Positions 1 through 64,000 of a stretch of DNA of 64,000 nucleotides are shown here, piece after piece. A program made the position numbers and the translations under genes. The notes below the pieces were generated by a model. That model searched no databases, was not told where the DNA came from, and worked only from the letters and a program-made list of their open reading frames with translations. The first letter of the stretch is position 1; every line of letters starts with the position of its first letter. The stretch spans positions 68,921 through 132,920 of the forward strand of contig JAPLLR010000046.1 in assembly GCA_026387455.1 (NCBI GenBank), in the 5' to 3' direction. This stretch comes from Candidatus Omnitrophota bacterium (GTDB taxonomy: Bacteria > Omnitrophota > Gorgyraeia > Gygaellales > Profunditerraquicolaceae).

Positions 1-2
1 GC

Positions 3-3000
3 CGCATCGTCCAGAGGTCTGTCGGATTATTCGCCGGGAATACCATTAATGAATATATGGGCGCGATGAAGGACGGCCAATTCGAGCAAGATAAGTACAC
101 CGTCTACAGCTATGAGGACGCTTTCCATGAAGGCCTGGGATTATCCAACGAATCTTCGACTTACGATTACAACGGCGTTCTCTTGAGCACTTCTAGGCTG
201 ATGGGTGTTGACGGCACCCGGCTTAATATAGAGGAAGTCGATTACATGAATGAAGTCATCCGCCGCAAGGATACTGATATCTTCAATAAAGTATTTTCGA
301 TGGAGGTCAGATTATTCGGTCAGGATATTCCTTATCGCGTGATCGAGAATGAGTTTAGTGATCCTCTGCTTGCCGGATTTGGAGTATCCACCAGAAGTAC
401 GGCTACTGATCCGGTATCCGGTATCGTCACTACCGAGACTACACCCGTTGCCCTTGGAGCCGACGCCTTCAATGAATTTGGCGGCGTATCCTTATTAGAG
501 AAGAACAATGTCTTTGACACGCAAAAGATAATTCTGCGCGACGGACGCGGCATGATCCGCAGGGAATATAGCGGAGACGAAGTGGACTACGCCAGGGAGA
601 TCACCGCGGACGTTGTCGTGATCCGCAATTACGAAGACAAGTACTGGAGGGCCAGAGATATCGCTTCGCTTTCCCAAAGGCGCGTCTGGGATAACGCCCT
701 TCAAAGAGATGGTGCGTTAATCAGCACCACTATACCCGAAGGATTCGCCGAAATCGACACCGCTTATGGAAGACTTAAGGTCCTTAAATTAGCCCAGCAT
801 AAGGAAGAGGTAGAGACAGATGCCACCCTTTATGTTCAGACCGCTACTGGTAACACTATCCGTATGCAGGCTGGTGATCGCACCACTGACGTGAAATTCA
901 ACCGCTTAGACGTGGATATAGAAAGCGTGACCGTTAACCCTTCCGGAGAAATTATTGAGACTAGCAAGACCCTGGTCGATGAGGCAACGGGCCTTCCGGC
1001 TGGCAGGAGTCGTGATATCTTTATGCCGGAATATGTTATCGACAGCATGAAAGGCCATATTATCAAGGTGGTCAACAATCCTAATACCGGAGTAGACCAG
1101 TATAGCATTTTGGACGTGGTTACCGGGCTTGTGGATTATATCGGGGTCTACCCGGATATTTTCTCGGGCAGAGTCGGATGGTGGACTACTATCAATTTTA
1201 ATGAGCGCGAAATAGAGGACTCCACGATAACGTTTGCGTTTGAGAGTGGTGTTGAGAAAGGGGTAGTCAAGGAGAGCCAGACTACGGATATCCTGCCTGG
1301 AAAACTGATCAAAAACGAAACCTTCGCTTCCGGAGTGGATTACAGTTATGAGCAGGACGCGCTTACCGGCCTTATTAACAATATCAGGCGCCAGGTGAAT
1401 ATCGGCGATAATCCTATTTGGATGACGGTGATCACTTATGATGATCTGGGTCTTGAAGTATCCCGTCGTACCGAGACCGAGGACGGATTGTTCGTAGATG
1501 ACGCCAGCGTCACCTCAAGAGATACGGCCAGCCGTACCGCTATCAGCGAATATACCAAGGCCAGCGGTGAGACCGGAACCGCTATTATAGACGCTACTAC
1601 CGGTTTGACCATAAGCAACGAGAAGGAAATAGACTTGCCGGAATGCAACGTAAACACTAAGTGGACTACTTATATAACCTATGACGTGTTAGGCAGGGAG
1701 TCAGGCAGAGTTACCAAGGATACAGAGGGCGATATCGTCGTCTCTTCCTGGGGCGCTACTTATGATACAGCGCATCAGACGATGAAAGCCCAATATAGCT
1801 ATGCCAATGGCGAAAAAGGCGTGATGGTCGCGGATGTCCAGAGCGGCCTTACCTTGAACCTGATCCAGGATATAGACTTGATCGGAGCCGGTGCGACAAC
1901 CTGGGATAGTTCTATTAAATACGATAATCAGGGCATTGAGTCAGGGAGGAAGACGGTTGCCGATGACGGTAGAGAAGTCTCCGGTTCTGTCAGAATCAGC
2001 ATGGATCCTGTGGCTAAGACTATTACCAGCAAGTACAGCATAGTCGCAGGCAGGAGTGAAGGTATCAATGTCGTGGATGTCCAGAGCGGCTTGATCGTGC
2101 GTAACGTAGACACCAAGGAAAAGCTACTGCACCAGAATCTTTACGATGAGTTAGGCGTATCCCAGGGTTCTGATAATTATGAAGCCATAGGTGTTTACGG
2201 GGCTAGCGATCTTTATGTACCCGGCACCGGCCTTTCCAAGACACGCTATACTGGTGACCGCATTACTGGCCAGGTGGGCGTAAGAGGAATAGATGCCCGG
2301 GTGGTCGGAGAATATGCTTGGACAGAGAGCGATGATATTGCGGTTATCAAGGCGCAGGAGATAGTCAGGTTAATGGCTGTAGAAAGAGGGCTGCCCGTAG
2401 GGATGTTCAGGGTTCGTCCCAATATCTATAACCACAATCCTGAAATAGCCAGCCTTATCGTCACTGACAAGATTGGCGAAGAGACTGGCAACAAGACTTT
2501 CCTTTTAAATAACGAGTTCGATACCGATTATGCTCTCGGCAGGAAGATTGCTTATGCGGAATTAAACAGGGATGGCGTGAACTTTACGCACTGGCAGAAT
2601 ATCCTTGGTTCTGCCGGATTCAAGGAGCTCTCCGGCGCCCTGGCTGACGTTAAGGTCTTTGATGTGCACATACTCGGGGATGATGAGGATGAAAGGCATC
2701 CCGCCAGGAGCTGGCAGGTAGTTACCAAATACGGTTCAGAGCAGGAGTTAGCGGTTATCGATAACGAAAAAGGCAGTATCACATTCAATATCTATAATCC
2801 GAATTTACGCAAACTTACAGAAAAGGGTAGAGTCGGAGGTATAAGCCTTGCCCTGGATAACGACGAGATCTTAAGCGTATCATATCTCCTAGATAGAAAA
2901 ACGCGCGTGAACAAGGGCGATGGCCGTCCGCAGGACACCGAAAGAGTCTTGATTGTTAAGCCGGTGAATAAGACAGCTTTTGTAGAGTACAGGAGCAAGC

Positions 3001-6000
3001 TCAACGGAGACCTGGAGGCAAAAGAGGATATCCAGTATTTGGGTTATTTTGAAGATGAGGCGTTGCTTGCAAGGCTGCGCACATTAGCAGCAGCATCCGG
3101 AGATATCCGCGTGGCTGCTTCTGAAATCACCAAAGATGCGCAGGTCATCGCTACCGAGAGGGCTTATTATAAAGATCACCCAAGATTATCAGAGGCCCAT
3201 CAGCGATATCTGGGTGTTTCTGCCATGACAGAGATGATCATGCAGGGTAGGGTCATCAGCGATTCCAGGCTTAAGGATATCGTCTTTGGCGACGGCTGGA
3301 TGTGGGTGTCATCCTTAAAGAATGAGAAGTTTGATGATGAGCGCGGCCGCCAGATAAAATATAGCGCGCTGGTAATCAGGGACGGTACAGGTTTAGAATG
3401 CATTAGCGTGCTCGGACATCTGGATAGCGAAGGAAACTTCAGCAGGGGGCCGGGTGATCTGTGCAGATTCAGTTTCTACGATGATATTGATTCCAGGAAG
3501 TACGGCATGCCCTCAAGGACAGTTAGTAGTGTGCCTCTAGGCGACGGACAGGAAAGGCTGCTTTCATCTGCTGACCGCACCATGCTTGACAAGCAAAACG
3601 GCAACATCTCATATATCATCAAGAAAGGCTTCTCCAGTATCACTCTCTCACCGGATTACCGTGATAATTATCTTTTGTTGCAACAGGCAGGCAAGGATCT
3701 TTTCGAGCTGCTTCTGGGGATCTCTTGGGAAGAAAAAGATAGCCGTGGGCGCGTGGTGGTGGCCAAGGAAGCCTGCACGCCAGTAAAATCCGCTTCCAGC
3801 TATGGCTACGAAGCCAGTGATCCAAAATATATCAGTTTTGTTCAATACGACAGCCTACTGGATCCTTATGCCAAAGCAAATCTGGCCTTAAGAGGAGTTG
3901 CCCGAGAAAGTTACACCTATGCTTTTGATCCGTCAAAGAAGGATGTTGCCTCTTATGCCCAATCCCGATTTATGGTGCATAAATATAACCCCAGGCTCCT
4001 GATATTTGAGGGAAACATGAGCGTGGAATATGAGACTGTCAATGGCCTGCCCGGACAGGAAGGGTTGAAGTCTGGTATTTACGACTTAGTCGGTAGTTGG
4101 CTTTATCAGGCCAGATATGAGCAGCCGACATCTAACTACAGCAGGGATCCCGATGCCGCAAAGATAGTAACATACGATCCTTACTGGCCTTTCTATTCTA
4201 TTCCCGTCCGCATCGAGAATGCCAAGGGAGAGGTTATTGAAACTATTAAGAAAACCGAATTGTTGATTGATCCCGAGCTTCCCGCACAGCCGATACTCAG
4301 GCAGGAGCGCAGCGCCAAGAATAGAAATACAGGTTTGGAGGATAGTTCTATACAGTATATCGACGTGATTGCCGGACACCAGGTGATCGAGCCGGTTAAC
4401 GCCAAGCCGTTAAACCTGAATAGCCTGCTTAACGGACAGCAAGGGCAAGCCGTCAATGCCTTGCCCCAGGCAGTAAATACCAATAAATCCACAACATCTG
4501 CGTTGCCTGCCTTCTTTGGCTTTGCCCTGCCTTCCTTCTTCGGTTTCAATGATTTGACCTTATTTGTGATTATCTCCGTCATCGTACTTCTTTACGGACT
4601 CATTCCTTTGTTTTTAGGAACCATCTTGCGTAATAGAGGTAAGAGGAAGATCGCTAAAATTGACATAGAAGCTAACAGATTATGCGGTGAAAAAGTAAAG
4701 GCGTTAGCAGAGGAGCGCCGCGTACTTAAGGTCTTGGGGGTGTTGGGTGCAGAGCCGGATCGAAGACCCGGTCATACCGGCGAATATCAGATTGTGCAGC
4801 GTGACAGGACAAGGGGAGCTACGGATAAGGCTTACCTTGATACAGACAATATTCTCGCTCCCCTGGTATTAAGTGATGGTCCGGTAGATGGTAATTTCAT
4901 CTTCCATATGAGGATACTATATATGTATTTGATGCAGTGGAGAATGCAGGAGAATGGCTGGCAGGAAGATGACCAGCATAACCTGTTGGGAGGCACTGAC
5001 AGATGGCTGAATACCCTGGATGCTTACGCTACTTTACTTTCCTATTATATGCACGTAGTTATCAAGCTGGGCAAAAAAGATGGAATTACCAGTGAGGATA
5101 GCAACCATATCTGGTCGAGGCTGGAGATGTATCTGGGAGAACTTGTGGATGCTTTGCAGCCGTTAATAGAAGAATATCAGCATGGCGGTAATTTGGCGGA
5201 TATCAATCGTAGGATAGAAGCTACGTTGCGCGCCAAGGGTATTGAGCCCCTGGATCATCCTGTATCTATCAATGAATTGAATAGAAGGATATTGGGAGAT
5301 TTTGCGCAGGCTGTCATTGATACTGCTGATATCAGCGTGGCTGATATGGAGCAGATAGTAGGTGACTTGGAATGTAGCGTTATTGTACACAAAGGAACCG
5401 ATAATCGTCTGCGTAAAGTGAATAATTTTGATTTGGATAAATTTCAGCCTTTGATCGCCAATATTTTAGGGGTGAATACCGGGTATATAGACAATGTCCT
5501 GGCAACCTATGAAGAGTTTAAAGAGCGCGAAAAAGCTAGCATAGAGCCGTTCAATCCTATTATCAAAGAGATAGCCATAAGCCTGCCGCACATTTTACTG
5601 GGTTGGTTTGTGGCGCTGATGAGTTTTAATTCCGGGATCCGCGATGCCAAACCGCTCTGTGAATTTATCGCTTCCGTATTAACGAATAATATGCATGGCA
5701 TCCTTATCTTCATTGTTCTACCTTTAGCGATAAGCCTTGTCTTCGGAGCATTCTATTTCTTGAGCTTAAGGGCACGCCACCTAAGGGGCAATAATGATCA
5801 GCCATTTGCTACCAGGGGCGCCTCATTTGATCCCGCACTTTGGAATACCCTGATGCTGGCTTTTCGCTTTATCGCGCTTGCGGCGTTCTGTGCCGGGAGT
5901 TTCTGGCTATACTATAACTTTAGTGATCCTATCCTGGTGGTTACCGCCGGCCCTGCAGCCATGGCAGTCAGAAAGGCACTGTTGTGGACAGCTGTTGCCG

Positions 6001-9000
6001 TAGCAGCCACAGAGCTCTTTACTTTCTTCTTTACCCTGAAGAATGGCGGGAAGCCGGTTTCTCTTATCGGCCTCTCTTTAAGATATCATTCCCGGCTCAG
6101 TGCTCCTTCCGGAGGAGTACGGGGTACGCTAGCCGCAATAGTTTTCTATGCAATACTTTATTTGGGATTTATCTACCTAAGCAAGCTGTTAGGCGTTGCC
6201 AGCTTCAGCATCTTCTTCAGCACGCAATTCCAGTTAGGCAATTACCTGAAATTAATATCCGGCGTACTGATGCTTTTCCTTTCTTTATATCTCTTACGTT
6301 ATGGCGTAGGCACAGCTTGGACAGTAGTCGCCAGCTTCTTGCGCACTTTCCCGATGCAGAGCTTGGCATTGACTTTTGCGATCTTATACCATCTTGCTGA
6401 AGGCTACGGCGTGGCTGAATCCTTAGCCAGCTCTCCTTATGCATGGGTGATAGCTTCAGTTTTAGGTATAGCGATGTTTCTTGAGAACTGGATCAAGGAA
6501 GCCTGCTTCAGGCTAACTCCTCGGCGCACGAAGCCTATTAAACCTGCTACAGAGAATGCAAGGACTATCGGGTTAATATATGCGGGTGGAGATAAATTGC
6601 GTTCACCGGTCTTTTCCGAAGGCTCCGTAGCTAATGCCACCGCCATGCTTCTTGACTGGTTTGACGGGATGAAGGATAGATTTGACTCTAAGCTGCATAA
6701 GACGTTTGAGATTAACCGCCCGGAGCTGGAGCGTATATTTAATCTCCTGCATCAGAGAGAGCTTGCTAGTGGAGCTACTTTGTTCCATCCGGTGCAGTTG
6801 GTTGAGGATGGCGTGGTCCACAACGCTATCATGCCTGACATGGAGGTTATACTTAGACGCCATCGTATCTTGATCGATATCGCCGCTTGCGAAAAGCAGG
6901 ATATCCTGCGCGCCTTGCAGATTAGAAGATGGCTGGTTTCAATGATGAGTGCTGACGCCCATGTCCAGGATAACGGCATCAACCTGGTAGATATAGCACT
7001 GGCTTTTGAGGAATCCGGCATTAGCAGAGAATTGATTATGTACCTTGCCAGCAACAAGTATAATGATACCAGCGATAAACCTTCCCAGGCCAATATCAGC
7101 ATAAATGGAGAATTAGGCCAGAGATGTAAACTTGCTACGCTGATTAATACTATTACTCATGCTAAGGCAGTGGTCTTTTATGACTGGACCGCGTTCGCCT
7201 TTAAGTCCGGTTTCATGATCGGTATGGATCTTATCGAGGAAACACCCGGCCTCAAGCACATGATTATTACGGACAGGAACGCCTGCGTCGGAGACCTGAA
7301 AGCCTTTATCAGAGATGTTGACTATATGCGCACTAATCCTAATCTGGTAGCAATCGTTCCCGGAAGAGGCACGACCTTTACCCGGACTAATATCGGCCAG
7401 GCTTCGCAGTTGATCGAGGAAGGGCACAGGTCGTATCTGCACGGCGTGATGCTCATCGGCGGTCAGGCAGGAGAGGCAGTGGGTACTGGATGGGGTAATC
7501 ATATGCGCGTCTTGTATTCGGAAGCGGTAAATGCGTATCTTACTCCCGGATATCCTTTAAGGCCGCTTACCTCCCATTATAGAGACCAGGGTTTCTACGC
7601 CACTAATTTTGGCGTCCAGGGTTTTGTCCCGCACGCTGTAGGTATTTCCGAGGATATCTGGGCAGTGCAGCAGCAGACTTATTTGTCCATGTCCCTTGGC
7701 CGCGCGCCGTTCTTTACTACCTCTGATGCCTTCTGGCATAAGAAGAGGGAATCCTGGTCTCATCCTGCATGGCTGTCTGCTATGCCGCGCTGGTCCGGCG
7801 GTCTGCCGCAGATGATGCTGGATAAGGTGATGCAGAATATAGGAGATATGGGGCCGCTTTCGTTATATGCCAAGGAAGTCAGGGCGCAGGGCGCGCGCTA
7901 CTTCCTGACCGCACAGTTTGCTTTATTATTCATCTTTCTTAATCCGATTTCTGCCATTTTCGGCTTTTCGCCTTTCCAGGGATTACTGATTTCATTGGTG
8001 ATCTGGGGCGCTGTTTTTAACCAGATTCTTACCGGCCACGGCCTGGTCATGTATATGGAATCAGCCGGCTTTAACAAAGTCACTGCTGTTATAGGCGCAG
8101 GCATATCTCTTCTCATAGGTAAATATTTAATGCCGCTGATCGGAGTCTGGGATCCGACGATGCTGATCTTTGGTATCTTCTTCGGTGGCTTTATCCGTGG
8201 CTTAGGCAGATGGGCCTTTACCCGGGCCCGCGACATGCTCGTTTTCCCCATGCTTCTTACTGTCCATGTGTTGGGGCAGAGAGCCAGGCAGACTCTGGAG
8301 TTTAAGATGTCCGGTGAAGAAAAGACGGATGCTCATGGCGTGGATGTATCAAGCTCTATTACCAAGAGGCCCTGGTATAACATTATCCATCCCGCCTTGA
8401 TATGGTTTATCGGAGTGGTTAATGCCTGGCTTAACATCTATGCTATACTTACTGAGCACCATCTGGCTAATATCCTGCTTATTGCTCCTTCTCTGCTTTT
8501 CTCCGTGGGTGTCGTGGTGGGTATCTTTGTGATGTCTGTTCCCAGAGGAAAGAGCCTGAGGTTCTTCAAATTCGTCCCGCAGCTGGCAGGCTGGCTTGCC
8601 GGATATATGGTCCATCGGACATTGGACGGGTTATTCAAGATGGGTGTCCTTGGGCAACTTCCCGCAGTTATACTGGCATTGATTCTCATCAGTTACTGCC
8701 TGTGGCTGATCTGGCCGAAATCAAATACGCCGCATCACAGCTATTGGACCCGATTTATCTTAGATTTTGGCCGCATGTTCACTCTCTCATTAAGTATCTT
8801 CCTTTGGCCGTTCCTTGTCCCGCACACCCTCGTGATTAACTTCCAGGCTCTAAGCGGATCTTATATGCCGGTGTTTACTTCTGTTTTGCTTACGAAGATA
8901 GCTATTGTCGTCGCGGTATTAATCTTTGGCCAGATATTGAATAAGGCCGTAGGGCTATGTGAATTCCATGCAGTAAACCGGCGCTATATAAAGTGCTCTG

Positions 9001-12000
9001 AGCTCTTTATCCGTTTGAACAACAGTTTTACGCCGTATCAATCCAGCTCTATCGCCGGATTGCTGCAGGATATCCATATTTACATTGATCAGGAGAGCTA
9101 TCGCTACGCGAATGTAGTGCTGCGTAAGGCAGAGAGGGTAATTGCCGATGCCGTAGGTACTCCAAAGAGAGGCATTTTAAGGAGATTCTTCGCAAGCATC
9201 AGGGGTGACACAGTCTATGACCTGCCTGTCTTTACTAGGATTGAGAACGCCAATGAGTACTATAGGCGATCAAGGGCAAATCTTGAATTTGCCGAATGCA
9301 GACTGGAGGATTCAAAAGAGGAATTGGCGGCTGCAAAAACAAAACTTGATGAGGCAGAAATTCCAGCAAATGAGGAGTTACAACGGCTCATTGAAGAAGA
9401 AGGTCCATTACATACGTTGCAAAAAAGAAGAGACCTGCGCCAGGCAGAAGAAAAGCTGGATTCCGCAAGAAAAGATCTAAGGATGGCTTCGGGTGAGGAA
9501 GAAATAAAAGCTGCGGGAGCGCAAGTGGAAGCAGCGAAAAGGAAGGTTGTCAGAGCGCGTAAAGAATTCAAAAACGCATTGAAAGAATCCCAAAAGAGAG
9601 CAAAAGAAGATTACGCTCACAGAAAGAAAGCAGCCAAGGAAATTATAAAAGCAGCCAAGGCAGGCCTTAAGAAAGTCAGAGGGGATGCTTCTGGTTGGCA
9701 AGCGGTGGCTTGCGCAAAAGAGGCGTTAGAGCATGCCCGGCAAGAGAATAAGGATTTAAAGGAAAAGAGCCCGCGTGCCCAGAAAAAAGCAAGAATAGAA
9801 AAGGCCAAGAATGCCCGTAGGCAGGCTAAGGAAGCCCTTAAAGCATACGAGTCCTGGCAGGCATATTATCAAAAAGTGGTGGCTAAGAGCAGAAAGGCAT
9901 TAGCTAGGGCTAGATTAGCTGAACGTCAGGAAAGGAAGCACGCAGAACTTAAAGCCAATAAAGAACATGCCAGCCGTCAGGAAAAAGAGCGTAAGGCCAA
10001 AGAGGCAGAGCGTAATGCCGAGCCAGCTGGAGCCGCTGGTAGAGATGGCGTGACTAGACCTGATGCGCCGTTAGATTCTCCTGTTCAGCCTTCCGCGCCT
10101 TCTTCCGCAGTTCCCAGTCCGGCAGCCGAAGCCGAGATAGAATCCGTACTTTCCCAGATATTAAAAGAATCTCTTCCGGAAGCAACTGCGCCTCCTACGT
10201 TTCTTATGGCAGAGCCAAGAGGCGATGTAGTAGATATCGCTATAAAAAATATTACCGTGCCTGAAGACAGGCAGGATGAGATAAGAAGCAGAATAATGCA
10301 GGATATTGCTGCAGGCCGTATTGTAGTGCTCCTTGATGGTCAGATTATCCCCGCCGAAGATATCCATATCAGGTTTGCCAGCATACATTTTGAGATCGCC
10401 ATCAATAAGCTTGGCAAAACCTCTTTCCGTAAAGCCAAGATATCCTATACTGATGCCTCAGGCAAACAGCAGATTTTAGGGTCAATTAAAATTGATGATG
10501 TTGCTTCATCTGTTAAACCTACCCCGATCAAAGATGCAGCCAGCGCAAAGGCAGCCAGGAAAGCCAAAGCTGATAAGGAAAGGCTGGCCAGGGAAGCGGA
10601 GGCTTTAAAGAAAGCTGAAGAAAGAAGAATAGCTAAAGAGATAGAGAAGAAATCCGTAAGAGAAGCGGCAAATAAAGCTAGGGCTCAGGCTATCTTCCTT
10701 AGGGCTCAGAGGACGCAGCAGATACGCGAGGCATTCAATAAAAAGCTGACTATTGCCAGAAGCGCATTTTCTTCTTTCAGGCGCGCCACAGCACTTCGCT
10801 GCGTTTCATTAGTCCATCTTGTAGGGGATAATCTTGCCAGTGCCAGGAAGGCTTATCAGGAAAGATCTGCCAGAGTCAGTGCCCAGAGGAGAGAGCTTGC
10901 GCGGGTAGAGATATTACTGCGGCAGATCGCTGCTGCAGAGAGGCCCGAACAGATCACTGATGAATTATTAAACAGTAAGAATGCGAAAGTTGCGGAAAGA
11001 GCCAAGGATAGAAAACAAGTTTTACTCATAGAGCGGGTTAGGCGTGCGATGAAAAATGAGCAGCCTGCCTATAGTGGAACAAGAGGTTTTTCCAGTGCAC
11101 CTCGCAGGCAGCAGGCCGAGGTTACTCCTGTTCCTGAGCCGATAGCAGAGCCGGAAAACATCAGGCTAGATGATGGTAGATTCAGTATCGGCGCCAGAGT
11201 TTGGTACGTGCCTTATTCTGGGAAAATCGAAGAGGTCGTGATATTAAATAATGATTTGGAACATGCGGATGGCTATATGATAAGAGTTGGTCTGCGCGGT
11301 TCTATGGGGCCGTTTGATCGCAACCGCTTTTTTGCCACCAGAGAAGAGGCAGAGGAATTCTTCCGCAAAGAACATTCTTATCCTGCTTGCATGATTCCTG
11401 TCGAGGCTGCTGAAGCCCTGACTGAAACAGAGTTTAATTTCATCAGGAGCTTATTCGGTGCTGCCGCCTTGGATATGCTTGCCCAGCACCGGATACACTT
11501 AGATAGGTTCAATGTCAGGGTTGACGCCACCCTCCAGGTTCCTGCTGAAGTCAGAGACGGCATACTGTATGTGCATCCCAACATCATCCGGGGACCTCCG
11601 CAGGAACTGGAAAGAATAAGAGTCCACCTTGAGGTCATCTTTGCCGGACATGAACTCTATCATCTGCTCGGCGAAAATGAATCTCAAGCCAGAAACCGCA
11701 CCATCCAGTATCTCTTTAAGGACAAGCCCGTATTTAAGAACGAGCTTTTATCCAGCCATATACGCTTCCTGAAAGGCGATAATTCTCTTGGTCTAATAGG
11801 CGATGAAGGTTGGATTTCTCGCCTGGAGGCCGCTGTTTCAGTTGTCCACGCCTCAAAGTGGAATTTGAACTCTTACAATAAGACAATAGGGCGTTACCTG
11901 CCCGGAGGAATTCCTTCCGAAGTCGCCAGGATGACAGGGGTGCCGCCAGAAACAATGATGCAGGAGCTGGTAAACGATATTTATCTTCCCTTGCGTTCAG

Positions 12001-15000
12001 CGCTTGGTTATATTGCGCAGCATATTGAGGCTGGAGATATCAGGCCCGATGTCAGGCTGCGAGTTGCAGAGAGTGATCCTGAGGCCTACGTACCCGATGA
12101 TTTGCGCACTGGTAGTCGACCTATACGCGTGGGCTTCCTGCCCATGAAAGGTGATCCCTGGCAGGTCGGCCACATCTTTGTTATCTTGGAAGCCGTAGCT
12201 AAATTAAAACTGGATAAAGTAGTGGTCATGATTGATAATTCTGATCCTATCCGTAAACCGAACTTAACCTCTTTAACCGTACGGGAAGCCATAAGTAAGG
12301 CCTTGTTCGCGCATCTGGGTTCGTTAGTGCAGTATACAGCTATAACCAAGGAGCACGAAGAGCTTTTTGCCGTCGATGGAGAGACCGCGATTTTCAAGTT
12401 TATAAGCTTAAATAATAAATTGCCTGAGAACACTTCTCTTGAAGTTTATTATATGGTTGGTTCAGATCATCGTCATTGGGAAGTTAAGAAGAAGCATCCG
12501 CAAACCGACGCAGAAATAACTTTACCTGACACCCCGCAGAAACTTATTCTTAATCAGCTTCCTGAGCCGGATGTTATGAAGCGCTGGCCGGCACTTCAGG
12601 GAAATCACTCCGGTCTCTATGGCTATCAGCAAGGCATAAGCCCCACTGTTAATATACTTTTCATAGAGCGCATCGGAGAAGAATTCAAAAAAGATCAAGG
12701 CGGCAAAGAGGTTGAGTTGGAAGCCTTGGTTGAAAGCGTAGGAAAAAATATCGGCCACATCGCCAAGATATTCCAACCTATGGATACATCATCTACCCGT
12801 GTCAGAAAACAGTATCATTACTGGACAGTTCCCTGGGATATATTCCTTTTCGCCAGGGCATTTAAACTTTGGGGATTTGAAGATTCATTTGTTCCTGGAG
12901 AAAAAGGTATTAAATGGTCAGAGCAACAGAAGGCAGTTGCCGAGGGATTATGTGGATTTATTAATTCAAATGATTTTCCTGCAATAGAAGCAAAATTGAA
13001 AGAAGCCTATGGCCCGGCAATGAATATTTTTGATATGTTCTTGATGCAAGCGATAAACCAGTCCGAGATACCGGATAATAAAGAGCGTTTTGAGAAAATA
13101 CGCGGATTAATTTTTGCCAGAGGCGAGGAGTTTGTGGGAGAGGTTGTAGGATCTGCGGATGCGCAGTTAGATGAGGCTCAGAGGGAAGTATCCCCGGACC
13201 TTAGCACCAAAGACGCTTCCCATGAAGAAGGTAGCTCGTTTTGCGCAATTGCTCTTATGCCCGCATTATTGATTGCAGCAGTGGTAATCCTGGGGATACT
13301 GGTGGTTTATTTCTCGTTCAGGCTTCGCGCGATTAAAGACAAATTAGCAAAATTAAATTCAATTTATGCTGCACAAACAAAGGAGGCAGAATGTCTACCT
13401 TACTCGAACTTGGGCAGGGACTCGAAGTCACTCATATCCTCTCCCGTCCCTACGGACTCCTCATCTATGCCAAGTACCCCTGCTGGTACTCAGAGTTCAG
13501 TTTCCTCCTCAGCCCAGACGGCACCATCAGGGGAAAGACTCATGACGGAAACTGGTATGAGATCAGCTCCGAATTCTCCGATATCATCAAGGCCAAGGTC
13601 AATAGCGTCCTTATCTACGAGCGCAACCGGTTCTACGGATAACAGCTGTCAAGGAGACCGTTCTTCAAGCGGCCTTCCGGATGAAAAAGTGGATGCCGCA
13701 ATTGAAGAATTTGGCGGAATGGAAAGTATCTGGAATCTGGGCAAAATCAACGATGCGGATTGGTTATCTGTGCAGGTTATTGGCTTAGGGATGCGCGATG
13801 CCGCACGCAACTTGGACGCCCCCAATTTCAATGCTATTGCTAGGCTCTTAACAATGCGCGGGGTGCATTTTGCACTTGCTCCTGCGAGATGGAAGATTGG
13901 TGCCTGCATAGGATTCCTCAATGACCAGCCCATCATTATTATTCCAAAAGATGTCACTTATCAGGAAGTTGCCCTTGAAATCCAGGCAACAATAGTCCCC
14001 GCATTAACCCACAAAGAAAACCTAAAAATTGACAGTTTGCAAGGTCGCCTTTATGCGCTAAGGGATAGAGATTTAGTAAAGCGCATTGAGCAGGTTAAAG
14101 AAGGCATCTTCGGTACAATCAGAGACCGTAGTTCAGGGAGCGTGGTTTCTGGTTGCTATCTCCAGCCGCAAATTGCCAATAGGGCAGGCACCCGCGCTTT
14201 TATTTATGTTAAAGAGAAAACGCTTTCTTCCATGCGGCTGGTAACGGCCGCAGAACAAAGCCGTCTATCCACAAATAAATCCTATCCGGCTATCATGCCC
14301 GTGGAAAATCTTCCGGAAAGAGAGCCTCGGCCGGAAGAGTTAAATATAATTATTTCTGCCTTTGGCGGAAGTGATGCGCTTTTGGCCAAGGGAATCAATA
14401 TGAATGTAAGGATAAATCCGGCCCTGGAGTCCCCTGCTGAAGTAAGAAATGTCGTATTACATGTTAACCCCCGCATTTTAAGAGCGCCGCCCGAGCAGTT
14501 AAGGGTTATCTTCGAAGGCCACGAATTATTCCATCTGCTTCATCCGCAGGAACCCGAATCAGCAGCCAGAAATTATACTGTCAGTTACCTCCTGAAGAAC
14601 GGTCCTGCGTCACTTCTTAGCCATATCGGATTCTTAAATTGCAATTCATTAGGCATTCAGATTAAACACTCTCAAGAGTGGTTATCTGAGCTTAGGCAGG
14701 CTTTGGGCGATAAGTTTTATCCAGCCGAAATGGTGCCATCAGCCGGCCAGATAGAGGATATTACAGAAAAAGAATTAAATACGCTCATAGATCTTTTTGG
14801 TGGACACCATACAGGAATTACCTTAACTAAAGATAATGTCAAATGCTATTCTGCGCTAGATGTTCCGGCAATAATCGTAGGTGACATTCTCTACATACAT
14901 ACCGATATCATAAGAAGCACACCGGAAACACTGAGGGCATTTGGAGGGCAATTAAATCTTATTTTCAAAGACCATATGTTTTTCTACTTGGCCTTTCCTG

Positions 15001-18000
15001 AAGAAAGTAGGCAAGATGTATGGCTGCGCACCATTAGCGCGATCTTAACCGAAGATCGCTATACCCAGCTGGAAAGTCATATACGTTTTCTATTAGTTAA
15101 CCCTCTAAATCTTGCGCCCCATAAGGAGTGGTTGGACTACTTAAGGGAAGCCTTAGTCAGATATACAAGGCAGGATGTCGAACCACGAGCCTTAACAGAA
15201 TCGCCTTTTAAGCAGTTTCTTTTAGATAAAACCAGAACTAATCTGCGAGAGCGGGTTTCAAAGGGCAACCTTAGTGAGCCCATAATTTTGTTTGAAGGAG
15301 AAAAAGATAATCCGGTTGAAGAGACATTGCGTGATGAGGTGATGTTGGTGAGAATAGGTAGGGCACTTCACCTTGAAGACGCTCTTGTAAACATTCTGCG
15401 CCCGATACTTAATATGTACGAAGGAAAGGCAGAGGTGGTGTTTACTTCCATGCCCAAACACTATGGTGCAACTGAACAGCATGCATTCAGCGCTCTCATG
15501 GAAAGAGTATCCGCGAAACTAAATATGGCGTTTATCAACGAGCAATTTTATGAAACAAGAAACCGCCCTGCTATGGGCACCTTCCCTTCGGCAGATCCTG
15601 ATGTACGCAGGGAGGCATTTATATACACAGATAAAACCGGCCAAAAGAGATGCATAGTTGAATTCGACAATTCCGGAAAGGTGGATATAAATGGAAAGGT
15701 GGTTATACTGGTTGATGATGTGCTTACCAGCGGTACCACCATGCAGGTCTCAAAGGATGTGCTGCGTAATGCCGGCGCAAGAGAGGTTATTCCCATAAGT
15801 TTGTTGAAGGCGCCTGCGTGGCATGCCTTGTGGGAAAAGAATGAAGCTAAGCGCACTATCCGTAAATACGTCTTGAAGCTTGAAGAGATACAGGATTGGA
15901 GAGGGGCAACCATGTCCTTAAAGACAATTCTAGATGAGCTAGAGGTGGAAGATGAAGTTATCTCTAGAGTTCTGGATAACCTAGCAATGAATCATGAAGA
16001 TCGGCGGCAGATTTTAAGCGGGCTGGGCACTCTTCTTTATACGGGTGATTTTCGCTTCAGCGCGAAGTATAAGCCAGTTCCTAGTTTAGCGAAAACAGTT
16101 GAGGTACAAAACCTTGATCCGGGATTGTTTTCATTTATCCATGGCATCCTGGATTTAGGAAGGTATTGCGGAACTAAAGGAGAATGGGCGCTTTTGTTCC
16201 ATACCGTAAAATACGATGAAGCTACAAAAACCTTCTTGCCTGGCAAGGAAGATATACTTACTACCCTGCAAACTATTTTAGAGAGCGATAAATTATTAAA
16301 ACCCATACTTCGTCCCCTTATTGATGTGGTAATAGATTCCAAGAACAAGCTAGAAAAGGAACATGATAAATATATGAGGTTGGCCTTGATCCTGAGTACT
16401 CTGGAAATGACAAATGAGTTAATCAAATATTTTATGGTGTTTCTCGAGGAGTATAATCCAGAGATTCAAGAAGTTGGCATATGGTCGTTAACCGAGCAGA
16501 TTGCAAGACGGTTGGATCAGATAGACGTGGATGAAAATATCAAGAAAGAAATCTTAAGGCGCCTTAGACATCTGGGTGTATGGACCGCTCCGGGTAGGTA
16601 TAGTTTTATTAGGTCACTCTTGCGCCGCCTGAACCTGGGTGTTTATATTAAGGAGGTTAACCGTATACGCAGGGAATACCAGATATACGGCTTATCCGAA
16701 TTTAGGACTTTTGAAGATGCGCAAAGACTGTTGAATAGCGTGACGCGGTTGTGGTGTACTGGCTTTAGAGCACTGCTTACAGAAAGGAAACAGCCGATTC
16801 CTGAAAAAGTAATTGCTATTATTGCTCAATGGATAGCGTGCGGGGGAGCATTTAAGATCCTTAGCTCCGGCTCGCTAGCAGGCCTGATAAGGGATGGTTA
16901 TAATAATATTGTATCGGATATTCGCTTGGAGTTAGCCAGGCAATTAGCCCAAAAGAATATTTCCCCGGATATCGATACCCCTGAAGCTTATATTGAAGAG
17001 CTGATGAGCTTTAGTATGTCCAATAGCGCAGAGAATTATACCATAAATGATGCCAGTGCAGTCGGATTGGAAGATCCTCGCCAGCTGCAGCTGAGATTAC
17101 CCTGCCCGGGTATACCGGTATCAGAAGCGGATAGAGTCCAGGCCATCTTCGAAAAACATGGGCTTAGGCTTCTGGCTAAAGATAGCCCTCAACAGATATT
17201 AGCGCAGAGTCAGAGTCCCATTGTTGTCGCGTTCTTCCTCTCGCGCGAAAAAGAATTTGAGAGCTATGCGGAATCATTGGTATTCCAAGATCTGGTAAAT
17301 GATGAGCTGCAAAAGAAAACCTGGGGTCTGTTTAGGCCGAGAAGATACGATATGCAGATAAGATGGCTTGGCGGCACCGAACAGAAGTATAATGCATATA
17401 TAATCATTGAGAATGGCCAGAACGGCGATAAAAAGAGAGAAATGATTGAGAAAATCGACGGCATAAAAGAAGAATTTATGCAGCATCTGCACGTTTTTTA
17501 CACGGGCGATAAGCCTTGGCTAGAAGAAAGAGACGGAAGCAGGGGTGACGACTACTCTGTATTTAAGTTTATGAGAGATAGGGCTGCCGAAATGGAAGCT
17601 TTTGAATCGCACAGTCCAGACCTAACCGTGAATATCATAGCCGGCATACTACATGTTATTTGCGAAGCGGAAGGATTCGATTTAAAGGCACTGCAGCCTA
17701 GCAGTGTTTTGCCGCAAGGACATCTGAATGACAAATCGCCTTCTGAAGAAGCAGCTACAGAACAAAGATTTGTTCATTACCCCAAAATATTGATAGCTGA
17801 TGATGAGTATCGTAACAGAGAGATGCTGGTTAAGCTTTTAAAGAGAAAGGGTTTTTCTGAATTTGGCACAGCAAGAGATGGGTTTGAGGCCATAGAAATC
17901 TTTCGCAAAGCTAAAGAAGAAGGAAAGCCATATGATATTGCAATTATTGATATCATGATGCCGAAAATGGACGGTATGGACCTGGCCAGACAACTAAGGG

Positions 18001-21000
18001 CTGAAAAACCAGACATCTATATCTTCGTATATAGCGCCATTTCCAACGAAGAACCACTTAGGAAATGTTTAGCAGAAGGACTATTTGATGGGATTTATAG
18101 CAAGCCAAGCTGGGATATCGTGGGTGCTTTGCATGGCGTAACTCTGCTTTTGCCTACTGTTGGCATGAGAGACAAATTTCTATCTCTCATGACGGCGAAA
18201 ATGCATAAACGTTCTATTGAAGAGATTATTTTACCCCTATCTCTTGTCCAGGAAGTATTAAATTCAGATCCAGAGCTAAAAGAAGCAGCACGCAATATCT
18301 TTGTGGCAGAGGGACCGGGGAAAATTTATTATGTCCTCAAGCCAGGTCTTGGAGGTATTCCGATATTGGAGGTGAGAGCAGGCCAAGAGGAGATGGTGGG
18401 AGGACTGATCACAAAATGCGAGCGTCTGGAAGGAGGAGCACAATCTCTGCCAGGCGTAAGCTTAGATTTTACCTTTTTTGCTTGGGCATTAGAATCTAGC
18501 TTAAGCATTGCAATATTTATTATATTAGCTTATCTAATCGCCTGCTATTATAAACAGAAGATACTGGATTCTTCTCTCACCAGCCGTGCTCCGCCATTTG
18601 TCCGGAAGACACTTAATTCCTCACTCATAGATTTACCCTCCATAAGTATGAGGAACAGTGTTTCCCTTTCCTCCCTACGAAACATCTCAAGTGAAAAACT
18701 TCAACATCTGTCCGCCGCATTGCTAATAGTAATGGGTATTGGTATGTTAATTTTCGCGGCATTTGGCCTTATAGAGCCGCTATCTTCTCTTACCGCATTC
18801 AGTTCACCTCTTCTGTTTGGTACAATTTCCCAAGGCCCTGCGCAGAAAGACGATGTAGAAATGGTGATATGGAAGGCAAAGTCTGCTGTGCAGTTAATGT
18901 CAGGGTACACCCACGATCTTAATAATTGCCTGCAACCCCTTATATTCTCAATCAGGTTTTTAGGAGAGTCCCACGGCAAAGAATCTGAGGCAGGAAACTT
19001 GATAAGGGGATTACATGAAGAGTTCGTTACCTTACGCAAAATTTTACAACCGCGTCCCATAGAAATAAATGCGGAGAATGCCGCAGATATACTAGCTCAG
19101 TGCCGCGACTTGGCAAAGAGACTATCTGCCTGGGGGAATAACCTTGATGAAAACGTTTTTATTTCCAAACTGATAAAGGTCCTACAGGTGGAAAGCCTGA
19201 ATCAAGAGCAGGAAGAGTTGATAGACCACATCAGAATTAGTATCAGGGATCTTAAGAAGCTAATACAGAATCTGGTAAGTTTTATGAGAGGTTCACCGTA
19301 TCTAGACCGGAATGAAGAGGTAGACATTAACCAGCTGCTAGAGAGGGTGACTCGGGATCTGTGTAAAGATGTAGAAATACAGTTATCTCTTGCCGAGAAT
19401 CTGCCGCATATCCGAGGCAACAGTGCTGAGTTGAAGAACGCATTTACGAACCTCATTCAAAATGGCATTGAAGCATTCCTTTATTCTGATATTCCCATTG
19501 AAAAACCGAATCTTATATGCGTTGGCACGAAGCTTTCCGCAGATCAAAAGCACCTTGAAATCGAGATAAAGGATAACGGGTCAGGGATCAGCAAAGAGGT
19601 TTTACCGCATATTTTCGAGCCCTGGCTTACTACAAAAAGCGGAAAGAGCGTAAAGGGCGGAAGGGGCGGAACTGGCATTGGGCTTACTATAGTCAAAGTA
19701 GTCGTTGAGTCTTACGGTGGTACAATTTCTGTGGATTCTTCCTACATAGGTAGCTGCCCGCAATTCCACGGAACCACCTTCACCATCCGCTTGCCGGTTA
19801 CGCAAACCCAGGTGAGAAACCCTGACTTGTTAGAAGAAAAGTCTTCTTCCGTATCAGGATTAAGCATAGGCGGATTTATATCTAAGGAAGCGTCCCCGGA
19901 CCGTAGCGCTGACAAAGACCAAGCCTCTACCCGCACCGACGAGCCGCTTGGAATGGCGGGAAGGATTATTAATTTAAGGGAGGTGGCAAAATGTCTATCT
20001 TACAGGACTTTGAAATCAGCCATGTATTACCTAAGCAGGATCACGTTATTGTGTATATCAAGCATCATTTATGGTGGAAAGAGTATTGTTTCTTGGTTTA
20101 TTCAGACGGCAGAGTCAAGGGAAAGGCCGGCAGCGGCCTGTGGCTTGACGCCAGCGAAGAGCTTAAGGCTATTCTCATCGCTAAGCTCAGGTCCCTTTAT
20201 ATTGAAAAGCGGAGTCTTATCTACCAGTAATTTGCTGGAATCTTGGCCGCTGCGGAATCAAACAGGAAATGGACTACCTTCCGTGGCTGGTGGGGTCCGT
20301 TCTCCTGCCGCAGCGGCCATAATTTTAATCTTTGTCGTAGGACTATTTCTCGCCGCGCTAGGAAATGTCGATGCCTCATTATACGCGGCGATAGGAGTTA
20401 TTGTATCCGGCCGCTCTGATAATGATAGGGCTAGCATTCTAGAGCAGGAATTACTGCGCGGCATAGAAGAGAGGACTCCCGCCCAGATCAAAAATAACAG
20501 AATGATAGATTTGACAACTACGGGAGAATTTAAGATTACACTCACACGGACGCATCTGGATGATTTTGATGAGAAGGATAACCCTGAGGGTCTGGGTTTA
20601 AGAAAATGGTTTGCCAAATACAGAAAGGAAGCGGAGATTTCTACCGCCGGTATCCGCGGTAATCAGAATATTAGCTATCCTCAGGATACCCGACCGCAAT
20701 ATCCTTTGCATCTTTTTGCTATTATGCTGGCTACTTTGGCCAAGGCAAGAGTAGCTAACAGCAAATATCCTGACAGAAGATTGCATAAGATAGCCGCTTC
20801 CGAGGTAAGGTATAACTCTCCGGCATTTGTAGAATTGATTGCCAGGATCCAGGCGCAGGAAGGCATAACCACGCATACGGTTAAAGATTATCAGACTATG
20901 CCGATATGGATGGTTTCTTTCCTGGCTTTCATGCTTGATTTTATCGGCGCTGAGTATGTGACTGCCAGCCACGCCATTGCCACTTTTATCGCTACCAAGG

Positions 21001-24000
21001 ATATCAATAATCAGGGAAGCCAGTACCTGCCCGAGGAATCCCTCGAGTTCGTCACAGAGATAGAAAATATTTTCAATATTATAGAAGAGCAGGGCAGCTA
21101 TACGATTACTATCGCGGCCAAAGATAACCCTTTGATCGACACCGGCCTTCTTTCGCAACTGGAAGACGGCATACAGCTTTATGTTGAATATTTAAGAAAA
21201 GGCGTTGCTACTACTGCGAATCTCGAGAGAATCAGGGGTATGAAAAATCCGGTGGTTGTTGATTGCGTGGGCGGATGCATGTACCGGACCATGTCCAGGA
21301 TCTTTAAGCATCTCGGCATCGACCATAAAATAAAGTTCCTGCATGCAACTGAAGATTCCTTCTTCCACGGCGTAGGCAAGCTCGATACTAACCCTAAGAC
21401 CGGAAACCGCGAGTTCTATGATCTATCGTGTGACTTAGCGATGACTAAGTTCAACAAGAAGACGCAGCAGGTCATCCTCCCCGTAGTGGAAATGACCGGC
21501 TATAGTGAACTTCTTAAAGACTATCCGGTGGGAACGGTGTTGTTGATGACTGACCCGGATGGGGACAGGTTAGTCACCGCCCAGATAGAATCCGCTAGCC
21601 AAGTCTCTTACTTACAGCGCCAGGGAATAGCATATATTGATATGGGTGGTTCACGGGTATTGGCTGTTTATACGCCAAACCAGTCGTTCCTTATGACAAT
21701 CGCCTATCAAAAGAAGGCGTTGGAAGAGGCCGGGCTATGGAATAAGTTCAACTGGTTTATGATAAAGACCACGCCTTCTTCAAGGGCCTGGCTTGAATGG
21801 GCAAAGAAAAACGGGGTGCCGGTAGTGGAAGTTCCGGTTGGTTTCAAGGAGATCGCCTCGGTATTAAGAAAAGTAGAATACAGCCTAAGAGAGAATCCCG
21901 GCAAAGATGTGGTCATCACCGATATTTACGGCAACGATATTAACTTAGGGAACAATCCCCGTCTACTTTTTGGCGGCGAGGAGTCAGGTGGGGAGATCTT
22001 TGGCCCGGCGGAGTTGATCAAGAGCGTAAACGGAAGATTGATTCTTGCCATGCGGGAAAAATCTGCCGGAGAGGCGATGGTGGTCACTTCGGCTTTGGCC
22101 GCATACGCTCAAAGCCGTGATCAGACTTTATCTCTCTATCTCCAAGAGATCTTTGAGGAGAATCAGATTATTTCACGGTTTGATTACCGTGCGGACGTCA
22201 TATATTTTAATCCTAATGAGAAAGATCCGCAGAAGCTTTTAAGTGAAATAGATGAAGGCTTGAAGATAAGAACCAAGAACGATACCTATTTTTTGAGTAT
22301 CGCTTTAGCTTTAAGAAGCGGATTGATCAATATAGGACAGGCCAGGGCTATTCTCAAAGAGGCGTTCAGCGAGCTGGATTTCACCAACTTAGAGGATATC
22401 CTGTTTGTGGGAGATGGCACATACCTTGTATTTAGTGATAAGTGGGTCGAGATAAGGCCGTCCGGGACAGAGGCAAAGAATAAGGGTTATGCCGGAGGCA
22501 CAAGCCTGATGGACTGCGTCAATTACTCAGAGAGGTTATCCAATTATTCCGGAGAAAGAAACAGTCTGCACGCGCAATTTATAAACGAAGGTTTATATAC
22601 AGAAGTAAAAAGCAGGGCAAATAAGATTTTCCAGGATTTTGCGCAAAAAGACGGTGATCCTCAAGGCTTCCAGCCGCCTGTTGATACGGAATATCTCACT
22701 CAATCCACTTCTGGTATGGATCGCTCTTCAAGAGGCCTTGCGGATGAGGCAGTGGATGCTGCAATTGAAGAGTTTGGCGGCACAAAGAATATCTGGAACC
22801 TGGGCAAGATTGACAATTGGATGTCGGTGCAGGTTATCGGTCTAGGCATCCGCGATGCCGCACGCAATTTAGACGCTACCAACCCTAACGCCATTGAGAT
22901 GCTATTGAGGGCGCGCGGGGTGCATTTTGCCCTTGCGCCTCCGGGATGGAAGATCGGTTCCTGCATCGGTTACCTCAATAATCAGCCCATCATTATTGTT
23001 TCAGAAGACGCTACGTATCAGGAAGTCGCCCACGAAATCCAGGCAGTACTAGTCCCCGCGTTAACACATAAAGAAAACCTAAAGATCGACAGCTTACAAG
23101 GCAGGCTTTATACGCTAAGAGATAGATATTTAATAAAGCGCATTGAGCAGGCCAAGAGAGGTGTCTTCGGAGAGATCAGGGATCGCAGTTCACGCAGCAA
23201 GGAGGGTATATTTCCGGGCTCGCCGATGCGAAGAGTCAAGCTGCTTCCTGCCGCGCAAGTTGAGCAGTTCAAGAAAAGAATTCTTGCTGCTCCGTATCTT
23301 TACTCCAGATTTGAAATAGCAGAACCCAAAGTACAAAGAGAGTCTACATCTACTCCCGTAAGATTCAAATGGAACCTGTTTGAAGAAGAGATAATATGCA
23401 TTGGTCAGCACGATGTAGAATTAATGCAAGAAGTGGCGCAGGCAGCCGAGTTCTTGCGCGCGCATATAGGAGACTTAAAGGAGGATCTCTCCGGCTTACG
23501 CGGTTACTATCAGCTTGATATAGAATTCCCCCACGAATTATACATAGAATTTACCAGCAAGTCAGATGCCGCAGCAAAGTTAGACACGACAGGCAGGTCA
23601 CTTATTGAAATTAATTGGTCGATAGTAAGAGATGATCTGCCTTTCAGGGCCAGAATTGAGCTGCTGGATAAGATTTTCTACTGCGCATATCCGCAGCGCA
23701 ATGTGCATAATCTTGTCGATCAATATTTTATCTCCCATCATGAGCACAGAATCAGTTTTATTGAGACTCTCTCTAAGATCTCCCTTGCTGAGGAGCCGCT
23801 ACGCAACTGGCAATATGCTTCTTCTATTATAGAGAAAAGTAAGGCAGTTTTTGTGCTCCTGCCAGTTAACAATGCCGCGGATAAACTGCCTGCCTGGTTT
23901 AAGAGAATGCATGAAGAGCTGATGAAGATGCCCAAAGATTTCCATTTTGAAGTGATTGTTTGCGATAATGGCTCAACTGATTCTACCCGCAAAGCGGTGT

Positions 24001-27000
24001 ATTCGATAATGGGAAATTACAGCAGGGGAGGCACCCTAAGGGTCACCTATATCTATACCCCCACACCGAATAAGATCGGAGCGGTTAATCTTATGTACAG
24101 AGAGTGCGTAACCAGATGTGCCCAAGAGAGAAGAAGGAATCCCAAATTGTCCGTATATTTGCATTTTGCCGACGACGATGCTTTTATGGCGGAATATCTG
24201 CCGGAGATAGACAGGGATAGATATGGATTAACCCCCGAGGAGGATCAGCTTTTAAAGGACGCCAAGACACAGATAGGTCGGAATATTGCGGTTTTGGAAA
24301 ACCCGGGGCTGGCGTATAAGCTCACCTGGGGTTACTTGGAAACTAAGAACGCGGCTGTAAGAAGGGAACTGGATAGCACAATTCAGTTATCTGGTACAAG
24401 TTTACGGGTAAGGGACGCGCTACTTTCCAAGGGCATACAGTGTGTAGGTACCACGCCCATAGCTCATAAGATAGATTTAAAGCGTACTCCTAAAGGTGTC
24501 TGGCGGTATTTCTTTGAGCATGTAACCAATGTCCGTAAGAGGAACTTCGGAGTTCCGGTTATACAAATTTACGGACAGTCCTATACGGTAAATCTGGATA
24601 ATTTCGTGGTTATCCCTGAAACTCTTGATTACGAAGACTGTTTTATTTCCGCGCATTTCTATCCGTATCTCGCTACAAATCCCGTTGCCTTGCATTATCA
24701 TTCCGAGCCGGCAACATGGAAGGTATTTTCAAGAAGGTTTATGAGGGATTTAATACACAGGAGCCATCTCGAAGAATACTTTAAAGGGACTAATCCCGTA
24801 TTAGAGAATAAATGTACAAGGTTTACGGCAATAAGGGAGTCTAGCCACTCTGAAATTACTAGGGTGATCAGGTCGACTGCAAAATGGCATTCTTCTTTAC
24901 GCATCCTTAATAGGGCCAACAAATTGTTAAAAGACATCCTTGTGTTTTTATACAGAAGAAAATGGATTCCTAAAGAGTTGAGGGATACGCGTAAGCTTTT
25001 CAGAGGCACAAACCTTCCGAACGACGTATTGCTTTTGCACCCTAAGGAGGAAGTCTTCGGGATAGTCACCAGAGACGGCGTGGTTTGGCCGGACAGGCAT
25101 TGCTTGTGGGAGGCAATTATTCTCGCAGGGCTGGATACCCGCGTCCAGGGAGAGATTTCATTCTCGGAAATCAAGGAGGCAATGGAAAGGGAATTACATC
25201 TTTCTGATAGGAATCAAATAAGAGAATTAGTCATAACGCTTGAGAAGATTTGGGACAAGGCGGGTAAAAACAAAAATGAAAGCATCCGCCTTCTTGAATT
25301 TGCTAGCCTCCTGGGTTCGGGTCTCGTAAAGATGGAAGGCTTCAAGATTATGGGTGATTATTTGTTGAATCGCAATTTGTTCTTACTTTATAACGGGGTT
25401 GTAAACAGGCAAGACTGGAGATTCTCTCTTGTTTGCCTGCTGAGGCTTCTTGATTTTATTCGTTCAGCAAACAACATCCAGATTAATGAGCTCTGCGGCG
25501 TCATCGTGAAGTCAAAGAAGAGTTGCCCTAGCATCATGACTATAGAAATTATGGGGCGTATCATGGAGTTAAGGGATACCTTCGCAATCGGGGAGAAAAG
25601 GTACTCTATAAAGAAAAAGATGGGCGGCGGTTTTGGTGTCTGGCGCGTTGCCGAAGAAGGCGCGTCTAATGAATATATAATGCGTATGGTTTTGCCTCAG
25701 GAACACGAGGATCTAATGCAGATGTACAGGCGTTATAAAGAGAACTTTATCTGTCCGCAAGCGTATGACCCAATATTTTCTCTGGAGGTGCTTCCTTTCT
25801 TGAACGCTACGCCGTTTAGTAGTTTCTCGGAAGAGTGGCACCGTAAGAAGACCTGGGTAGGCATCGCTATGCAATTAACGGATATCGTAGGGAAGATGCA
25901 TAAAGATGGCTTGATTCATGGAGATTTGCGCAGGCCCAACGCTTTAGTCTTCGGAGGAAGCTATCAGGAAAGAAGGATTATTTTGCTGAATACCGGCTTA
26001 ACCGAATGGAAGGATTATTTATCACCCGAAGCGGATATATTCGGCATAGGATGTATGCTTTACTACGCTTTTACAAATCTTGACCCGGCTTACTCTGAAT
26101 CCTATACCCCGATTATTACGATCCCGGCAAGGTTGAATCATATTATTTGTAAGGCGTTAGGCAAGAATTCCAATGAAAAATATTCCAGCATTACCGATCT
26201 GGGTGATGATCTGCGACGGTATTATGATACTACCGACCAGCAGGAAAAGGATAGCGCAGAACAGACAATTGCAGGCGCAAGGCGTGATTTATCCGTAGAT
26301 CTGAATATTCGTTGGCCAGGCGGGCATTTTGATATATCCCTGGATAACTCAGAAAAGATAAAAAGTTTCACCAGGGAAGATCTGGCGAAACTGATTCGCT
26401 ATCAGGATAGTAGTTCTGAGTGGGCGTATGTGCGCTTGAGCATACTCCTTTTAAATCAGTTTTTACAGCTTAACCCCGATGCGCACCATATCCTTATTGA
26501 TATTGCCAGGCAGCAAAATATAGCACTTCATCCTCAGGTTACAAAAGTTATTTTGGATAAGATTCGCGAAAGGCAGTCTACACTAAAGTTAGAGGGTGCT
26601 GATTATTCATTCCAAGATACCCTTGCGCCAAGGGTATTCAGGGTTAGGGATGCGCAAGGTACGTCTTATATCCTTAAGATATTGGATGAGCAGGAAGTAA
26701 GATTTACTAATATGGGCATCGAGAATTATTTGCTAATTTACGATAAAATTCTCGGAATCGCCACAATGAGGATATTGGGTGAAAGCCTGCAGCGATATTT
26801 TGCCAGGCCGATTAGCCTAGAAGAGATCAAGGAAAGAATAAGGAATTGTATTGAAGTAAGCAGGAAGGTAGATCAAATCAACTCCGGTAGGAACATGGAG
26901 ACAGGGGGGATAATTCATAGAGATGTGTTCCCTAATAATATAATGCTGGAGGCAGATAAACCGCGCCTTATAGACTTTGGGCTTGCTGAGGAGATAACAG

Positions 27001-30000
27001 ATGAAACAAGGCATGCTGATATAATGGCCCTGGGTGGGATGTTCTTTCAGATATTCGGTTCCCTAAGAAGATGGATGCCTCTTGCTTATAAGCTGAATTG
27101 CCCCACAGGGGGTCCGTCCTCTAGCGAGCTCCTGAGAACTCACCTTCCGTACATGCCCGTATATTTGCAGGAGGCGGTAGAAAAAGCATTTACAAGGAAA
27201 TTTACTACTGCTGAAGACGTCGCATTGTGTTTGGAGTCAGCATTGAAAGAGTTAGAGGGGAACACTGGGATAATCAATGATTATTTGGGGATGGATAGCC
27301 CCGGAAGCTTAGTCAGGAGCTTCTTAGGCATAAGCGAAGGAAGTGTGAGTAGAAGGGGTGTGCCCCGCACAAGAGATCATTCTAAGCCGCGCGATGGCTT
27401 CACCAGCGATGATGTCGTAGAAGAGGCCATGGAAATAATCAGTTCTAGAAGGATCCGGACCTTTGAAACTATCGGATTGGACAGCCCGCTGGTAAACGAG
27501 GTATTAAGTTACTATACATTGACCGCGCAAATTGAGAAAGCAGCCAGATTAAGACAACTTGCAAAGGCAGGCCGTATTTGCGCCGGGCCTATGCGCACCG
27601 CCTATGGAGCAAACCTTCCGGGATGCATATTTATCGCTACCAATGACAATCCTAACTCCGCTGCAACCTTAGTCCACGAAACCAATAACGGGAATCATCA
27701 GGAAAACCTCAATGCTGAAAAAGAGTTTATGCTTTATCGCCTTTCTCAGGCTGATTTATATTCCGCCATTCAAGATTTAATCGCACAGCAAGTTTCAGCT
27801 GGTATAGTGCATGATTTCTCCAAGACCGCTTCTTATGACCGGATGGTTAGAGGCATATATAGAGTCCAGGTGAATCCAGCCAGGGCCATAGCCAAGAGGC
27901 CAGAATTGAACCAGAAAGCGTGTTTCTTGTGCCGGGAGAATATGCCTGCGGAAGAAATAGGTATAGAGGTGGATAGGGATTGGAAGATTTATAGCAATCC
28001 CAGGCCTTATGAGAAGAACCACTTTGTATTAGTTAAGAAAGAAAGAGGAAGTTATCATCCCTATCAGGAAATTTCTAAATTATCCGATATCGCCACTGCG
28101 TTAGAAACTATTTATAGATTAGGCATAGTACATAACAGAAGAGATTATAGCCTTATTTTTAACAGTCCCCATGCCGGAGCCAGCTCAGAACATTTCCACT
28201 TCCAAGGATTTGAATATCGCCTACCTATAACAGAGCTTAATGTCGAATATCTAAGAACAGATTCCACACTCAGGCTAGGCAGAGTTTTTGACCCAACTTA
28301 TCCTGCTTCTTGTTATGTGATTGAAGGGCAGAACAAGCATGATGTGGCAAATCATCTCTGGAGGTTAATAAAGTTAATTTACCAATTTAAGTTCGGTTAT
28401 AATCTGCTTTTTACGGTTGATAAAGATTCAGATATGTTGCGGGTTTTTGTTATCTTGAGGAAGGCGGAGAGATCCTCGATCTCTACGACAGGGGCATTGT
28501 CCAATGCTACTGCTGATATTTGCGTGGTTTCTGGCATGGCCATAGTTCATGAAGACAAGCAGGCAGAGAATATAACCGAGCAGGATTTTAGGGAAGAGAT
28601 CGTAGAGACTGTGGCCTACTCTAAAGAAATAGAGCGACTTTGGTTGAGATCTTCTTCTAACACCGGCATTTCCTTGCATGCTTTCGTCTTACCTTTCAGC
28701 GTTGAGCTAACTGCGCTCGTTTTATCCGCCATTCTGATCTATTTTGTCATTCGCTATTTAAGGCAGCAGATCACTAGCAGCGGAGTTTTTATTTTTGTTA
28801 AAGAGAAAGTGCTTTCAATTTCCGTGGCTGGCTGCCGAGCGCAAGCGAAGGCGTCCCTGAAGAGCGATAGCGTTGCGAGCGAAAACGAGCAAAGGGATGG
28901 GGATCAAGCCGCCGCAGCGGCCGCTTCAAAACAGCTCGCTTTCCAGAACAATCCAGACGTGGATGAGCTAAGGCCGTGTCTTTCATTTACCTGGCAGCAC
29001 TATTTTGGCAATATCTGTAACGGTATACAATTGCCGGATGCGGTCATAAAAGGAGAGTGCGATAAGAAGATGATCCGGGAAGTGCTGGAAGATACTATTT
29101 CATCTGCCAACAGCGGAATAGAGAAGATTAAAATACTTTTAGGAGATGAAGTTTCAGTCTGTCTTGATTCAAATAAGTCGCCATATTGTATCTGGTTAGG
29201 AGATGAGGGAAATTGCGGGCGCCACGGCAAGGAGAATGTTGATCCTGAAACGTGGTTTTGCTTAAAATTAAGCTCTTTCAGCAGCTTTGAATTGGAAATG
29301 GTGGAGAGCATATTTACCCTCATAAAGAAGCACGCAGAGGCGTTTCTGGGGCAGGGAGAAAAGATTGAGGGATTGCAGGTCTTAGACACATTTATAAAAG
29401 CGCTGATCAAGCATTATCGTGACATAGCCGAACGCCTGGGTTCCAAAGGGCCAGGTACAGATTATTTATCTCCGGATGACGCCTCAACCCGAAGCGGTAA
29501 TCCGCTTTCTGCTTTAGCTAGGATCAGGTTGGCGTACTACAGGCTTATTTTAAGATCCCGATATGATTCTTTTGATCAGATAGAGGATATTGACAGCTTT
29601 ATAAAAGATAATATTATGCCTGGGCTTAAGAGGGCTGTCGGGGATGGTAATGCCCAGCTTTTAAAGAGCTATGTGGATTCCGGGCATATCCGCGCCGGGC
29701 CAAGAAAGCTTTTTGATAAGCTCCAGATTCATGCCTTCAACCACAACGGTTGGATCATCTTTGATCCTTCCCTCCTCGATAATGAGAAACAGCTTATTAA
29801 AGTTCTGGCCCATGAAATAGGCGCTGTTTTCGGTCTGGATCATGCAACAAACAACATTATAGGTAAGATTGTAGCCCAGGAAGCGCTTACCCCGGAAGAG
29901 CAAAAAGTCCTCAAACAAGTCTCCGTGAGAATTAGTGGGATTATGAGAGAGCGTAGATGCGGAAATTCCGTTGATCCGGCCGCAGATAATGATTCCGGAA

Positions 30001-33000
30001 AAGTTGACCCGGCGATGCGGTCATTCCTGCATACCGCATCTGGACGTTCTTATAATATTCCTCTACCATTCCCGACATTGGAAGGCCAGGCTTATTCCAG
30101 AAGAGGAATTGAAGAACCGGAGTGGCTGGAATCTTTCCTGGGAGTGCAGACAATATTGAGGTTAGTGGATACAGAAAGCAGCCTTATCGAGCAGCAAGTT
30201 TTCTTGGATGCAGCTAGGAGTAGATTCTCTGATTACGGTTTGATTTCCCGCGATGATAAGTTGATACGTATGCTCAACGGCCTAAGGCATAGGGGACTGG
30301 TATTAAATGTCTCGGGAAATAAGGATTTTATCGCCGAGGCTAGCGGTATTATCGGCGTGAGCCTTAATCCGCGCATCCTGGCAGTGTGGGCGGATGACCT
30401 GGATTATATTCAGGATGAGTTGGAGAGAGCGATTGAAAGAGGAAAGAGCGCGTTCTTTACCACTATAGATGATTACGCCAATATAGTCGAACTATGGAAG
30501 CGCTATCCGGTAGAGGCGAAGTATCCGGTTTTAAGGGCAGTAGCGATGTTAAGCCAAGAGCAGCATGAACAAATCGTCACCTGGTTGGTTAACCGTACCA
30601 AATGGAAGAGGTTTCCTTTAGTAGATTCCATTCTTCTTATGCTGGATATCAATGAAGTAAAGAGCGGCTGGCTGAATTATCAGGCCCTACATACGGTAAA
30701 GCGCAGTCTTTATTTCATCGCCGCGGAGATTTCACTCTTAGCCGGAGGTTTGGGCCGCGTTATGCAGTATCACGGCAGAGGGATGAAGCGTCTGGGTGCG
30801 GATGTCGTCTGTGTTGAGCCGTATTACCGCTATACGCGCGACAAATTTGGCTTCCGCCAGGATCTTGATTACAGGAAGCTTCCCTTCCCGGTTAAAAACC
30901 TGGAAAAACTGGAGAAAAACTTTGACACCTTTGTGGGAGGCGAAAGAGTGGAGTTTGAAGTCTGGGCTGGCTATATCCTCAAGAATGTGCGCACTTATCT
31001 CATCCGCGATACTAAGGGAAAATTTGTGAATATTCTTTATGAATACGGGACAACCGATTCCCCCGCTTCTAACATTGAATTTACGGAATTTTTCACCAAG
31101 GCCTCCCTGGAATTGATGCGTTATCTTGAGCTGGAAAAGAAAAGGGACTTAGGCGATGAATACCTTGCTCCGGTAATCGATTGCAATGACGGCCAGGTCC
31201 TGCCCATGGCAGCTTGGAGGAGGATTTTCTATGGCGATATCGCTCGGATAATCGCTGACGAAAACACCGATAAAGAAGAGATACAGGCTACGTGGGAGAT
31301 TATGCGCGACGCGCGCTTCTGCGCAACCACGCATACCTATTTTAACCGTGTCATCATCTACGATCTTGAGTCCGGAAGAGAATTTTTGATGAAAGCCGGC
31401 GTACCTGAAGAGTGGTTATGGGTATTTTTAAGAAGAGATAATGATAGATTTGTTTGGGATTTGACCTCGGGCGGCGTACGCTGCGCGGATATTGCCAAGG
31501 GCGTAAGCGCCATTCAGGCTTTTGAAATGAGTGCGCGCGATCCAGGTGTTGAGCTTTTTGGCATAACTAACGGAGATAACCGTGAATATTCCGCTCAGTT
31601 CTTCAGGCAGGACCTGAAAGAGGGGGGGGTTGAGGATTTCGAATACCCTACGGCAGAAGAAGTGGCATTGGCCAAGAAGATCAGCAAGAGAATGGTCAAA
31701 GATAGAATGCCCGAACAGGAACTTGAACTTAATCCGGAGCAGTTGGTGGTTTCTTACAGCGGACGCCTTGTTCCTGAGAAAGCAGGAAGGATGCGCGCTT
31801 TTACCTCAGAGAATATCGAAGAATGGGTAAAAGCCGGCATACAGGTAGTGATTTTTGGCAATGTTCAGCCTTATGAGCAAAGCCGTAAAATAGCCATGGA
31901 ATTGCATGAGCTACAGCAGCGGCTGGCTTACGCGGGCTATCCCGGAAAATTCATCTTCCGTTCCAAGTTTAATATCAATGAGCAAAGAGCTTTGTTGGCG
32001 GCAAGTGACGTTCAGATACAGGATTCTGATCGTCACACCGGAGCCGCGGAGTTTACTGAATCGGATATCGCGGTAAATGGCGGTTTGCAGATGGGCCCGC
32101 CATTCTGGGAGGGTATTATTCAGCGTCAGGGTAATCCCATCAACAGAAAGACAAAGAGGGGCAATACCCTGGTTCCCGCAAGCGCTGATCCAAAGGATTA
32201 CCGGGATTTAATTCTCCTTTGGGTAAATGAGCAATTCAAAAACAAGGAGTTGGCGGCTTATCAGGCGCAGTCAATCAGACTTAGCCGTGTTTTAGAGGCG
32301 CCTCTTACCGCAGCTGAATATCTTAGGTTCTACGATGCCTCTTTCTATGCGCAGAAGACAAACGCACCCCGGCCTAGGCCTGCTAGCGAAATCGTCATAG
32401 AGGATGTATTTTTGACCCAAGTTACTCATGATGAGATCAAAAAAGTGCAAAAGAAGGGTGATGTATTCTATTATGCGCGTAAGTCCGTCGGAGACGAAAC
32501 TACGGAAAGTACCCTTGAGGTAGATGTCACGGTAAATCTCAAACCCAATGGCGTAAGCGCTATACCGTTTGATCTTGTAAGAGTGGAGCTGGTCTCTGAG
32601 TGGGGAGTAAGGATTCCTTTATGCATAAAAGAGAATCGGGATAATCTGGCTACTTTTTATGCCTTGGTTTCTAATGATCTGGCATTTCCTTTTAAGGGAG
32701 ATGTGGAGGCGACTTCCGGATTATGGAAGGTCAAGAAGCCCATAATAATAGAGGCAAAAGAAAATAGAGGGGCACCAAGCGATAACGCGGCATTCAGCGG
32801 CGGTAAAGACGCAAGCAGTATTATCCAGTTCCATGAGAAGACAATCCAGGATATAGTTGGGGATGTCTCTTCGCGTAACCAAAGACTATTTGTGAATCTT
32901 GGCGATCTGGCCGATGCAGAAATAGATGCAGTAAAAGCCACGTTAAAAGCCCAAGGGCTGGCTCCTTTAGTAGAATATAGCATGGATGCACATTTTGTGC

Positions 33001-36000
33001 GTGGCCCTCCCAGATTGTTTCAGGAGATGGAAAGTTTAATCAAATCTCAGACTCGTTTTGATGTTTCAATAGACGCTTTTAATTTTATCGATGTTAATGA
33101 AAAGATCTGGATAGTCGTCAAGCCCGGCCTTGCCCCTTTGCGCCTGAAGCAGGTTATTGCTCACGAAATTGGCGCGATATTCGGCGTACCCCACCTTTAT
33201 AATTTTAAAGTACTTGAACAGATAGCTGTTGGCAGACAAGGCAGCCAAACTCAGTTTTGGTCTACTCTTGAGGCCATAATAGTCCTCAATTATTACCGCC
33301 TTAAGCCCGGCGAGATAATTATCCCTGTAGATAATTGCGAGTATCGGCTTATTATGCTGCCCTCTAAAAAAGCGCGCGCGATTATTCAGGCGCTTAATAA
33401 CGGATATGATCCGGAAGAAGTATTAAGGGAAATGAATGAATGTGATCGGTCGCTGCGGAATCAAACAGGAAATGGACTATCTTCCGTGGCTGGTTGCCGA
33501 GCCCCGAAAGGGGAGAAGGCGTCCCTTGCGAGCGAAAGCGAGCAAAGGGATGGGGACATTGTAGATTCATCTTGCCCCGTTGCAAAGGGAACAAAAGAGA
33601 TTCTTCCACCTTCCGTGGCTGGTGGGGAAGTTTCTCTTCTTTGCAACGGGGTTTTAGATAAGCCTGCCGCAGCGGCCGCCACTTTAAAGATTCCCAGTCC
33701 GCGTGGCTATATCCCCGACTTTGAGGAGAGGTTCATCTCGGTGATCAATAACGTTTGCAAACCGGCCGAAGCAGATATTTCCAATATTATTTCAACAGAG
33801 CAGATTGATTGGGTGGCGATTATGTCTTTGATCAGGCATAATAATCTGGTGCAGTATGAGTTTGGCCCGGATACCATTGTAGTCCACGCCTTAAATATAA
33901 AAGATGGCCAAGGGGGAGAACTCTTCGGTTTACCGCTTATCCCGGGAAGCTATCATTTTAAAGATCTCCTTCCCGCGGTGTCTTATGTTTCTGCATTAGA
34001 TAATAAGCTGCACATATTCATTACCCGCGCATTCTACGAAGATTACCTGGAGATTTCGCATATGCTGGTGGCCGACGCGCATCCTTCATACGCCCATAGA
34101 AATCTGCAGACTCTGCGCTGGGCAGAGCTTATTGACCATGAGGCCTTTGAGAATTCTCGTCGGTCGCTAGAGATACTTGCAGAAGAGCGGCATAGCCAGG
34201 CGGCACAGCGTGCCTATAACTTTGCTCTAAAGGGTAAATTGAGCCCGTATCATAAATGGGTGATTGATACCCTCGCCACCACTTCGGAAGGATGCCGTCA
34301 TCTGGAGATGATCCTGCAGGAAAGGCGGCCTGGATCCGAAGAGTCAGTGCAAAGAAAATATGAAAAGTATTTTGTCAGATACGTTAAAAACGCCATTTCC
34401 CGCAGGAAATTCTCTACTGAAACTCAAATAATGGCGCATCATCTTTTCCGTGTTTATCATCACGGAGACTGGCAGGCATTCTGTTCTTTATGCGAAGCTT
34501 GTGGTCTGGATGTTATTGAATTAAATGACAGGATAGAAAAGGTAGAGAAAGAATATGTCCTTAAGGAGATCTCGGGTTTTAGTCCGAGCAGGATTATCAC
34601 TAATAGCGGAGAGACTGATGTTGAAATAGATGAAGCTAAGGCTATCGTTAGGAAGATGCCCAAGTCTAAATATTTCAATTTTATCTGGAAGGTGGTGCAA
34701 AAGGATAGACTTGGCAAAAGCTATTTAGACATGCTTGGCGATAGACTGCGAGAAAATTATGAAACGGAGATTTTCTCTCAAGAGAAATTTATGCCTGCGG
34801 TTAGACATCTATTCGCGTTATATCAAAGGTATGGTAGTCAAGCCGGTTTGGTTGTTTCTAGTGAAAGCGAGACAGTATGCAATATTGTCTCGGACTATTT
34901 GGAGCAGTTGAATCTATTGAACAGTTATGTCAAAGCGCGGGATCGCCTTGGAGGGTTAATTGCTGAATTTACCATAATCGGTGGCGTCATCTACCAGGAA
35001 AAGATCATACCCGTTACCGAGTGTCTCGTAGAGTTATCTGAGGGCAAAGGTTATTTCAGGGGATTGCAGGATGCCTCTCTTGAACAAAAAAGCGTGATCG
35101 GCAGAAATATCCTTAAGAAATGTTTGAGCGTAATGGTAGAGTCAGCCAGGCGTGGCCTGATTATTAGCGATGGTAAGTTCACTAATTTCGGGATTATGGC
35201 TAATGGGGAGATTGTTTTATTTGACCTTGGGCCGGGCACATTTTTATCAACGGATGATCCTGAGATTGTTTTGAGTTTACTCCAGTTTGACGGCGTTAAC
35301 GGCATGAATATGTCCAGGCTGCTTAATTTGGCAAAGCTGGAAAGTAATGAGGGAGTCGTATCCACCATAAAAGATATAAAGGCGGTGGAAAGATTGGGAG
35401 AAGAATTATCCCGTGTCTGGCTGGATCTTGTTTCCGCAAGAGAAGTCAATAGCGGTGAAACACCGGAATGGGATTGGAAGAATGACGGGATAGAATTTAT
35501 GGGAAGATTGTCTCGGGCTATCGCCAGGACTCCCGAACAAAAAGCCGCTTCAGCGCAGGCGTTTAGAAGGATAACCTTTATTCCGACGGAGATGGCGATG
35601 GAGCGGATTCTGCGCGTGATTATGCAAGAGTGCGGAATTGCAGGAAGGGCGGTTTCTCGCCAGCTCTACCTGTCAGGTATAAATAAGATGATGCTAGTGT
35701 TGGGTGTTGGCATTATGCTTCTTGTTTTTGCTTATCCGGTATTGTTTGTTGCGTTAGGTCCGTTTTGCATGATCAAAAATGACGATCAATTATCGCAACC
35801 CCTTGAGCCGCAAGCGTCCCGTAAGGCAGGAAGCGTCCCCTTGTTCTCGATTGATCCGCCCGCGTCTAATCGCCTTGCTAAGATTGTCCTTGGCTATCTG
35901 GCTGCTTTCCTCGGGCTTGGTGCGTTAAGCGCACGTTCCGCCGAACCTTATCAGGATGGCCTGCCGTATATCCGCTACTTCCAGAACAATGCTCTGGTGA

Positions 36001-39000
36001 CGAATACATTCAATGGTTTTACCCGCAGTTATCAGGCCGGCGTTCCGGAAGCACATAGAACCCTTGTAGGCGAATACGGTACCTCTTCCTATGATCTTTC
36101 AATATTAGGAAGGATCCAGCTATACAATAACAACACTAATATCCTTGATACCTTTGTGAAATATTTTTCCCAGACAAATGATGTCAACAACCCTGTTTTC
36201 TACTGTGGGAATAATTACACAAACGAGGTCGGGGTGAATATCAAGGGGCTTCCCTTTAATGTCATTAGGTTGCTAGGTAGAGAAATCCCCAACTGGTGGA
36301 ATAATTGGGATTGGAATGTTGATATCGGCGCATCAGCCTGTTTGATCAATTATGCCCTTGATGCCTACAGGCAGAATGGGGACAGCCGTTATCTTAATTT
36401 TGCCATAGCTCAGGCAGATGTATTGCTTAAACTGCAGGATTCAGACGGCGGTTTTAGGTTTGCGCCGATAGGAGTCTCACACGCTGAAGGGGACAGCTTC
36501 TTCTGGAATCTTAAGGCCTTTGAGAAGAATGCCCGTATTTTAAGCGCTTTAGAGAATCTGTATGCGGTAAGTGGTCAGACAAGGTTTGATACGGCTGTAA
36601 CAAGCCTTAAGTCATGGCTTGCCTGGATGTACAATAAGGACGAACATCTATTTCACACCTCAGCGCAATTTGATGGAAGCAGCTGGGTCAGGTCTACTCT
36701 GGGAGCTACAAACGAATATTTTGCCACAGACGTCACTGCATTTGCGCCTATAGAGTGGATGTATAGCGATGCGTATTTTGGCGTAACGCAGGAAGCGCGT
36801 GATACCGAGATCGCGGCTATGTTTGAAGCAACCCGGATAAGAACAGCCTACACCAACTCCGCAGGCATGCCTTTATTCTATAAGTTTTCTGAAAGCCAGA
36901 CCGGAGATTATGGTTCCAGCGAATGGAGTTCGCAGATGGCGCTTGCCTATCTTAGGACAGCCGAGCTTTATTTGGGCCATGACCAGCAAAAATACATTTA
37001 TTATCTTAGCCGCTGGCGCCTGCTTGTTTTGAGCCTGCGGAATAACTTTTTTAAGGTCTGCACGCTTGATAGTTCGTCAAAGGTATCGCCCTATGGCTCA
37101 GATACAGATGGTGGTACCGCAGGATGGGTGCCTACGGGAACCGGATATTATACCGAGGATTATGAGGCCTCCCTTGCCAGCACGTATTATGTCTTTGCAT
37201 TGACCAGATTTGAACCTCTCCAAACCGATGGCGGGAGCGCTGATGCTATGGTTTCTCCTGTGATATCCAAGATAGAAGTTATCTCGGCTAACTTAAATAT
37301 TCGGATAACCATTCGGGATCCTGCAGGCGTATCAGGCTACAATATTTATTACAAGAATTCTTTATTTGATCCTACATGGATACGCTGTGCAGACAATCAT
37401 CCTGCTTCGGGAACAGGTGTGACCCAGTGGATAGATGATGGCACGGGTACAGGAGGGGTCCATCCGAGCCAGGTAAAGACCAGATTCTATATGGTAGAAG
37501 CAATAGATGATCTTTCTATCCAGCAGCCTGCATTAAAAGCTCAAGGGTTATCTTCGGGCTTATTCAATATCACTTCATCTCCCGCAGCTCTTTCGAGTAT
37601 GAAATCTGTATTACCAGCCATAACAACTACTAATGCGGCGGCAAATAAGAAGACAGTGCCGGCGGCCAAAAAATTATTCCTCAATGCGACCGATGCGATC
37701 AAGAAAGGCGGTACGCTGCTGCTTATCATTGGCGCCGTGGCCTTCGCCGCATTCGCGCATCCGGCATCAGTATTTGCTCTGGGAGCTATTTGTTCGATAA
37801 CCGGTGTCGCAGACAAGAAAGAGTTTGTTGTCGCTTCTGACAGGAGATTTGAATTTATTGGGGCGGATATTGAACAGGGTAAGTTTATTATCCCGGACCA
37901 AGCAAGCTCTAAGATCCTGCCGGTGATCAGTCTACTGGTGAACGGCTTTGAATATAGGGTCGGAAACGGCTACTATGTCGTCGTGACTCTAGCTAACGGT
38001 AAGAAGATCTACTGGGGAGGCCAGCATAATCTGTCACACTCATTCTTCTTCGAGCATTACCGCGATAATGCAAAAGATATCATTGATGCGGAAAAACCGT
38101 GGTGGCACGTGGATGCGCACCGCGATACCGGTTATTACGATGTGGAGATCGTGGGAAAAAAGGAAAATGTTGATTGGCAGAAGGAAGTTGGCGTAGGTCT
38201 GGGCGTATCGGAAACAGACTATCTCGGCCGCATGATCGATGAAGGCATAGTCAGGGAATTTGTCATAGCGCAATCATTGGGCGATATAAAGAATCTCGCC
38301 GCTAAAGCTCAGGAAGGCGGCATACTGGATTTAGATATTGATGTGGCAGCCGGGCCAACTCAAGCGGAATTTGTGATACTTGGGAATTTCCAGGATATGC
38401 GCCCGTATCTTATCCAGCTTGCCAGAAAAAGCGAAGTCTGCTTCTTTATTAACAGTTCGGAGCTAAGCCGCGAGTATCTTGGCTCCCCGTTTTATATAGA
38501 CCCGCATCTTTCGATTGCTTTAAATGGTTTGTTAATAGAAGATTTAGCGCGAGGCGCCGCCGAAGCCGATAAAAATAACAACAAGCCCGTGCGTACCTCT
38601 AATATGAGTGCTTTTATTGTTTCGCCTTTGTTCATATCCGGAGTTTTTGTTTTGCTTATTGTCGGATATTCTGCCTGGTATTACCGGGAGGCGATCAGTA
38701 GATTTTTTATATGCTTATTAAGAAAGGGCTTTCCGCAGGAAGAAGTTCAAAAGTCAGGCAAGATACTATCAAAAACAAAGAGGTTGGCGCGGGTTCTTCC
38801 TAAGCCGTGGAAAGGTATTGAGATTAAGGAGGCCCAGCCTCTAAAGGAAGTCAACAAGCGCGTTTGCGCCATTGGCGATGTGCACGCGGATATCGAGGCG
38901 CTGCAAGAACATGTTGATGGCCTGCGTTTTGGCGAGAAAGCAGAGGAGATATTAGTGGTGTGCGGGGATATGGTGGATAAGGGTGGGAAATCTTTAGAAA

Positions 39001-42000
39001 CCTATAAGCTTGTACGTTTTTTCCAGGAAGAAGCCGCGAAAAAAGGCTGCGAGGTAAAGATCCTTTTGGGAAATCATGAGCTTTATTATCTTCTGCGTCA
39101 TGCCAAGGGTGCCTGGCAGCATGAAGGTAAAAACGAAATAGAAAACAATAAGGAATTCGGCCTTATCTTTGGTTTTGATGAGCATCTGTGGGGGAATGAT
39201 GCGGAATTTGTGGAATTTTTGCGCCGGGATATCCGTGACGGCAAAGTGGTAGCTGCTTATACTCTGGGAGGAACGGTATTCTCACACGGCGTAGTTACTG
39301 CTAATTTGATACATCGGTTGGCTCAAGAGCAGAATATGCATGCCGCCAGTCTGCGCCATCCGGAAATATTCGTTGACACCGTAAACAGGATTTTAAAAGA
39401 AGCGGTGGAGGATCCTGGACAGGAATTCAAAAGCACAATCTTTGAGCTTGTAGAAGGCCAATTCAGCATCTATTTTTATGATTTAGGTCTTCCGTTTCTT
39501 GAAGCGCTGCCTTTTGATCAGGTAGTTGGCCATGACCTGCGGGGCTATGCAATGGCAAATAGGATAGTGGTGAAGAAGGCTCCGAATAAAAAGTCGATTA
39601 TCGGTGTAGATGTAGGTATGTCGCGGGGAGTTTCTCAGGATAAAGGTTACAGGCCGGGAAGAGGGGCGTTGGTTTTTGAGAATGGTTTAGTGAATGCGTA
39701 TTATCCTGAATACGCAAAGGCATCTTTTGACGCGCATCTTCCTTTTTCCGTGGGCCGTGCTATAAGCCAGATTGATTTAAGCTCAAAAATGAACTGTTTA
39801 TCGCTAGTAACAATTCCTGTTTTTGCCAAGGCTGCGTTTATAGTTGCTGTAATTATCGGTATTGCCTGGTTGACGTTGTGGTTGGTGAAAAGATCTTCTA
39901 CCCGTGCGCCTCCGGGACCGCGATCTACCTTTCAGAATGTCATCCGCCAGATCAATACCGCCGCCGCAATCATGGGCCTTGACCCGGAAATCCGCGAGAG
40001 ATTGACCAACCCCGAATATTTCGAAGAAGTTGAAGTAGGAATACCGCTTAAAGAGATAGGGATTGATGCCACCGTCGGTATGCGTATCGGCCACAATGGC
40101 GCTTTGGGTGCGTATAAGGGCGGAATCCGTTTTGTCGATATTGAAATCAAGGATCCTGCAACAGGGAAAAAGGTCGAGGATTTCGAAAGCTACAGAAAAC
40201 TTTTTAATCAGACGCTTGAGTCAGTAAAGGACCAGATCCGGGATAAAGACTTGTCATTATCTACCTGGATGAGCTTAAAGAATGCCGTAGCCAACCTTCC
40301 TTACGGCGGAGGCAAGGGTTGCGTGGCGGTGCCTTTCCTTCTCCTTTCAAAAGACGATAATCTTAAAAAACAAATATTAGCCAAGATAATCCGCGAATAT
40401 GTGCGCGCAGCTTACCGGGAGAAAAAATACCTATTTGGCCCATTCAAAGATGTCCCTGCCCCGGATATGAACACCAACGCTGTGATTATGTCCTGGTTTA
40501 TGGATGAACATCTTAAGCTTAAAACCGGGCTGGATCTTTTGGAGAAGCGTTTTGTCGACGGTTTGAAGCCGCTATTAGCTACTGAAGAAACCGATCTTAC
40601 AAAGACTCCAATTTATAACCGCTATATTGAATTGGGTGGAAGCGAGGAATTAGGTACTATCACCGGAAAGCCGGTTTATAAGACTGATCCTGATACTGGT
40701 AAGTTAGTTTTGGATAGCCAGGGCCAGAAGGTTATGGTTGGCGGTTCGCTTGGCCGCGAAGCAGCTACAGGTCAGGGCGTGGTTTTTGCCACCATTCAGG
40801 CTTTAAGGGCCTTTGGCGATAAGTTAGGCATCGGTACAGAGCTTAAGGGGCAGACAGTCGGTGTGCAGGCGATTGGCAATGTCGGAGGGCATGCCGCGCG
40901 CATATACTCTGAAGAAGGAGCATTTGTTGTCAAGATCAGCGACGGTCCGGGGCTCATCTATGATCCCAAGGGTATAAATATCGCAGATCTTTTGAAGCGT
41001 ATTGAAGAAGAGTCTAAGAAAAGCAAAGATAAAGCAAAGGCAATGCGCATCGCCTTTGAAGAAACCCCCGGATTTATTCCTTACGGAAAATATTTTAAGC
41101 TTACAGGTGATGGGGTCAAGGTGTCTTCTAAGAAATGGCCCGGATACCTGCCTACGGAATACGGTATATTCGCCATACCATCAAATATTTTTGTTCCCGC
41201 GTTTAAAGAGGACCAGATCAATCAAAGAATAGCCAAGCTGCTACAGGCTAAGCTAATTGTTGAAGGAGCCAATGGTCCCACCCTACCTGAGGCAGATCAG
41301 ATATTGCAGAAGAGGGGTATTCTGGTAGTGCCGGATATCCTGGCCAATATCGGAGGTGTGGTGGTCTCCTATTTTGAGTGGCTGCAGAACCTAAAATCCG
41401 AGCATTGGCATGAGGGTCCGGTAGTGAATATGCTTGAGCAGAGAATGAATACTTCGGCACAGGAAGTCTTTAATTGCTCAAGAGACTACAATGTCTCTTT
41501 AAGGATCGGAGCTACGATCTTGGCCTTAAAGAGGATCTCCGCGGCTATAGTGGCTGAGAAGGCCTATAAAGACCAAGAGATAATTAATTGCAAGAGCATC
41601 AAAGAGCGAAACGGAGTTTTTAACCAGAAATACCTGCCTTATCGCGGGTATGATCCTTTGGAGCATTATCACACCGCGGAAGAGCTCAACCTTATCTATA
41701 TTTTAGGAAGATATCAGGAGTTTGTCCACCACTGTGAGCAAAGGATTAATCTGGAGATTGGTAATCTTGCCGAGAGGATCCTTAATGAGCTGCCGAGAAA
41801 TCAGAAGCGCTTTGTGATTATTCAGGGGCCGACCGCTGTGGGTAAACAATTCTTCGCCCAGCGTCTCAAAGACGCGGTAATAGCCATAAATTCTGAAGCG
41901 CAAATTGAAGAATATCTGACCGCATATTGCATTGATGCCGAAAACCAGGAAGATTATTCCAGGCTGATTACCTTTGAAGATGAACATACAATATTCTTCT

Positions 42001-45000
42001 TGTACGGAGATTATCTATTGGAAAATAACTTTCTTTCCAGGTTCCCCGAAGAAAACAGATTTCCGATATTTCTAAACACCGCTCCCAGCTTAAAGCTTGG
42101 CGAGAATAAACCCTTTACCTCTACGGATTTAAGGTTGTTGCGCTTGATTCTTGAGGAGATGGGTAAGGGTTACACCGCCTTAAGCGTGATAAAGGCCTGG
42201 CCGACAAAGCGTCTGGAGCAGATAAACAGGATGTATCCTCTTTGGGTCAACTCAAAGGCCACTTTCAATGCCTATGCTCCTTATGAACTTCCGTATCTGG
42301 TGAATACGTTGAAAGAAAAGAAAACGCTGGATATTGCGTTACGCGAGGCAAAGGAAATATTACACGATGAAGAAGCAACCCCTATTATAGAAGAACTCTT
42401 AGGGTTATTTGATGGATTTGTAGATATGCCGTTGCTTCGGGTTGAAGACCTGCCTTTTGATTCTATACCCGGATGTTTTATTGAGAAGATGGAAGATACT
42501 TTGGATATCATTGATAACAAGGCCGGGCATGCCATCAAGGCTTCTGGTCAGATGAAAGCGTCCGAGATATATCCGGAATACGCCAAAGAATTTATCTTCA
42601 TGCATCAGGCGGTACTGAATATTGCCACTGAATACATAAAGGAATCGGGTAAGGAGCTCGGGCCTCCGGAAGATTTTGCCATTGCTGAAAATAGGGTGGG
42701 CGACATCTGGAATATTGAAGGGGGCAGGAATAAGGTAATCGCCATACTCAGTAGCAAAGGCTACACCTTAGAGCAAATAGATAACTTTCTTGATTCGCTA
42801 TGCCGGCATGAGAATTCTCCAGAAGAGCTCGCCGGCCTACAGATGCAGCTAGCGGGATTCCGCTTAAATAGACTTAAAGAGCAGCGCAAATCTGCTTTGG
42901 CAAGAGGCAATGTCAGGAAGATTGGCGATGTAGAAATTATTTTTGATGACGGCCGTGATGAGCAGCCTTTTACCGAGGTAGAGAATGTGGTAGATGTGGA
43001 TATAACCATCCGTATCTGGTTAAGCAGGCCAATAGAAGATCCACTTACTCAGTTAGTGATGAATTTGTGGTACAGCTCCAGCGATAGAAAAGATGAATGG
43101 TCTGAAGGCCTGATGTATTTTGTGCAGCAGGATGAGCTTGATCCGTCTTCGTATGTCTTTAAAGCGCATACTCCGGAATACTTCTCCGGGATGTTTACCT
43201 ATAGGCTCTCTATTGACGGGGGAAAAGCCTACGAATATTTAAATAAGGGGTACGGGGATGACCGCACAATTAGAAATAATACTTCCGGCAGGACCCATAG
43301 ATTTAAGCATATCAATCAGCATCATCAGGCCAATTTTCGTTTCCAGTATTTTTCTATAGAGTTGGCACAGAAGATCATGGAAGAAGTAAGAGTATATTTT
43401 CTGGCCAAGGGTTACAGGCTATATTATCCGATTGGCGACGGTTCGCAGGGTGTGGTTTTCAAGGCCGAAGAGGCGAAGACCCGTAAAATAAGGGCGGTAA
43501 AAGTTTCTCGGCCAAAGGATGAATGTACGTCGGCTTACTGGGGGGTGATAGAAAATGAATTTGAGCTATGGAAGAAGATAGGTCTTTCTGAAGGGGCCTT
43601 TCCGGCTCTGACCCGGGTATTTGACGCGGGTTTGATCAGCCGCAGCGATCTGAGTGTAGGGGATTCGGGATATAGATATTTCTATCAGGTCATGGAGTGG
43701 AGGCACGGCATGGACCTGAGGAAAAGCATTGCCAACGGGTTCTTTGAGACTGAGGATGATATAGAGCTGTTGATCACCAATCTGATCGTTTTTCTTAATC
43801 AGGTGATCATTATGAACCGCGCGGGAGTGACGCATAATGAGCTAGATGATAAAAACATAATGATCAATGAAAATCTTAATTTTATTGCCTGCGATCTTGA
43901 TGGGTTATCCATGAATAACGAAGGAGGCAAAAGAAATGATTTTATCGCATTAAGGGATGTTTTGCGTAAGGTCTTGGAACAGGCAATGCAGGATACCCCT
44001 TATGAAGGGAATATCCAGCCTTTTCTAAATGAATCTTCATCGGGGACCATCTCTCAAGGCATACTTGCAGAATTCTTAAGCAACCTTAAATCCATTAAAG
44101 AAGAAATCGCGCAAAAATATCCTAAAGATGATGAGTTCGCGTTTGTGCTGGATTTCTGCATTGGATTCCTGGAGAAAACAAACGAAATCCTGCGGATATG
44201 CGGCCACGGAGGTAATTATTTCCTTGGGCCGCAGTTCATAAATATGGGCGTTTTACCGGCCTTATGCCAAATAGGTGAAAACCAGCCATATAAGCAGCGC
44301 ATCGAAGCCTTTGTTCTAAAATGGCTTAGTAAATGCAGTGACACGGATGAAATAATCTATTTTCATCTAGGCTTGGAGAGGCTCATAGAAGATTTAAGCG
44401 CGGATTTTGTCTTGGATAACAGAAGCAAGCTGATGCTCGGGTTCATGAAAAGGTTAACCGGGAACATCAGGCAAATAATTATGATACATCAAAGGGATGA
44501 TCTGGAAGCGAAGATTGATGAGTCTGATATTGAGCTTGCTCTGATCGGGGATGATAAGCTGTGCGAAACATTCATTAACGGAAGTATTTGCTCTATCCTG
44601 CATAGCGAGTGTTTTAATACCCCCTATTGTAAATTGGTAAGGGATTTTCTTAATCGCGACACAAAGGACCTGAAGTCCAGGAATAGTCTTGAGCTGCTTG
44701 TTAAGATGCTAGAGAGATTGCTTGCGGAGATTAGGGAAACAGACTCCGTAATGCAAAGGACTGGCCCGCAGGGTCCCCAGATGATGGCTATTGCGGCTTT
44801 GCCGTTGGTGGTTATTCCGGTATCGGCCTATATGGCCATTGGCATTATCGGTATCGTTATATTGGGAGCACTAATATACTTATCTCTAAGGTCCGGGCCA
44901 AAAGACAATACAGAGGAGATCCTGAATATTTATCTGGATGATATGCTAAATAGGCTTAGGGCGCAGGGGAAAGATGCTGTGCGCGAGCTTATGATGAAAT

Positions 45001-48000
45001 ATGATTCATTTTTGCAAAAGAGGGAATATCAGGATAATAAAGAAAAATTGCGGGATGCGTTATTGCACGAAGCTATTTTAATGCTTAGCAGGGTCAGTGA
45101 TAGCCGTAAGAAGACAGAGGCCCTTGCGCACTTGCTTATTAAAAGGGCTCTGAGCGAAAGGGCTAAGCAGAATAAGAAGGTGGTGGGGCGCACTGGGCAA
45201 ATGTATAGCTTTTTGGGGTTTGTAATTTTTCCGCTTGCCGCCGGAATTTTAATTACGTTTGTATCTATAATTTTGATCAGACAATACCTGCATAAAAAGG
45301 CCTTGAATGATCGCCTAGACAGAATGGTTGTGGGGCTCAAGGAGCAAGGAATAGACACAATAAGAGAGCTCGCCTTCAAATATTTCCTTTACTCAAACCA
45401 TGTCGCATTTGCGCGCGATAAGGGAAAGCTTAAGAACCGTATGTTGTCGGAGGCCTCTTTAGAACTAAGAATAATTGATTCTCAATGCGAAGATATTGAA
45501 GCGCTTGCGGAATTGTTGGTAAAGAGAGTTATCGAAGAAAGGGCAGCTAGTAAATCTTCGCTTAGCTTTGCCTCGTCTATCGTTAATTCGCTTATTCTTT
45601 TCGGTGTTAGTCTGGCTATCGCTGTCGCTATAGCCTATTTAGGGCTATCCTTTGCTCCAGTATTATCTTTAGGCCTTTTCTGCGGGATCATCGATGATTC
45701 AAGAAGGCAGTTATTTTCGCCACCGCTCCAGCTGCAGCAACAGCTTAAATTGTTCTCTCCTGCCGCATTTTTAAGGTCGAAGAATACGGTTCCTGTGATC
45801 GAAGGCGATAGCGAAGACATTAAGAATTATCTTTCTTTAATCTGCGATAATCAGGCGCTTTTATTTAAAGTGCATGAGTTATGGCGGCAGGGTGCAAAGG
45901 TAAGCGTGGCCAGGATCTGTGGCGCGTTAGCCCTGCGTAGGAATGGTTCAGTAAGCCTATCTGAAGAATTATTCTCACCCCAGCACCCCGCTCCCGCAAT
46001 GCTTATTTATATGCTGCTGTGTCATGAGGAACAGGCACACCACATTATCAGTGAAGAGGCGGTGGCTATCCGCAGGGAGGTTTCCGCCTGGAATGTGCTT
46101 CGTGATTCCGAGCACGAAGAAATAAAGGCCTGGGCTAAAACTTATCTGAAGAGGCATGCGTTGAGTCAAGATGGGGTCATCTACGATGATTTTATCGCGC
46201 TGGCAAATCAGGTAGCTAAAAATCCTGATGACGATTCTGCGCTTGTTAATTTTGCTGTCGCCAAGTATGGAGACATCCTTCTTCAGAAGCGGTCCGAGAC
46301 GTCTATCATCACCGTCAAGTGCGTTTTAGTCGGATTGATCGCGGCCGTATTCATGTTGGTCTTGTTTGCGGGAGCGCCTTGGCAGCGCGTGGCGTTAGGA
46401 GCTGCCTCGGTTTTATTAGTTTATCTTTTCATCGGACATCTAGGCACTGAACTGCGTTTCTACCGGAATTTCGACACTAAGGGAAGTGTTTTAAATAGCG
46501 TGAAAGACGGCGAAAAAGACGAGGCGGATAAGATCTACAAGCTTTTCTACGGTATCGTCCGTGATTACAAGCTTAACCTTACGCGCCACCTGATTAGGCA
46601 GCGCAAGCTCCTTCTTAAAAACGATATCCTTAGCAACATCATAGCTCCCAGCATTGGAAACGGAGAAGTCCATCAGTCTGTTCTACGCAGCGCCATCGCC
46701 AAAAAGCTGGTATTAGAGGAGATCCTTGCTTCGACTGACCGGACTGTGTATGAGCCGTGTTTTGTGGCTATGGTCGAGTTGATAGTAAAGCATAAGAAAT
46801 TCTGCTTTGACCGTTTTTATCAGGTCATCAAAGATTCCGGAAAACTTCCGGATTGCGCCAGTGCCTTCATCTCCATCTTGGTAAAGGCTGAACACGGTAA
46901 GATCGTTTTAGGGGCAGATGAAGCAGAGCCGGCTTGGATGTTTGAAGCCGTGCTTTTCGCGGCATTAAGAGATCCCCACAGGATACCGGATTTATGGAAG
47001 CAATTCAGGAATGTTTTGAATGATCTTTTTAAGCCGAAGAAACAGGGGCAGATTGACAAGGAGGCGTTTTTTGCCGTTCTGAAGGATATTATTAAGCGTC
47101 TCGCCCAGGAATCCCCCTCGCTTAAGAAAGAGATCATCGCCCATCTTCTGGAGAACACCTCACGCAGCAAAGTGGAATTACCGCTGACCTTCAGTTTACT
47201 TGAAGACCTCGGGTTTCATATTGTGACTTCCAGGGAATTTGCCCGGACTGCCGCCGGGTTAGTCGCTCGCGAGATAAACAGGGTGCAGAATGAATACGGC
47301 CTGGCCAATGTAGTATTTCCCGGAGGCAGGACAGTCAACAGCTATATTGCGGATGGAGGGCTTAGGAAAGGATTCCTCCGGGCGCTGGCTGATCCGGAAT
47401 ACTGTATCTATTGGGAGAGGCTCAACGCTTTTCAGCTGGCAGAATATGACGGCCTTGATGTGCAAAGCTCGTATTCTTATGCGCATACTCTTGAAACAGA
47501 GCTCTTTTCGCGGGTCTTTACCACCCCGGAATTAAGAAGAAATATCCATTATATAGGCGCTCATCCCGATACCAAGGCATACATGGATAGCCTCGAGTCT
47601 TTTGGCGGAGCGGATATTGTCATCCTCGGCGTGGGTTCCGACGGGCATATCGGGCTTAATTCGTATGGTTCGTCTCTGGATATCCGGGAGCAGGGCAGAT
47701 TAAAACAGGTTCTTCTTAACGATGAGATTATCCGCGCCAATATAAAAGATTATCCGGGCATAGAAGCTAATCCTTGCGCCAACACTATGAGCCTTTACGA
47801 TATAGTCTTAGGAGGCAAACCGAATAAGAAAGTTTTTCTTCTAGCCCTCGGTAAGCGCAAGGCGAAGATATTAAGACAGGCGCTCCTTGAGAAGGGTACT
47901 CCGGTGAGCATGCTTCTTGAGAACGCGGATACCACTGTAGTCATAGATGAGGGGGCGGTTGAAGATATTGCCCCGCGTTTCCTGAGTGAAGCTGTGCGCA

Positions 48001-51000
48001 AACTCAAGTACCTCTATCAGACCGAAGAATACGACAAATTCTTATCTTCACCAATTCCTTCTCATATGATTAATGAGTCCGGGGTGGTTGTTTGGGTTAA
48101 TGAGGCTGAAGTGAAACTCCGGAAATTCCGCAGCGCGGAAGATATGATCGGCCGCTATATCTGGGAATTTGTGGCTCCGAAACAGCAGGAGGATTCGCGC
48201 TTGGCGGTTATCAATAAACTTAAAGAGCCTGCGACTCTGCCGCCTTTTGAGAGAGATATCCAATTGGCCGATGGAAGCGTGCGTAGTGTTTGGATTACCG
48301 ATCAGCAGGTGTTTGATAAGAAGGGTAAGGTTAAAGGCATCATTTCCTCGCTTCATGAAATGAATGGACATAATGGCGACAAGGGCCTGGCCATGATATC
48401 CATAGATTGGGTGGGGGCGATGCTTGGTATTGGTGGTTTTGCGTTGGTAGTAGGGTTAATTTCTTTTGCATTTGTTTTGGTTAAAGCTATTGGCCGGCAG
48501 CTGGGGCATCAGGCAGAAAGGTTTGCTTTGGCAGATCCGGTTGAGGACTTAAAAGGCAATTGTTTAGATCAGTATCTTAGGAGCCGGAATCAGGACCAGG
48601 CTGCGGATAGGCTGATTAGTACTGCCTTGCGCACACCTTTTGTTCTTTGTCGGGAATTTCGCAATTGGTCGAAAAGGAATATTATGTTGAGAGCCCCTGC
48701 TTACCGTTCGGACTTTCTGCATGCCGAATTAGGGCAGCTGTATATACAGGATGCAAAACTTAATTTGCTCTACGATTTACAGGATAATTTTCACACAAAG
48801 ATATATCATGTATCTGATAGCGGGAACATCCCGCTTTCTCAGGTAAACGAAGAAAATTCCTGGATTGGGGCCCAAGATTTGCAGGGTAGTTTGTCCAGCT
48901 GTAAGCCTGGCGATAAATTCAGCATTTTATTCTACGTACTTCCCATTTTATTTGCAGTGATCTGTTTGGGCGGATTGCTCTTTCAGTTTAAGCTTTTGGC
49001 AAGCACGTTGGTTTGCGTGGGCCTGCTGGGTGCAACTTGTGTTACAACGGATGAGATCAGGAATCCGCTGGCAGTCATTCCTCACGGAGATATCAAGAAC
49101 ATCCTTATTTATAATGACCAGGCGGGCTCGGTTATTCCGCGGTTAAATAGTTCAATTATTACTCTCTGGCCACTGGTAAACGCCTTGCGTAAATCTTATC
49201 CCGCAGCCACTATTTACCTGACATCGGATTGTTCCAATATTTTCCTGGCAAAGCATTTTGAAGGCAGCGTACGAAAGGTCGGTGAAGACCAGGCGGGTAA
49301 AATGTTGGAAAGGGGGCCTGATGCTAAGGAAGCCCGCAAACAGTTTATCATCGATAATAAGATTAATATGGTCTTTGATATTGCTGTGACTGCTAATAAT
49401 TTTTCTCATATCCAGCCTGAGAATTTTGCTGATGGCAAAGCTCCTTATATAATTGAAATAATCTCTCCTGTTTTGTTGGTCGGCTTGCAATCTCCAAAAT
49501 TAATGAATACAACTTTTCTCTTACGTCCGGGATTTAGGGATAGATCAGGTAAAGAATTCAGTGTCCGCGGAATAGAAGAGGTCATGCCGCAAATCGCAAA
49601 TGAGGTGCGGAGCTCTCAGGGCGCTATGCAGGGTTGGCAGCTTAAGAAATCCGGAGCCTGGCTTTTGCCTATCGAGATTTATCGGTTGCTTGGTTTAAAT
49701 GCGTCTAGCGATGATGCAGATAATATTACCCTTGATTTGGAAGAGGCTTCCAGTGCCATGCAGCTACTTAGCGCCAAAGATAGTTTTGATAGATCGTTAG
49801 AGGATTTTGATATTACTAAGAAGATCGTGGTCTTTGATGTATGCGGTGTATCCAAGTATAGCCACTTAAGCCTTAATGAATGGGCAGCTGCGATATCAGA
49901 GATAATCGCGGGGCTCAAGAACTCCTATTGCATTTTTACCCATGGTGGAGGAGTTGCTGATTCGGATTATGAATATATGCAGCGGGTATTATCGATAGCT
50001 GATAGGCAATTATCCGGGCGCAAAGATCGTTCTAGCAATGAGATGCTCTTAACAAGAAACGGAGAATTTTATTCGCATATCCATAATATCCTGGGGGTTG
50101 CTTCCGCGGTTTTTGCTATAGGCAGTTCAGGTCTGGCTAGCATAGCCAGTCAGGTCTACGGTATCCGAACTTTTTCAATAACAGAGCCTGAGGTGTTGCA
50201 TTGGTGCCCTCCGAATAAGTATATCTCTACAGTTATTGTTCCGACTACTCCTTTTGAGGGCTCTGGGTCTTCCGCGGCAGATTATGAACGGGTGCGTCTT
50301 GAAACGTTGGTAGGAGGGATGCGTCTGTTCATCGATAGCTTAAATCAGACTCCTGAGCGTAAGGAAGCGAAGCAGGCTAAAATCGCAGGTATGTCTGTAA
50401 GCATGCGCGCCTTGCTTACTCGCAAGCTTTTGGAAAATCCACTGGATTATCCTTTTGCGCAGGAAGATCTTAAGAAGTGCATTTCGGAGTGTTTAAATGC
50501 GCTGGGGCTCGATCAATATGGACTGTTGCCTGAAATAGTATTTGTGGATGGCGCAAGTGTCGGGCTTGATTCCTTTGGTGTAAAATTGTCCACTATCGGT
50601 GATGACACATTCCTTCTTATTGATAAGACCCTACTTAAGCAGCTGGATGGCGGAGAATGCGTGGTTGATGAAGAGGTTAAATATTTTAAGATCTGTCATG
50701 AAATACTCGGGCATAGGCTAGTGCGCTATATGTTTCCTGACTTTGCTCAGCTACATCTTCCTCAATCTAAGGATAGGCCTGGAGAAGAGAGTATTATTAT
50801 GAGGACAGAAGAAGAGATTCTTTCCTGGACAGTCAGCCTATTAGCGTTGCAGAGACTCTCGGTTGCGAAGCCGGAATTATTTAATCCGCGGATAAGAGAA
50901 GAAATTCAAAGTATTGGTGCGCCGGCTATAATGCCGTATCTACGCGCGGCGCTGCGCCACATCAAAGAAGTCAACAATGACTTCTACGCCCGCAGATACC

Positions 51001-54000
51001 GAAAGGTTCTGAAGGACAATGGCGCTATATTGGAGCAGGATGTCAGGGTAAAGTATTTACCTACAGTCGTACAGGCCTTCGGTATTTCCATACAGGTGGA
51101 CTGGCCGGATGAGCCTGAGCTGGATGAGCTGGATCATAGTAAGAACGCTTTTAAGTTGTTGCGTTATTTTGTCGATTTATTGAGGCTGGTCTCCGGGCTG
51201 GATATGGATCGAGTTGTGGCTATTGAAGGAAAAGAAAAAAGGCGCATAAATTTCGAAAACTGGGTCCAGCATGACATGAATAATGATCTTTCTATGATTG
51301 ACTCTGCGTTAAGTCTTAGCAAGCATGAGGGCAAAAAACAAATTCTTAATTTCGTAGAGCGTTTAAAAACAGACTTTATGTATTTTATTTCGATGGTATG
51401 TGAAAACTCGGAAGGATTCATAAAGCAATGTTGCTATACCGGAACTGAAAATGATCCGGTGCCATGGAAGGCGATGACTTTATATTTCTGCAAGAAGCTT
51501 ACCACGGGAGAGAAGGCTTTTGAAAATCTTATGGTACTCAAGGATGCCGCGGTAAGAATGGAGAAAGCTTTGCAGGATATGGAGAGCGAGATTAATAAGC
51601 TCGAGCCTGATATCCAAGATAAAGGCTCGGACAAGAGGAATGTTTTGACCCAATGCTTGATTTGGGTGCTTGCCGGAGCGGCTCTGAGCATTTGTATTAT
51701 TTTTTCAGGTGCTGCATTTTGTGTTTTTACGCTTTTAGGAGCCGTAGTAGCTTCAAATGATCAGGATAGTTTATCTGACCAGGAAGTCAGATTGAAAGCG
51801 CTGCATGACAAGATTAAGGACCTGCACCATCGCACTTTGCGTCTAGGAACATGTAGGTCAGATGCTCAAGAAGTGGCTAGAAATATCGCCCAACTTAAAG
51901 TTGTAATCCGTAATAGCGGTATAGAAAGAGCCAAGGAAATTAATGATTGGATTGAGAAAGGCAATGAGCCAGCAGCCTGTGCTATTCTTAGCTCGCTTTC
52001 CCGGGAGTTTGCAAAGGCAAGAAAGCAAGCGTTAAACGAGCGTATTGCCGCCAGGAAATACGAAGAGAGGTATAAAGAAGAGGAAAAAGGAAAGCTTAAC
52101 GGAAAGATTACTATTGCGCTCGGCAGTATGGTTGAAAAAGACGGGGCGGTAGTAGTGGAGAAGAAGCCGAAGACTCGTTCTTTATATCGCTGGCATAGGA
52201 TACTTGACCGGATCTTCGCTTCCCTGATAGCGGAGCATGTCCAGATGGAAGATTTTCTGGGCAGGCTGCAGAAATTAAGCGAAGAGTTCAGTATGGTGGT
52301 CGACCAGCCTTATGGCCTGGTGCGCGTTGATATGATTATTAACAAAATCTCAGAATTAAACGATTCTCTTAAGGGGGTAAAAACTGAGACCAAGAAAGAA
52401 TGCCGGCGCGACCTGGAGACTGCGCAACAGCTTTTAGGGGCGGGGAATATGAAGCTGGCTCTGGAAAGCCTGAATGCTTCCATACCGTTTATTGAGGTAC
52501 GCATAAACGCGATTGACGGGATGATTGCGAATTTAAGGTATTTGCGTCAGGATCTGCGTCAGCTGGGTGAGAAGCGTTTATCTCGCGTAGGGGCCCAGGC
52601 AAAAGAATGTAAGGCGCAATTCAACGCGGGGTATAAGCGACAGGCCGCGCAATACCTGTCGAAATTATTATCTTGGCCATTTTTACGGGATACTGAGTTT
52701 GTCGGATTTTCTGATGCCATAGATCGCACTGTTGAGAAAATTGCCGCAGCTACAACTGAAAAAAAATTAGCTGCTGCCAATAAGCGTTTTGACCTGTTGA
52801 TTTCCATGACCGAGGATTCGTTGTTGTCATCGCGATTTATGAGCGCTTATAATGATTTTATTAATGATGTGCATTTAGGCAGGATTCGCGGCGTTACTTC
52901 TGATGAGGAAGCTTTTAACACGATATTCCGCCAATGGCAGGCTAAGAATAATCTTATCCGCGGCGCTCCTCGTTATTGGAGAACCCGGTTATATAAGACC
53001 GCCTTTATCTCCGAAAAGAACAATGCCCTCGTTTTTGAAGCCTGCGATACCATATTGTTCGCTGTCAAGGTAGATAATTTCTATCAGCTCAAATCCAGCC
53101 TCAAGAAGAATAAGCGTAATAATATCTGGAGCGTTATCGATTCTTATCTTAAGCGTGAGCCCTCGGTCATCTGCGCAAGAAGAGTCCCTGCCGAAGAGAG
53201 AAACACCTTTATTACAAAAATTATTAAAGCCGCGATTAAGGATTACCGGCTGGTTGAATTAGCCAAGCCGGAAAAGGTAGCCCTTCTTTATAAAGCCTTC
53301 CTGGTAGAGGTTCCGAAATTAAATACCGGATTCTTCGATAATCTGGACGACGTCGATGTGCTTAAACTTGAGAATTTTATCGATGATAATGTGGATAAGG
53401 TCGTAGCTTTAAGTATGTACAGGGGAGCTTTTCCTGAAGTAGGCAATCTTGATATTATCCTTCATAGTTTTACAACCGAGATATCTGATTTACCGTCTTG
53501 GTTTGTTTGGGCACGCATAAAGAATAATACTCTGGAGCTGTATTTATCCGCTCAATTTACCAATGTTTTATTGGGTGATTTCTTGGATATGGATGCAAAT
53601 GATACCTTGGTAAGGAAGGAGACCTGGGAGAGCCCGGCAGCGTGTATATTATTCCCGGCTCTGGCGCGCCATGAACTAGGGCGTATCCTCGGGCTTAATC
53701 ATCAGGAGGCGATATTACGCCAGCGTGAAGTATCGGGTTATGAGGGGATACGCAGCCTCTTGGAATACATGCAGGAATTCGGACTTCTTGTCGGGAAGCT
53801 GCGTAGCCAGGATAACTTTGCGGCCAGTGATGCTGCTTTAAAATTAGGAAGGCTTGCGGTTCAATCCTGGGAAGATCAGTATCCTTGTCTTGCCGCAGAT
53901 CTGGCGCTGGCTTTCAAAAGGGCTCTAGAAGAAGGAAGCGAAAAGGTAGCCCGGGAATTATGTATTTCGGCGCGCTACGCCGGCCAGAGAGATTGCCTAC

Positions 54001-57000
54001 AGGAAGGCATCCTGAAGGAACTATTAAATGGCTTGCATTCTTTAAAAACGGGTGTTTCCGTAAAGTGCGAAATAGTAAAGTTGTTAGGTGAAATGCGTAT
54101 CTCTAACGAAAATGTTCAGCGTACCGCTTCTATGATCATTTTTGATGAGATATCTAAGGTCGAAGAATCATCGCTGCGTATCTACATCATAAGAGCGCTG
54201 GGAAATTTGTTCAACGTCGAGCCAAAGGTAGATGGCCAGATATACAGCCAGATCATGTGGCTATTAAGATATACTGCTACCACAAAGAGATGTTATTTGA
54301 CTAAGCCTTCGTTTATCCCCGGGATTATTTTTTGTGAAAAGGAGATGACCTTCAGCGATAAAGAGCAGGAAGAGGCTATCCGTCAGCTCGCCCGGATTTT
54401 TGTCAAAGGCGTGTACTCACTCGATAGGCATTTTAAGGCCGGAGGGGATATTTTCCGATATAATAATTTTGGGCGCGTTCATCAGTATTTTAGCGGGTTC
54501 TGCAATGATTTAAGCTCTATTCTGGATGGTAGGGAGAATGAATCTTATTCTTCAAATGTTTCCGTGCGGCTGGCCGCAGCGTATGCATTCGCAACTGTGG
54601 TGAGAGAGTGGAAGGAATTCCTTTTTTACTTGGGAGAGAATGGTTACGGATCATTGGTGGAGCCGTATTTTATAAATATGCACAAATTTGTCCTCAGGCG
54701 CATTCATTCTTTTGTATACGGCGACGATACCTCTCGAATTGAGAGCGATATGCGGGTTCGGCTAGTCCTGGCTGAGATTATTGCTGATGCCGGAAAGCTA
54801 GACCCCGAAGAATCAAAGAGGCTTACCAGTGATTTATCGAAATTGGCATACGATTTGGATAATGAGCCCTATGTCGCTCAGACTGTCGGGGTAATCGGTC
54901 GGATTAATAATTCCCTGGGGATGCGGTTAAGTTCTTGCCTTTTGAAAGATTCAAATCTTTGCCGGGGGCATAATTATCCCGGAGCCATGCAAGGGGAAGC
55001 GGTTTATGAAATTACCCTTGAGCAGAAGGATAATTTCCGCAGATACGTTGAAAAAGCGGGTTTCCGGTGGGAGCAGGTAGTGCTTGTGGCAACAACAGAA
55101 AGCGGCAAGGTAGCCGATACTCAAACAATTCAGAACAAGTTCGCCATTTTAAAGGCATTGGCGGCGCGCGCTCCGCCTTTTAGTGAAAACAACGTTGAAG
55201 TTTCTGCTTTTCAGGAGCTAGTCAAAGAGATTCTCACTCACGAAATTAATCGCTCACACCATGATGCCGTCCAAAATACCATCAAATCCTACCGGCAAGA
55301 TCCCTTTAAGTTTGCGCAGCTGTCTTATGCCGCCAAGTTTTGCGGAATTACATTTGACCCGGAGCTAGATGTTGAGTTCAGTGATTTGCGCTTAAAGCTT
55401 AAAGGCTACTACGATCCGCATCCGAAGGAAGAAATCGTAGTCTATGAAAATTTAAAGGAAGTAGAGCTGTATCTTACTGTAAAATTGGAAAATGGCCGGC
55501 AGCCATTGATTCCTAATAGGCAATTAGTTATGTATGTTTGGTGCAGCTATTCCGGCAATCCCGCTAGATGGTTCAATGTGCCGATGGAGATGGTGAATGA
55601 TTACGCTGACGGCAGTTATCGTTTCTTGGCGAAGATGCCCGCGTATTTTAGTGGCACTTATACCTATATATTCTCCATGGATTTTGGCTTTAGCTGGGTA
55701 TGGCTAAACCCCGGGATGCACCATAATCGCACTATTATTAATCAATTCAGCCAAGCTCTTGCCGCAGAATATGAACAGGAGGCATCGCGTTCTGCTAACG
55801 CTTATCTTAAGTCAGCACTTTCCCTCTCTGATAGTGAAGCTTTACTCGAACATGTTAACAATACCTTGGCTAATCCGCTGGAATCGATCCTGAGAAAGAC
55901 ATTTAGGGAACGGGGGTATTCAATTCTTTACTATATCGGCGGAGGTTATCATGGCTGGGTTTATCTGGCGGTTGACATCAACACCTCAAAGCTTTATGCC
56001 ATAAAAATAGCCAATCCGTATGAAATAGACTGTTCTGGATATTGCTCTTCAATGCACTCAGCTATTGAATTCTGGAAGCATAGCGGTATCTTTAGAAATG
56101 AATTCCCGGCACTGGTAAATATGGTGGAGGCAGGATTTATTGATAACCGAAGTTTACGGAAACATCTGCTGCCTTGTGATAATTTTCTTGATCAGGCATT
56201 GGGTAGTTGGGATTATCACTATCAGATTATGGAACTCGTCCACGGAGAAAACCTGGAAAACATTCTACGCGAGGGGTCTTTTCGGGGTAAGGGAGCCGCG
56301 TATTTATTGGATCCGATTGCCGATTTCTTGGAGAGGATCGAGTATTTGCATTCGAGGAAGCTGGCGCATGGCGAGTTGGTGCCTAAGAATATTATTATGG
56401 ATGATAAGTTGAGGTTTGTGGCTTGCGATCTGGATCCTTTGAGTTCATTTGGCTCATCGCACAGCGTAAAAGACTGGAGTGATAAGATTGTCGAGGTTAT
56501 CACTAAGGGGGTTAAAGATTCCCGGAACTTGTATGGTGTATTCTCACAATTATTAATTCAGGCGAGCTTAGATACTGGTGAGGAGGAAAGGGTTAAGAGT
56601 CTGCTTGGGGAGTGGGGAGAGAATAGGCTTTTATCGCAAGGGCTTCGTTCTTTTGCTCAGTCTTTGAGAGGCTTGAAACAAAGTTTATCGGGCTCACTTG
56701 GCGTTATTCATCAGGCAGCTGATCATCCGCTCAGGCCCATTGACCAGGCTCTAGCGGCGTTTAAATATCTTCGCGAACCGAAGGTTGCCGCGGGATTTTT
56801 CAGGATCGCCTGGTATACAGCGGCCGCAAATTACGAACATTTACGCGCTAACGGTGTCAGGGGACCACCTGCCTTGATTAAAGCGCTTTTCTATACAACC
56901 GCAGTAAGCGTTAAGGGCCAACCTTATTGGTATATCAATCAAAATTTCCTGCCGCGGGATATTCGTCAGTTAGTCGAGATCCACGAGAAAGACACCAAAG

Positions 57001-60000
57001 ATTGCAAAGAGGGTAATGGCGCGATAGCAGAAGCTTTACGATTACGCGAGTCGCTCTATAGGATGGGCGAGCGTGGTTATCTTAGTCGCTATTATACTCT
57101 GAAAGAATTGTTTAATCTCTCCGCGTCACTCGGTAAAGAGGGAAAGATAATCGAGGCTTTTGTTTTGTTGCAGGCGATTCTGAAAGTCGATCCTAAATAT
57201 GCTCCGGCGTACTTGAATCTCGGAACAATCTATGATTATCAGTGGTCCGATAAAGAACAGGCTATTGACAGTTGGGCGCGGGCAATGGCGCTAAGCAATG
57301 GCCAGGAACTTTTTTCTGAATTGGATAAATTACCTTCGGAATTTAAAGAAGCGGTGGTTAAGAAAGCTTTATTGTCCCGCACTGTGCCTCCAGGAGAAGG
57401 CCAGGATCCAGCGCGTAGTTCAAGTCCGCTGACTTCGGAAGAAGTAAAGCAGATAGAAGAGATTTTGCGCAAGAATTCCGCAGAAATCGCCGCTTTATCC
57501 GAAACATTTACTGATAGGACGCGAAGACTCAGCCTTACTAGGAGATTGAAAGAAGAGGAACTTTTCGTATGGGTAAAGATCCTGGAAAACGTTTTAGTGG
57601 TACGCGCGCCTCCGGGATCACGCTTGATGCAGGAACTAAGGGACTTCCAGAAGAAATACTCCCGCCAAAACGAAAAACTGAAAATAACCCTCCTCAATAC
57701 CCGTATTGGTGAGCAAGATTTAATTATTTTGATAGATTTACCGGAACAGAATAAATTTGATTTCCAGAAGGCGCTGGCGCATGAAGTCGTAGCTATCTCG
57801 CTTAGAGGCAGCGGTCTCAGCTATAAGAAAATACATCAAAGCGCTATCGAAGCCGAAAGAGTGGTCTATAAATATCTGAAGCGAGGATGGACGCCAAGTA
57901 GGATTAAGGAAGAATTGCTTAGTCGTTATAGAGATTACCTGCATTTACGAAAGATAGGAGCTTTAACTTGCAGGGATTTTAAGAGCTATTTATCTGGTAT
58001 CGGGGATGGTTTTGTGCAGACGCTGAGGATTAGGTTTGTGGAGCTGGTAGGAAAAAAGGCGGCAAGGCGGCTGGACTCTCAAGGATATCGCCACCTGGAT
58101 TATTACCTGGCTTTAGTTGGGATAAATGCTACTGATGATGCGGCAACGCAGGAGGTGGTATTCAGCGATTTACCAAATGAGACGGTAGGGGGATTTATTC
58201 AAACGGCAGATATAGACGGTTATAGGCCTGCGCAGGACGGCATGCGGCGCATAGCCAGAGAAGCTCTTGATGAGGTGCTACCAACGCTTACCCCCAGAGA
58301 ACAGCTGATGTTGAATGAGTATTATGGTTTGGAAGGTACGCGGTATTCAGTAGCTCAGATATCAATAAAGCATTGTATCCATGAGCAGAGGGCGAAACAA
58401 ATAATCAATAAAGCATTCAGAAAGTTAGCTCATTCGTCAAGGCAGGGTAAATTATTCTCTGTCATTGAAGAAGAGCTTCCGGGCTATCGTTCTTACGTGA
58501 ATTCACGCCTTTTGCGCGCGTATTTTGAAGCAGTAAGAAATTCCCGATCTGATCAAGAGGCGCAAGAAACCCGCGGTAAATCCGGAACTTTAAGCCGCAA
58601 AGACTTAAAAAGAATAGAAAAAGCCATAAGGCACGGGAGGGCAATGGTAGTTGATCTGCCTTGGGTAAATAAATATTTGGTTGATCAGCAGGAGGGAATT
58701 AATAAGATACTCACTCAGGCTAAAGATATCCGCGCCGGGCCTGTTGTGCAAAGCATTGACCGCATTCTGGTATTAAGGCACAAGGCAATAGGCATGGATA
58801 AAGATTTCGGAGCTGTAATCATTGATTTTAATGGCAAGATCACATTAGTAATTACTGAAGAAAGCCTGCCGCGTTTCCAGAATAAATCTCGGGAAGCCGC
58901 AGAAGATTTAACCCACGAAGTTGTTGAACACTCCCTTAAGGATCTTCCCAATCCCCATCAAGAAACAGAGAGGTTGATCAATTCAGCCAAAGACGCTAGC
59001 CGCAGCCGCCTATCTGCTTTCTTCAGGAAACCCAAAGTAATAGTGATCATTTCTGCTTTGGCATTTATCGCGACATTGCTTGGAGTAAAGCTGGGAATTA
59101 AGCGCCCAGCTGCTGAATTTGGTTTTCAAGATGATTTGGGCAGAAGGATACTTACATATAAGGATGCAAAGTCAGAAGAATTAAAGTTATTAGAGAAAGT
59201 ATCCGCGCAGACAATCGAAAATGAAAAATTAGACCTCATCAAGATCGCAATCGCCATGGCCGGAGCTTTCTCCGGGCAAGATGACTTGACTCTGGTGCTG
59301 GACCTTTGGAAAAGCGATAATCTGCGCATCTGTAGGGCAACAGACGAGCAGTTGATCCGGCTTTATAAATTCAGCCAGGGCTATATTCCGGAAGGTCTCG
59401 AGGGCCGCGCCCCAGCCGGATTGCATATAGAGATAGTCAGCAAAAAAGATAATTCAAAGAACTATTTGATTATCCTTAATGAAAATGTTTTAAATGATCC
59501 CGCGAGAATGCTCGCTGATTTTATCCATGAGGCCTTCGGCCACCTGCTTAACGGGATCAAGCACGGCCCGTTGCGCTTCGAGGAGGATGAGATCAGGGCA
59601 TCCCAGACGCAGCTTTTGATCTTGCAAAGTTTCTTGCGTTATAAAGAAACTATCATCAAGGCCGTAGAGAAATCTGACGTAAATAAAGAAGGAGTAGATT
59701 TTTTAAAAGATGCGCTGGATTCTAAGAAGCAGGAAAAGGCGATTGATAATGCAAAATATTGGATAAAGTATTATCAGCAGAAGATCAAGGACCGCAAAAA
59801 TGCAGATGGGGTATTTTCTAAGGCCGGATTAAGTCTGCCTGCGTTCCTTGGACTGGTGGCGCTGGGCGCGCTGGCGGCGATTATTGGTTTAGCGAGTTAT
59901 CCTGCTACCGCCGGATCTGTGGCAGAATTTGCGTTTCTGCCAGTACTTTTTAGCACAGTAATTTTCTCAAATCATGATCCTGCCTATTCTAAGAAAGATC

Positions 60001-63000
60001 TATTTGAGTATATCGCAGAAAAAGCCTTAACAATTTCTGAGCTTAAAATAGGACAAATTTACAGCTTTGGAGATCTGGCATTTGAGCTTGCCGGGATCGG
60101 TGGTACATTCACTGCCTATAAATGTCTGAGCGGGGACAGGTCTTATGCGGTATTGGTTTCTAACCCGGGCCAGGACCCCAAAGTTTTTAAGTCCCAAACG
60201 CAATTATACCAAGCCATCAACCCCCATGGTAGAGTGCCATATCTTCCGTGTTTGTATTTTGAAAAGAGGCTTCAAGATAGTGTTGTCTTAATAATGTCCT
60301 GGTTCCCCAAAGGCTTCCCGATGTCACAAACAGTTTTTTCTGGATGGAGTGATCTTCAGAAAGCCCGGCTTGCCTTGGTTATCGCCGGCGCAATGCGATA
60401 CCTGTATGATTGCGAAGTCCTCCATCGCGACCTTACTCCTAATAATATTTGGATCCCAGATGCGCTGAGCAAGGAACCAGACAGCATCCAGGCAAATCCG
60501 CCTATTATCTTTGATTTTGCTTATGCGGACTTTTTAGGCGTTGAGTCGGCAATCGAAGTATTTACACCGGGTTACTCATACTTATTGCCGGCTTCGGAAG
60601 GTGACCCTTTCAACGCTGACGTGCGCAAAGATTTATTTGGTTATGGCGCTGTGCTAGCATATATTTTCGGAGATACGAGGTTAAAGAATGGCAAAAATTT
60701 CAAAGATGAAATGCTTAAAGCGTTGGGCTGCGAACATCATATTCGTCCGCGCAGGATAGTGATCGATGGAAGGCATGGATGCTGGCTTAGGAATAAATAC
60801 GAAAAAATCGCTTTGGGAGCAGTAGTCAGGCAGCATCGCGTAAACGGGATAATAAGAAATTCCGGTATTTCTAATCCTGTCAAAAGATTACTCTTGGGGC
60901 TATTAAGGATTGAGCCTTCAGAAATAAATTTTGGATGGGAAAAGATCATTTGCAATCTAAAAGAAATCATGCGCAAAGTTCACGTTTTTTCCCGCCAAGA
61001 TCTGATCGTTCTCCTTGGGCTGGTGGCGTTTAGCACGCTGGCAGCTATTATCGGTGTTAGCACAGGTTCTTTCATTGCCGCGCCTTTTTTACTTGGGGCG
61101 GTCCGGCCAGATTACCCTTCAGCATCAAATATATTCGGCTTAAGACAGGGTTTGGTTGTCATAAAACAGCGTATTCAAGAGGAGCTGGCAAAGGGCCGCG
61201 ATAGGCCGGTGATTATTCTGATTAAGGGTAAGTCCGGAAGCGGCAAGACCCTAATAAGAAATACGCTACTTGATTGGCTGAAATCAAGCGGGATGGACAA
61301 AAAAGCTGCCTTTAGGGAACAAAAAAGAACTCCCCCGAAATTATGGGCAAAGATGACGTTCGCTGGCTTATGCCAGGAGTACCGTTCTCTAGATGTTCTT
61401 CTGGTGGAAGGGGTCAACAATATACCGCAGGATAACGATTCTCTTGACGTATTTGCCGAAGTGATAGTTACGGATAATAAAGTAAGGAGGGGCCGGCTTA
61501 AGAATAGGGCGCGCGACCGTTTCCCTGGACGGTGGCAGATAATACAACGTTTAATGCATGTGAATAAATATATGTCCGTGAAAGAAACCAATGGCCCGCG
61601 CAATCCTGATATCATCATCGATACCACTGAGTCTTATAATCATTCATACATGTATCCGATAATGTTTATACTTTTAGGTTTCTTTGGATTTTTCGCGTTC
61701 GCTCTTTCTGGCTTCGGAACGAGCATGCTAGCTACCGCCGGGCCGGTTGTGCTTGTATTCGGCTTGCCATGTTTGCTTGCCACAGTAACACACTTCAGTG
61801 AAAACAGCCCGCCCACCGATGTCAACAAAGAAGAGAGTTTACAAAGGGGGGCTTTTAAGGCTATCCGCCTTGCAATAATTAAGGAGAGGGCGCAGAAAGT
61901 AAATCAGGCTCTGGTTAGGCCGCCTAGTGAATCCGAGACGCTGCTATTGATAGAGGCTAAGGCAGAATATGTGGAAGCTAATTTCAATAAGCTTCAGTGG
62001 GAAGATCCTTATGTGTTTATTGCAAAGTGTGAAGACATGCTCACTAAATTGCGTAAAAAAGCTAAAGAGGAATTGTGGAAGAATAGGCCTGAAGTAAACG
62101 AGGCTTTCCAGAGCTTGGTGCAGCGTATTTTATTTTTCATCAGAGAGACCCGGGCAAATATTAAACTGCTCGCCGAGCAGGATAAGGATGACCTTGTTTA
62201 TTCTGACACGGAAGATTCTATTGATGGGAATGTTAGTGAAGACAAAGATGGCGTTGAGGATGATGAATCTGATGAGGATTCTGCCGATGATCCCGGATTA
62301 GGGCATATCGTGCCAATGATTGCTTTTATTTTGGGTGCTTGCTTACTGGGCGCGCTGGCGGCGTTGGCTTCGCACGGCCTGCCATTTCTTCTTGGCGCCT
62401 GTGCGCTGGGGACGGAGGTTTCTGTGAAGGGGGATAATGCAGAAGAAACAGGAGATGTTTCCCGGATGTTTGCTCAAAAGAAGGCAGGGCTTGAGAGAAT
62501 CCGCAGAGCCGATATCCGCGAAAAAGTAAAAGGTATCCTTGACCATATAGAGAATGAAGTGAATAAGATAAAACCAGAGGATGGGCGGGAGTTTATCATT
62601 AATGGCCTAAGCCTTTTATTCAGGCAGGATATCAATATATTTGCTAAAGTTTTGCTCATCGAAGGATTTCATATAGAGGAATACATTAAGAATCACAAAG
62701 AAAGCGGCAATAGCCCGCAATGTTCGGTAGGGATGCTCGATGATTTAATTCAGGATGCGTTGCCTATGGCTAAAGCCGCATTTTATCTTACTAAATTTTC
62801 TGTGGTAGTAGTGCTTGAGGATACGCTGTCGCCATTTGCAAATACCAATGGATTAAAGCGCCTTTTGCTTCAGGCAGAATCGTTGATAATAGAGAGTGGT
62901 TGGCTTAAAACTCACTCCGAATTATTGACTAAAGTTAATGTTATTTACTTAATGAAAACTAGTGACGATGGACAGGATACGGCGGCAGATGTTGCGGGTT

Positions 63001-63998
63001 GTGATCCGCGAATCAATATATTTATAACGACAGAAGCCAAAAGATACCAGCGGTATGATCTGATTGACATACTAGAGATAGGAAATATCTTAGTTCATGA
63101 GGATAGACACCTTGCTATAAATAATGATACGTATTGGCAGGAGTTGTCAAAAGCCCAAGACTTATTTGAGAAAAGCAAGAAAGTTAATTTTGAGCATTTA
63201 TGGATTGCTGACAGATTCCGCGATAATCCTAAATATGCCGGTCTTTTCCGTAATCACAGTTCGCGCCTGATGAGATTGGTTAGGGAGCTGGAAGCTTATC
63301 TTGAGAATACAAAATTCGCAGTATCGGTATTGTCGCAAAGACCGAGTTGGCAAAGAATATTTCTGACTAAGCTACTTGACGAAGAATGTCTTGCGGCTAA
63401 AGAGGCGCTGCAAATCTTAAGGAATCATAAATTTGCTCTGGTGTCTGTATTGCAGAAGAAGCTTGTTGTATTTGAAAGGGAGTGGGCTAAAGTGACCGGG
63501 GAAGTAGAGGGGTTGAGGCCTTACGCAAGCCGAAGGCATGACTTCCTTCAAAAATCCAGGGTCAGTCAAAGTTCTATCGCGCTCCTTGGGCTGTTGGCGT
63601 TTGGCGCGCTGGCAGCATTTGCCGCGTTGCACAGCCTGCCGCTTTGTATGGGCGCGTGCATACTGGGGGTGGCGACAAAAGAGCACGATAGAATAACATT
63701 TATTCATAATCCTGAAGGCGAAGATATTACTGATCTTGAGGGCGCAGAGCTTTTGTGGACCGGCTCAGGTGTCGGCGGATATTTCGGAGCGGCCCAGAAA
63801 CATTCTAAACGAGCTTTTAGTAATAAAGGATTGTATCAGCTATCTATATGTCTGGGTGAAATAGAGGCAAATACAATTAAATTTTCGAAGGGAAAAGCCA
63901 CTTGCGCTGGAAGGCTGTACCGGGCTGTAGGCGAATCGTATGTATTACAATATAAATTTCTCCAAGACGGCGCTGTAGAAAAAGGACAGTGGCGGATG
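3..63998 (+). CDS. Giant multidomain, multi-pass membrane protein. Interior fragment, partial at both ends; at least 21,332 codons lie in this window and the gene is longer than 64 kb.
   Basis: Frame 3 was read codon by codon across the whole window with no TAA, TAG or TGA seen, and selected regions were re-indexed (13320-13660, 20220-20260, 28680-28840). The ORF track lists no frame-3 + ORF at all, which a stop-bounded ORF finder would do only if the frame never closes. The minus strand carries only short antisense ORFs. The frame-3 translation contains dozens of canonical motifs (REC, HATPase_c, HRD/DFG kinase, GDxHx/GDxxDxG/GNHE phosphatase, PRPP-binding motif, PGM metal loop, GGGKG of Glu dehydrogenase, GT2 DNGSTDST), all in one frame. 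Confidence 0.85.
1430..2160 (+). repeat. Three tandem ~240-nt (~80-aa) in-frame repeats with YD-repeat-like motifs
   Basis: Recurring ITYDDLGLEVSRRTE (~1431), ITYDVLGRESGRVTKD (~1672) and IKYDNQGIESGRKTV (~1912). Also paired GVMVADVQSGLTLNLIQD and GINVVDVQSGLIVRNVD. These resemble the Rhs/teneurin YD consensus (YxYDxxGR). Confidence 0.45.
5590..8960 (+). other. Two large polytopic transmembrane regions (5590-6480 and 7890-8960) flanking a soluble segment
   Basis: Frame-3 translation contains more than 15 hydrophobic 20-25 aa stretches. Examples are LLGWFVALMSF, ILIFIVLPLAISLVFGAFYFL, LAFRFIALAAFCAGSFWLYY, LLFIFLNPISAIFGF, LISLVIWGAVF, VILALILISYCLWLIW and IAIVVAVLIFGQIL. Confidence 0.6.
9270..10030 (+). 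other. K/E/A/R-rich coiled-coil, low-complexity region
   Basis: EELAAAKTKLDEAE...KRKVVRARKEFKNALKESQKRAKEDYAHRKKAAKEIIKAAKAGLKK...ERQERKHAELKANKEHASRQEKERKAKEAERNAE, followed by a P/S/A-rich linker. A second K/E/A-rich stretch is at ~10530-11000. Confidence 0.55.
11380..11800 (+). other. HExxH-bearing module, copy 1 (putative zincin-like)
   Basis: YPACMIPVEAAEALTETEFNFIRSLFGAA...HLEVIFAGHELYHLLGENESQARNRTIQYL, with HELYH at ~11649-11663. It is a paralog of the module at 14280. Confidence 0.4.
12100..12520 (+). other. Nucleotidyltransferase-like domain with HxGH motif (cytidylyl/adenylyl-transferase superfamily)
   Basis: IRVGFLPMKGDPWQVGHIFVILEAVAKLKLDKVVVMIDNSDP at 12120-12240, resembling GxFDxxHxGH. 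Confidence 0.35.
13378..13386 (+). promoter_or_regulatory. Shine-Dalgarno site (AAAGGAGG) for nested ORF 1
   Basis: Perfect core complementary to the anti-SD, 4 nt upstream of ATG 13391. It lies inside the giant ORF, within an unusually AT-rich ~45-nt patch (13340-13385). Confidence 0.5.
13391..13642 (+). CDS. Nested small ORF of 83 aa in the -1 frame relative to the giant ORF. Its paralog is at 19991.
   Basis: ATG at 13391 is preceded by AAAGGAGG (13378-13386) with a 4-nt spacer. The ORF ends at TAA 13640-13642. The protein is non-low-complexity (MSTLLELGQGLEVTHILSRPYGLLIYAKYPCWYSEFSFLL...). The overlapping frame-3 reading is a Ser/Thr/Pro-rich low-complexity linker. It is homologous to the 79-aa ORF at 19991 (shared H-L, IYxK, W..E..FL..DG..GK..G.W..S.E...I.AK...YIE.R..Y). 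Confidence 0.55.
   Translation: MSTLLELGQGLEVTHILSRPYGLLIYAKYPCWYSEFSFLLSPDGTIRGKTHDGNWYEISSEFSDIIKAKVNSVLIYERNRFYG
13690..14150 (+). repeat. Intragenic duplicated module A, copy 1 (~150 aa)
   Basis: DEKVDAAIEEFGGMESIWNLGKINDADWLSVQVIGLGMRDAARNLDAPNFNAIARLLTMRGVHFALAPARWKIGACIGFLNDQPIIIIPKDVTYQEVALEIQATIVPALTHKENLKIDSLQGRLYALRDRDLVKRIEQ, about 75% aa-identical to 22740-23200. The antisense track ORFs 13649..13957 and 22700..22966 mirror the same similarity. Confidence 0.8.
14280..15130 (+). other. HExxH-bearing module copy 2 (14280-14700, HELFH) followed by a degenerate third copy (14700-15130)
   Basis: YPAIMPVENLPEREPRPEELNIIISAFGG...LRVIFEGHELFHLLHPQEPESAARNYTVSYL, then FYPAEMVPSAGQIEDITEKELNTLIDLFGG...LNLIFKDHMFFYLAFPEESRQD, where the HExxH is lost. 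Confidence 0.4.
15480..15840 (+). other. Type I phosphoribosyltransferase (PRTase) domain
   Basis: Canonical PRPP-binding motif VVILVDDVLTSGTTMQ at ~15700-15750. Confidence 0.6.
17784..18110 (+). other. CheY-like response-regulator receiver (REC) domain
   Basis: KILIADDEYRNREMLVKLLKRKGFSEFGTARDGFEAIEIF...YDIAIIDIMMPKMDGMDLARQLRAEKPDIYIFVYSA. The acidic pocket DD, the phospho-acceptor D in IIDIMMP, and the conserved S/T and K positions are present. Confidence 0.75.
18850..19800 (+). other. Histidine kinase core (HisKA H-box plus HATPase_c)
   Basis: H-box SGYTHDLNNCLQPL (~18910), N-box NLIQNGIEAF (~19450), G1 IKDNGSGI (~19575), G2 GGRGGTGIGLTIVK (~19660). It is preceded by two TM clusters at 18470-18560 and 18700-18790. 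Confidence 0.75.
19977..19986 (+). promoter_or_regulatory. Shine-Dalgarno site (AAGGGAGGTG) for nested ORF 2
   Basis: GGGAGG core 6 nt upstream of ATG 19991. Same arrangement as at ORF 1. Confidence 0.5.
19991..20230 (+). CDS. Nested small ORF of 79 aa in the -1 frame relative to the giant ORF. It is a paralog of the ORF at 13391.
   Basis: ATG at 19991 is preceded by AAGGGAGGTG (19977-19986) with a 6-nt spacer. Stop is TAA at 20228-20230. The protein (MSILQDFEISHVLPKQDHVIVYIKHHLWWKEYCFLVYSDGRVKGK...) aligns along its whole length with the 13391 ORF. The start lies exactly 6600 nt, a multiple of 3, downstream of the first copy. Confidence 0.55.
   Translation: MSILQDFEISHVLPKQDHVIVYIKHHLWWKEYCFLVYSDGRVKGKAGSGLWLDASEELKAILIAKLRSLYIEKRSLIYQ
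20247..20317 (+). repeat. GC-rich in-frame repeat element, copy a (short form)
   Basis: GCTGCGGAATCAAACAGGAAATGGACTACCTTCCGTGGCTGGTGGGG...CTGCCGCAGCGGCC. The first 44 nt match 33452-33494, 13.2 kb away, with a single mismatch. Confidence 0.7.
20600..22520 (+). other. Alpha-D-phosphohexomutase (phosphoglucomutase/phosphomannomutase) domain
   Basis: STAGIRGNQN (~20650; compare GxxGIRG), active-site loop TASHA (~20965; compare TASHNP), metal loop TDPDGDRL (~21555; compare DxDxDR), sugar loop GGEESGGEIF (~21975), phosphate loop IRPSGTEAK (~22460; compare RxSGTEP). Confidence 0.75.
22740..23200 (+). repeat. Intragenic duplicated module A, copy 2
   Basis: DEAVDAAIEEFGGTKNIWNLGKIDNWMSVQVIGLGIRDAARNLDATNPNAIEMLLRARGVHFALAPPGWKIGSCIGYLNNQPIIIVSEDATYQEVAHEIQAVLVPALTHKENLKIDSLQGRLYTLRDRYLIKRIEQ. 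It shows clear nucleotide-level identity to 13690-14150. Confidence 0.8.
23840..24330 (+). other. Glycosyltransferase family 2 (GT-A fold) domain
   Basis: AVFVLLPVNNAADKL (~23850), FEVIVCDNGSTDST (~23950), DxD-like LHFADDDAF (~24160). Confidence 0.65.
25590..26230 (+). other. Protein-kinase-like domain 1 (probable pseudokinase)
   Basis: Gly-rich loop KKMGGGFGVWRV (~25621), catalytic-loop-like LIHGDLRRPN (~25917), APE-like SPEADIFGIGCMLYYAF. The VAIK Lys and the DFG motif are not evident. Confidence 0.55.
26590..27250 (+). other. Ser/Thr protein kinase domain 2 (canonical motifs)
   Basis: SYILKIL (beta-3 Lys), IIHRDVFPNNIML (HRD catalytic loop, ~26911), LIDFGLAEE (DFG, ~26971). Confidence 0.7.
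27850..28330 (+). other. HIT-superfamily / GalT-like nucleotidyltransferase-hydrolase module
   Basis: CFLCREN (~27921; compare the GalT CxxC zinc knuckle) and SSEHFHFQGF (~28191; compare the HxHxQ histidine triad of GalT/Ap4A phosphorylase). Confidence 0.35.
28812..28923 (+). repeat. GC-rich in-frame repeat element, copy b
   Basis: TTCCGTGGCTGGCTGCCGAGCGCAAGCGAAGGCGTCCCTGAAGAGCGATAGCGTTGCGAGCGAAAACGAGCAAAGGGATGGGGATCAAGCCGCCGCAGCGGCCGC. It is homologous to the insert within 33482-33680 and ends in GCCGCAGCGGCCGC, as do the copies at 20306 and 33667. Confidence 0.7.
29540..29900 (+). other. Degenerate metzincin-like module 1 (HEIGAVFGLDH)
   Basis: LIKVLAHEIGAVFGLDHATNN (~29806-29841) fits HExxHxxGxxH except that the second His is Ala. 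Confidence 0.4.
30700..32110 (+). other. GT-B fold glycosyltransferase, glycogen/starch-synthase-like
   Basis: N-terminal YFIAAEISLLAGGLGRV (~30722; compare KTGGLGDV), C-terminal LVVSYSGRLVPEKAGRM (~31765; compare GRLxxQKG), and LLAASDVQIQDS. A poly-G8 tract lies inside at 31622-31629. Confidence 0.5.
31622..31629 (+). repeat. Poly-G8 homopolymer tract inside the coding sequence
   Basis: AAAGAGGGGGGGGTTGAGG encodes KEGGVED. An A8 tract lies at ~52762-52769. Confidence 0.9.
32990..33260 (+). other. Degenerate metzincin-like module 2 (HEIGAIFGVPH)
   Basis: LKQVIAHEIGAIFGVPHLYNF (~33157-33192). It is a paralog of the module at 29806, preceded by WIVVKPGLAPLRL (compare WIIFDPSLLDNEK in copy 1). 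Confidence 0.4.
33452..33680 (+). repeat. GC-rich in-frame repeat element, copy c (long, composite form carrying a 129-nt insert and a hairpin)
   Basis: Starts identically to copy a. A 129-nt in-frame insert, homologous to copy b, is flanked by direct repeats TTCCGTGGCTGG (33482-33493 and 33611-33622). It contains a perfect 13-bp inverted repeat, CCCCGTTGCAAAG (33575-33587) and CTTTGCAACGGGG (33639-33651), and ends GCCGCAGCGGCCGCC. Confidence 0.7.
36000..37050 (+). other. Possible alpha/alpha-toroid domain with a QxxDGGF motif
   Basis: LLKLQDSDGGFRFAP (~36433) resembles the QW/DGG motifs of terpene cyclases and of prenyltransferase-like or (alpha/alpha)6 glycoside hydrolase folds. It is followed at ~37250-37520 by a beta-rich, FN3-like segment. 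Confidence 0.25.
38850..39720 (+). other. Calcineurin-like PPP-family metallophosphatase domain
   Basis: VCAIGDVHADIEAL (GDxHx, ~38871), VVCGDMVDKGGKS (GDxVDRG-like, ~38961), ILLGNHELYYL (GNHE, ~39067). Order and spacing match Ser/Thr phosphatases and ApaH/PrpE. Confidence 0.7.
39950..41530 (+). other. Glu/Leu/Phe/Val amino-acid dehydrogenase domain
   Basis: GAYKGGIRF (~40111), LPYGGGKGCV (~40296, the family signature), Rossmann GVQAIGNVGGHAA (~40861), C-terminal signature [43 protein letters not shown] (~41260-41400). Confidence 0.8.
41780..42300 (+). other. P-loop-like nucleotide-binding module with an atypical Walker A (GPTAVGKQ)
   Basis: FVIIQGPTAVGKQFFAQRL (~41824) is uridine-kinase/PRK-like, but Q replaces S/T. 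Confidence 0.3.
43390..44000 (+). other. Protein-kinase-like domain 4 (pseudokinase-like)
   Basis: G-loop IGDGSQGVVFKA and AVKV (~43429-43504), degenerate catalytic loop VTHNELDDKNIMI (~43828), DLDG instead of DFG (~43887). Confidence 0.55.
44780..46440 (+). other. Cluster of four or more transmembrane helix hairpins with short helical inter-TM segments
   Basis: MMAIAALPLVVIPVSAYMAIGIIGIVILGALIYL; MYSFLGFVIFPLAAGILITFVSIILI; LILFGVSLAIAVAIAYLGLSFAPVLSLGLFCGII; VLVGLIAAVFMLVLFAGAPWQRVALGAASVLLVYLFIG. Confidence 0.55.
47230..47990 (+). other. 6-phosphogluconolactonase / glucosamine-6-phosphate deaminase-like domain
   Basis: VVFPGGRTVNSYI (~47315) and ADIVILGVGSDGHIGLNSYGSSL (~47622; compare LGxGxDGHTASLFP). 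Confidence 0.6.
48040..48370 (+). other. PAS-like sensor fold
   Basis: ESGVVVWVNEAEVKLRKFRSAEDMIGRYIWEFVAPKQQEDSRLAVINKLKEPATLPPFERDIQLADGSVRSVWITDQQVFDKKGKVKGIISSLHEM, immediately followed by a TM helix at 48390-48480. Confidence 0.3.
49080..50250 (+). other. GT9 (LPS heptosyltransferase-like) glycosyltransferase domain
   Basis: The C-terminal motif VASAVFAIGSSGLASIASQVYGIRTFSITEP (~50110) matches GT9 l.IgnDSGpmHlAaAlg.P.valFGpT.p. Confidence 0.35.
55900..56520 (+). other. Protein-kinase-like domain 5 (pseudokinase-like; paralog of domain 4)
   Basis: YYIGGGYHGWVYLAV and AIKI (~55927-56012), LAHGELVPKNIIM (~56361), ACDLDP (~56421). Confidence 0.5.
57130..57320 (+). other. TPR repeats
   Basis: KIIEAFVLLQAILKVDPKYAPAYLNLGTIYDYQWSDKEQAIDSWARAMALS. 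Confidence 0.4.
58275..58430 (+). other. Sigma-70 region-4-like helix-turn-helix
   Basis: LTPREQLMLNEYYGLEGTRYSVAQISIKHCIHEQRAKQIINKAFRKLAH follows the sigma-70 region 4.2 pattern. Confidence 0.35.
59400..59640 (+). other. HExxGH metalloprotease-like motif module
   Basis: MLADFIHEAFGHLLNGIKHG (~59524-59568), flanked by TM helices at 59030-59100 and 59830-59970. Confidence 0.3.
60060..60720 (+). other. Protein kinase domain 6 (near-canonical)
   Basis: G-rich FELAGIGGTFTAYKCL, AVLV, catalytic loop VLHRDLTPNNIWI (~60421), IIFDFAYADF (DFA variant of DFG, ~60496), LFGYGAVLAYIF. Confidence 0.6.
61140..61620 (+). other. P-loop NTPase (Walker A GKSGSGKT), uridine-kinase/PRK-like
   Basis: RPVIILIKGKSGSGKTLIRNTLL (~61224), with later VLLVEGVNNI as a Walker-B-like hydrophobic strand. 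Confidence 0.55.
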
Positions 63999-64000
63999 AT

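Follow-up and report, generated by a model that had tools for sequence, protein, structure and literature searches.

An internal 64-kb segment of a probable Omnitrophota-type giant gene composed of non-repetitive enzyme and signalling modules

Background

What kind of gene keeps a reading frame open over 64,000 nucleotides, and what could its product be? The question is raised by the stretch of DNA analysed here, which is 64 kb long and is called the window below. Giant genes are already well documented in ultra-small Omnitrophota bacteria, where they fill an unexpectedly large part of genomes that are themselves small. Omnitrophota ORFs of 39,678, 85,804 and 147,155 aa have been published, and a corpus from 2026 holds 348 predicted proteins of at least 30,000 aa. 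The 39,678-aa ORF of Velamenicoccus archaeovorus LiM is the Archaeovorin type protein (West-Roberts et al. 2023, bioRxiv 10.1101/2023.11.21.568195), and peptides from it have been reported. Giant ORFs have been defined as longer than 20 kb (Seymour 2023) or as at least 10,000 aa long (Nielsen & Lui 2026, bioRxiv 10.64898/2026.06.07.730766, with catalogues of 916 and 5,761 proteins).

Results and discussion

One open reading frame across the window

The whole window is one uninterrupted protein-coding frame:

3..63998, + strand: stop-free frame 3 of 21,332 codons (0 stops, continuous coding signal, homogeneous codon usage); both gene ends lie outside the window

In a six-frame stop count, frame +3 (nt 3-63998) contains 0 TAA, TAG or TGA codons; each of the other five frames has 723-1,740 stops, and their longest open run is 205 codons. 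The initial annotation had described such a frame and taken the window for the interior of a gene of more than 21,332 codons, with neither end inside; the computed translation bears out both statements. Its expectation of a random stop about every 21 codons was right in order of magnitude, the spacing computed from base composition being ~17 codons, with a probability of ~1e-553 for no stop in frame +3. It had also pointed to the lack of any listed frame-3 ORF, and for the + strand the ORF listing is indeed empty, which is what a frame without any closure inside the window should give.

The proportion of G at codon position 1 stays at 0.29-0.39 in all 3-kb bins, and the codon log-odds are above zero in all 100-codon windows, with the lowest value near codon 4457, in a Ser/Thr/Pro-rich linker. 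Relative synonymous codon usage (RSCU) correlates between 8-kb segments with r 0.62-0.88, and amino-acid composition of the translation is ordinary. The frame is non-repetitive, self-BLAST of its translation giving only 8 internal similarity pairs and TRF no tandem DNA repeats in the window; a repeat-built adhesin or a low-complexity frame was rejected on these grounds and on the normal composition. No Rfam family, tRNA gene or marker gene was found within the 64 kb. The other strand has four ORFs (150-186 aa); all begin at non-ATG codons and are rich in Ser, Leu and Arg, and none is credible as a gene.

Because giant ORFs are hard to assemble, one might suspect a chimeric assembly, or several genes whose stops were lost to sequencing or consensus errors. 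We regard such an artefact as extremely improbable. No misjoin could produce 21,332 codons without a stop; along the window there is no break in GC, codon-position signal, RSCU or tetranucleotide usage; and no repeats are long enough to favour a misjoin. Further, an independent contig of another sample, L003 (described below), carries the same kind of frame and has ten blocks in common with the window.

Internal initiation could, in principle, yield many independent proteins of ordinary size from the open frame. There are 392 in-frame Met codons, the modules described below are autonomous and occur elsewhere separately or in other combinations, and L003 is annotated as three genes. Nevertheless, we find this very unlikely. 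Shine-Dalgarno-like sites followed by ATG are not enriched in frame, where there are 5, the two other phases having 20 and 7, and internal promoter- and terminator-like sites were at chance level in a scan of nt 1-20000. The annotated "gene boundary" of L003 cuts through a conserved block, and conservation extends over the 17 codons ahead of its called ATG. Internal initiation does not need the absence of stops over 64 kb, and this absence thus argues for selection for read-through of the whole frame.

Enzyme and signalling modules along the chain

Pfam matches (E<=0.01, all 21,332 aa) belong to 17 families and cover ~13% of residues. The set includes phosphoribosyltransferase (PRTase), receiver (REC), histidine kinase (HK), PGM/PMM, GT2, GT5, metallophosphatase, glutamate dehydrogenase (GDH), 6PGL-like and PAS domains, and also four kinase-like domains, TPR and sigma-70 region 4. 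No family dominates by copy number, the commonest being protein kinase with 4 divergent copies. The modules are arranged as follows:

15516..15908, + strand (aa 5172-5302): phosphoribosyltransferase domain (PF00156, E 6e-11)
17787..19802, + strand (aa 5929-6600): receiver domain (DD..D..S..K), two TM segments (aa 6165-6183 and 6236-6257), then histidine kinase
20370..22697, + strand (aa 6790-7565): PGM/PMM module with TASH active-site motif and sharp boundaries (Pfam, motif, relatives)
23853..28208, + strand (aa 7951-9402): GT2 domain, RIO-like segment, kinase catalytic loop (HRDVFPNN..DFG) and DUF4922
30711..31214, + strand (aa 10237-10404): GT5 (glycogen/starch-synthase-type) domain (PF08323, E 7e-7)
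38859..39293, + strand (aa 12953-13097): calcineurin-like metallophosphatase (GDVHAD, GDMVDKG, GNHE)
39831..42512, + strand (aa 13277-14170): TM anchor and ~870-aa glutamate-dehydrogenase module (KGGIRF, GGGKG, GNVG, EGANGP)
42957..44111, + strand (aa 14319-14703): atypical protein-kinase-like domain (HNE..KN..CDLD), paralogue of aa 18471-18896
45699..47987, + strand (aa 15233-15995): best-conserved block, with 6PGL/GlcN6P-isomerase-like domain (73% identity to L003)
48066..48359, + strand (aa 16022-16119): PAS domain (Pfam)
55413..56690, + strand (aa 18471-18896): atypical protein-kinase-like domain (HGE..KN..CDLD), paralogue of aa 14319-14703
57108..58466, + strand: TPR repeats (aa 19036-19098) and sigma-70 regions 3.2-4 (aa 19383-19488)

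Judged from the sequence, most enzyme modules retain their key catalytic motifs. These are present in GDH, REC, metallophosphatase, PGM, two kinase loops and the histidine kinase, where the H, N, G1, F and G2 boxes are all found.

Position among published giant genes

With 21,332 stop-free codons and both ends open, the window exceeds both published lengths, 20 kb and 10,000 aa. The initial annotation had placed its product among the largest proposed for any prokaryote. This is dated, since published Omnitrophota ORFs reach 147,155 aa and a protein of more than 21 kaa therefore falls inside the known range; the comparison with Omnitrophota giants stands, and kinship with them agrees with the labels of relatives and with the domain set (PF08323, PF02878-80, PF00072, PF02518, TPR and many TM helices).

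The "multi-enzyme metabolic cluster" described from Gorgyraeia (Nielsen & Lui 2026) is likewise a non-repetitive chain tiled by many distinct Pfam families. It shares with the window the starch synthase PF08323, the PGM/PMM families PF02878-80 (PF02878/79/80 are all present in the window translation), the receiver PF00072, the HATPase PF02518 and kinases, as well as scattered TM segments making up a few per cent of residues (published ~2%), largely unique sequence and no nucleotide tandem repeats. Both features by which we examined membership, many families with none dominating and the signature families of modules 1 and 2, were found. GDH, sigma-70 region 4, the NadD-like module and the zincin-like domains are unmentioned in that paper, and the window is an internal fragment.

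Resemblance to the Archaeovorin type extends to GT5 and other glycosyltransferases (GT2 in the window), TPR, HATPase, PGM/PMM and further sugar-phosphate enzymes (6PGL-like in the window), many TM segments and divergent domains. Most full-length Archaeovorins carry a divergent SecA_DEAD/SecA preprotein-binding domain, and their N-terminal region is poor in domains and has a C39 or S8 peptidase close to a signal peptide (West-Roberts et al. 2023). HEAT repeats, methyltransferases, NUDIX domains and glycosyl hydrolases are also typical of them. No Pfam match (E<=0.01) to SecA_DEAD, SecA preprotein-binding, HEAT, methyltransferase or NUDIX was obtained in the 21,332 aa, and glycoside-hydrolase and lytic-transglycosylase domains were not detected in the window either; the C39/S8 region lies outside it. 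The missing domains may reflect the part of the gene outside the window or sequence divergence.

TM helices and/or a signal peptide occur in 94% of catalogued Omnitrophota giants, with which the ~31 hydrophobic segments of the window agree. Few domains and poor conservation are a further trait of these giants, and it is matched by the ~13% Pfam coverage and by the first 3,000 aa, which gave no homologue. A dockerin-type giant was rejected, no dockerin or TSP3 repeats being matched by Pfam in the window. Giant adhesins and NRPS/PKS megasynthases are also very long single bacterial ORFs, but the window has neither Ig/cadherin/RTX-type repeats nor C-A-T or KS-AT-ACP domains.

We consider it probable that the window is an internal 64-kb part of a single Omnitrophota-type giant gene of the "multi-enzyme metabolic cluster" class, to which the "Archaeovorin" type is equivalent. 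Within the window the frame is a non-repetitive concatenation of autonomous modules of ~150-900 aa with ~31 hydrophobic anchors between them. Its modules comprise sugar-phosphate and glycogen-type enzymes, GDH, a NadD-like nucleotidyltransferase, PRTase and a two-component pair, together with Ser/Thr-kinase-like domains, a PPP-type phosphatase, PAS, TPR and sigma-70 region 4. We suggest that transcription and translation treat the whole gene as a single unit, and that single helices and helical hairpins tether the chain to the cytoplasmic membrane. Modules dependent on ATP, NAD(P) and nucleotides would act at its cytoplasmic side, as a scaffold that brings metabolism and signalling to one place.

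The window is a further, sequence-unique example, of at least 64 kb, of giants already documented. As thousands of such ORFs have already been catalogued, up to seven times longer in some cases, the advance is an incremental one.

Relatives and shuffling of modules

The PGM module has relatives in 20 multi-enzyme proteins of 1.5-4.2 kaa, the closest at 40-48% identity, and those that are named are all from Omnitrophota. Relatives of the GDH module lie inside proteins of up to 7,823 aa, the named ones again from Omnitrophota and one labelled only "bacterium"; the modules adjoining GDH in the window almost never accompany it there. Over three modules, named relatives are Candidatus Omnitrophota or Omnitrophica except for one protein labelled Elusimicrobia (P0181) and the one "bacterium". 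The content of the window thus suggests, by best hits only, a placement in Omnitrophota.

In mid-size Omnitrophota multi-enzyme proteins (1.5-8 kaa), further enzymes of central metabolism are fused to PGM, GDH, NadD-like and metallophosphatase modules that are 30-56% identical to those of the window; an example is a GPI+PGM protein of 1,832 aa in the 1.43-Mb record CP070780.1. Unlike the giant frame, they are ordinary complete genes amid housekeeping neighbours and an order of magnitude shorter.

The closest multi-module relative, L003, is a 34-kb contig (ENA ERZ27250192, k141_1165605) encoding protein P0172 and two downstream "genes". Its ten blocks in common with the window, at 28-73% identity, are partly colinear and partly rearranged. 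Among them are GDH, dark domain D, the 6PGL-like block and the two type-A domains, whereas most of the window has no counterpart in L003. Over the 26.2 kb that were read of L003, frame 1 is interrupted by a stop only three times, and its codon usage correlates with that of the window (r 0.85). Two of its stops are in-frame TAG codons, at nt 16198 and 22228 of L003, both in the same context, TAGGAGAT, and one is aligned with Glu-15572 (GAG) of the window. The uninterrupted frame is therefore not universal in the family, which we count against the giant-gene reading. An alignment scan of metagenome contigs with the 6PGL-like block gave no match, and very narrow peptide patterns derived from the alignment are the probable reason.

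Since the same modules recur in other combinations and orders in long Omnitrophota proteins, we propose that module shuffling and intragenic duplication drive evolution of the family. Shuffling of autonomous modules that are also found in ordinary-sized proteins is one lead offered by this locus.

Dark sequence

Another lead is that the "dark" stretches appear to hold divergent enzymes under purifying selection. The regions concerned are:

3..4553, + strand (aa 1-1517): region before the first TM segment, with no homologue or family detectable by Pfam, NCBIfam or PDB
11853..13202, + strand (aa 3951-4400): Pfam-dark NadD-like nucleotidyltransferase-fold module (GDPWQVGH ... TSSTRVR)
13635..14141, + strand (aa 4545-4713): dark domain D copy 1, 74% identical to copy 2
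22698..23198, + strand (aa 7566-7732): dark domain D copy 2 (self-similarity to copy 1)

A protein search with aa 1-3000 found no match among 5.8 billion proteins, which did not return the window's own protein either. When aa 1-4900 were compared with Pfam (E<=5), NCBIfam and PDB sequences, only a weak BMC-H match (E 0.003) was obtained. The two copies of domain D differ by dS 0.91 with dN/dS 0.17, which indicates that this Pfam-dark sequence is under protein-level selection. The unannotated parts of the frame are real protein.

The NadD-like module has 8 homologues at 36-47% identity (local BLAST) with invariant motifs: QVGH, whose first position is Q within an invariant WQxGH, and TSSTRVR are conserved in all 9 sequences. 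The motifs that characterise NadD and cytidylyltransferase-like enzymes, on a Rossmann-like fold, are (H/T)xGH and ISSTxxR. Its AF2 model has pLDDT 77.8, and the top Foldseek matches of the model are NadD, with probability 1.0 and TM-score 0.62-0.70 (normalised to target). A PDB profile search gave no match. As PF01467 matches only weakly and below threshold, we file the module as fold-level similarity to NadD; the model points to a NadD-like nucleotidyltransferase fold.

Putative zincin-like domains between modules

Two types of small domain recur between the modules:

11376..11840, + strand (aa 3792-3946): type-B domain of ~150 aa, copy 1, with intact HExxH (GHELYHLL)
14280..15158, + strand: type-B copies 2 (GHELFHLL, aa 4760-4902) and 3 (degenerate DHMFFYLA, aa 4905-5052)
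29463..29984, + strand (aa 9821-9994): type-A zincin-like domain copy 1 (AHEIGAVFGLDH)
32772..33341, + strand (aa 10924-11113): type-A zincin-like domain copy 2 (AHEIGAIFGVPH; self-similarity, motif)

The type-A motif is HEIGA(V/I)FG(L/V)xH. Assignment of type A to metzincins by HExxHxxGxxH fails, as the second zinc-binding His is replaced by Ala in 4/4 sequences, with the spacing kept. The type-A model had no significant Foldseek match in PDB, and a PDB profile search gave sub-threshold matches for type A and none for type B. We treat type A as a putative zincin-like fold, zincins being recognised by a mixed sheet and an active-site helix. Profiles of both types found no further copies in ~190 fetched proteins, and an alignment scan of genome contigs with type A was without match, again probably owing to very narrow derived peptide patterns.

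Zincin-like domains recurring between modules could process the chain. In such a case the gene would encode a self-processing polyprotein, in effect an operon expressed as one ORF: one chain is made and then cut into separate membrane-anchored enzymes. Candidate cutters are the zincin-like domains of type A (aa 9821-9994 and 10924-11113) and type B (aa 3792-3946 and 4760-4902) and/or an N-terminal peptidase outside the window. This refines rather than excludes the single giant gene, and we see in it a minor possibility, rather unlikely as it stands. A more specific version, in which modules became fused through loss of stop codons and are freed or regulated by an undescribed zincin-like family (HEIGAxFGxxH, HELxH), is decidedly less likely; the GAG opposite a TAG of L003, and the common context of both TAG codons there, speak for it. 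If it were true, Omnitrophota giant genes would be a bacterial analogue of viral polyproteins, and their origin would be tied to stop-codon loss or read-through.

Membrane segments and topology

Approximately 31 strongly hydrophobic segments are interspersed among the modules, TM-like segments being called here by Kyte-Doolittle hydrophobicity. Representative anchors lie at aa 4410, 6767, 9565 and 13277. The main groups are:

4554..8717, + strand (aa 1518-2905): cluster of 6-7 hydrophobic TM-like segments
13230..13634, + strand: TM anchor (aa 4410-4439) followed by Ser/Thr/Pro-rich linker (aa 4440-4544)
59037..63665, + strand (aa 19679-21221): long (34-49 aa) hairpin-like hydrophobic segments with recurring LLGLxAFxxLAAxxG

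By the positive-inside rule, orientations of the anchors are mixed. The anchor at aa 4410-4439 has an acidic N-flank and a basic C-flank, and several others are of the same kind, which implies N-out segments. This fits an extracellular coat or predation effector, with most of the chain exported and acting on prey walls and sugars. Such a role has been put forward in print for the V. archaeovorus giant protein and for giants with SP and TM, and the family also has secretion systems and CAZymes as neighbours; moreover, no cytoplasmic-type domain is found in the 1,517 aa ahead of the first TM segment. However, the identifiable modules (GDH, kinases, HK/REC, NadD-like, PRTase, GT5, sigma-70 region 4) require ATP, NAD(P)H, PRPP or nucleotide sugars, or have their partners in the cytoplasm. 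Lectin, dockerin and glycoside-hydrolase domains and adhesin repeats were not detected in the window. We therefore hold an extracellular role to be unlikely.

The membrane-tethered cytoplasmic scaffold, which we prefer, has to accommodate a conflict of parity. Naive counting of TM segments places the PGM-kinase block opposite HK, GT5 and GDH, that is, ATP-dependent modules on both sides of the membrane. An all-cytoplasmic topology thus requires that some hydrophobic segments are hairpins or do not span.

Most of the mid-size relatives have no TM segment or a single N-terminal one. "TM anchor + enzyme" as a conserved unit was rejected, as only 3/55 relatives have a TM segment within the 60 aa that precede the PGM or GDH module they share with the window. 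Amid the last hydrophobic series of the window (aa 19679-21221), a kinase loop, HRDLTPNN, is located at aa 20141.

An open and coding frame

The initial annotation read the whole window as the stop-free interior of a giant gene in frame 3 of the + strand, and computation bears this out, with no stop among 21,332 codons. Each of the five alternative frames holds 723-1,740 stops, and none stays open for more than 205 codons. Because base composition predicts a stop every ~17 codons, a frame this long would stay open by chance with a probability of ~1e-553. The frame is also coding along the entire window. G occupies codon position 1 at 0.29-0.39 in all 3-kb bins, against ~0.17 and ~0.25 at the remaining positions, and the codon log-odds score is positive in all 100-codon windows, its single minimum (near codon 4457) falling in a Ser/Thr/Pro-rich linker that follows a TM helix. 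The amino-acid composition of the product is like that of ordinary proteins.

GC content, GC skew, RSCU and tetranucleotide usage show no discontinuity along the window (RSCU correlation among eight 8-kb segments, r 0.62-0.88), and neither tandem repeats nor Rfam families nor tRNA were found in it. On the other strand, ORFs number only four (150-186 aa); they start with TTG/GTG and have a composition of antisense type. Promoter- and terminator-like sites, scanned over the first 20 kb, do not exceed chance expectation, and the frame shows no excess of internal SD+ATG sites (5, vs 20 and 7 out of frame).

Modules and catalytic motifs

The translation is not built from repeats, as self-BLAST returned eight internal similarities only. 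Pfam recognizes 17 families covering ~13% of residues. Sugar and metabolic enzymes are represented by a phosphoribosyltransferase, PGM/PMM domains I-III, GT2, GT5 (starch/glycogen synthase), a 6PGL/GlcN6P-isomerase-like family and a Glu/Leu/Phe/Val dehydrogenase (GDH, E 5e-57); signalling and other families are a receiver domain and HATPase, RIO-like and protein-kinase segments, DUF4922, a calcineurin-like phosphatase, PAS and sigma-70 region 4. A PDB sequence search added TPR repeats and widened the sigma match to regions 3.2-4.

Judged by eye, most of the catalytic signatures inspected are intact. GDH carries KGGIRF, GGGKG, GNVG and EGANGP, the histidine kinase an H-box HDLNN together with N, G1, F and G2 boxes, the receiver domain DD..D..S..K, the phosphatase GDVHAD, GDMVDKG and GNHE, and PGM the motif TASH. 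Two kinase loops read HRD..N..DF(G/A). Two further, paralogous kinase-like domains are atypical (H(N/G)E..KN..CDLD):

nt 42957-44111 (aa 14319-14703), + strand, kinase-like domain
nt 55413-56690 (aa 18471-18896), + strand, kinase-like domain

Both retain the Gly-loop and a VAIK-type Lys, with H(N/G)E in place of HRD and CDLD in place of DFG; each could be a pseudokinase, or else an atypical variant that is catalytic.

Regions without Pfam annotation

The Pfam-dark parts of the frame are real protein. The features concerned are:

aa 3792-3946, 4760-4902 and 4905-5052, + strand, type-B domain (~150 aa, HExxH)
aa 3951-4400, + strand, NadD-like module
nt 13635-14141 (aa 4545-4713), + strand, domain D, copy 1
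nt 22698-23198 (aa 7566-7732), + strand, domain D, copy 2

The two copies of domain D (167 aa) share 75% amino-acid and 77% nucleotide identity. With dS 0.91 and dN 0.16, dN/dS is 0.17, and purifying selection has therefore maintained both. A DRSS motif stands at the start and end of either copy, and copy 2 begins exactly where the PGM-module homology ends.

The NadD-like module has eight homologues (36-47% identity), with which it shares invariant GDPWQxGH, DNxD, GSDH and QPMxTSSxRxR. Its AlphaFold model (pLDDT 77.8, pTM 0.81) matches nicotinate-mononucleotide adenylyltransferases with Foldseek probability 1.0 and target-normalised TM-score 0.62-0.70; sequence methods give values at or below threshold. 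Where this module meets a type-B domain there is a weak match, probably spurious, to the bacterial-microcompartment BMC-H tandem fusion protein 6ner (nt 11778-11936, aa 3926-3978; E 0.003, 16.6 bits).

Two of the three type-B copies have a true HExxH (GHELYHLL, GHELFHLL), which the third has lost; PDB sequence and profile searches gave this domain no further support beyond the motif. An isolated HExxH (VHEDRH) lies near the window end (nt 63096-63110, aa 21032-21036) with no recognizable domain around it. Protein, Pfam, NCBIfam and PDB sequence searches detected no relatives of the first ~3,000 aa.

Relatives of single modules

Database homology of the frame comes one module at a time. For the PGM module (aa ~6790-7565) there are 20 matching proteins with lengths of 1.5-4.2 kaa, of which the closest reach 40-48% identity. 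In these proteins PGM is joined to PFK, PGI, UGPase, hexokinase, TIM or iPGM domains, and those with a named source all come from Candidatus Omnitrophota/Omnitrophica. When relatives of the GDH module were searched exhaustively, the ~55 best lay within proteins of 750-7,823 aa and ordinary ~420-aa GDHs ranked below them. The top match (56% identity by phmmer, 51% by local BLAST, over ~870 aa) is a partial ORF occupying an entire 8.3-kb contig. Modules flanking GDH are almost never in common with these relatives, and a conserved "TM anchor + enzyme" unit was rejected, as it fits 3 of 55 relatives sharing the PGM or GDH module. The named GDH relatives are Omnitrophota, except one labelled only "bacterium"; among named relatives of the NadD-like module, one carries the label Elusimicrobia. 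Judged from the window sequence, the source would be Omnitrophota, an assignment that rests on best hits.

A 1,832-aa GPI+PGM relative is encoded by an ordinary gene with housekeeping genes around it, in an Omnitrophota record of 1.43 Mb. GPI, PFK, PGM and GDPGP1-like domains occur in multi-domain proteins of 1.8-4 kaa in locus L001 (10001-15499, from CP070780.1), with mreBCD, PBP2 and enolase as housekeeping neighbours, and in locus L002 (1-20089, from JAQTPE010000001.1). Since fusions of central sugar-metabolism enzymes are thus found in other Omnitrophota genomes, joining of enzymes into long chains seems common in the phylum at large and not confined to giant genes.

The closest multi-module relative

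The closest multi-module relative is the locus of protein P0172 (L003), on a 34-kb ENA contig (ERZ27250192 k141_1165605). Ten of its blocks recur in the window at 28-73% identity. Part of their order is colinear (15233 > 16135 > 17032) and part is rearranged, the module corresponding to aa 16352-17028, for instance, lying upstream of GDH. P0172 also holds a weaker relative of domain D. The picture is that of a family of very long frames evolving via duplication and shuffling of autonomous modules.

Three genes are annotated there (5,388, 2,008 and 3,905 aa), all in one frame with only three stops in 26.2 kb. A TAG stands opposite a GAG of the window (Glu-15572, nt 46716-46718), midway through a 763-aa stretch that is 73% identical; conservation also covers the 17 codons preceding the next called ATG. 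Just two TAGs break the frame of the relative, each within the identical context TAGGAGAT (L003 nt 16198-16205 and 22228-22235). Of the ~1,400 codons there that lie one step away from TAG, only 7 belong to an in-frame NAG-GAG-AT site, so it is unlikely (~2.5e-5) that random nonsense mutation struck this context twice. The TAGs might be explained by read-through or recoding, by a hot spot of errors, or by an ancestral junction between genes that is fused in the window.

Comparison with published giant genes

ORFs above 20 kb, poorly conserved and with few annotated domains, were reported from most Velamenicoccia and from other Omnitrophota classes (Seymour et al. 2023, PMC10066038), where a V. 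archaeovorus ORF of 39,678 aa with 42 TM and peptide evidence is also cited. In West-Roberts et al. 2023 (bioRxiv 10.1101/2023.11.21.568195) the proteins reach 85,804 aa; one type, "Archaeovorin", has an abundance of GT5, TPR, HATPase and sugar-phosphate enzymes, PGM/PMM among them, and the authors considered the extracellular location predicted for such enzymes doubtful. Nielsen & Lui 2026 (bioRxiv 10.64898/2026.06.07.730766) counted 3,650 predicted proteins of at least 10 kaa and 348 of at least 30 kaa in their sample corpus; with NCBI Omnitrophota MAGs, 5,761 reach at least 10 kaa. The longest has 147,155 aa. Their "multi-enzyme metabolic cluster" class has the signature PF08323, PF02878-80, PF00072 and PF02518. 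The study also gives TM residues as ~2%, finds nucleotide repeats dissolved and counts 80% of sequences as singletons.

The window has the identical signature families and agrees with this class in every testable feature, which supports the proposed kinship with Omnitrophota giant genes. SecA_DEAD, HEAT, methyltransferase and NUDIX, common in Archaeovorins, are not seen in the window, part of the gene lying outside it. As to size, the predicted product is indeed giant (>21,332 aa), but its initial placement among the largest on record no longer holds. The window is a new, largely sequence-unique multi-enzyme giant gene of Omnitrophota type, a kind already known. Polyproteins, metalloproteases, GDH and in-frame stops are not mentioned in West-Roberts 2023 or Nielsen & Lui 2026.

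Membrane segments and a possible model

A hydropathy rule, used in place of a trained predictor, marks ~31 strongly hydrophobic segments spread over the chain. The first two thirds contain mostly single anchors; the last 1,500 aa contain hairpin-like stretches of 34-49 aa with recurring LLGLxAFxxLAAxxG. Features towards the end of the window and the candidate zincin-like domains are:

aa 9821-9994 and 10924-11113, + strand, candidate zincin-like domains, type A (HEIGAxFGxxH)
nt 57108-57296, + strand, TPR
nt 58149-58466 (aa 19383-19488), + strand, sigma-70 region 3.2-4 segment
nt 59037-63665 (aa 19679-21221), + strand, hairpin-like series

The hairpin-like segments, spaced by 200-400 aa and with mostly basic N-flanks, look like a repeated membrane-hairpin anchor unit.

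We observe one open, coding and selected frame of modular enzymes, most with key catalytic motifs, and hydrophobic anchors between them. The frame would be transcribed and translated as a single unit. Its product would form a membrane-tethered scaffold facing the cytoplasm, bringing sugar-phosphate and glycogen-type metabolism together with kinase, phosphatase and two-component signalling. This is the most economical reading, because the recognizable modules depend on ATP, NAD(P)H, PRPP or nucleotide sugars, or belong to cytoplasmic signalling (REC, HK, PAS, sigma region 4). The order REC-TM-52 aa-TM-HK is compatible with normal sensor-kinase topology; simple TM parity would not place all modules on the same side of the membrane, and both published studies (bioRxiv 10.1101/2023.11.21.568195; 10.64898/2026.06.07.730766) likewise leave topology unsettled. 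The chain might instead be processed proteolytically by the candidate zincin-like domains that lie between modules; we regard this as rather improbable, because they lack a complete canonical zinc site and their structural support is modest.

Within the tethered scaffold that we favour, the sigma-70 segment aligns to RpoD/SigA C-termini and lies ~200 aa upstream of a TM helix. Sigma-70 regions 1-2 were not detected; the placement of the segment within a membrane-tethered giant chain resembles a tethered sigma/anti-sigma arrangement.

Follow-up and report, generated by a model that had tools for sequence, protein, structure and literature searches.

The giant protein of V. archaeovorus comprises 39,678 aa with 42 TM helices, and giant ORFs of Omnitrophota have been described since then, as cited in PMC10066038. 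'Archaeovorins' were defined by West-Roberts et al. (2023) by GT5, GT1, PGM/PMM and HATPase_c domains together with many TM helices. The catalogue of 916 long proteins assembled by Nielsen & Lui (2026) includes a 'multi-enzyme metabolic cluster' class, and contains Pfam modules built on PF08323, PF02878-80, PF00072 and PF02518. In the same study, the most TM-dense published giant carries 331 helices in 122,534 aa, approximately one per 370 aa.

Here, we describe a gene that runs through the window (the whole 64,000 nt stretch of DNA that was analysed). The gene is real and striking, yet earlier work on Omnitrophota and related bacteria has already described giant genes of its kind. All of the Pfam families listed above for the Nielsen & Lui modules were found in the window. 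A sequence-only reading had called the fusion unprecedented and unlike any known single protein family, a description that does not stand: the same architecture, with the same Pfam families, has been published for giants of Omnitrophota and the PVC group, and the comparison with Omnitrophota giants that the reading itself proposed places the window in this known kind. Profile searches of this fragment did not find SecA_DEAD, HEAT, methyltransferase, NUDIX or peptidase C39/S8 domains, which are hallmarks of many Archaeovorins.

A single open frame spans the window

Frame +3 contains no stop in the 21,332 codons that cross the 64,000 nt window from nt 3, and the other five frames contain 723-1,740 stops over the same stretch. 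As no stop closes this frame, the gene extends past both ends of the window; its product is at least 21,332 aa long, and its N-terminus, including any signal peptide, lies outside the window. The coding signature is even in all 21 three-kb blocks (GC1 > GC2, with G at codon position 1 of approximately 0.29-0.39), and the amino-acid composition of the product is ordinary. Neither tandem repeats nor Rfam matches were found in the window. The only closed ORFs of at least 150 aa, four in number, are all antisense; the ORF listing gives these alone because ORFs running off the window were excluded. Very probably, the window lies within a single genuine giant gene that belongs to the Archaeovorin, or 'multi-enzyme metabolic cluster', type.

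Domain content and membrane anchors

A Pfam/NCBIfam search gave approximately 19 profile-supported domains that belong to unrelated families and mostly retain their catalytic motifs (Table 1), and approximately 70% of residues have no annotation. Unrelated enzyme and signalling families are thus fused in cis in one polypeptide, and the inventory supports an enrichment in sugar-phosphate, nucleotide-sugar and glycan enzymes, and in two-component and Ser/Thr-kinase signalling.

Table 1. Features of the window, in order of position (aa i corresponds to nt 3i to 3i+2)
Feature	Nucleotides	Strand	Evidence
Single ORF, open at both window ends	3..63998	+	0 stops in frame +3; uniform codon-position composition
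N-terminal region (aa 1-1517)	3..4553	+	Predicted extracytoplasmic
Conserved ~1,540-aa head module (aa ~1510-3056)	4530..9170	+	Alignments to relatives
Single TM anchor (aa 1518-1542), predicted N-out/C-in	4554..4628	+	Kyte-Doolittle 2.89
HExxH-bearing ~150-aa domain, copy 1 (aa 3792-3945)	11376..11837	+	Self-BLAST; HELYH/HELFH motifs
NadD-like nucleotidyltransferase stretch, weak, sub-threshold	12117..12359	+	TIGR00482, E = 3.3e-4, 20.8 bits vs cut-off 112
Intragenic duplicate A (aa 4545-4713)	13635..14141	+	Partner B
HExxH-type domain, copy 2	14280..14705	+	Self-BLAST
HExxH-type domain, copy 3, HExxH lost	14754..15155	+	Self-BLAST
Phosphoribosyltransferase (Pribosyltran), intact PRPP loop ILVDDVLTSGTT	15516..15908	+	PF00156, 45.8 bits; motif
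Response_reg receiver	17787..18095	+	PF00072, 69.1 bits; DD, phospho-acceptor Asp, S/T, K-P all kept
TM helix pair (aa 6165-6183, 6233-6257)	18495..18773	+	Hydrophobicity
Histidine-kinase core	19161..19814	+	NF008468 AtoS-type, 107.8 bits; HATPase_c PF02518, 75.2 bits
PGM/PMM domains I-III	20802..22151	+	PF02878, PF02879, PF02880; Arch_GlmM, 38.8 bits
Intragenic duplicate B (aa 7566-7732)	22698..23198	+	Partner A
GT2 glycosyltransferase (Glycos_transf_2), modest score	23853..24185	+	PF00535, 25.6 bits vs cut-off 23.3
RIO/Bud32-like small kinase	25653..25952	+	PF01163, 24.4 bits; Bud32 models; HGDLxxxN
Protein-kinase-like domain 1	26550..27440	+	PF00069, 44.1 bits; Bud32/PknB models; HRD..N and DFG
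DUF4922 (GalT/HIT-like nucleotidyl-transferase fold)	27858..28208	+	PF16269, 55.6 bits; motif HFHFQ
Glycogen/starch-synthase-like GT-B	30711..32186	+	Glyco_transf_5 PF08323, 33.4 bits (N-half); TIGR02095 glgA C-terminal part, 33.2 bits
Long uncharged hydrophobic anchors (33-56 residues), candidate helical hairpins: aa 12569-12603, 14920-14962, 15185-15230, 15440-15482, 16306-16349, 16689-16721, 17213-17252, 19941-19974, 20334-20367, 20544-20599, 20764-20804, 21187-21225	37707..63677	+	Hydrophobicity
Calcineurin-like/PPP-type metallophosphoesterase (Metallophos)	38859..39293	+	PF00149, 44.5 bits; GDVH, GDMVDKG, GNHE
Glu/Leu/Phe/Val dehydrogenase (ELFV_dehydrog_N/C)	40173..41549	+	PF02812, 79.3 bits; PF00208, 197 bits; GGGKG
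Protein-kinase-like domain 2	43338..44249	+	PF00069, 31.1 bits, slightly below 31.7 cut-off
NagB/6-phosphogluconolactonase-like (Glucosamine_iso)	47229..47966	+	PF01182, 39.2 bits; TIGR00502 nagB, 65.3 bits
PAS sensor	48045..48359	+	PF13426, 29.1 bits; TIGR00229, 28.1 bits
Protein-kinase-like domain 3	55842..56738	+	PF00069, 35.3 bits
Sigma-70 region 3/4-like helix-turn-helix	58182..58460	+	TIGR02393 RpoD_Cterm, 37.9 bits; PF04545, 23.3 bits
Protein-kinase-like domain 4	60000..60899	+	PF00069, 29.9 bits, slightly below cut-off; HRD..N and DFA
P-loop NTPase-like stretch	61161..61334	+	GKSGSGKT; weak AAA_22/STAND matches, E ~0.01

The histidine-kinase core retains the N-box, G1 (DNGSG) and G2 (GTGIG) with an atypical His region, and the TM pair before it has the same placement as in sensor histidine kinases. 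The PGM/PMM motifs TASH (phosphoserine) and DPDGDR (metal) are present, and the glutamate dehydrogenase covers positions 18-126 of 129 (PF02812) and 1-237 of 241 (PF00208) of its profiles. The DUF4922 region has a weak PDB match to a HIT protein (E = 0.012), and directly upstream of it lies a conserved unknown domain (aa 9123-9278) that is 52% identical to locus L075. Kinase-like domains 2 and 3 are paralogous (30% identity), and motif inspection found the HxD...N catalytic loop in neither; for domain 2, this makes it possibly a pseudokinase. The copies of the HExxH-type domain, which has no PDB or Pfam match, are mutually 33-44% identical by self-BLAST, and duplicates A and B share 74% aa identity and 79% nt identity over 484 nt.

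Kyte-Doolittle analysis gave 62 hydrophobic segments, approximately one per 344 aa, which is near the density of the most TM-dense published giant. At least one such anchor lies at 11 of the 18 junctions between adjacent profile-supported domains. Several of the long anchors have in common the pattern LLGLxAF..LAA..G...P..LGA, and many of the 33-56-residue anchors have K/R on both flanks.

Much of the sequence-only reading is confirmed by these results. It had placed all of the domains in one frame at 11380-61620; they do lie in one frame, which is longer than claimed and is nowhere interrupted by a stop that would divide them among separate genes. The outermost motifs that can be recognised, the first HExxH domain and the Walker A motif, delimit this span, which does not mark the limits of the gene. 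The polypeptide is membrane-anchored many times, as the 62 segments bear out, and the anchors at 11 of 18 junctions agree roughly with the statement that hairpins separate most of the domains. When the profile search that the reading had proposed was run with Pfam/NCBIfam, most of the families it named were recovered (PRTase, REC, histidine kinase, PGM/PMM, GT2, GT-B, GalT/HIT-like DUF4922, PPP phosphatase, glutamate dehydrogenase and NagB/6PGL), whereas the nucleotidyltransferase appeared only as the sub-threshold NadD-like match (E = 3e-4) and a GT9-like domain gave no match at E <= 0.1. Instead of at least six kinase-like domains there are five, the RIO/Bud32-like kinase and four Pkinase domains, and the P-loop and HExxH motifs were found as one canonical Walker A (GKSGSGKT only) and three HExxH motifs in the product.

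The conserved head and its relatives

The head lies upstream of nt 11380-61620. The block conserved among relatives starts at the TM anchor (aa 1518-1542), which is followed by a linker, TM cluster 1 (10 TM, aa 1857-2160), a soluble loop (aa ~2161-2632) and TM cluster 2 (10 TM, aa 2633-2964). Invariant motifs of the loop are PGRGTTNT, EEGHR, GTGWGN, GISEDIWAV, WHKxRE and PRWSGG, and sequence searches of Pfam, NCBIfam and the PDB gave no match to the head. Approximately 159 related proteins (best match 603 bits) come from MAGs of Verrucomicrobiota, Omnitrophota and Planctomycetota, and those that are named belong to Omnitrophota and Verrucomicrobiales MAGs. In a neighbour-joining tree of the head core, the window falls in a mixed group, inside neither the Omnitrophota nor the Verrucomicrobiota cluster.

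What follows the head varies among these relatives. In Verrucomicrobiota the head closes a protein of approximately 4,300 aa, and the genes end within a few residues of the equivalent of window aa ~3050. In Omnitrophota and Planctomycetales-binned loci the frames stay open for at least 3,300 aa beyond the head core, and the enzyme tails of such open-frame relatives differ (PEP-utilizers, HPr, TPR and HEAT; transketolase, Maf, GNAT and ARMT1). P0129, P0152 and L041 are relatives in which the HExxH-type domain likewise follows the head. At locus L001, two genes overlap at the TAA of the head gene and the ATG of its neighbour, which encodes 2,720 aa with DUF218, radical SAM and epimerase domains and also matches the DUF4922 region of the window. 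These three domains recur in identical order at the Omnitrophota locus L041, where one open frame joins them to the head. From these arrangements we infer that giant genes of this type may grow by fusion of downstream enzyme genes onto the head gene. Beyond single domains, no similarity between the tail of the window and those of other giants could be detected, and a function can therefore not be transferred from them.

Discussion

Our data are most likely explained by an inner-membrane scaffold whose N-terminal region faces outward and whose enzymes are arrayed on the cytoplasmic face, a topology based on Kyte-Doolittle hydrophobicity and flanking K/R charge. The N-terminal region, which has no Pfam/NCBIfam match and contains ~80-aa internal repeats (aa 347-701, motif W..I.YD..G.E..R), is predicted to be outside because of the charge asymmetry of the TM anchor that follows it, with no K/R in the 15 residues before and six in the 15 after. 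This repeat-rich, outward region could serve contact or adhesion, and the 10TM-loop-10TM head would be a membrane enzyme or transporter of unspecified chemistry. The 18,000-aa tail would lie on the cytoplasmic face, with hydrophobic hairpins tethering it to the membrane at intervals and leaving its sidedness unchanged. The 'giant surface or attachment machine' of the sequence-only reading is thus possible for the N-terminal ~1,500 aa only, as the enzyme tail is more likely to be on the cytoplasmic face.

The argument for a cytoplasmic tail is drawn from what its domains, by the well-known biochemistry of their families, need: ATP for the kinases, histidine kinase and P-loop, NAD(P) for the glutamate dehydrogenase, PRPP for the PRTase, NDP-sugars for the glycosyltransferases, and DNA or RNA polymerase as the binding partner of the sigma-like HTH. 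Parts of the tail could nevertheless be outside the cell, since a segment 29-35 residues long may cross the membrane as one TM helix and so flip sidedness. One such 29-residue segment (aa 15064-15092) separates kinase 2 from the NagB-like domain and makes the parity there uncertain, and the phosphoesterase, between two single hydrophobic segments (aa 12865-12894 and 13277-13295), may face outward. Published giants have been read both ways: TMHMM put most domains outside in the study of West-Roberts et al. (2023), and Nielsen & Lui (2026) read signal-peptide-bearing giants with metabolic domains on the outer face, but their 'TM-only' class with domains on the cytoplasmic face. We hold the cytoplasmic-face array itself tentatively, at a little under even chances, and consider the explanation as a whole, a giant gene of known kind with an inner-membrane scaffold mechanism, to be somewhat favoured.

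Under the scaffold model, the tail would bring together PGM/PMM, NagB/6PGL-like, GalT/HIT-like DUF4922, GT2, glycogen-synthase-like GT-B, PRTase and glutamate dehydrogenase enzymes with regulators of its own, namely the REC, histidine kinase, PAS and Ser/Thr-kinase-like domains, the PPP-type phosphatase and the sigma-like HTH. The outcome would be a membrane-tethered, self-regulated enzyme array at the cell envelope, which probably serves glycan or envelope metabolism.

A single open reading frame

Across the 64,000 bases of the window, a six-frame stop count returned no stop codon in frame +3 (first codon at nt 3), against 1,345, 1,740, 723, 1,403 and 830 in the remaining five frames. The open stretch measures at least 63,996 nt, or at least 21,332 aa, with both ends beyond the window; as no stop interrupts it, the frame covers the whole window and runs on past each end. 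One uninterrupted frame of this length cannot be due to chance. The sequence-only reading had placed a single polypeptide at nt 11380-61620, and the frame proved to be larger than that: these coordinates bracket the recognisable motifs, but not the whole of the open frame.

The translation has an ordinary amino acid composition, and every 3 kb block of the window shows GC1 exceeding GC2 and a high G content at codon position 1. Neither tandem repeats nor Rfam families were found in the window. Each 2 kb block has a positive GC skew, and the cumulative skew climbs monotonically, the coding strand being G-rich throughout. Listing the ORFs of the window gave only four, all antisense and 150-186 aa long, because ORFs running off the window are not included; these four have no family match and were treated as spurious shadows of the coding frame.

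Domain content of the tail

Tiled Pfam and NCBIfam scans of the frame +3 translation recovered most of the enzyme and signalling families that had been proposed from motifs, all of them in frame +3, and the idea of a cis-fusion of unrelated families with membrane anchoring was borne out by one frame, profile-supported domains and repeated anchors. About 17 distinct families occur in the window, of which Pkinase is the most repeated (four copies). Recognised domains make up about a fifth of the residues, the remainder having no family match, and catalytic signatures in the tail domains appear largely intact. Some assignments did not hold up: the Pfam and NCBIfam scans gave no match for a GT9-like domain, the supposed nucleotidyltransferase has a NadD-like match below threshold only, and the ‘at least six’ kinase-like domains came to five, two of them without a recognisable catalytic loop.

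Features of the window in frame +3 (+ strand)
Feature	Position (nt)	Evidence or signature
Repeats of about 80 aa	1041-2105	aa 347-701; W..I.YD..G.E..R.T....G
Head module	4530-9170	aa ~1510-3056; local BLAST
HExxH-bearing domain of about 150 aa, three copies	11376-11837, 14280-14705, 14754-15155	HELYH, HELFH
NadD-like nucleotidyltransferase stretch, weak	12117-12359	Below threshold
Segment of about 169 aa without family, two copies	13635-14141, 22698-23198	
PRTase	15516-15908	Motif ILVDDVLTSGTT
REC	17787-18095	PF00072, 69 bits; DD, phospho-acceptor Asp, S/T and K-P present
Histidine-kinase core, preceded by a TM pair	19161-19814 (core)	AtoS-type, 107.8 bits; PF02518, 75 bits; N, G1 and G2 boxes
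PGM/PMM domains I-III	20802-22151	TASH and DPDGDR
GT2	23853-24185	Pfam/NCBIfam scan
RIO/Bud32-like kinase	25653-25952	Pfam/NCBIfam scan
Protein-kinase-like domain 1	26550-27440	Pfam/NCBIfam scan
Unannotated domain directly upstream of DUF4922	27369-27836	aa 9123-9278
DUF4922	27858-28208	HFHFQ; weak PDB match to HIT protein
Glycogen-synthase-like GT-B	30711-32186	Pfam/NCBIfam scan
Calcineurin-like phosphoesterase (PPP-type)	38859-39293	GDVH, GDMVDKG, GNHE
Glutamate dehydrogenase	40173-41549	197 bits; GGGKG at aa 13435
Kinase-like domain 2	43338-44249	Pfam/NCBIfam scan
NagB/6PGL-like domain	47229-47966	Pfam/NCBIfam scan
PAS	48045-48359	Pfam/NCBIfam scan
Kinase-like domain 3	55842-56738	Pfam/NCBIfam scan
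Sigma-70 region 3/4-like HTH	58182-58460	RpoD C-terminal model, 37.9 bits
Last anchors (about five) with a shared pattern	59823-63677	LLGLxAF..LAA..G, polar/Pro break, then LGA
Kinase-like domain 4	60000-60899	Pfam/NCBIfam scan
Walker-A stretch	61161-61334	Pfam/NCBIfam scan and motif

The REC and histidine-kinase segment has the parts of a two-component hybrid sensor kinase, namely the REC Asp, a His region and the N, G1 and G2 boxes of HATPase_c; its His box is atypical (IDHIRISIRDL) and HisKA scored only 19 bits. The dehydrogenase belongs with the ELFV family, spanning positions 18-126 of 129 in PF02812 and 1-237 of 241 in PF00208, and its GGGKG corresponds to the GG(G/S)K catalytic-lysine motif of that family. 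PGM domain II (PF02879) reached 25.6 bits against a cut-off of 29.3 and is flanked by PGM domains I and III. A PDB sequence search with the GT-B region gave nothing useful. At 30% identity, kinase-like domains 2 and 3 are paralogous to one another. Their matches to the Pkinase profile are confined to its N-terminal half, the HxD...N catalytic loop was found in neither, and both may be pseudokinases. The sigma-like HTH, part of a membrane-anchored chain, has kinase-like domain 3 before it and kinase-like domain 4 after it, and a tethered sigma fragment is an odd thing to find.

Three modules of the tail deserve mention although they have no family assignment. The HExxH-bearing domain, whose third copy has lost the motif, also follows the head module in the relatives P0129 and P0152 (proteins) and L041 (a locus); profile scans and a PDB sequence search returned no Pfam, peptidase-family or PDB match for it, and a zincin-like protease and a module without catalytic function are both conceivable. 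The two copies of the segment of about 169 aa lie some 9 kb apart and share 74% protein and 79% DNA identity, far closer than any other internal repeat, a sign that an intragenic duplication or a gene conversion took place fairly recently. Lastly, the domain directly upstream of DUF4922 is 52% identical to L075 15260-15622, in the tail of an open-ended giant frame, and 39% identical to the protein relative P0202; it is a conserved domain common to tails that are otherwise not colinear.

Hydrophobic segments and sidedness

A Kyte-Doolittle hydropathy scan, which is not a dedicated TM predictor, marked 62 hydrophobic segments in the translation, and a stricter scan retained 37 uncharged runs of at least 17 residues. 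Two clusters of about ten segments each occupy aa 1857-2160 and aa 2633-2964. Many long uncharged runs (33-56 residues) lie downstream of the clusters, and K/R often flank them on either side. The proposal that most domains are separated by hydrophobic hairpins was roughly right, in that 11 of the 18 junctions between adjacent profile-supported domains hold at least one anchor. Should the segments of 29-35 residues be single helices, the phosphoesterase would end up facing outward, and other domains possibly as well. The last anchors of the window share a sequence pattern, which suggests a repeated anchor cassette rather than independent TM helices.

The single TM segment at aa 1518-1542 has no K/R in the 15 residues before it and six in the 15 after it. 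By the positive-inside rule, this asymmetry would place the roughly 1,500 aa upstream outside the cell and the following part inside. The part predicted to lie outside carries repeats of about 80 aa that are reminiscent of YD/Rhs repeats and have no Pfam match.

The head module

The head module runs in the order single TM, 10 TM, soluble loop, 10 TM. An alignment of 25 sequences was too loose for search patterns, and a trimmed core of 10 sequences (alignment A2) was used instead; in it the soluble loop carries the invariant polar motifs PGRGTTNT, EEGHR, GTGWGN, ISEDxW, WHKxRE and PRWSGG. No Pfam, NCBIfam or PDB sequence match was obtained for the head, either as a single sequence or as a profile, and a Pfam scan of two full-length Verrucomicrobiota relatives found no domain at all.

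Processive membrane glycan synthases (GT2 cellulose, chitin and hyaluronan synthases; GT48 FKS1) likewise have a cytoplasmic loop between TM bundles. In the loop of the head an invariant acidic ‘SED’ patch precedes an invariant ‘RW’ by about 46 residues, an order that we take to recall the TED...QxxRW of GT2 synthases. The head’s ‘ISEDIW’ resembles ‘NEDIYAG’ of FKS1, and a GT48/FKS identity prompted by ‘GISEDIW’ was rejected at the sequence level. PF02364 had no match in the head, and sequence and profile searches of the PDB with the head returned only noise and did not retrieve FKS1. The head is not filed under GT48, since aligning the head-core profile to residues 1150-1311 of FKS1 (sequence confirmed from the PDB) with hhalign gave a probability of 0.3% with 13 columns aligned. 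A single-sequence AlphaFold2 model of the soluble loop had a mean pLDDT of 30.7 and was unusable. In the loci L041 (8450-11317) and L039 (7004-10417) and the proteins P0129 and P0157, the soluble loop comes after TM cluster 2 and not between the clusters, a circular-permutation-like rearrangement of the head.

Relatives of the head

With aa 1850-3000 as query, exhaustive HMMER searching returned 159 relatives, of which 95 fall below 1e-30 and the top one scores 603 bits; the best head match is 37% identical overall. The named relatives are a 4,289 aa Verrucomicrobiales MAG protein and Candidatus Omnitrophota MAG proteins that measure 5,665-7,464 aa (two are partial and fill their contigs). Word-indexed searches gave no match with the head alone or with its profile, and with the REC-HK-PGM stretch they gave generic hybrid histidine kinases only and no giant relative. 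A genome scan with a single head sequence yielded no confirmed relative. Scans with the A2 core found 41 genome and 38 metagenome loci, these 79 being confirmed by tblastn. Head relatives come from MAGs of Omnitrophota, Verrucomicrobiota and Planctomycetota. The head of the window shares with this family both the TM/10 TM/loop/10 TM homology and the motifs GTGWGN, ISEDxW, WHKxRE and PRWSGG. An exact-match search of the metagenome collection for the window’s own DNA found none. In a quick NJ tree of the core, the window groups with L001, L002 and two Omnitrophota loci, outside a tight Verrucomicrobiota cluster and not inside any phylum clade.

The relatives differ in what follows the core. Verrucomicrobiota proteins of about 4,200-4,600 aa (e.g. 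MBL9174736.1, from a Verrucomicrobiales MAG) are homologous to aa ~1510-3056 of the window at 30-40% identity and up to about 600 bits, and have the same long N-terminal region, single TM, 10 TM, loop with the same invariant motifs, and 10 TM. Unlike the window, which adds more than 18,000 residues of enzyme domains, this family ends no more than about 10 residues from the equivalent of aa ~3050; in many relatives of this size the conserved block reaches to within about 10 residues of the C-terminus. At the Verrucomicrobiota loci the frame stops 460-490 aa past the core. At most Omnitrophota loci, three Planctomycetales-binned loci and a few others it stays open for at least 3,300 aa past the core, to the end of the fetched DNA, and the extended frame of the window matches the state of the Omnitrophota and Planctomycetales-binned loci.

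The tails of these extended relatives carry PEP-utilising domains, HPr, TPR and HEAT (L024, L030 and L039), HEAT, DUF218, radical SAM and epimerase (L041), transketolase (L067), or Maf, GNAT, an ARMT1-like phosphatase and DUF218 (L075). No colinearity with the tail of the window was found in them beyond isolated domains. When the whole length of the head is considered, L001 is the best match, and there the TAA of the head gene overlaps the ATG of a 2,720 aa gene (TAATG; L001 12121-12174) that encodes DUF218, radical SAM and epimerase and has a match to the DUF4922 region of the window. Directly before this overlap, 25 bases are masked as N, which makes that stretch unreadable. At L041 the DUF218, radical SAM and epimerase domains occur in the same order as at L001, fused to the head in one frame. 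The split state of L001 and the fused state of L041 indicate that both fusion and fission occur in the head family.

Discussion

Giant genes of this general kind have been described in Omnitrophota. Seymour et al. 2023 (PMC10066038) report ORFs over 20 kb in most Velamenicoccia genomes and cite the Velamenicoccus archaeovorus giant of 39,678 aa with 42 TM, whose peptides are about three-fold up in attached cells. West-Roberts et al. 2023 (bioRxiv 10.1101/2023.11.21.568195) list 46 Omnitrophota genes over 90 kb in a set of genes over 90,000 bp and proteins over 30,000 aa. They name ‘Archaeovorins’, with the 39,678 aa protein of V. archaeovorus LiM as type sequence, which have many TM helices and contain GT5, GT1, PGM/PMM, HATPase_c, radical SAM, PPDK and others; GT5/GT1, methyltransferases, glycosyl hydrolases, peptidases, NUDIX and HEAT are given as consistent content, and a divergent SecA DEAD/preprotein-binding domain is reported for most full-length giants. 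Nielsen & Lui 2026 (bioRxiv 10.64898/2026.06.07.730766) catalogue 916 long proteins from Omnitrophota only. They define a ‘multi-enzyme metabolic cluster’ class (at least 10,000 aa, many distinct Pfams, none dominant by copy number), Pfam modules centred on PF08323, PF02878-80, PF00072 and PF02518, and a ‘TM-only’ class read as a cytoplasmic-face architecture.

The comparison with Omnitrophota giants that the sequence-only reading had called for was made, and homology of the head links the gene to them. With the Archaeovorins the window shares one ORF of tens of thousands of codons, numerous TM regions (62 segments; 37 uncharged runs), the mix of GT5 glycogen-synthase-like, PGM/PMM and HATPase_c domains, an N-terminal region without identifiable domains and domains that diverge strongly from their families; the tails of its Omnitrophota head relatives hold the PEP-utiliser, HEAT, TPR and radical-SAM domains typical of the type. 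It differs in adding glutamate dehydrogenase, PRTase, four Pkinase-like domains, a PPP-type phosphatase and a sigma-like HTH, which the accessible text on Archaeovorins does not list as typical. The hallmarks HEAT, methyltransferase, NUDIX, glycoside hydrolase and peptidase C39/S8 had no match within the window, and no window tile matched a SecA family at E <= 0.01 to 0.1, in a gene that continues outside the window. As these hallmarks were not found in the fragment, we file it under the broader giant kind and not strictly under the Archaeovorin type. The metabolic-cluster class fits in length and diversity (at least 21,332 aa, about 17 families, at most four copies of Pkinase), and six of six families of its Pfam modules 1 and 2 (PF08323, PF02878-80, PF00072 and PF02518) were found in the window. 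The two also share a chain tiled by many distinct Pfams, HIT-type and kinase/phosphotransferase content, and uniqueness at the sequence level. TM segments are present in the fragment, while the N-terminus, and with it any signal peptide that would tell the SP+TM from the TM-only topology, lies outside the window; TM density is close to the one per 370 aa or so given for the most TM-dense giant of that catalogue. A head shared with Verrucomicrobiota proteins of about 4.3 kaa is, in contrast, not described in the accessible text of the catalogue.

Our data are consistent with a model in which the protein would sit in the inner membrane, its N-terminal region exposed outside and its tail held on the cytoplasmic face by anchors many of which are hairpin-like. 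The content of the tail would point to sugar-phosphate, nucleotide-sugar and glycan metabolism at the envelope, with regulation built in through two-component signalling, Ser/Thr kinases and a phosphatase.

Two alternatives concern whether there is a real or a novel object here at all. We give hardly any credence to an artefact, in which the long frame would come from misassembly or chimerism or go untranslated. The gene ends, promoter and neighbours all lie outside the window, and an internal duplicate at 79% nucleotide identity is the type of repeat able to mislead assemblers. However, 21,332 sense codons in a row are beyond chance and would not be kept without selection while every other frame holds 723-1,740 stops; codon-position composition is uniform along the window, dozens of significant domain matches fall in one frame with catalytic residues kept, and relatives on independent assemblies show equally open-ended frames. 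Very improbable, too, is a truly unprecedented architecture without known counterpart, as the sequence-only reading had supposed. The gene does lack a close relative (the best head match being 37% identical), its DNA is absent from the metagenome collection, word-indexed protein searches reached no giant relative, and its tail is colinear with that of no relative. Yet the published catalogues describe one-frame, TM-rich giants, tens of thousands of residues long, that mix sugar-metabolic and signalling domains from the same Pfam families, and homology of the head ties the gene to Omnitrophota giants. In the Nielsen & Lui catalogue 80% of long-protein sequence clusters are singletons, so that a unique sequence is the usual case among such proteins. 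In all its general features the window fits the described giant kind, and the word ‘unprecedented’ is therefore not supported.

The other two alternatives concern what the protein does. It may instead be an extracellular predatory effector with most of its enzyme domains displayed outside, attaching to prey or host and degrading or remodelling envelope polymers. This reading was proposed for Archaeovorins: on the basis of TMHMM, West-Roberts et al. assign most detected domains to the outside and suggest a role in cell-wall degradation, and the V. archaeovorus giant is more abundant in attached cells. In the window, the N-terminal 1,500 aa or so are predicted to be outside and the phosphoesterase sits between two single hydrophobic segments. 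We nevertheless consider it quite unlikely. The domains depend on ATP, NAD(P), PRPP and NDP-sugars, on HK-REC phosphotransfer and, in the case of the sigma-like HTH, on DNA or RNA polymerase; many anchors look hairpin-like, which would leave their two flanks on the same side of the membrane; glycoside hydrolase, lytic transglycosylase, peptidase, dockerin and adhesin families were not detected in the window; and West-Roberts et al. themselves call some predicted localisations highly unlikely. Enzymes with cytoplasmic cofactors beside a two-component pair, kinases and a phosphatase argue for a self-regulated array on the cytoplasmic face and against an exported lytic weapon. A polyprotein, translated whole or in long stretches before being cleaved into separate membrane-anchored enzymes, would leave no persisting machine of 21,000 aa. 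The HExxH domains, with three copies just after the head and a recurrence there in relatives, or other proteases could do the cutting, and cleavage by C39/S8 peptidase domains is raised as a possibility by West-Roberts et al. The equivalent region of L001 is divided between two translationally coupled genes, so its parts can work as separate proteins. Against this, the HExxH domain matches no peptidase family or solved structure and one copy lacks the motif, neither a recognisable cleavage site nor a peptidase family was detected in the window, and cleavage is in any case compatible with a tethered array. We regard a polyprotein as unlikely, and retain the tethered cytoplasmic-face array as our reading.

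What the analysis adds is the conserved head, which lies outside nt 11380-61620, and the evidence from split and fused relatives, which suggests how such giant genes grow. More speculatively, and with doubt on our part, the head could represent a new PVC-wide family of polytopic membrane enzymes, perhaps a processive glycan synthase/exporter, and the giants a ‘fossilised operon’ formed by serial loss of the stop codons that separate the head gene from translationally coupled downstream enzyme genes. Their products, tethered beside the head, would feed and regulate it, and the split L001, the fused L041 and the lineage-specific tails would be snapshots of the process.

Few objects in microbial genomes are as poorly understood as giant bacterial genes. 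They raise the question of how ribosomes and the apparatus for membrane insertion cope with chains exceeding 20,000 residues, and of what role such a protein plays. The window adds one more sequence-unique giant, with a particularly legible tail. A head shared with ordinary-sized proteins of about 4.3 kaa, together with its split and fused states, offers a comparative handle on how giant genes are built and on their functional core.

Follow-up and report, generated by a model that had tools for sequence, protein, structure and literature searches.

A probable small gene nested out of phase within a giant multi-enzyme open reading frame of likely Omnitrophota origin

Features of the locus

The window analyzed here, a stretch of 64,000 nucleotides, is occupied along its length by a single open reading frame (ORF) of giant size (Table 1). 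The encoded protein combines enzyme, kinase, and signalling domains in mosaic fashion, with transmembrane (TM) helices dispersed among them. About 20 different Pfam families are represented, including PGM, starch synthase, GT2, HATPase_c, Response_reg, and Pkinase, and a hydropathy scan detects 44 TM-like segments. In one preprint (bioRxiv 10.64898/2026.06.07.730766), the term 'multi-enzyme metabolic cluster' designates a class of Omnitrophota giant proteins. The window ORF meets the criteria of that class: at least 10,000 codons, many Pfam domains with none dominating, and TM segments. It likewise fits the giants of this type as presented in that source and in a second (10.1101/2023.11.21.568195), with its tens of thousands of codons, many distinct Pfam domains, and TM helices. 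Judged by term searches, the two preprints make no mention of nested genes, Shine-Dalgarno (SD) sequences, or ribosome binding; the words 'overlapping', 'internal', and 'frame' in them refer to other matters.

Table 1. Coordinates of the giant ORF, the two small genes, and associated elements in the window.
Feature	Positions	Strand	Remarks
Host giant ORF	3–64000	+	Frame 3; at least 21,332 codons, no stop, open at both window ends
Predicted TM helix of giant protein, FCAIALMPALLIAAVVILGILVVYFSF	13239–13319	+	Hydropathy only; ends 24 codons before copy 1 ATG
Putative Shine-Dalgarno, copy 1, AAAGGAGG	13379–13386	+	4 nt (CAGA) upstream of ATG 13391
Small gene copy 1	13391–13642	+	Frame 2 (-1 of host); 83 aa; ATG at 13391, TAA at 13640–13642
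Host-frame read-through of copy 1	13392–13640	+	83 codons in frame 3, no stops; non-conserved linker
Putative Shine-Dalgarno, copy 2, GGGAGGTG	19978–19985	+	GGAGG 7 nt upstream of ATG
Small gene copy 2	19991–20230	+	79 aa; paralog of copy 1, same frame relative to host
Predicted TM helix of giant protein	20307–20369	+	26 codons downstream of copy 2

A preliminary description of this DNA had drawn attention to an 83-codon ORF preceded by a strong SD sequence, with a product that is not of low complexity, and nested wholly in the -1 frame of the giant ORF. Each of these points is borne out by the sequence, in which this frame-2 ORF is enclosed within the frame-3 ORF. In the host frame, the SD of copy 1 reads ..AAG GAG G.. 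(Lys-Glu). By its length the ORF stands out only slightly: the interval between stops at 13337–13642, with 102 codons, is the third longest among the 1,739 such intervals of frame 2, a frame that has 0.082 stops per codon. On the + strand of the window, an off-frame ORF of >30 codons follows a strong SD and ATG only at 13391 and 19991. A scan for sigma-70 promoters and terminators around both copies gave the same counts as shuffled sequences. The sequence TTAGCA-15 nt-TATGCT 5' of copy 1 is not counted as a promoter because its spacer is short.

The host peptide that overlaps copy 1 reads CLPYSNLGRDSKSLISSPVPTDSSSMPSTPAGTQSSVSSSAQTAPS... and consists of 51% Ser, Thr, and Pro, compared with 15% for the whole giant ORF. 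The host peptide is Ser/Thr/Pro-enriched, as first described, but to this extreme only over copy 1; host peptides over other copies contain 20–40% of these residues. When 667 residues of the host frame around copy 1 were compared with 5.8 billion clusters in a word-indexed search, a single weak, partial match was recovered, a 512-residue standalone protein (P0001) that aligns with two successive pieces of the giant ORF.

A tblastn search of the window with the copy 1 product identifies copy 2 (34% identity, E 2.7e-14), which shares the frame of copy 1. In the host frame, copy 2 is preceded by the C-terminus of a histidine-kinase ATPase domain. HMM searches of all six frames turned up neither a third copy in the window nor one fused in frame to the giant protein.

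A family of small proteins

An HMM built from the two copies was searched against 1.84 billion representative proteins, yielding 52 matches with E<=1e-3, 13 of them with E<=1e-10. With few exceptions, these proteins are 71–105 residues long and align end to end. In an alignment of 48 family sequences, W55 is invariant, F38, G44, and G48 are present in at least 90%, and 39 members have Met at a common start column. One member (P0023) is annotated as Candidatus Omnitrophica (GCA_016935525.1). This annotation and the domain architecture of the host ORF, in a window without a marker gene, make an Omnitrophota bacterium the most likely source. The longer 'family members' give no clue to function: one (P0039) is chimeric and carries an aldehyde-dehydrogenase tail, another (P0043) begins in the small frame and continues in the host frame, and two (P0059 and P0047) are N-terminal over-extensions.

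Structure prediction of the 83-residue protein, proposed in the preliminary description, returned an AF2 model with mean pLDDT 85 and pTM 0.70, in which five β strands are followed by a C-terminal helix. The predicted fold has no confident known relative; the XRCC4/PAXX head domain and the polo-box fold were among those considered. A resemblance of residues 43–75 to the RecA C-terminal domain was rejected, in that single-copy RecA chains reach only E 0.17–0.97; low E-values come only from artificial multi-RecA fusion chains, in which no single stretch is significant. Searches of Pfam, NCBIfam, and Rfam gave nothing meaningful, and the small protein was without a match among 5.8 billion clusters in a word-indexed search. 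A pattern scan of GTDB genomes and JGI metagenomes based on the two-copy alignment found no relatives, and the window itself also went unmatched. A second GTDB scan produced a Litorilituus match (L002) that is spurious and covers 16 residues. The small proteins of ~80 residues constitute a previously undescribed family.

Nested and standalone members

Family DNA was recovered for 15 members, of which 11 are nested (the two window copies, win1 and win2, together with L001, L004-6, L007, L010-12, L013, L014, L015, L019, and L020) and four are standalone (L003, two from L008, and L016). In all 11 nested members, the host frame is the +1 frame of the small gene and is free of stops across it. The host ORF covers the entire fetched locus in L005-L006 (20.2 kb) and in L007 (15.7 kb), and nesting is seen in independent assemblies from ENA, JGI, NCBI, and Logan. 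On short contigs, gene callers pick the small gene over the host frame. No close orthologs of the exact 13391–13642 locus were found in the collections searched; all comparisons therefore use paralogous or distant family members.

Nested copies are located at module boundaries of the host. A TM helix lies near the small gene in six of the 11 (p ~0.01), a modest association for which the basis is a crude hydropathy scan. The idea that the SD induces pausing for membrane targeting was set aside, because the TM helix is upstream of some copies but downstream of others.

The start signals set the nested copies apart. GGAGG occurs 4 or 7 nt 5' of the ATG in every one of them, whereas only 5 of the 31 ordinary genes in their neighbourhood have it (Fisher p 1e-6). 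The SDs of the nested copies are also stronger than those of the four standalone members, which are weak. Start regions of nested members are also looser in structure than background (mean z +1.05), and that of copy 1 is close to background (z -0.12), not looser. Loss of the small ORF or its SD from a locus that keeps the giant frame, named at the outset as a refuting observation, is not encountered: ORF, ATG, and GGAGG are intact in 11 of 11 nested loci, with the proviso that these are not orthologous.

The same arrangement could be read as a programmed -1 frameshift near the internal SD, such that the small ORF would be a C-terminal domain and a truncated giant protein would be released at its TAA. 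In dnaX, a -1 frameshift yields gamma, and an SD-like element stimulates -1 shifting. Frameshifting would explain the invariant phase of the small ORF, which is in the -1 frame in all nested cases, and a strong SD-like element indeed always lies just 5', in constant phase to both frames. However, no X XXY YYZ heptamer is found between SD and ORF in copy 1 (..ACA AAG GAG GCA GAA TGT..), in copy 2 (..AGG GAG GTG GCA AAA TGT..), or in the other nested copies when aligned at the ATG. SD and ATG are spaced optimally for initiation, and all nested copies with DNA available for reading begin with ATG. The common Met column of the family also counts against frameshifting, as do the standalone homologs, which begin at that same Met with no ORF upstream in any frame. 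Frameshifting into the small frame is consequently considered very improbable. A prfB-like +1 frameshift at the small-gene stop was also rejected, there being no conserved shift-prone codon or SD before the stops.

Constraint in the two overlapping frames

The relative constraint on the two frames is apparent from codon usage and from pairwise comparison. Scoring of the frames against each other in 2,130 sliding windows over the 64 kb finds multi-window runs in which frame 3 is not the best at copy 1, at copy 2, and at one TM-rich stretch (8613–8822) only; the scan also flags the small gene in L005 and L007. The anomalies at 8613–8822 and at L005 17733–17942 are regarded as composition artefacts in TM-rich host sequence without SD and ATG, as are the long off-frame stretches at 5927–6400 and 8471–8839. 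Local alignment of copies 1 and 2 in the small frame scores 144 (z = 27 versus shuffles), compared with z = 4.7 in the host frame. Identity by small-frame codon position is 0.49/0.62/0.44, and the second position of the host frame is therefore the least conserved. Among nested members, BLASTP at E<1e-3 matches 55 of 55 pairs of small proteins, which have diverged to ~37% identity, but only 14 of 55 pairs of overlapped host peptides, 0 of 36 pairs of upstream host flanks, and 1 of 55 pairs of downstream host flanks. L004 and L005 differ only once within the gene, by a change that is Gly>Glu in the host frame and synonymous for the small protein.

The initial proposal of dual coding with a degenerate host frame is upheld by these comparisons, and comparison of paralogs and family members places amino acid constraint in the small frame and not in the host frame. 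To the extent that sequence comparison can establish it, the small frame has been under long-term purifying selection for its amino acid sequence.

Such conservation bears directly on whether the small gene might be a relic, an independent gene swallowed by fusion into the giant ORF and now unexpressed, with only host read-through mattering. The existence of standalone family members, the resemblance of the giant ORF to a chain of former genes (as in the match of P0001 to two successive pieces), and the location of nested copies at module boundaries are all compatible with this history. A dead frame, however, is expected to gain stops quickly, at the density seen elsewhere in frame 2, and to lose its ATG and SD. 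Instead, the 11 nested copies retain an intact ORF, ATG, GGAGG, and the W/F/G core despite their divergence, while their flanks have diverged past recognition, and their SDs are stronger than those of standalone copies. An unexpressed relic is as hard to credit as frameshifting.

The host frame bears a different signature. For nine nested members, the codons of the small gene were resampled synonymously and stops in the +1 frame were counted. Three to six stops are expected per gene and none is seen; the probability of a host frame without stops is 2e-4 to 2e-2 per gene (8e-4 for copy 1 and 2e-4 for copy 2), with a product over the nine of ~1e-25. Standalone members have 2–5 stops in the +1 frame. 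Since the host frame has been purged of stops, selection also acts on read-through of the giant ORF, as in true dual coding. Judged by this resampling, selection maintains the host frame open across the small gene, without a conserved sequence.

This result also weighs on a reading in which two large genes flank the small gene as a separate, ordinary cistron and the host frame is open through chance or an assembly artefact. Individual loci lend it some plausibility: the L003 member lies 83 nt beyond the true stop of a giant gene of >6,803 aa, the L013 host frame ends 236 codons 3' of the small gene, and it is the small gene, not the host frame, that is called on short contigs. Chance is nevertheless excluded by the stop statistics, the recurrence of the arrangement in independent assemblies argues against artefact, and errors in sequencing would interrupt a long ORF, not generate one. 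Without an in-frame stop, moreover, no known mechanism ends upstream translation. Separate cistrons are thus scarcely tenable. That the small ORF is merely a random off-frame open stretch after an SD-like motif is already refuted: off-frame open stretches of 80–158 codons do exist elsewhere (5927–6400 and 8471–8839) and AGGAGG occurs 24 times on the + strand, but those long stretches lie in TM-rich host sequence without SD and ATG, and chance does not account for the paralog, the 52 database homologs, the codon-usage signal, and the confident fold prediction.

Proposed origin and expression

Taken together, the data indicate with good probability that 13391–13642 is a real protein-coding gene nested out of phase in a giant multi-enzyme ORF, in the absence of expression data. 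What defines an embedded same-strand, out-of-frame gene, namely a complete ORF, an initiation signal of its own, and selection on both frames, appears to be met, the initiation signal at the level of sequence only. The preliminary description had inferred overprinting, and its two coding frames stand, but the direction is probably the reverse. The small gene is probably the older frame, over which the giant linker would have been laid, because the family includes standalone genes, which carry +1-frame stops and weak SDs, and the small frame has the better codon usage; the existence of standalone genes and the codon usage also speak against a younger, de novo overprinted small frame. A growing or fusing giant ORF may have come to span a pre-existing small gene.

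In the proposed scheme, the 30S subunit would bind the internal SD on the giant mRNA and initiate at ATG 13391 in the -1 frame, and translation would end at the TAA to give a free, 83-residue cytoplasmic protein. Ribosomes in the host frame would read through, producing a disordered juxtamembrane linker. The small protein might work with the giant protein as an accessory subunit, an assembly factor, or a ComS-like regulator, and its location inside a very long mRNA could couple where, when, and how much of it is made to synthesis of the giant chain. Both the internal start and a function as assembly factor or regulator are inferences, for which there are no transcript, ribosome, peptide, or functional data. 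Host-frame ribosomes would occlude the internal SD, a consideration that bears on the efficiency of internal initiation.

A broader hypothesis, tentative and on balance doubtful, is that the small gene represents an ancient, single-origin, -1-frame module at module/membrane junctions of Omnitrophota giant ORFs, hidden from gene callers, initiated internally, and required in cis for making or operating the giants, for example as a partner in co-translational assembly or quality control. If true, it would be the first case known from cellular organisms of an out-of-frame nested gene conserved deeply and across a whole family, and it would offer a handle on the making of giant proteins.

The nested arrangement has several further implications. 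Standard gene calling masks the whole family, whose members appear mostly on short contigs where no giant ORF is called. It suggests that, in giant-ORF formation, a pre-existing gene can be spanned in another frame and not deleted. The small protein is also a tractable candidate partner for the giants of uncultured Omnitrophota, making their synthesis, assembly, and regulation experimentally approachable.

Comparison with known systems

To our knowledge, few cases of same-strand dual coding over ~250 nt are well supported outside viruses, and most of the claimed bacterial overlapping genes known to us are based on one genome. The nested small gene is an unusually well-supported case in a cellular genome, with 11 independent sequences carrying separate signatures, amino acid conservation in one frame and stop purging in the other.

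A bacterial parallel is comS, reportedly located inside srfAB of Bacillus subtilis. Here too, a small gene with its own ribosome-binding site lies out of frame, on the same strand, in the gene of a very large multi-modular enzyme, and expression of the small gene is tied to transcription of the large one. The comS gene, however, is single and taxonomically narrow, has 46 codons, and sits on a conserved NRPS domain, whereas the window gene is one of a diverse family that includes standalone members, has at least two copies in a single host ORF of >21,000 codons, and overlies a non-conserved linker rather than a catalytic domain. Furthermore, ComS is a regulator, and no regulatory function has been shown for the window gene.

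Complete alternative-frame genes on the same strand, with both frames translated, are also found in phages, as in Rz1 within Rz of lambda and in B within A and E within D of phiX174. The two products of Rz/Rz1 are physical partners, the model inferred here for the small and giant proteins. These overlaps occur in compact viral genomes, with coding economy as the usual rationale, whereas the window gene is cellular and space is evidently not limiting; its host frame, in addition, is only kept open, without conservation of its sequence. Finally, ribosome profiling with retapamulin or Onc112 is said to have uncovered out-of-frame internal starts in E. coli genes, in which an SD and start codon inside an ORF likewise give rise to a short out-of-frame product. 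Most of those products are very short and show little conservation, in contrast to the 83-residue product of the window gene, with its predicted fold and ~37% identity across the family.

A conserved small gene inside the giant ORF

The window is a single stop-free frame (+ frame 3, 3-64000, at least 21,332 codons, open at both ends); the largest other ORF in any frame has at most 186 codons. The small gene termed copy 1 lies inside this host in frame 2, that is, -1 relative to it. The sequence is as the preliminary description had it: a Shine-Dalgarno (SD) element 4 nt before the ATG of an 83-aa ORF in the -1 frame, overlapped by a Ser/Thr/Pro-rich host linker in which these residues account for 51% of the peptide, compared with 15% of the whole host. 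ORF length by itself is not compelling evidence, the stop-to-stop stretch of 102 codons ranking third of 1,739 in frame 2 (0.082 stops per codon). Across all plus-strand sites combining a strong SD with ATG, only two open an off-frame ORF longer than 30 codons, copy 1 and the paralog at 19991 (copy 2). Judged on comparative sequence evidence, expression not having been tested, copy 1 is a genuine gene that is conserved and lies out of frame within the giant ORF.

Positions of the small genes, their start signals and neighbouring features
Feature	Position	Strand or frame	Remarks
Copy 1 SD, AAAGGAGG	13379-13386	+	four bases, then ATG at 13391
Copy 1 ORF	ATG 13391, TAA 13640-13642	+ frame 2	83-aa product
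Copy 2 SD, GGGAGGTG	19978-19985	+	upstream of copy 2 ATG
Copy 2	19991-20230	+ frame 2, same as copy 1	79 aa, ATG start; tblastn of copy 1 product against the window
TM helix	13239-13319	host frame	24 codons before copy 1
TM helix	20307-20369	host frame	26 codons after copy 2
L003 (recovered locus)			standalone, 83 nt past the true stop of a giant gene >6,803 aa
L008 (recovered locus)	9416-9691 and 10001-10270		two tandem standalone copies; Ca. Omnitrophica MAG GCA_016935525.1, contig JAFGQU010000002.1
L016-18 (recovered loci)			standalone, ordinary gene neighbourhood

The copy 2 product is 34% identical to that of copy 1 (E 2.7e-14, tblastn within the window), and conservation between the two lies in the small frame. 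Local alignment in that frame scores 144 (z = 27 vs shuffles), and host-frame translations of the same DNA reach z = 4.7. The fraction of identical nucleotides at small-frame codon positions 1, 2 and 3 is 0.49, 0.62 and 0.44, making the second position of the host frame the least conserved. At copy 2 the host-frame read-through peptide is 30% Ser/Thr/Pro and is not dominated by these residues. When sliding windows were scored by codon-usage log-likelihood, with the host frame for training, 25 of 2,130 were flagged. Runs of more than one window occurred only at copies 1 and 2, where frame 2 scored best, and in one transmembrane (TM)-rich stretch; the same scan singles out the small gene in the giant ORFs of loci L005 and L007. 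Long off-frame open stretches or codon-usage anomalies without SD and ATG also occur at 8471-8839 and 5927-6400 (frame 2) of the window and at 17733-17942 of L005. As the host frame there encodes clusters of TM helices, the composition of hydrophobic coding sequence most likely produces them as artefacts.

The host protein

About 20 different Pfam families of enzymes, kinases and signalling proteins are found in the giant frame, including phosphoribosyltransferase, response-regulator receiver, HATPase_c, phosphoglucomutase domains I-III, GT2, starch synthase, three protein-kinase segments, PAS, sigma-70 region 4, metallophosphoesterase, Glu/Leu dehydrogenase and glucosamine-6-P isomerase, along with 44 hydropathy-defined TM segments. 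The ORF fits the "multi-enzyme metabolic cluster" class described for giant proteins of Omnitrophota (bioRxiv 10.64898/2026.06.07.730766). Assignment of the window to Omnitrophota from domain architecture and one small-family member, annotated Candidatus Omnitrophica, is indirect. Neither the giant ORF itself, nor close relatives of it, nor true orthologs of the window locus were found in a 5.8-billion-cluster protein database, GTDB representatives or JGI contigs. Copy 2 is located past the end of the histidine-kinase ATPase (HATPase_c) domain, and a TM helix occurs within 30 residues in 6 of 11 nested cases (p ~0.01), a modest association.

The giant protein also contains repeats. A module of ~170 aa without Pfam match occurs twice in the host frame, at 13635-14141, directly past copy 1, and at 22698-23198, after the phosphoglucomutase domains and with no small gene ahead; the copies share 70-82% amino-acid identity and 76.5% nucleotide identity over 145 nt. 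Diverged repeats (25-46% identity) lie at 11376-11702/14280-14579/14718-15011, at 999-2105 and at 42957-44111/55413-56690, the last pair covering ~380 aa. P0001, a standalone JGI protein of 512 aa whose N-terminus resembles a signal peptide, is 46% identical to the host at its C-terminal end (host-frame matches at 12615-12890 and 13011-13170), and part of its N-terminal region matches the host ~40 residues beyond the C-terminal match. On these matches the giant ORF looks like a chain of head-to-tail copies of once-separate genes that lost their stops.

The small-protein family

An HMM of copies 1 and 2 searched against 1.84 billion representative proteins matched 52 at E<=1e-3, 13 of them at E<=1e-10; with few exceptions these are 71-105 aa long and align from end to end. 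In a 48-sequence alignment, 39 members have Met at the first aligned position, indicating a common start; W55 is invariant, and F38, G44 and G48 are conserved in at least 90%. Structure prediction, proposed as a check in the preliminary description, yielded a confident AlphaFold2 model of the 83-aa product from this alignment (mean pLDDT 85, pTM 0.70), in which residues 60-82 form a helix after five beta strands. The product is accordingly predicted to fold; its net charge is close to neutral. No Pfam or NCBIfam family matches the protein, and Foldseek returned no significant match to the model. Residues 43-75 bear a weak motif likeness to the RecA C-terminal domain (G-x-W...E...I..KV..L); against single RecA chains it falls short of significance (E 0.17-0.97). 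P0043 (142 aa) begins as a family member and runs on in the apparent host frame, its ..FRGWWDSS.. resembling L007 sequence downstream of the small gene; an indel or a natural merger of the two frames could account for this. P0039 (148 aa) combines the N-terminus of a family member with the C-terminus of an aldehyde dehydrogenase and is probably a chimera.

Nested and standalone members

DNA was recovered for 15 family members, 11 nested (the two window copies, L001, L004-L006, L007, L010-L012, L013, L014, L015, L019 and L020) and four standalone. In every nested case a long ORF, +1 relative to the small gene, passes through it and usually runs off both contig ends; in L005-L006 (20.2 kb) and L007 (15.7 kb) it covers all of the sequence fetched, and the L005 and L007 hosts are likewise multi-enzyme mosaics. 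Standalone members have 2-5 host-frame-equivalent stops each and weak SDs (n=4). A 2,310-aa gene lies ~2.3 kb upstream of the L008 tandem paralogs, with Y1 transposase and formyltransferase genes in between.

At E<1e-3, BLASTP matched 55/55 pairs of small proteins (mean 37% identity), 14/55 pairs of overlapped host-frame peptides, 0/36 pairs of upstream host flanks and 1/55 of downstream flanks; by this comparison the small gene is a conserved island in nested loci. Near-identical contigs differ at a single site within the gene, a silent change for the small frame that appears as Gly>Glu in the host frame. The nested arrangement is conserved and under selection, and its overlapping frames bear different signatures: amino-acid conservation in the small frame, freedom from stop codons in the host frame.

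Putative initiation signals are also conserved in the nested copies. GGAGG precedes the ATG by exactly 4 or 7 nt in 11/11, and is present in 5/31 ordinary neighbouring genes (Fisher p 1e-6). With this spacing the SD is always in one phase, and the host frame reads it as xxG GAG Gxx (Glu); either common descent or a constraint could underlie this. Spacings of 5, 6 or 8 never occur (chance ~2e-5 given free spacing). Nested start regions are on average less structured than background (mean z +1.05), the copy 1 region itself being of average structure, with no departure from background. Several nested copies have an ATTAAT/TTAATT-like motif in AT-rich stretches 10-35 nt before the SD (window 13340-13370 and 19960-19975, L007, L010, L019 and L020), which may act as an A/U-rich enhancer of translation or as the -10 element of an internal promoter; a consensus promoter scan was not significant.

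Alternative explanations

Entry into the small frame by programmed -1 frameshifting is unlikely, as a slippery heptamer is lacking, all nested copies whose DNA was read have an ATG start and standalone homologs begin at the same Met. That the small frame is a dead relic is contradicted by ORF, ATG and SD remaining intact in all 11 nested copies despite divergence to 37% identity; the case named beforehand as refuting, a locus keeping the host frame with small ORF or SD lost, is absent from this set, which includes no orthologs. Separate genes with a host frame open merely by chance are excluded statistically: with synonymous codons resampled for each small protein in nine nested members, 3-6 host-frame stops per gene are expected and none is observed (P 2e-4 to 2e-2 per gene, product 1e-25), and assemblies from four sources show the same arrangement. 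The window paralog, the small-frame z and the database homologs rule out a chance ORF.

Origin and relation to known systems

The preliminary description read copy 1 as an overprinted gene. Dual coding is upheld, but the direction is probably the reverse of classical overprinting: standalone members, better codon usage in the small frame and an unconserved, compositionally biased host peptide suggest that the frame of the small gene came first and was later spanned by the giant ORF. Host frame and SD keep an invariant phase, which suggests that nesting arose once and then spread by duplication. In a weakly resolved NJ tree, the window copies are mutual closest relatives and nested and standalone members are interspersed. 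A 30S subunit binding independently at the internal SD would yield a free 83-aa cytoplasmic protein, and host-frame ribosomes would read through copy 1 to give a disordered juxtamembrane linker; both steps are inferred. As a best guess, itself untested, the small protein would serve the giant protein as partner or assembly subunit, or act like ComS as a regulator whose production is coupled to the giant mRNA.

Term searches of two giant-gene papers and a wider literature search revealed no mention of genes nested in giant ORFs. The comparative support for an out-of-frame gene in a giant ORF is unusually strong here, and the arrangement is a variant of the kind known from comS/srfAB and Rz1/Rz.

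Follow-up and report, generated by a model that had tools for sequence, protein, structure and literature searches.

Two small open reading frames, ORF1 and ORF2, are, as judged from the sequence, very probably genuine genes for proteins of about 80 residues that occupy the −1 frame within a giant multi-enzyme gene. The window (the whole 64,000-nt stretch of DNA that we analysed) is traversed on the + strand by a host reading frame (3..64000) that is free of stops over 21,332 codons and open at both window ends; the other two + frames hold 1,345 and 1,740 stops. ORF2 (19991..20230, +; 79 aa) and ORF1 (13391..13642, +; 83 aa) each run from ATG to TAA and lie wholly within the larger coding sequence, on the same strand and in another frame, as comS and gndA do. 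Both occupy frame (p-1)%3=1 and, since the stop-free frame runs from nt 3, both are −1 relative to one continuous host frame. The strong Shine-Dalgarno (SD) sequence originally predicted for ORF2 was confirmed as AAGGGAGGTG (19976..19985, +), 5 nt before the ATG at 19991. ORF1 has AAGGAGG (13380..13386, +) 4 nt before its ATG, read in the sequence and in a scan for SD and start codons, and an A/T-rich leader precedes it. Outside the host frame, no other ATG ORF of 60 aa or more in the 64-kb window is preceded by an SD. Nothing resembling a promoter is conspicuous ahead of the two genes, and a promoter and terminator scan returned no more sites than in shuffles, none of them usefully placed.

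The host is a chain of enzyme and signalling modules whose linkers carry transmembrane (TM) helices. Its Pfam matches include Pribosyltran, Response_reg, HATPase_c, PGM_PMM I-III, GT2, Pkinase, Glyco_transf_5, Metallophos, ELFV_dehydrog (194 bits), Glucosamine_iso and PAS, with about 20 distinct families overall. With more than 10,000 aa, many distinct domains and TM helices, it belongs among the giant proteins. Both small genes are placed in linkers. ORF1 lies between a host TM helix with a basic tail (ALMPALLIAAVVILGILVVYFSF; 13251..13319, +; hydropathy scan), situated just upstream, and module M1 (13635..14141, +), which starts at the ORF1 stop codon, is 74% identical to host nt 22698-23198 and gave no Pfam match over its stretch. 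ORF2 lies between a HATPase_c domain (histidine-kinase ATPase; 19419..19802, +; Pfam 72 bits, residues 4473-4600 in the translation of window 6003-20999), which ends ~190 nt upstream, and a TM segment (AAAAIILIFVVGLFLAALGNVDASLYAAIGVIV; 20307..20405, +) followed by a phosphoglucomutase-like module (20439..22679, +). This last module equals a complete free-standing 753-aa gene elsewhere; residues 10-749 of P0063, found in an ordinary gene context in another bacterium, match host aa 6813-7559 at 50.5% identity. Over the overlap, the host reading is a poorly conserved Ser/Thr/Pro-rich spacer between two modules. Multi-enzyme, membrane-anchored giant proteins have been described in Omnitrophota (bioRxiv 10.64898/2026.06.07.730766; 10.1101/2023.11.21.568195), and the host resembles them: distinct Pfam domains tile one ORF with TM helices interspersed, and starch synthase, glycosyltransferases, phosphoglucomutase, response-regulator receiver and kinases are held in common. 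Nested or overlapping ORFs, frameshifts and internal starts are unmentioned in either of these two papers.

The original prediction that ORF2 is a paralog of ORF1 was borne out. The two proteins are identical at 25 of 74 positions by blastp (34%, 59% positives, ungapped, 60 bits), and tblastn against the six-frame window links them at E=2e-14 and finds two copies only. Their Smith-Waterman score is 144, compared with 24.2±4.4 (maximum 58) in 5000 shuffles (z=27), so that the significance of the pairwise alignment persists under shuffling; the host-frame peptides across the same DNA score 43 (z=4). Two details of the prediction stand in part. The alignment is nearly full, but “end to end” is only nearly right because one 4-residue indel is required near the N-terminus. 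The start-to-start distance of 6600 nt and the shared frame are correct, but the exact figure has no meaning beyond its divisibility by 3: the family is always −1 to the same continuous ORF, so any two members are spaced by a multiple of three. Self-comparison of the host revealed no repeat at the 2200-aa offset and no 6600-nt periodicity; thus, the likeness between ORF1 and ORF2 is not a by-product of a host-level repeat. ORF1 is nearer to members from other samples (46% identity to P0003) than to ORF2 (35%), while ORF2 is 72% identical to P0001 and 54% identical to the copy at a metagenome-assembled genome (MAG) locus, L008. For ORF1 itself, paralogs were recovered but no ortholog. By these comparisons, ORF1 and ORF2 are old paralogs and not the outcome of a recent internal duplication.

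To the idea that the two ORFs arose by chance, or merely reflect a repeat within the host protein, we attach practically no weight. The TM-rich composition of the host does leave other long off-frame stretches open in the window (5927-6397 and 8471-8836), but these have neither SD nor ATG and their translations are without relatives, whereas ORF1 and ORF2 are significantly similar in the nested frame only and belong to a family conserved across many assemblies. These two stretches, together with a TTG-initiated candidate at 56140, were considered as further nested genes and rejected, either for lacking an SD and ATG or because they overlie host TM or kinase segments and translate to nonsense.

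The small-protein family returned 54 matches, about 50 of which are full-length clusters of 71–95 aa (counted at 50% identity), aligned from residue 1. A word-indexed protein search gave few members, and an exhaustive search of representatives was required. Every cluster starts at a conserved Met (Met1); in the alignment, residues G48 and W55 never vary, and W32, F38 and G44 hardly do. The AlphaFold (AF2) model comprises five beta strands and a long C-terminal helix (pLDDT 83–84, pTM 0.70), a confident prediction of a globular fold for the soluble ~80-residue protein. No family match was found in Pfam, NCBIfam, PHROG or PADLOC, and a Pfam scan of all 42 aligned members at E≤1 gave scattered single matches only. 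A motif match to the RecA C-terminal domain was rejected as a multi-copy-chain artefact, and neither sequence nor fold resembles that domain significantly. A profile search with the peptide alignment detected no loci in genome contigs or metagenome contigs; a degenerate DNA pattern detected three true loci among genome contigs and none among metagenome contigs. All three are MAGs labelled by their submitters as Planctomycetales or Planctomycetia, a point of difference from the Omnitrophota giant proteins; the window itself contains no marker genes. A collection of 15 billion predicted proteins does not include the exact ORF1 and ORF2 proteins, and most family members were called on short contigs only, where the giant ORF is broken. 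An annotation blind spot is thereby exposed.

A search of other giant-gene loci, proposed with the original prediction as a check, shows the same nested family there. The small gene lies in the −1 frame of a fully stop-free host frame in 11 or more independent lineages, three of which are the MAGs labelled Planctomycetales or Planctomycetia, and host-frame stops number zero at every nested-member locus (L001-L009, L013, L014, L020-L023). All nested members carry (A)AGGAGG 4–8 nt before the ATG, and SD, ATG and stop are kept in every one. Absence from closely related genomes, which would have spoken against the pair, was not observed: the ORF and the open host frame are both retained in L006, closely related with 86% nt identity to 20091-20981, and in the more distant P0001 (72% aa identity). 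Other members stand free (L010-L012, L016, L019), and stops interrupt both of their remaining frames. In L019, 82 nt separate the stop codon of a giant gene (6,803 aa) from the small gene that follows it. No giant gene is adjacent to the L010 and L016 members in the DNA at hand, and the association between small and giant genes is therefore not universal. The idea of a synteny with a response regulator, as in L010, was rejected, since generic receiver-domain similarity was all that emerged (E=0.003).

The constant −1 relation to the host would also be expected of a programmed −1 frameshift, by which the ~80-residue domain would become an alternative C-terminus of a truncated giant protein and no free protein would be made. 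An A-rich stretch (A AAA) stands just before the ATG in about half of the members, and the strong upstream SD could stimulate slippage in the manner of dnaX. This explanation is very unlikely. There is no conserved slippery heptamer, and it is absent in ORF1 (GCAGAATG), L002, L014 and L021; all of the about 50 family clusters align from the conserved Met; the ORF2 ATG is preceded at a distance of 6 codons by an in-frame TAA, and the ORF1 ATG at 18 codons by an in-frame stop; and the free-standing members share the same start. What is conserved is the SD and ATG and not a slippery site, and a dnaX-kind frameshift product was rejected.

Substitution patterns indicate purifying selection on the nested frame. 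Between ORF2 and P0001, DNA similarity is restricted to the stretch from SD to stop, substitutions fall 15/12/43 by nested codon position, and amino acid identity is 72% in the nested frame versus 44% in the host frame. In the comparison with L006, substitutions inside ORF2 are distributed 1/10/1 by host codon position, where host position 2 corresponds to nested position 3, whereas past the ORF2 stop they are distributed 25/23/45. The frame under selection thus switches from nested to host exactly at the ORF2 stop codon.

The low conservation of the host peptide over the overlap, with substitutions at host codon position 2, could be taken to mean that the giant frame is not translated there, and that the locus is a string of separate genes in which the lack of stops has another cause, such as composition or polarity avoidance. 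Where contigs are short, gene callers do split the region into a small gene and a downstream gene. We consider this unlikely in view of how synonymous codons are used. Given the small protein sequence, an exact calculation over synonymous codons predicts 2.7–6.4 host-frame stops per gene, yet all 10 genes in the calculation are free of them (joint P about 1e-24); for ORF1 the expectation is 4.95 (P=0.0012) and for ORF2 5.64, with none present in either. The third frame of the tested small genes holds 1–12 stops, and free-standing members have 2–3 in the frame corresponding to the host. Furthermore, the host frame is stop-free over the 64 kb and over every base of every related locus, a strong SD with ATG occurs nowhere in the host frame within the window, and flank indels relative to L006 total 30 nt at two sites, a multiple of three. 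The synonymous sites of the small gene thus avoid host-frame stops, keeping the giant frame open, and the enclosing frame is maintained across the overlap. The argument against chance, originally made from two copies each retaining an ORF, is now supported by paralogy, orthologs, ~50 clusters, selection on the nested frame and synonymous choice.

Nested members occupy non-homologous positions in different giant genes, with unrelated flanks, and DNA similarity between genomes ends at the ORF borders, as it would if a small selfish or mobile element had entered giant genes carrying its own gene, frame-preserving and stop-free. Such an insertion is highly unlikely here. Neither copy is surrounded by terminal direct or inverted repeats, for which reason the mobile-element reading was dropped; no nuclease, recombinase or transposase domain can be recognised in the small protein; and the window holds two copies only, whose mere 34% identity within one gene argues against recent spread. 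A mobile insertion element was accordingly rejected as a classification, with no terminal repeats, element enzyme or near-identical copies found.

The arrangement of small genes within a giant gene suggests how dual coding might operate. Ribosomes on the giant ORF would read through the overlap and produce the linker, while other ribosomes would be recruited by the internal SD, carried either by this same mRNA or by an internal transcript, and would translate from the ATG to the TAA, where the free small protein is released; its own strong ribosome-binding site would allow it to be made at its own rate. The giant ORF tolerates no in-frame stop, and a separate polypeptide can therefore be encoded inside it, on this strand, in another frame only. 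As to origin, the giant ORF may have grown via fusion of neighbouring genes and overrun a pre-existing companion gene, a “reverse overprinting” in which the linker would be the new reading and the small gene the old one. The free-standing relatives, one of them directly behind a giant gene, suggest that the giant ORF probably overran an older companion. That the small gene probably predates the overlap thus rests on the existence of these relatives and not on a rooted tree. A de novo overprinted gene was rejected in view of the same relatives.

The small protein might serve the giant membrane-anchored multi-enzyme protein as a free partner (adaptor, assembly factor or regulatory subunit, for instance), a suggestion we make only tentatively. 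A reading that we find conceivable, if still short of probable, is that the small proteins are obligatory free partners of the giants (in assembly, processing or regulation), that nesting is an evolved answer to the stop-free ORF, and that it originated by reverse overprinting. If so, the overlap has been kept through a divergence depth of 25–35% identity, and these pairs would be among the oldest and most widespread same-strand overlapping genes known in bacteria and a handle on giant-gene growth. For the giant genes, the small gene would be a natural marker of module boundaries and a hint at growth via fusion over neighbouring genes, and its product a candidate trans-acting partner.

Well-supported same-strand nested bacterial genes are few (comS, gndA, rpmH and some candidates), and most are short, young and narrowly distributed. 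The small gene described here differs in encoding a folded (as predicted) ~80-residue domain of a deep family, in the same relative frame in many lineages; the evolutionary evidence for dual coding in both frames is clean, which places it among the best-supported bacterial cases of a gene within a gene. The small comS gene shares its strand with a very large multi-module gene in which it lies out of frame; the transcript of that large gene serves for its expression, a ribosome-binding site of its own precedes it, and the product acts in trans. ComS has 46 aa, occurs only among close relatives of B. subtilis and is considered to have originated within srfA. The strand, out-of-frame placement, own ribosome-binding site and very large multi-module enclosing gene are shared with the present case, which differs in having ~80 aa, a predicted globular fold, about 50 clusters (50% identity) with some members free-standing, and two copies per host in a host of at least 64 kb. 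Unlike comS, the small gene probably existed before the overlap did, given the free-standing members of its family.

PMC11230408 cites comS inside srfAB of the Bacillus subtilis surfactin synthetase operon (references 30-32 therein). The same paper describes gndA inside gnd of E. coli as a same-strand, frameshifted nested ORF with SD, start and stop conserved in homologs (PMC11230408). GndA, a helix of 36 aa, starts at UUG in the +2 frame of a conserved enzyme domain, and its restriction to some Gram-negative species fits a de novo origin (PMC11230408). Conservation of SD, start and stop is in both cases an argument for function; in contrast to gndA, the overlap here falls on a non-conserved host linker, is always −1, and leaves the nested protein the more constrained. 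Overprinted genes of small viruses likewise use one DNA stretch in two frames, with one partner ordered and under constraint and its counterpart disordered and quick to evolve (PMC8227390, PMC3494269). There, the new and often disordered protein is the nested one, whereas here the nested reading appears old and folded, there is no compact-genome pressure, and the disordered reading is that of the enclosing giant ORF.

The forward reading frame that begins at nucleotide 3 runs for 21,332 codons uninterrupted by a stop, compared to 1,345 and 1,740 stops in the other two forward frames; the entire 64 kb therefore lies inside one giant host ORF (3–64000, + strand, at least 21,332 codons). The host is a string of complete modules for enzymes and signalling; those identified with Pfam include phosphoribosyltransferase, response-regulator receiver, HATPase_c, phosphoglucomutase (PGM) I–III, GT2, starch-synthase, metallophosphoesterase, glucosamine-6-P isomerase and PAS domains, several protein kinases and a full glutamate dehydrogenase (194 bits), with transmembrane (TM) helices in the inter-module linkers. 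One module (nt 20439–22679) aligns end to end with a free-standing 753-aa gene of another bacterium (50.5% identity over 748 residues). The architecture of the host corresponds to the “multi-enzyme metabolic” class among the membrane-anchored giant proteins that were recently reported from Omnitrophota (10.64898/2026.06.07.730766); neither that description nor an earlier giant-gene preprint mentions nested ORFs, frameshifts, or internal starts.

Two small ORFs lie on the + strand in the −1 frame relative to the host: ORF1 (13391–13642, 83 aa), preceded by AAGGAGG at 13380–13386, and ORF2 (19991–20230, 79 aa, ATG to TAA), preceded by a Shine-Dalgarno (SD) region, AAGGGAGGTG, at 19976–19985. The original prediction held that ORF2 is a paralog of ORF1 and that each carries an SD and is nested in a stop-free host frame; coordinates and stop counts bear out this placement, and the paralogy is confirmed by an ungapped alignment of 74 residues with 34% identity (E = 2e-14 by tblastn against the six-frame window, which contains only these two copies). 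Significance was retained under shuffling, with a Smith-Waterman score of 144 against 24.2±4.4 for 5000 shuffles (z = 27), versus z = 4 for the peptides that the host frame encodes across these two ORFs. No host protein repeat was found at the 2200-aa offset, and the similarity is therefore not inherited from one. The starts are indeed 6600 nt apart, as had been pointed out, but the number itself has no meaning beyond its divisibility by 3.

In a scan for SDs with start codons, ORF1 and ORF2 were the sole ORFs on this strand that lie outside the host frame, are at least 60 aa long, and start at an ATG led by an SD; the scan returned no strong SD with an ATG in the host frame across the window. 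Long open stretches elsewhere off the host frame coincide with TM-rich host segments and lack start signals. A 90-codon TTG ORF at 56140–56412 (+), which overlaps a host protein-kinase domain in the other off-frame and has GGAGG 9 nt upstream, was rejected as a gene; its translation is nonsense-like, it has no relatives within the window, and it probably arose by chance.

Both nested ORFs fill linkers. ORF1 lies between a TM helix (13251–13319, +) and a host module without a Pfam match (13635–14141) that begins exactly at the ORF1 stop codon, while ORF2 is preceded by HATPase_c (ending at 19802) and followed by a TM segment (20307–20405, +) and then a PGM-like module. A host-frame domain of ∼150 aa occurs in three copies (11376–11835, 14280–14703, and 14718–15153; 34–44% identity) that flank ORF1 on both sides; the same host frame is therefore coding up- and downstream of the overlap. 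The module at 13635–14141 shares 74% identity with a second one lacking a Pfam match at 22698–23198, versus 34% for the nested ORFs, suggesting that an uncharacterized domain recently underwent internal duplication or gene conversion. Nine nucleotides past the ORF2 stop, within the host linker, begins a 17-nt inverted repeat (20239–20255/20308–20324, 88% complementary, 52-nt loop).

A profile built from ORF1, ORF2, and one ortholog retrieved 54 proteins from 1.84 billion cluster representatives, ∼50 of them full-length (71–95 aa) and all aligned from residue 1. In a 42-member alignment Gly48 and Trp55 are invariant, and Trp32, Phe38, and Gly44 nearly so. This conserved family, together with the significant paralogy, excludes chance ORFs. 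ORF1 is nearer to members from other samples (46% identity to the database protein P0003) than to ORF2 (35%), and ORF2 shares 72% identity with P0001 and 54% with the copy at locus L008 of another assembly; the window copies are therefore old paralogs. The family matches no Pfam, NCBIfam, PADLOC, or PHROG family, and a collection of 15 billion predicted proteins does not contain the exact window proteins. Gene calls for most relatives exist only on short contigs, which is why the family went unnoticed. A confident AlphaFold model (pLDDT 83–84, pTM 0.70) predicts five β strands preceded by a short N-terminal helix and followed by a long C-terminal one (residues 60–82). Resemblance of profile positions 43–75 to a RecA C-terminal domain motif was discounted, as it reaches 8–14 bits per copy, does not reach significance against a single RecA, and looks strong only on chains of 4–6 fused RecA copies. 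P0044 (148 aa) and P0047 (142 aa) extend beyond the usual C-terminus, the former into the C-terminal sequence of an aldehyde dehydrogenase; the extensions may be genuine fusions or may stem from chimeric assembly or frameshifts.

Between the window and the P0001 ortholog at locus L001, DNA similarity runs from the SD to the stop codon and the flanks are unalignable. Substitutions at nested codon positions 1/2/3 number 15/12/43, and the amino-acid sequences are 72% identical when read in the nested frame and 44% when read in the host frame. Against the close relative L006 (86% nucleotide identity), substitutions at host codon positions 1/2/3 are 1/10/1 within the nested ORF and 25/23/45 past its stop; flank indels at two sites sum to 30 nt, which is divisible by three. 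Because host position 2 coincides with the third nested position, every such position-2 change alters the host amino acid. Selection therefore changes frame exactly at the nested stop codon. Production of the nested protein by −1 frameshifting from the host is unlikely, given that no slippery site is conserved whereas Met1 and the SD are, that stops in the nested frame occur 6 and 18 codons ahead of the nested ATGs, and that free-standing family members exist.

At every locus that carries a nested copy (L001–L009, L013, L014, and L020–L023; up to 8 kb examined per locus), the host frame is free of stops. An exact calculation, with the small protein fixed and synonymous codons drawn by host codon usage, gives 2.7–6.4 expected host-frame stops per gene (P(0) = 0.0001–0.029), against none in 10 of 10 genes (joint probability ∼1e-24). 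The third frame over the nested genes has 1–12 stops, and free-standing members have 2–3 in the frame corresponding to the host's. This avoidance is direct evidence for dual coding and contradicts a host frame left untranslated across the overlap. Ser, Thr, Pro, Gly, Arg, and Ala together make up 71% and 50% of the host-frame peptide over the two overlaps, against 35% of the host in full, a composition expected for a spacer. A conserved, real small gene and a maintained enclosing frame are thus shown to share the same DNA. Ribosomes elongating along the giant ORF would read the overlap as a linker, and others would start at the internal SD and ATG to release a free ∼9 kDa protein. As no stop can be allowed within the giant ORF, a separate polypeptide can be encoded on the same strand inside it only in an alternative frame.

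Placement is always −1 within a stop-free frame for ORF1, ORF2, P0001 (L001–L005), L006, P0059, P0040, P0009, P0021, and L007–L009, three genome loci labeled uncultured Planctomycetales or Planctomycetia. On two short contigs, L015 (228–376) and L017 (54–319), a host-like frame opens just upstream of the small gene; these members are probably nested or close to the 5′ end of the host ORF, and in some genomes the small gene may sit at the very 5′ end of the giant ORF. P0042 and P0061 are not nested and have an ordinary gene context. At L019 (9916–10300; JGI 3300038380, 61-kb contig, GC 35%), a 6,803-aa giant gene (GlnD_UR_UTase, ACT, DnaJ, AP_endonuc_2, and DAO domains) stops with TAA at 9916–9918, and the small gene (P0006) follows 82 nt further on with its own SD, appearing to be the last cistron of a giant-gene operon. 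A terminator-like hairpin, CACAAAAAAGCATTGCTTTTTTGTG, follows this small gene, with ordinary genes beyond. From the free-standing relatives and this copy located shortly after the end of a giant gene, we infer that the small gene is older than the overlap; a giant ORF fusing with downstream genes would have overrun it. A mobile insertion carrying the small gene is unlikely, as no terminal repeats, associated enzyme, or recent copies were found.

Same-strand nested genes are known, such as comS in srfAB and gndA in gnd (PMC11230408). The novel features of this case are how deeply and broadly a folded ∼80-aa protein is conserved in a fixed relative frame, the giant gene as host, and an overprinting polarity that appears to be the reverse of the usual one. 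Hosts at the other loci likewise consist of ordinary domains in series (GGDEF and HEAT; Peptidase_M50 and PGM; LysM; PFK), and this recurrent association with giant multi-enzyme genes suggests, as the weakest step of our interpretation, that the small protein is a free partner subunit or factor of the giant proteins. At L008 (minus strand), the host carries a Peptidase_M50 (site-2 protease) domain at residues 283–406, ∼130 residues upstream of the nested gene; alongside the linker TM helices, it raises the idea that giant proteins might be cut within the membrane into separate enzymes.

Follow-up and report, generated by a model that had tools for sequence, protein, structure and literature searches.

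Giant proteins of the 'multi-enzyme metabolic cluster' class have been described for Omnitrophota (10.1101/2023.11.21.568195; 10.64898/2026.06.07.730766). Pseudokinase families are likewise documented in bacteria, and their review covers ActPs1-3, DLHK, GLW, CP1, DYD and EssB/YukC, with tandem pairs, glycosyltransferase fusions and Omnitrophota mentioned zero times each (PMC12599244). In JAK JH2-JH1 and in plant tandem kinase proteins (e.g., WTK1/Yr15), a pseudokinase and a kinase-like domain lie in a single polypeptide and are implied to act as regulatory partners. The same arrangement was found here in a 64-kb stretch of DNA from a Candidatus Omnitrophota bacterium (the window). An earlier note placed tandem kinase-like domains at nt 25590-27250, and the analysis bore this out: two kinase-fold domains, K1 and K2, lie at nt 25590-27263 of the plus strand.

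The giant reading frame and its GT2-like–K1–K2 cassette

Frame 3 of the plus strand contains no stops across the whole window; the other five frames contain 723-1740. The open reading frame (nt 3..63998, 21,332 codons) is open at both window ends, which would correspond to a protein of at least 21,332 aa and a gene of more than 64 kb. The predicted product is membrane-threaded, with 38 hydrophobic 19-mers counted. Pfam searches revealed response-regulator receiver, HATPase_c and PAS domains, together with enzyme domains such as starch-synthase GT5 and PGM/PMM. In its stop-free length of at least 64 kb, its many hydrophobic segments, its GT5, PGM/PMM, response-regulator and HATPase_c content and its relatives in Omnitrophota MAGs, the reading frame is similar to the published 'multi-enzyme metabolic cluster' proteins. 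It differs from them in its protein-kinase/pseudokinase domains and its GT2-like–K1–K2 cassette, which are absent from the main texts of both reports (10.1101/2023.11.21.568195; 10.64898/2026.06.07.730766).

The first part of the cassette is a GT2-like (GT-A) glycosyltransferase domain (nt 23805..25020, plus strand), which was recognized by Pfam (Glycos_transf_2, 26.1 bits) and BLASTP. It carries a DDD motif at aa 8057-8059, and the homologues that align there have kept the DxD and other motifs. Between this domain and K1 lies a putative EF-hand-like pair (nt 25131..25313, plus strand) with a weak Pfam match (EF-hand_7, 12 bits, E 0.28). The pair was seen only in the window's clade; in L001 the sequence of the orthologous loop is D-T-D-F-D-N-T-L-S-L-K-E. 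K1 and K2 with their pre-domains make up the C-terminal two-thirds of the cassette. The stretch aa 6788-9564, which includes the cassette, was taken to be cytoplasmic because it has no hydrophobic 19-mer above KD 1.8 and holds PGM/PMM and GT2 domains, the substrates of which are cytoplasmic.

The cassette occurs either as a stand-alone membrane protein of 1.2-1.4 kaa or within giant ORFs. The stand-alone proteins P0006/P0155 consist of a TM helix, the GT2-like domain, K1 and K2, and they match aa 7935-9023 of the window in BLASTP with E 4e-73. Homologues with 20-36% identity are encoded on independent contigs and keep the same domain order. A GT2-like domain with DxD also precedes the pair in five further lineages (six with the window), and the downstream neighbours of the cassette vary. 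Among 185,579 species genomes, real relatives were found only on three Candidatus Omnitrophota MAG contigs. The Omnitrophota protein NQT07309.1 is another relative, and the others are metagenome or read-assembly proteins; all relatives with a named organism belong to Candidatus Omnitrophota. An exhaustive HMMER search of 1.84 billion representatives returned two proteins at E<1e-30 and seven at E<1e-10.

Kinase fold and active-site residues of K1 and K2

Every motif quoted in the earlier note was found in plus frame 3. The kinase-domain HMM check gave a Pfam Pkinase score of 41.7 bits (cut-off 31.7) for the combined K1 and K2 region; taken singly, the domains score weakly (19 bits for K1 and 29.6 bits for K2). 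Profile-profile comparison with bacterial Ser/Thr kinases gave a probability of 99.7% over about 200 columns (E 1.7e-25 for K1 and 8.1e-26 for K2), and profile searches of the PDB with each domain alone found S. aureus Stk1/PknB at E ~5e-17. AF2 modelling, supported by five alignment rows, yielded a pLDDT of 76.5 and a pTM of 0.72 for the pair, and 79.9 and 0.77 for K1 alone. The best Foldseek matches among solved structures were protein kinases (PknB/Stk1/PknI and human MPS1). At the level of these models and profiles, both K1 and K2 were shown to have a bilobal kinase fold.

The αC Glu, the catalytic-loop Asn, the αF DxxxxG motif and the subdomain XI region align with PknB-type kinases. The αF Asp and the αH-αI region, i.e., the C-lobe helices of the ePK type, are kept in both domains and align with PknB subdomains IX-XI. 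PknB, Stk1, StkP and PknI share the bilobal ePK fold with K1 and K2, give their best sequence matches and are among the top fold matches. In contrast to PknB-type kinases, K1 and K2 lack PASTA or other sensor domains; they stand in tandem as duplicates, each with its helical pre-domain, and are joined to a GT2-like domain in a giant ORF. Each has also lost about 25 residues, which comprise the activation loop, the P+1 loop and APE.

K1 (nt 25590..26235, plus strand; aa 8530-8745) was delimited by Pfam, profile comparison, AF2/Foldseek and motifs. It is directly preceded by a predicted helical pre-domain of three helices (nt 25416..25589, plus strand; H2-17, H20-33 and H39-51 in the AF2 model, with block-mean pLDDT mostly 81-93), which is conserved in homologues and homologous to the pre-domain of K2. 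K1 retains a G-loop, GGGFGVW (nt 25623-25643), the loop HGDLRRPN (nt 25917-25940; Asp8641, Asn8646) and the αF Asp (Asp8678). As noted earlier, it lacks the β3 Lys and DFG: we read Arg at the β3 position (YIMRMV; R8561, nt 25683-25685) and NTG where DFG is expected (nt 25989-25997). Across homologues the β3 position is occupied by R/R/L/T/M/S, with no Lys in any of the six lineages that cover it. The DFG position reads NTG/NSG/NAG/NPG/DSG/DAG, and the metal-binding Asp is missing in the window's clade. By the standard three-motif definition, as applied to the sequence, K1 is a pseudokinase. It resembles EssB/YukC, as described in PMC12599244, in that its motifs are degraded and its activation loop is shortened.

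K1 runs on into a long helix, which is followed by a linker and a second helical pre-domain (nt 26236..26594, plus strand; AF2 helices H259-291 and H309-385, and alignment). Next comes K2 (nt 26595..27263, plus strand; aa 8865-9087), which was delimited by Pfam, profile comparison and motifs. The earlier description of K2 as a canonical HRD/DFG Ser/Thr kinase holds in part. The β3 Lys is present in YILKIL (K8892, nt 26676-26678), HRD in HRDVFPNN (nt 26916-26939; Asp8974, Asn8979) and DFG in LIDFGLAEE (nt 26973-26981; Asp8991), together with the αC Glu (Glu8898) and the αF Asp (Asp9006). The part that failed concerns the glycine-rich loop (the β1-β2 loop has no glycine at all), the catalytic-loop Lys (HRDxF, not HRDxK) and the activation/P+1/APE segment. 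The last is absent, as only 12 residues separate DFG from the αF Asp. The suggested prediction of activation-loop phospho-sites is thus pointless, since K2 has no such loop. The conservation analysis rests on seven lineages at 17-37% identity, none of which departs from the β3 Lys, αC Glu, HRD Asp, Asn or DFG Asp. All five fall within the 11 columns, of 226 query positions, that do not vary (hypergeometric p 9.8e-8). In distant homologues the K2 motifs drift to YRD/QND and DFE.

The best NCBIfam matches of K2 are models of Bud32, a minimal atypical kinase of the Bud32/RIO type, although their scores of about 50 bits are far under the family cut-offs of 125-174 bits. Bud32 lacks an activation loop, as does K2, and this analogy suggests an ATPase or switch-like mode for K2. 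Unlike Bud32/RIO kinases, K1 and K2 have retained the C-lobe region of ePKs, and no Kae1/KEOPS context is present.

Origin of the pair and alternative readings

The closest relatives of K1 and K2 are each other (hhalign probability 99.9%, E 4.5e-33; Smith-Waterman z=6.5 over shuffles), and K2 of P0006 also matches K1 of the window in BLASTP (E 7e-14). Therefore, the pair arose by duplication within the lineage. Judged from sequence, it is an old internal duplication of Hanks-type kinase domains and a bacterial (Omnitrophota) invention. In the same search, further bacterial tandem kinase/pseudokinase proteins were found, e.g., a Desulfobacteraceae protein.

The earlier note had assigned the pair to a eukaryotic scaffold type, not a bacterial one, and this assignment did not survive: the best sequence relatives of both domains are the bacterial Hanks-type kinases Stk1/PknB/StkP, and by fold the closest are bacterial Hanks-type kinases together with human MPS1. 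A JAK- or RNase L-like module of eukaryotic type, acquired or convergent and regulated via activation-loop phosphorylation, is therefore highly improbable. The order of pseudokinase and kinase would fit it, TYK2 JH2-JH1 (4oli) ranks 18 in the Foldseek list, and JAK kinase domains are among the PDB profile matches of K2 (E ~1e-11), but Stk1/PknB/StkP outrank JAK for both domains. The superposition on 4oli gave an rmsd of 24.8 Å and a TM of 0.24-0.27, and the inter-domain geometry appears to differ. No other kinase is as near to K1 or K2 as the two are to each other, and they show no specific homology to JAK or plant tandem kinases. They have no loop to phosphorylate, no FERM/SH2, ankyrin or KEN domains were found by Pfam in their flanks, and the relatives of named organisms are all Omnitrophota. 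Chance motifs in non-coding or mis-assembled DNA could be suspected from the weak single-domain Pfam scores; this is scarcely credible in a 64 kb stop-free frame with homologues of the same domain order on independent contigs and confident AF2 models.

The choice between a catalytic and a non-catalytic K2 is closer. The glycine-rich loop and the catalytic-loop Lys normally touch the ATP phosphates, and because both elements are absent, K2 could be a nucleotide-binding switch and not an enzyme. Both domains would then be non-catalytic, with the K2 residues kept for a nucleotide-bound conformational switch in a structural or regulatory scaffold of the giant protein. Such a scaffold would resemble EssB/YukC-type bacterial pseudokinases, in which the G-loop is degraded and the activation loop attenuated. 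This is the less probable option. In its favour, K2 also lacks the activation and P+1 segment, bacterial pseudokinases with exactly these degradations are known (PMC12599244), and distant homologues have QND and DFE where HRD and DFG are expected. It is opposed by the invariance of the five catalysis-defining residues in seven lineages (p ~1e-7) and by the free decay of the equivalent positions in the paralogous K1, as would be expected of selection on K2 for catalysis or Mg-ATP binding. We regard as unlikely that K2 works like WaaP, KdkA, POMK or FAM20B as a kinase of glycans, lipid-linked sugars or small molecules, phosphorylating a product or substrate of the GT2-like domain, with K1 as a partner in substrate binding or dimerisation. 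K2 shares with small-molecule members of the kinase-like superfamily an HxDxxxxN loop without Lys and the lack of a peptide-docking activation segment, and the GT2-like domain adjoins the pair in six lineages. Weak Pfam matches to APH (23.6 bits) and to Kdo/WaaP (11.6-21 bits) also speak for this reading, but they span the catalytic loop only. In both sequence and fold, the top matches are to protein kinases and not to the APH, choline-kinase or WaaP families, and the C-lobe helices of the ePK type are retained in both domains.

Further kinase-like and phosphoesterase domains and the proposed role of the cassette

Four more kinase-like domains had been proposed, and three of them, near nt 43390, 55900 and 60060, were recovered by Pfam Pkinase and hhalign, all on the plus strand. 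They are K3 (nt 43389..44100; GDGSQGVV, AVKV, HNE..N, DLD; 32.8 bits, 93.8%), K4 (nt 55923..56580; GGGYHGWV, AIKI, HGE..N, DLD; 36.9 bits, 96.3%) and K5 (nt 60030..60990; HRDLTPNN, DFA; 29.0 bits, 94.0%). K3 is a paralogue of K4 (phmmer 84 bits). The candidate near nt 35150 was lost, with no Pfam match and an hhalign E of 0.016 over 42 columns. The PPP phosphatase placed at about nt 38850 was recognized as a PPP/ApaH-like metallophosphoesterase motif core (nt 38865..39090, plus strand; GDVHA, GDMVDKG, GNHE; Pfam Metallophos 45 bits). This list of domains is compatible with a self-contained phospho-signalling network of the giant protein.

The reading we consider probable, if by no means assured, is a duplicated Hanks-type pair within the GT2-like–K1–K2 cassette, with K2 as the Mg-ATP-using domain and K1 as its non-catalytic partner, acting in cis. 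K2 would still bind Mg-ATP and transfer or hydrolyse the γ-phosphate. Lacking an activation loop, it would not be switched by loop phosphorylation and would not dock peptide substrates in the canonical manner. K1 may position K2 or gate it allosterically. The output would stay in cis, with the cassette itself or adjacent domains of the polypeptide as its targets. Going by the conserved adjacency, the most plausible target is the fused glycosyltransferase, which would be controlled in this way.

Fold and ancestry of the kinase tandem

Two domains of the giant reading frame, K1 (nt 25590-26235) and K2 (nt 26595-27263), both on the + strand, were compared with known kinases. Residue i of the frame is encoded by nt 3i to 3i+2, and the region of nt 25590-27250 corresponds to aa 8530-9082. 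The earlier note had described here a pseudokinase followed by a Ser/Thr kinase and had proposed kinase-domain HMMs as a check. All the motifs it quoted were found at their positions, and the HMMs agreed with it: a 1600-aa fragment carrying the pair matched Pfam PF00069 (Pkinase) with 41.7 bits (gathering cut-off 31.7). The single domains fell under the Pfam cut-off (K1, Pkinase 19 bits together with a RIO1 match in the N-lobe; K2, Pkinase 29.6 bits). When PDB sequences were searched with phmmer, M. tuberculosis PknB ranked first. In this alignment IIHRDVFPNNIML…LIDFGLAEE of the window stood opposite IIHRDVKPANIMI…VMDFGIARA of PknB, and the K1 C-lobe was also aligned to PknB subdomains IX-XI. 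The family alignments of K1 and K2 were compared by hhalign with ten aligned kinase domains of the Stk1/PknB type. The probability was 99.7% for each, with E-values of 1.7e-25 (K1) and 8.1e-26 (K2), over about 200 columns that span subdomains I-XI. A profile search of PDB sequences gave S. aureus Stk1/PknB as the best match of each domain (E 6e-17 and 5e-17), and StkP and PknB were among the next matches of both.

The AlphaFold2 model of the pair, built from a 5-row alignment, comprised K1, the linker, K2 and the pre-domain, a small helical domain that precedes each kinase domain. Its mean pLDDT was 76.5 and its pTM 0.72, and the order β1-β5/αC/αE/β7-β8/αF/αH-αI was common to both halves. A Foldseek search of the PDB with this model retrieved Stk1, PknB, PknS, PknI, and MPS1 with TMt of 0.5-0.6. 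The model of K1 alone, from a four-row alignment (pLDDT 79.9, pTM 0.77), matched MPS1, PknI, PknB, GAK, and BRAF with TMq of 0.57-0.73. Nearly all of the listed PDB matches were protein kinases, and the predicted fold is bilobal, with a β-sheet and αC in the N-lobe and a helical C-lobe. Both fold and whole-domain profile similarity place K1 and K2 in the ePK/Hanks-type superfamily. We conclude that the tandem of kinase-fold domains is real and of bacterial Hanks-type ancestry. The two domains are each other's closest relatives (hhalign probability 99.9%, E 4.5e-33), which indicates an old internal duplication. The pre-domain is counted in the duplicated unit, because the internal repeat of P0006, a homologue of 1224 aa, shows it too.

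Several other identities were considered for the pair. The earlier note had held such pairs to be typical of eukaryotic signalling scaffolds such as JAK and RNase L and not of bacterial proteins. This did not hold, as the nearest sequence relatives are bacterial and the domains were duplicated within the lineage. The homologue search also gave other tandem kinase/pseudokinase proteins of bacteria: P0088, a cluster mate of MCK4782747.1 (Desulfobacteraceae MAG), combines a canonical Ser/Thr kinase with an HGN pseudokinase, and two domains are likewise present in P0011 and P0043. P0010, from a Logan assembly, is an unrelated giant protein of 6203 aa with about nine tandem repeats, kinase-like with HND-type loops by eye. 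Pseudokinase families of bacteria have been reviewed (PMC12599244). A JAK-type JH2-JH1 module was rejected. Bacterial Ser/Thr kinases outranked JAK kinase domains, which appeared lower in the PDB profile search for K2 (E about 1e-11), and TYK2 JH2-JH1 (4oli) was only at rank 18 for the pair model in Foldseek, with an rmsd of 24.8 Å; Pfam scans of the region revealed neither FERM nor SH2, and the pair has no activation loop to carry tandem tyrosines. An RNase L/Ire1-type kinase-KEN arrangement was rejected as well: Pfam gave DUF4922 on the 3' side of the pair (nt 27858-28208, aa 9286-9402, + strand, about 200 aa from K2; 54.8 bits) and no Ribonuc_2-5A. A eukaryotic or viral origin was dismissed, as the relatives that have a named organism all belong to Omnitrophota. 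Finally, K2 fits the description of Bud32 as a minimal kinase without an activation loop, and Bud32 models were its best NCBIfam matches. Membership of the Bud32/KEOPS family was rejected, as the scores were far under the equivalog cut-offs (50.5 bits vs. 174 and 49.8 bits vs. 125).

Catalytic motifs of K1 and K2

The motifs were compared in a MAFFT alignment of seven lineages, in which invariant columns were counted. A pseudokinase is defined at the sequence level by the loss of at least one of the VAIK Lys, the HRD Asp, and the DFG Asp (PMC13519141). K1 lacks two of these three residues, with Arg in place of Lys and Asn in place of the DFG Asp, which makes it a pseudokinase under the standard three-motif definition. 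The β3 position is R8561 in the window and R, R, L, T, M, and S across the lineages, never Lys. The catalytic loop reads HGDLRRPN in the window and in two homologous loci (L001 and L002), HGDIIHIN in P0008, YGDIIHLN in P0009, and YGYIARCN in P0006; the catalytic Asp is present in the window and is replaced by Tyr in P0006. The DFG position is occupied by NTG, NSG, NAG, or NPG in the window's clade and by DSG or DAG in the distant clade. The glycine-rich loop GGGFGVW occurs in the window alone, with no counterpart in the homologues. The catalytic-loop Asn is the sole invariant residue among the five canonical positions. From the DFG equivalent to the αF Asp (ADIFGIG) there are 12 residues, and an SPE remnant is kept.

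K2 keeps the Lys and the DFG Asp that are absent from K1, and in this respect the earlier reading, a pseudokinase with an HRD/DFG kinase after it, was right. The residues K8892 (β3), E8898 (αC), D8974 (HRD), N8979 (Asn), and D8991-F8992 (DFG) are invariant in seven lineages, the last two being followed by G or E. Invariant columns account for 11 of 226 query positions of K2 and include five catalytic residues (hypergeometric p = 9.8e-8). As all three defining residues are present, K2 is not a pseudokinase by the three-motif definition. The word "canonical", which the earlier note had applied to it, was too strong. The β1-β2 loop of K2 (LAPRVF) is devoid of glycine and four residues shorter than in the Ser/Thr kinase profile, so that GxGxxG is absent. 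In the HRDxKxxN motif, the Asp and Asn are invariant and the position of the Ser/Thr-kinase Lys is F, F, A, D, D, F, and F. The DFG motif is separated from the αF Asp (ADIMALG) by 12 residues. For both K1 and K2, the hhalign comparison with the Ser/Thr kinase profile showed a gap of about 25 residues at the activation loop, P+1 loop, and APE. Neither domain has an activation segment with a P+1 loop and APE, and in K2 there is no APE remnant at all. Because the activation loop is absent, the suggested prediction of its phospho-sites became moot. The catalytic core of K2 is strongly constrained, yet the domain no longer has a Gly-rich loop, a Lys in the catalytic loop, or an activation segment.

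A glycosyltransferase–kinase cassette in giant and stand-alone proteins

Searched exhaustively with HMMER, a set of 1.84 billion representative proteins gave only 2 matches with E <1e-30 and 7 with E <1e-10. A TARA Oceans mesopelagic fragment (P0005, 34% identity) covers the C-lobe of K1, the linker, and K2. An N-terminal TM helix, a GT2-like glycosyltransferase domain, K1, and K2 make up P0006 and P0155 (1444 aa), which belong to one cluster. The pair is also carried by two larger proteins, P0008 (3817 aa) and P0009 (3978 aa), the latter sharing a 90%-identity cluster with NCBI NQT07309.1, a protein of a Candidatus Omnitrophota MAG. A BLASTP comparison of P0006 with aa 7801-9117 of the window gave a single co-linear alignment over the GT2-like domain, K1, and K2 (E 4e-73). 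In a second HSP (E 7e-14), K1 of the window was matched by K2 of P0006. When one GTDB genome per species was scanned (185,579 species), 24 loci emerged, and the real relatives among them were 3, all on contigs of Candidatus Omnitrophota MAGs: L001 (34% identity, E 2e-109), L002 (30% identity, E 3e-91), and L003, the contig bearing NQT07309.1. At the protein level the nearest homologues do not exceed 36% identity, a distance at which saturation of synonymous sites is expected. A word-indexed homologue search with the 554-aa region returned four weak generic kinases and no more. With the module alignment, such a search retrieved ordinary bacterial Ser/Thr kinases only, which supports kinase homology, and no new family members. 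A scan of metagenome contigs gave no match closer than generic kinases.

The GT2-like domain (nt 23805-25020 in the window) was found upstream of the pair in the window, L001 (within the same ORF), L002, P0006/P0155, P0008, and P0009. Its DxD motif is DDD, except for DAD in P0008, and EVIVC-N, YEDC[FY]L, and R[FY]MRD are also common to the homologues. The 3' neighbours vary: the window has DUF4922, P0155 a TrmB-like wHTH, P0008 a cytidylyltransferase, and P0009 a histidine-kinase ATPase. By sequence comparison, the GT2-like domain, K1, and K2 form one cassette, whose relatives with a named organism are all Omnitrophota MAGs. In P0008 and P0009, the cassette is split: HEAT repeats and a STAND/NACHT-like NTPase separate the GT2-like domain from K1, and upstream there is a class II FBPase. 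P0155 is encoded on a 6.3-kb contig with a LexA-like neighbour. The 16.75-kb contig of L002 (JAFGHG010000054.1) carries an open frame of 5582 codons (nt 3-16748) that runs past both ends and contains the cassette together with CofD-like and nucleoside-hydrolase-like regions. With this single frame and its further enzyme regions, the contig is another giant-gene fragment. An EF-hand-like pair, weak in Pfam, is situated between the GT2-like domain and K1 (nt 25131-25313, aa 8377-8437) in the window's clade only, and it hints at a Ca2+ input to the cassette. The orthologous loop of L001 resembles a good D-x-D-x-D-N…E calcium loop. Between aa 6788 and 9564, the region of the cassette, no hydrophobic segment exceeded the threshold, and PGM/PMM domains are located there too. 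A cytoplasmic location of the cassette is the simplest reading of these features.

The window's cassette is part of a frame (+ frame 3, nt 3-63998) of 21,332 codons with 0 stops, open past both window ends; the remaining five frames contain 723-1740 stops. A hydropathy scan found 38 strongly hydrophobic 19-mers dispersed along it. GC skew is positive throughout the window, in all 4-kb bins. The Pfam matches over the whole frame were phosphoribosyltransferase, response-regulator receiver, HATPase_c, PGM/PMM I-III, GT2, DUF4922, starch-synthase GT5, Metallophos, glucosamine-6-P isomerase-like, PAS, and several Pkinase matches. They also included a complete Glu/Leu/Phe/Val dehydrogenase (nt 40035-41550, aa 13345-13849, + strand; 74 bits for the dimerisation domain and 194 bits for the catalytic one) and a weak Sigma70_r4 match (nt 58278-58430, aa 19426-19476, + strand; 21.8 bits vs. 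a cut-off of 24.1). Work on Omnitrophota, which sets the criterion for giant-protein ORFs at 7,000 aa or more, has reported a "multi-enzyme metabolic cluster" architecture among such proteins of the phylum (10.1101/2023.11.21.568195; 10.64898/2026.06.07.730766). The window's ORF resembles these proteins in length, many hydrophobic segments, and mixed enzyme domains. With at least 21,332 open codons, the 38 hydrophobic segments, and the domain list, it belongs to the giant multi-enzyme proteins of Omnitrophota.

More kinase-like domains and a PPP phosphatase had been proposed elsewhere in this ORF, and all but one of these proposals stood. K3 (nt 43389-44100, + strand) has HNE for HRD and DLD for DFG, and K4 (nt 55923-56580, + strand) has HGE and DLD; the G-loop and β3 Lys are intact in both. 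They are clear paralogues (84 bits) and represent a second, different kind of degenerate kinase domain within the giant ORF. K5 (nt 60030-60990, + strand) carries HRDLTPNN and DFA, and its apparent β3 is AVLV, without Lys. The metallophosphoesterase (nt 38865-39090, aa 12955-13030, + strand; Metallophos 45 bits) shows the PPP/ApaH-like motifs GDVHA, GDMVDKG, and GNHE. The possible kinase near nt 35150 was not upheld. In nt 34950-35700 (aa ~11650-11900), D-G-K-F-T-N … D-L-G aligns to the kinase catalytic loop and DFG, but hhalign gave E 0.016 over 42 columns only (catalytic loop and DFG), with controls at 0.6, and no Pfam match was present at this site.

Possible role of the cassette

K2 would bind Mg-ATP and would act as a constitutive atypical phosphotransferase or ATPase, or as a nucleotide switch, with K1 as its non-catalytic partner. 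Its target would lie in cis, either in the fused glycosyltransferase or its product, or in neighbouring domains of the same polypeptide. Alternatively, K1 and K2 together may form a fully non-catalytic scaffold. K2 may also be a glycan kinase; the GT2-like domain accompanies it in the cassette. The full proposal is that the cassette is an undescribed self-contained module of Omnitrophota, which occurs as a free membrane protein and has repeatedly been captured into giant ORFs, and that K2, a kinase without an activation loop, is gated by the pseudokinase twin and acts by phosphorylating either the glycosyltransferase or the glycan that this enzyme makes. We regard it as a tentative and, taken as a whole, rather improbable one.

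Giant genes of Omnitrophota and pseudokinases of bacteria are both already known (10.1101/2023.11.21.568195; 10.64898/2026.06.07.730766; PMC12599244). The main texts of these three sources, searched by term, make no mention of the cassette, of twin kinases without an activation loop, or of an existence both free and within giant ORFs. The pair adds a bacterial tandem pseudokinase/kinase family, a product of internal duplication in which the activation loop has been lost, and it extends the catalogue of bacterial pseudokinases. It shows an independent evolution of JAK-like domain logic in bacteria. The contrast between the paralogues, of which K2 keeps its catalytic residues and K1 decays, reveals the residues that remain necessary in a minimal kinase core. 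The giant proteins of Omnitrophota are known, their function is opaque, and the cassette offers a tractable entry: since it also occurs as a stand-alone protein of 1.2-1.4 kaa, it could serve as an expressible and assayable unit for the regulation of enzyme domains. If the proposal is true, giant Omnitrophota proteins would possess a built-in, cis-acting phospho-regulation of their enzyme domains.
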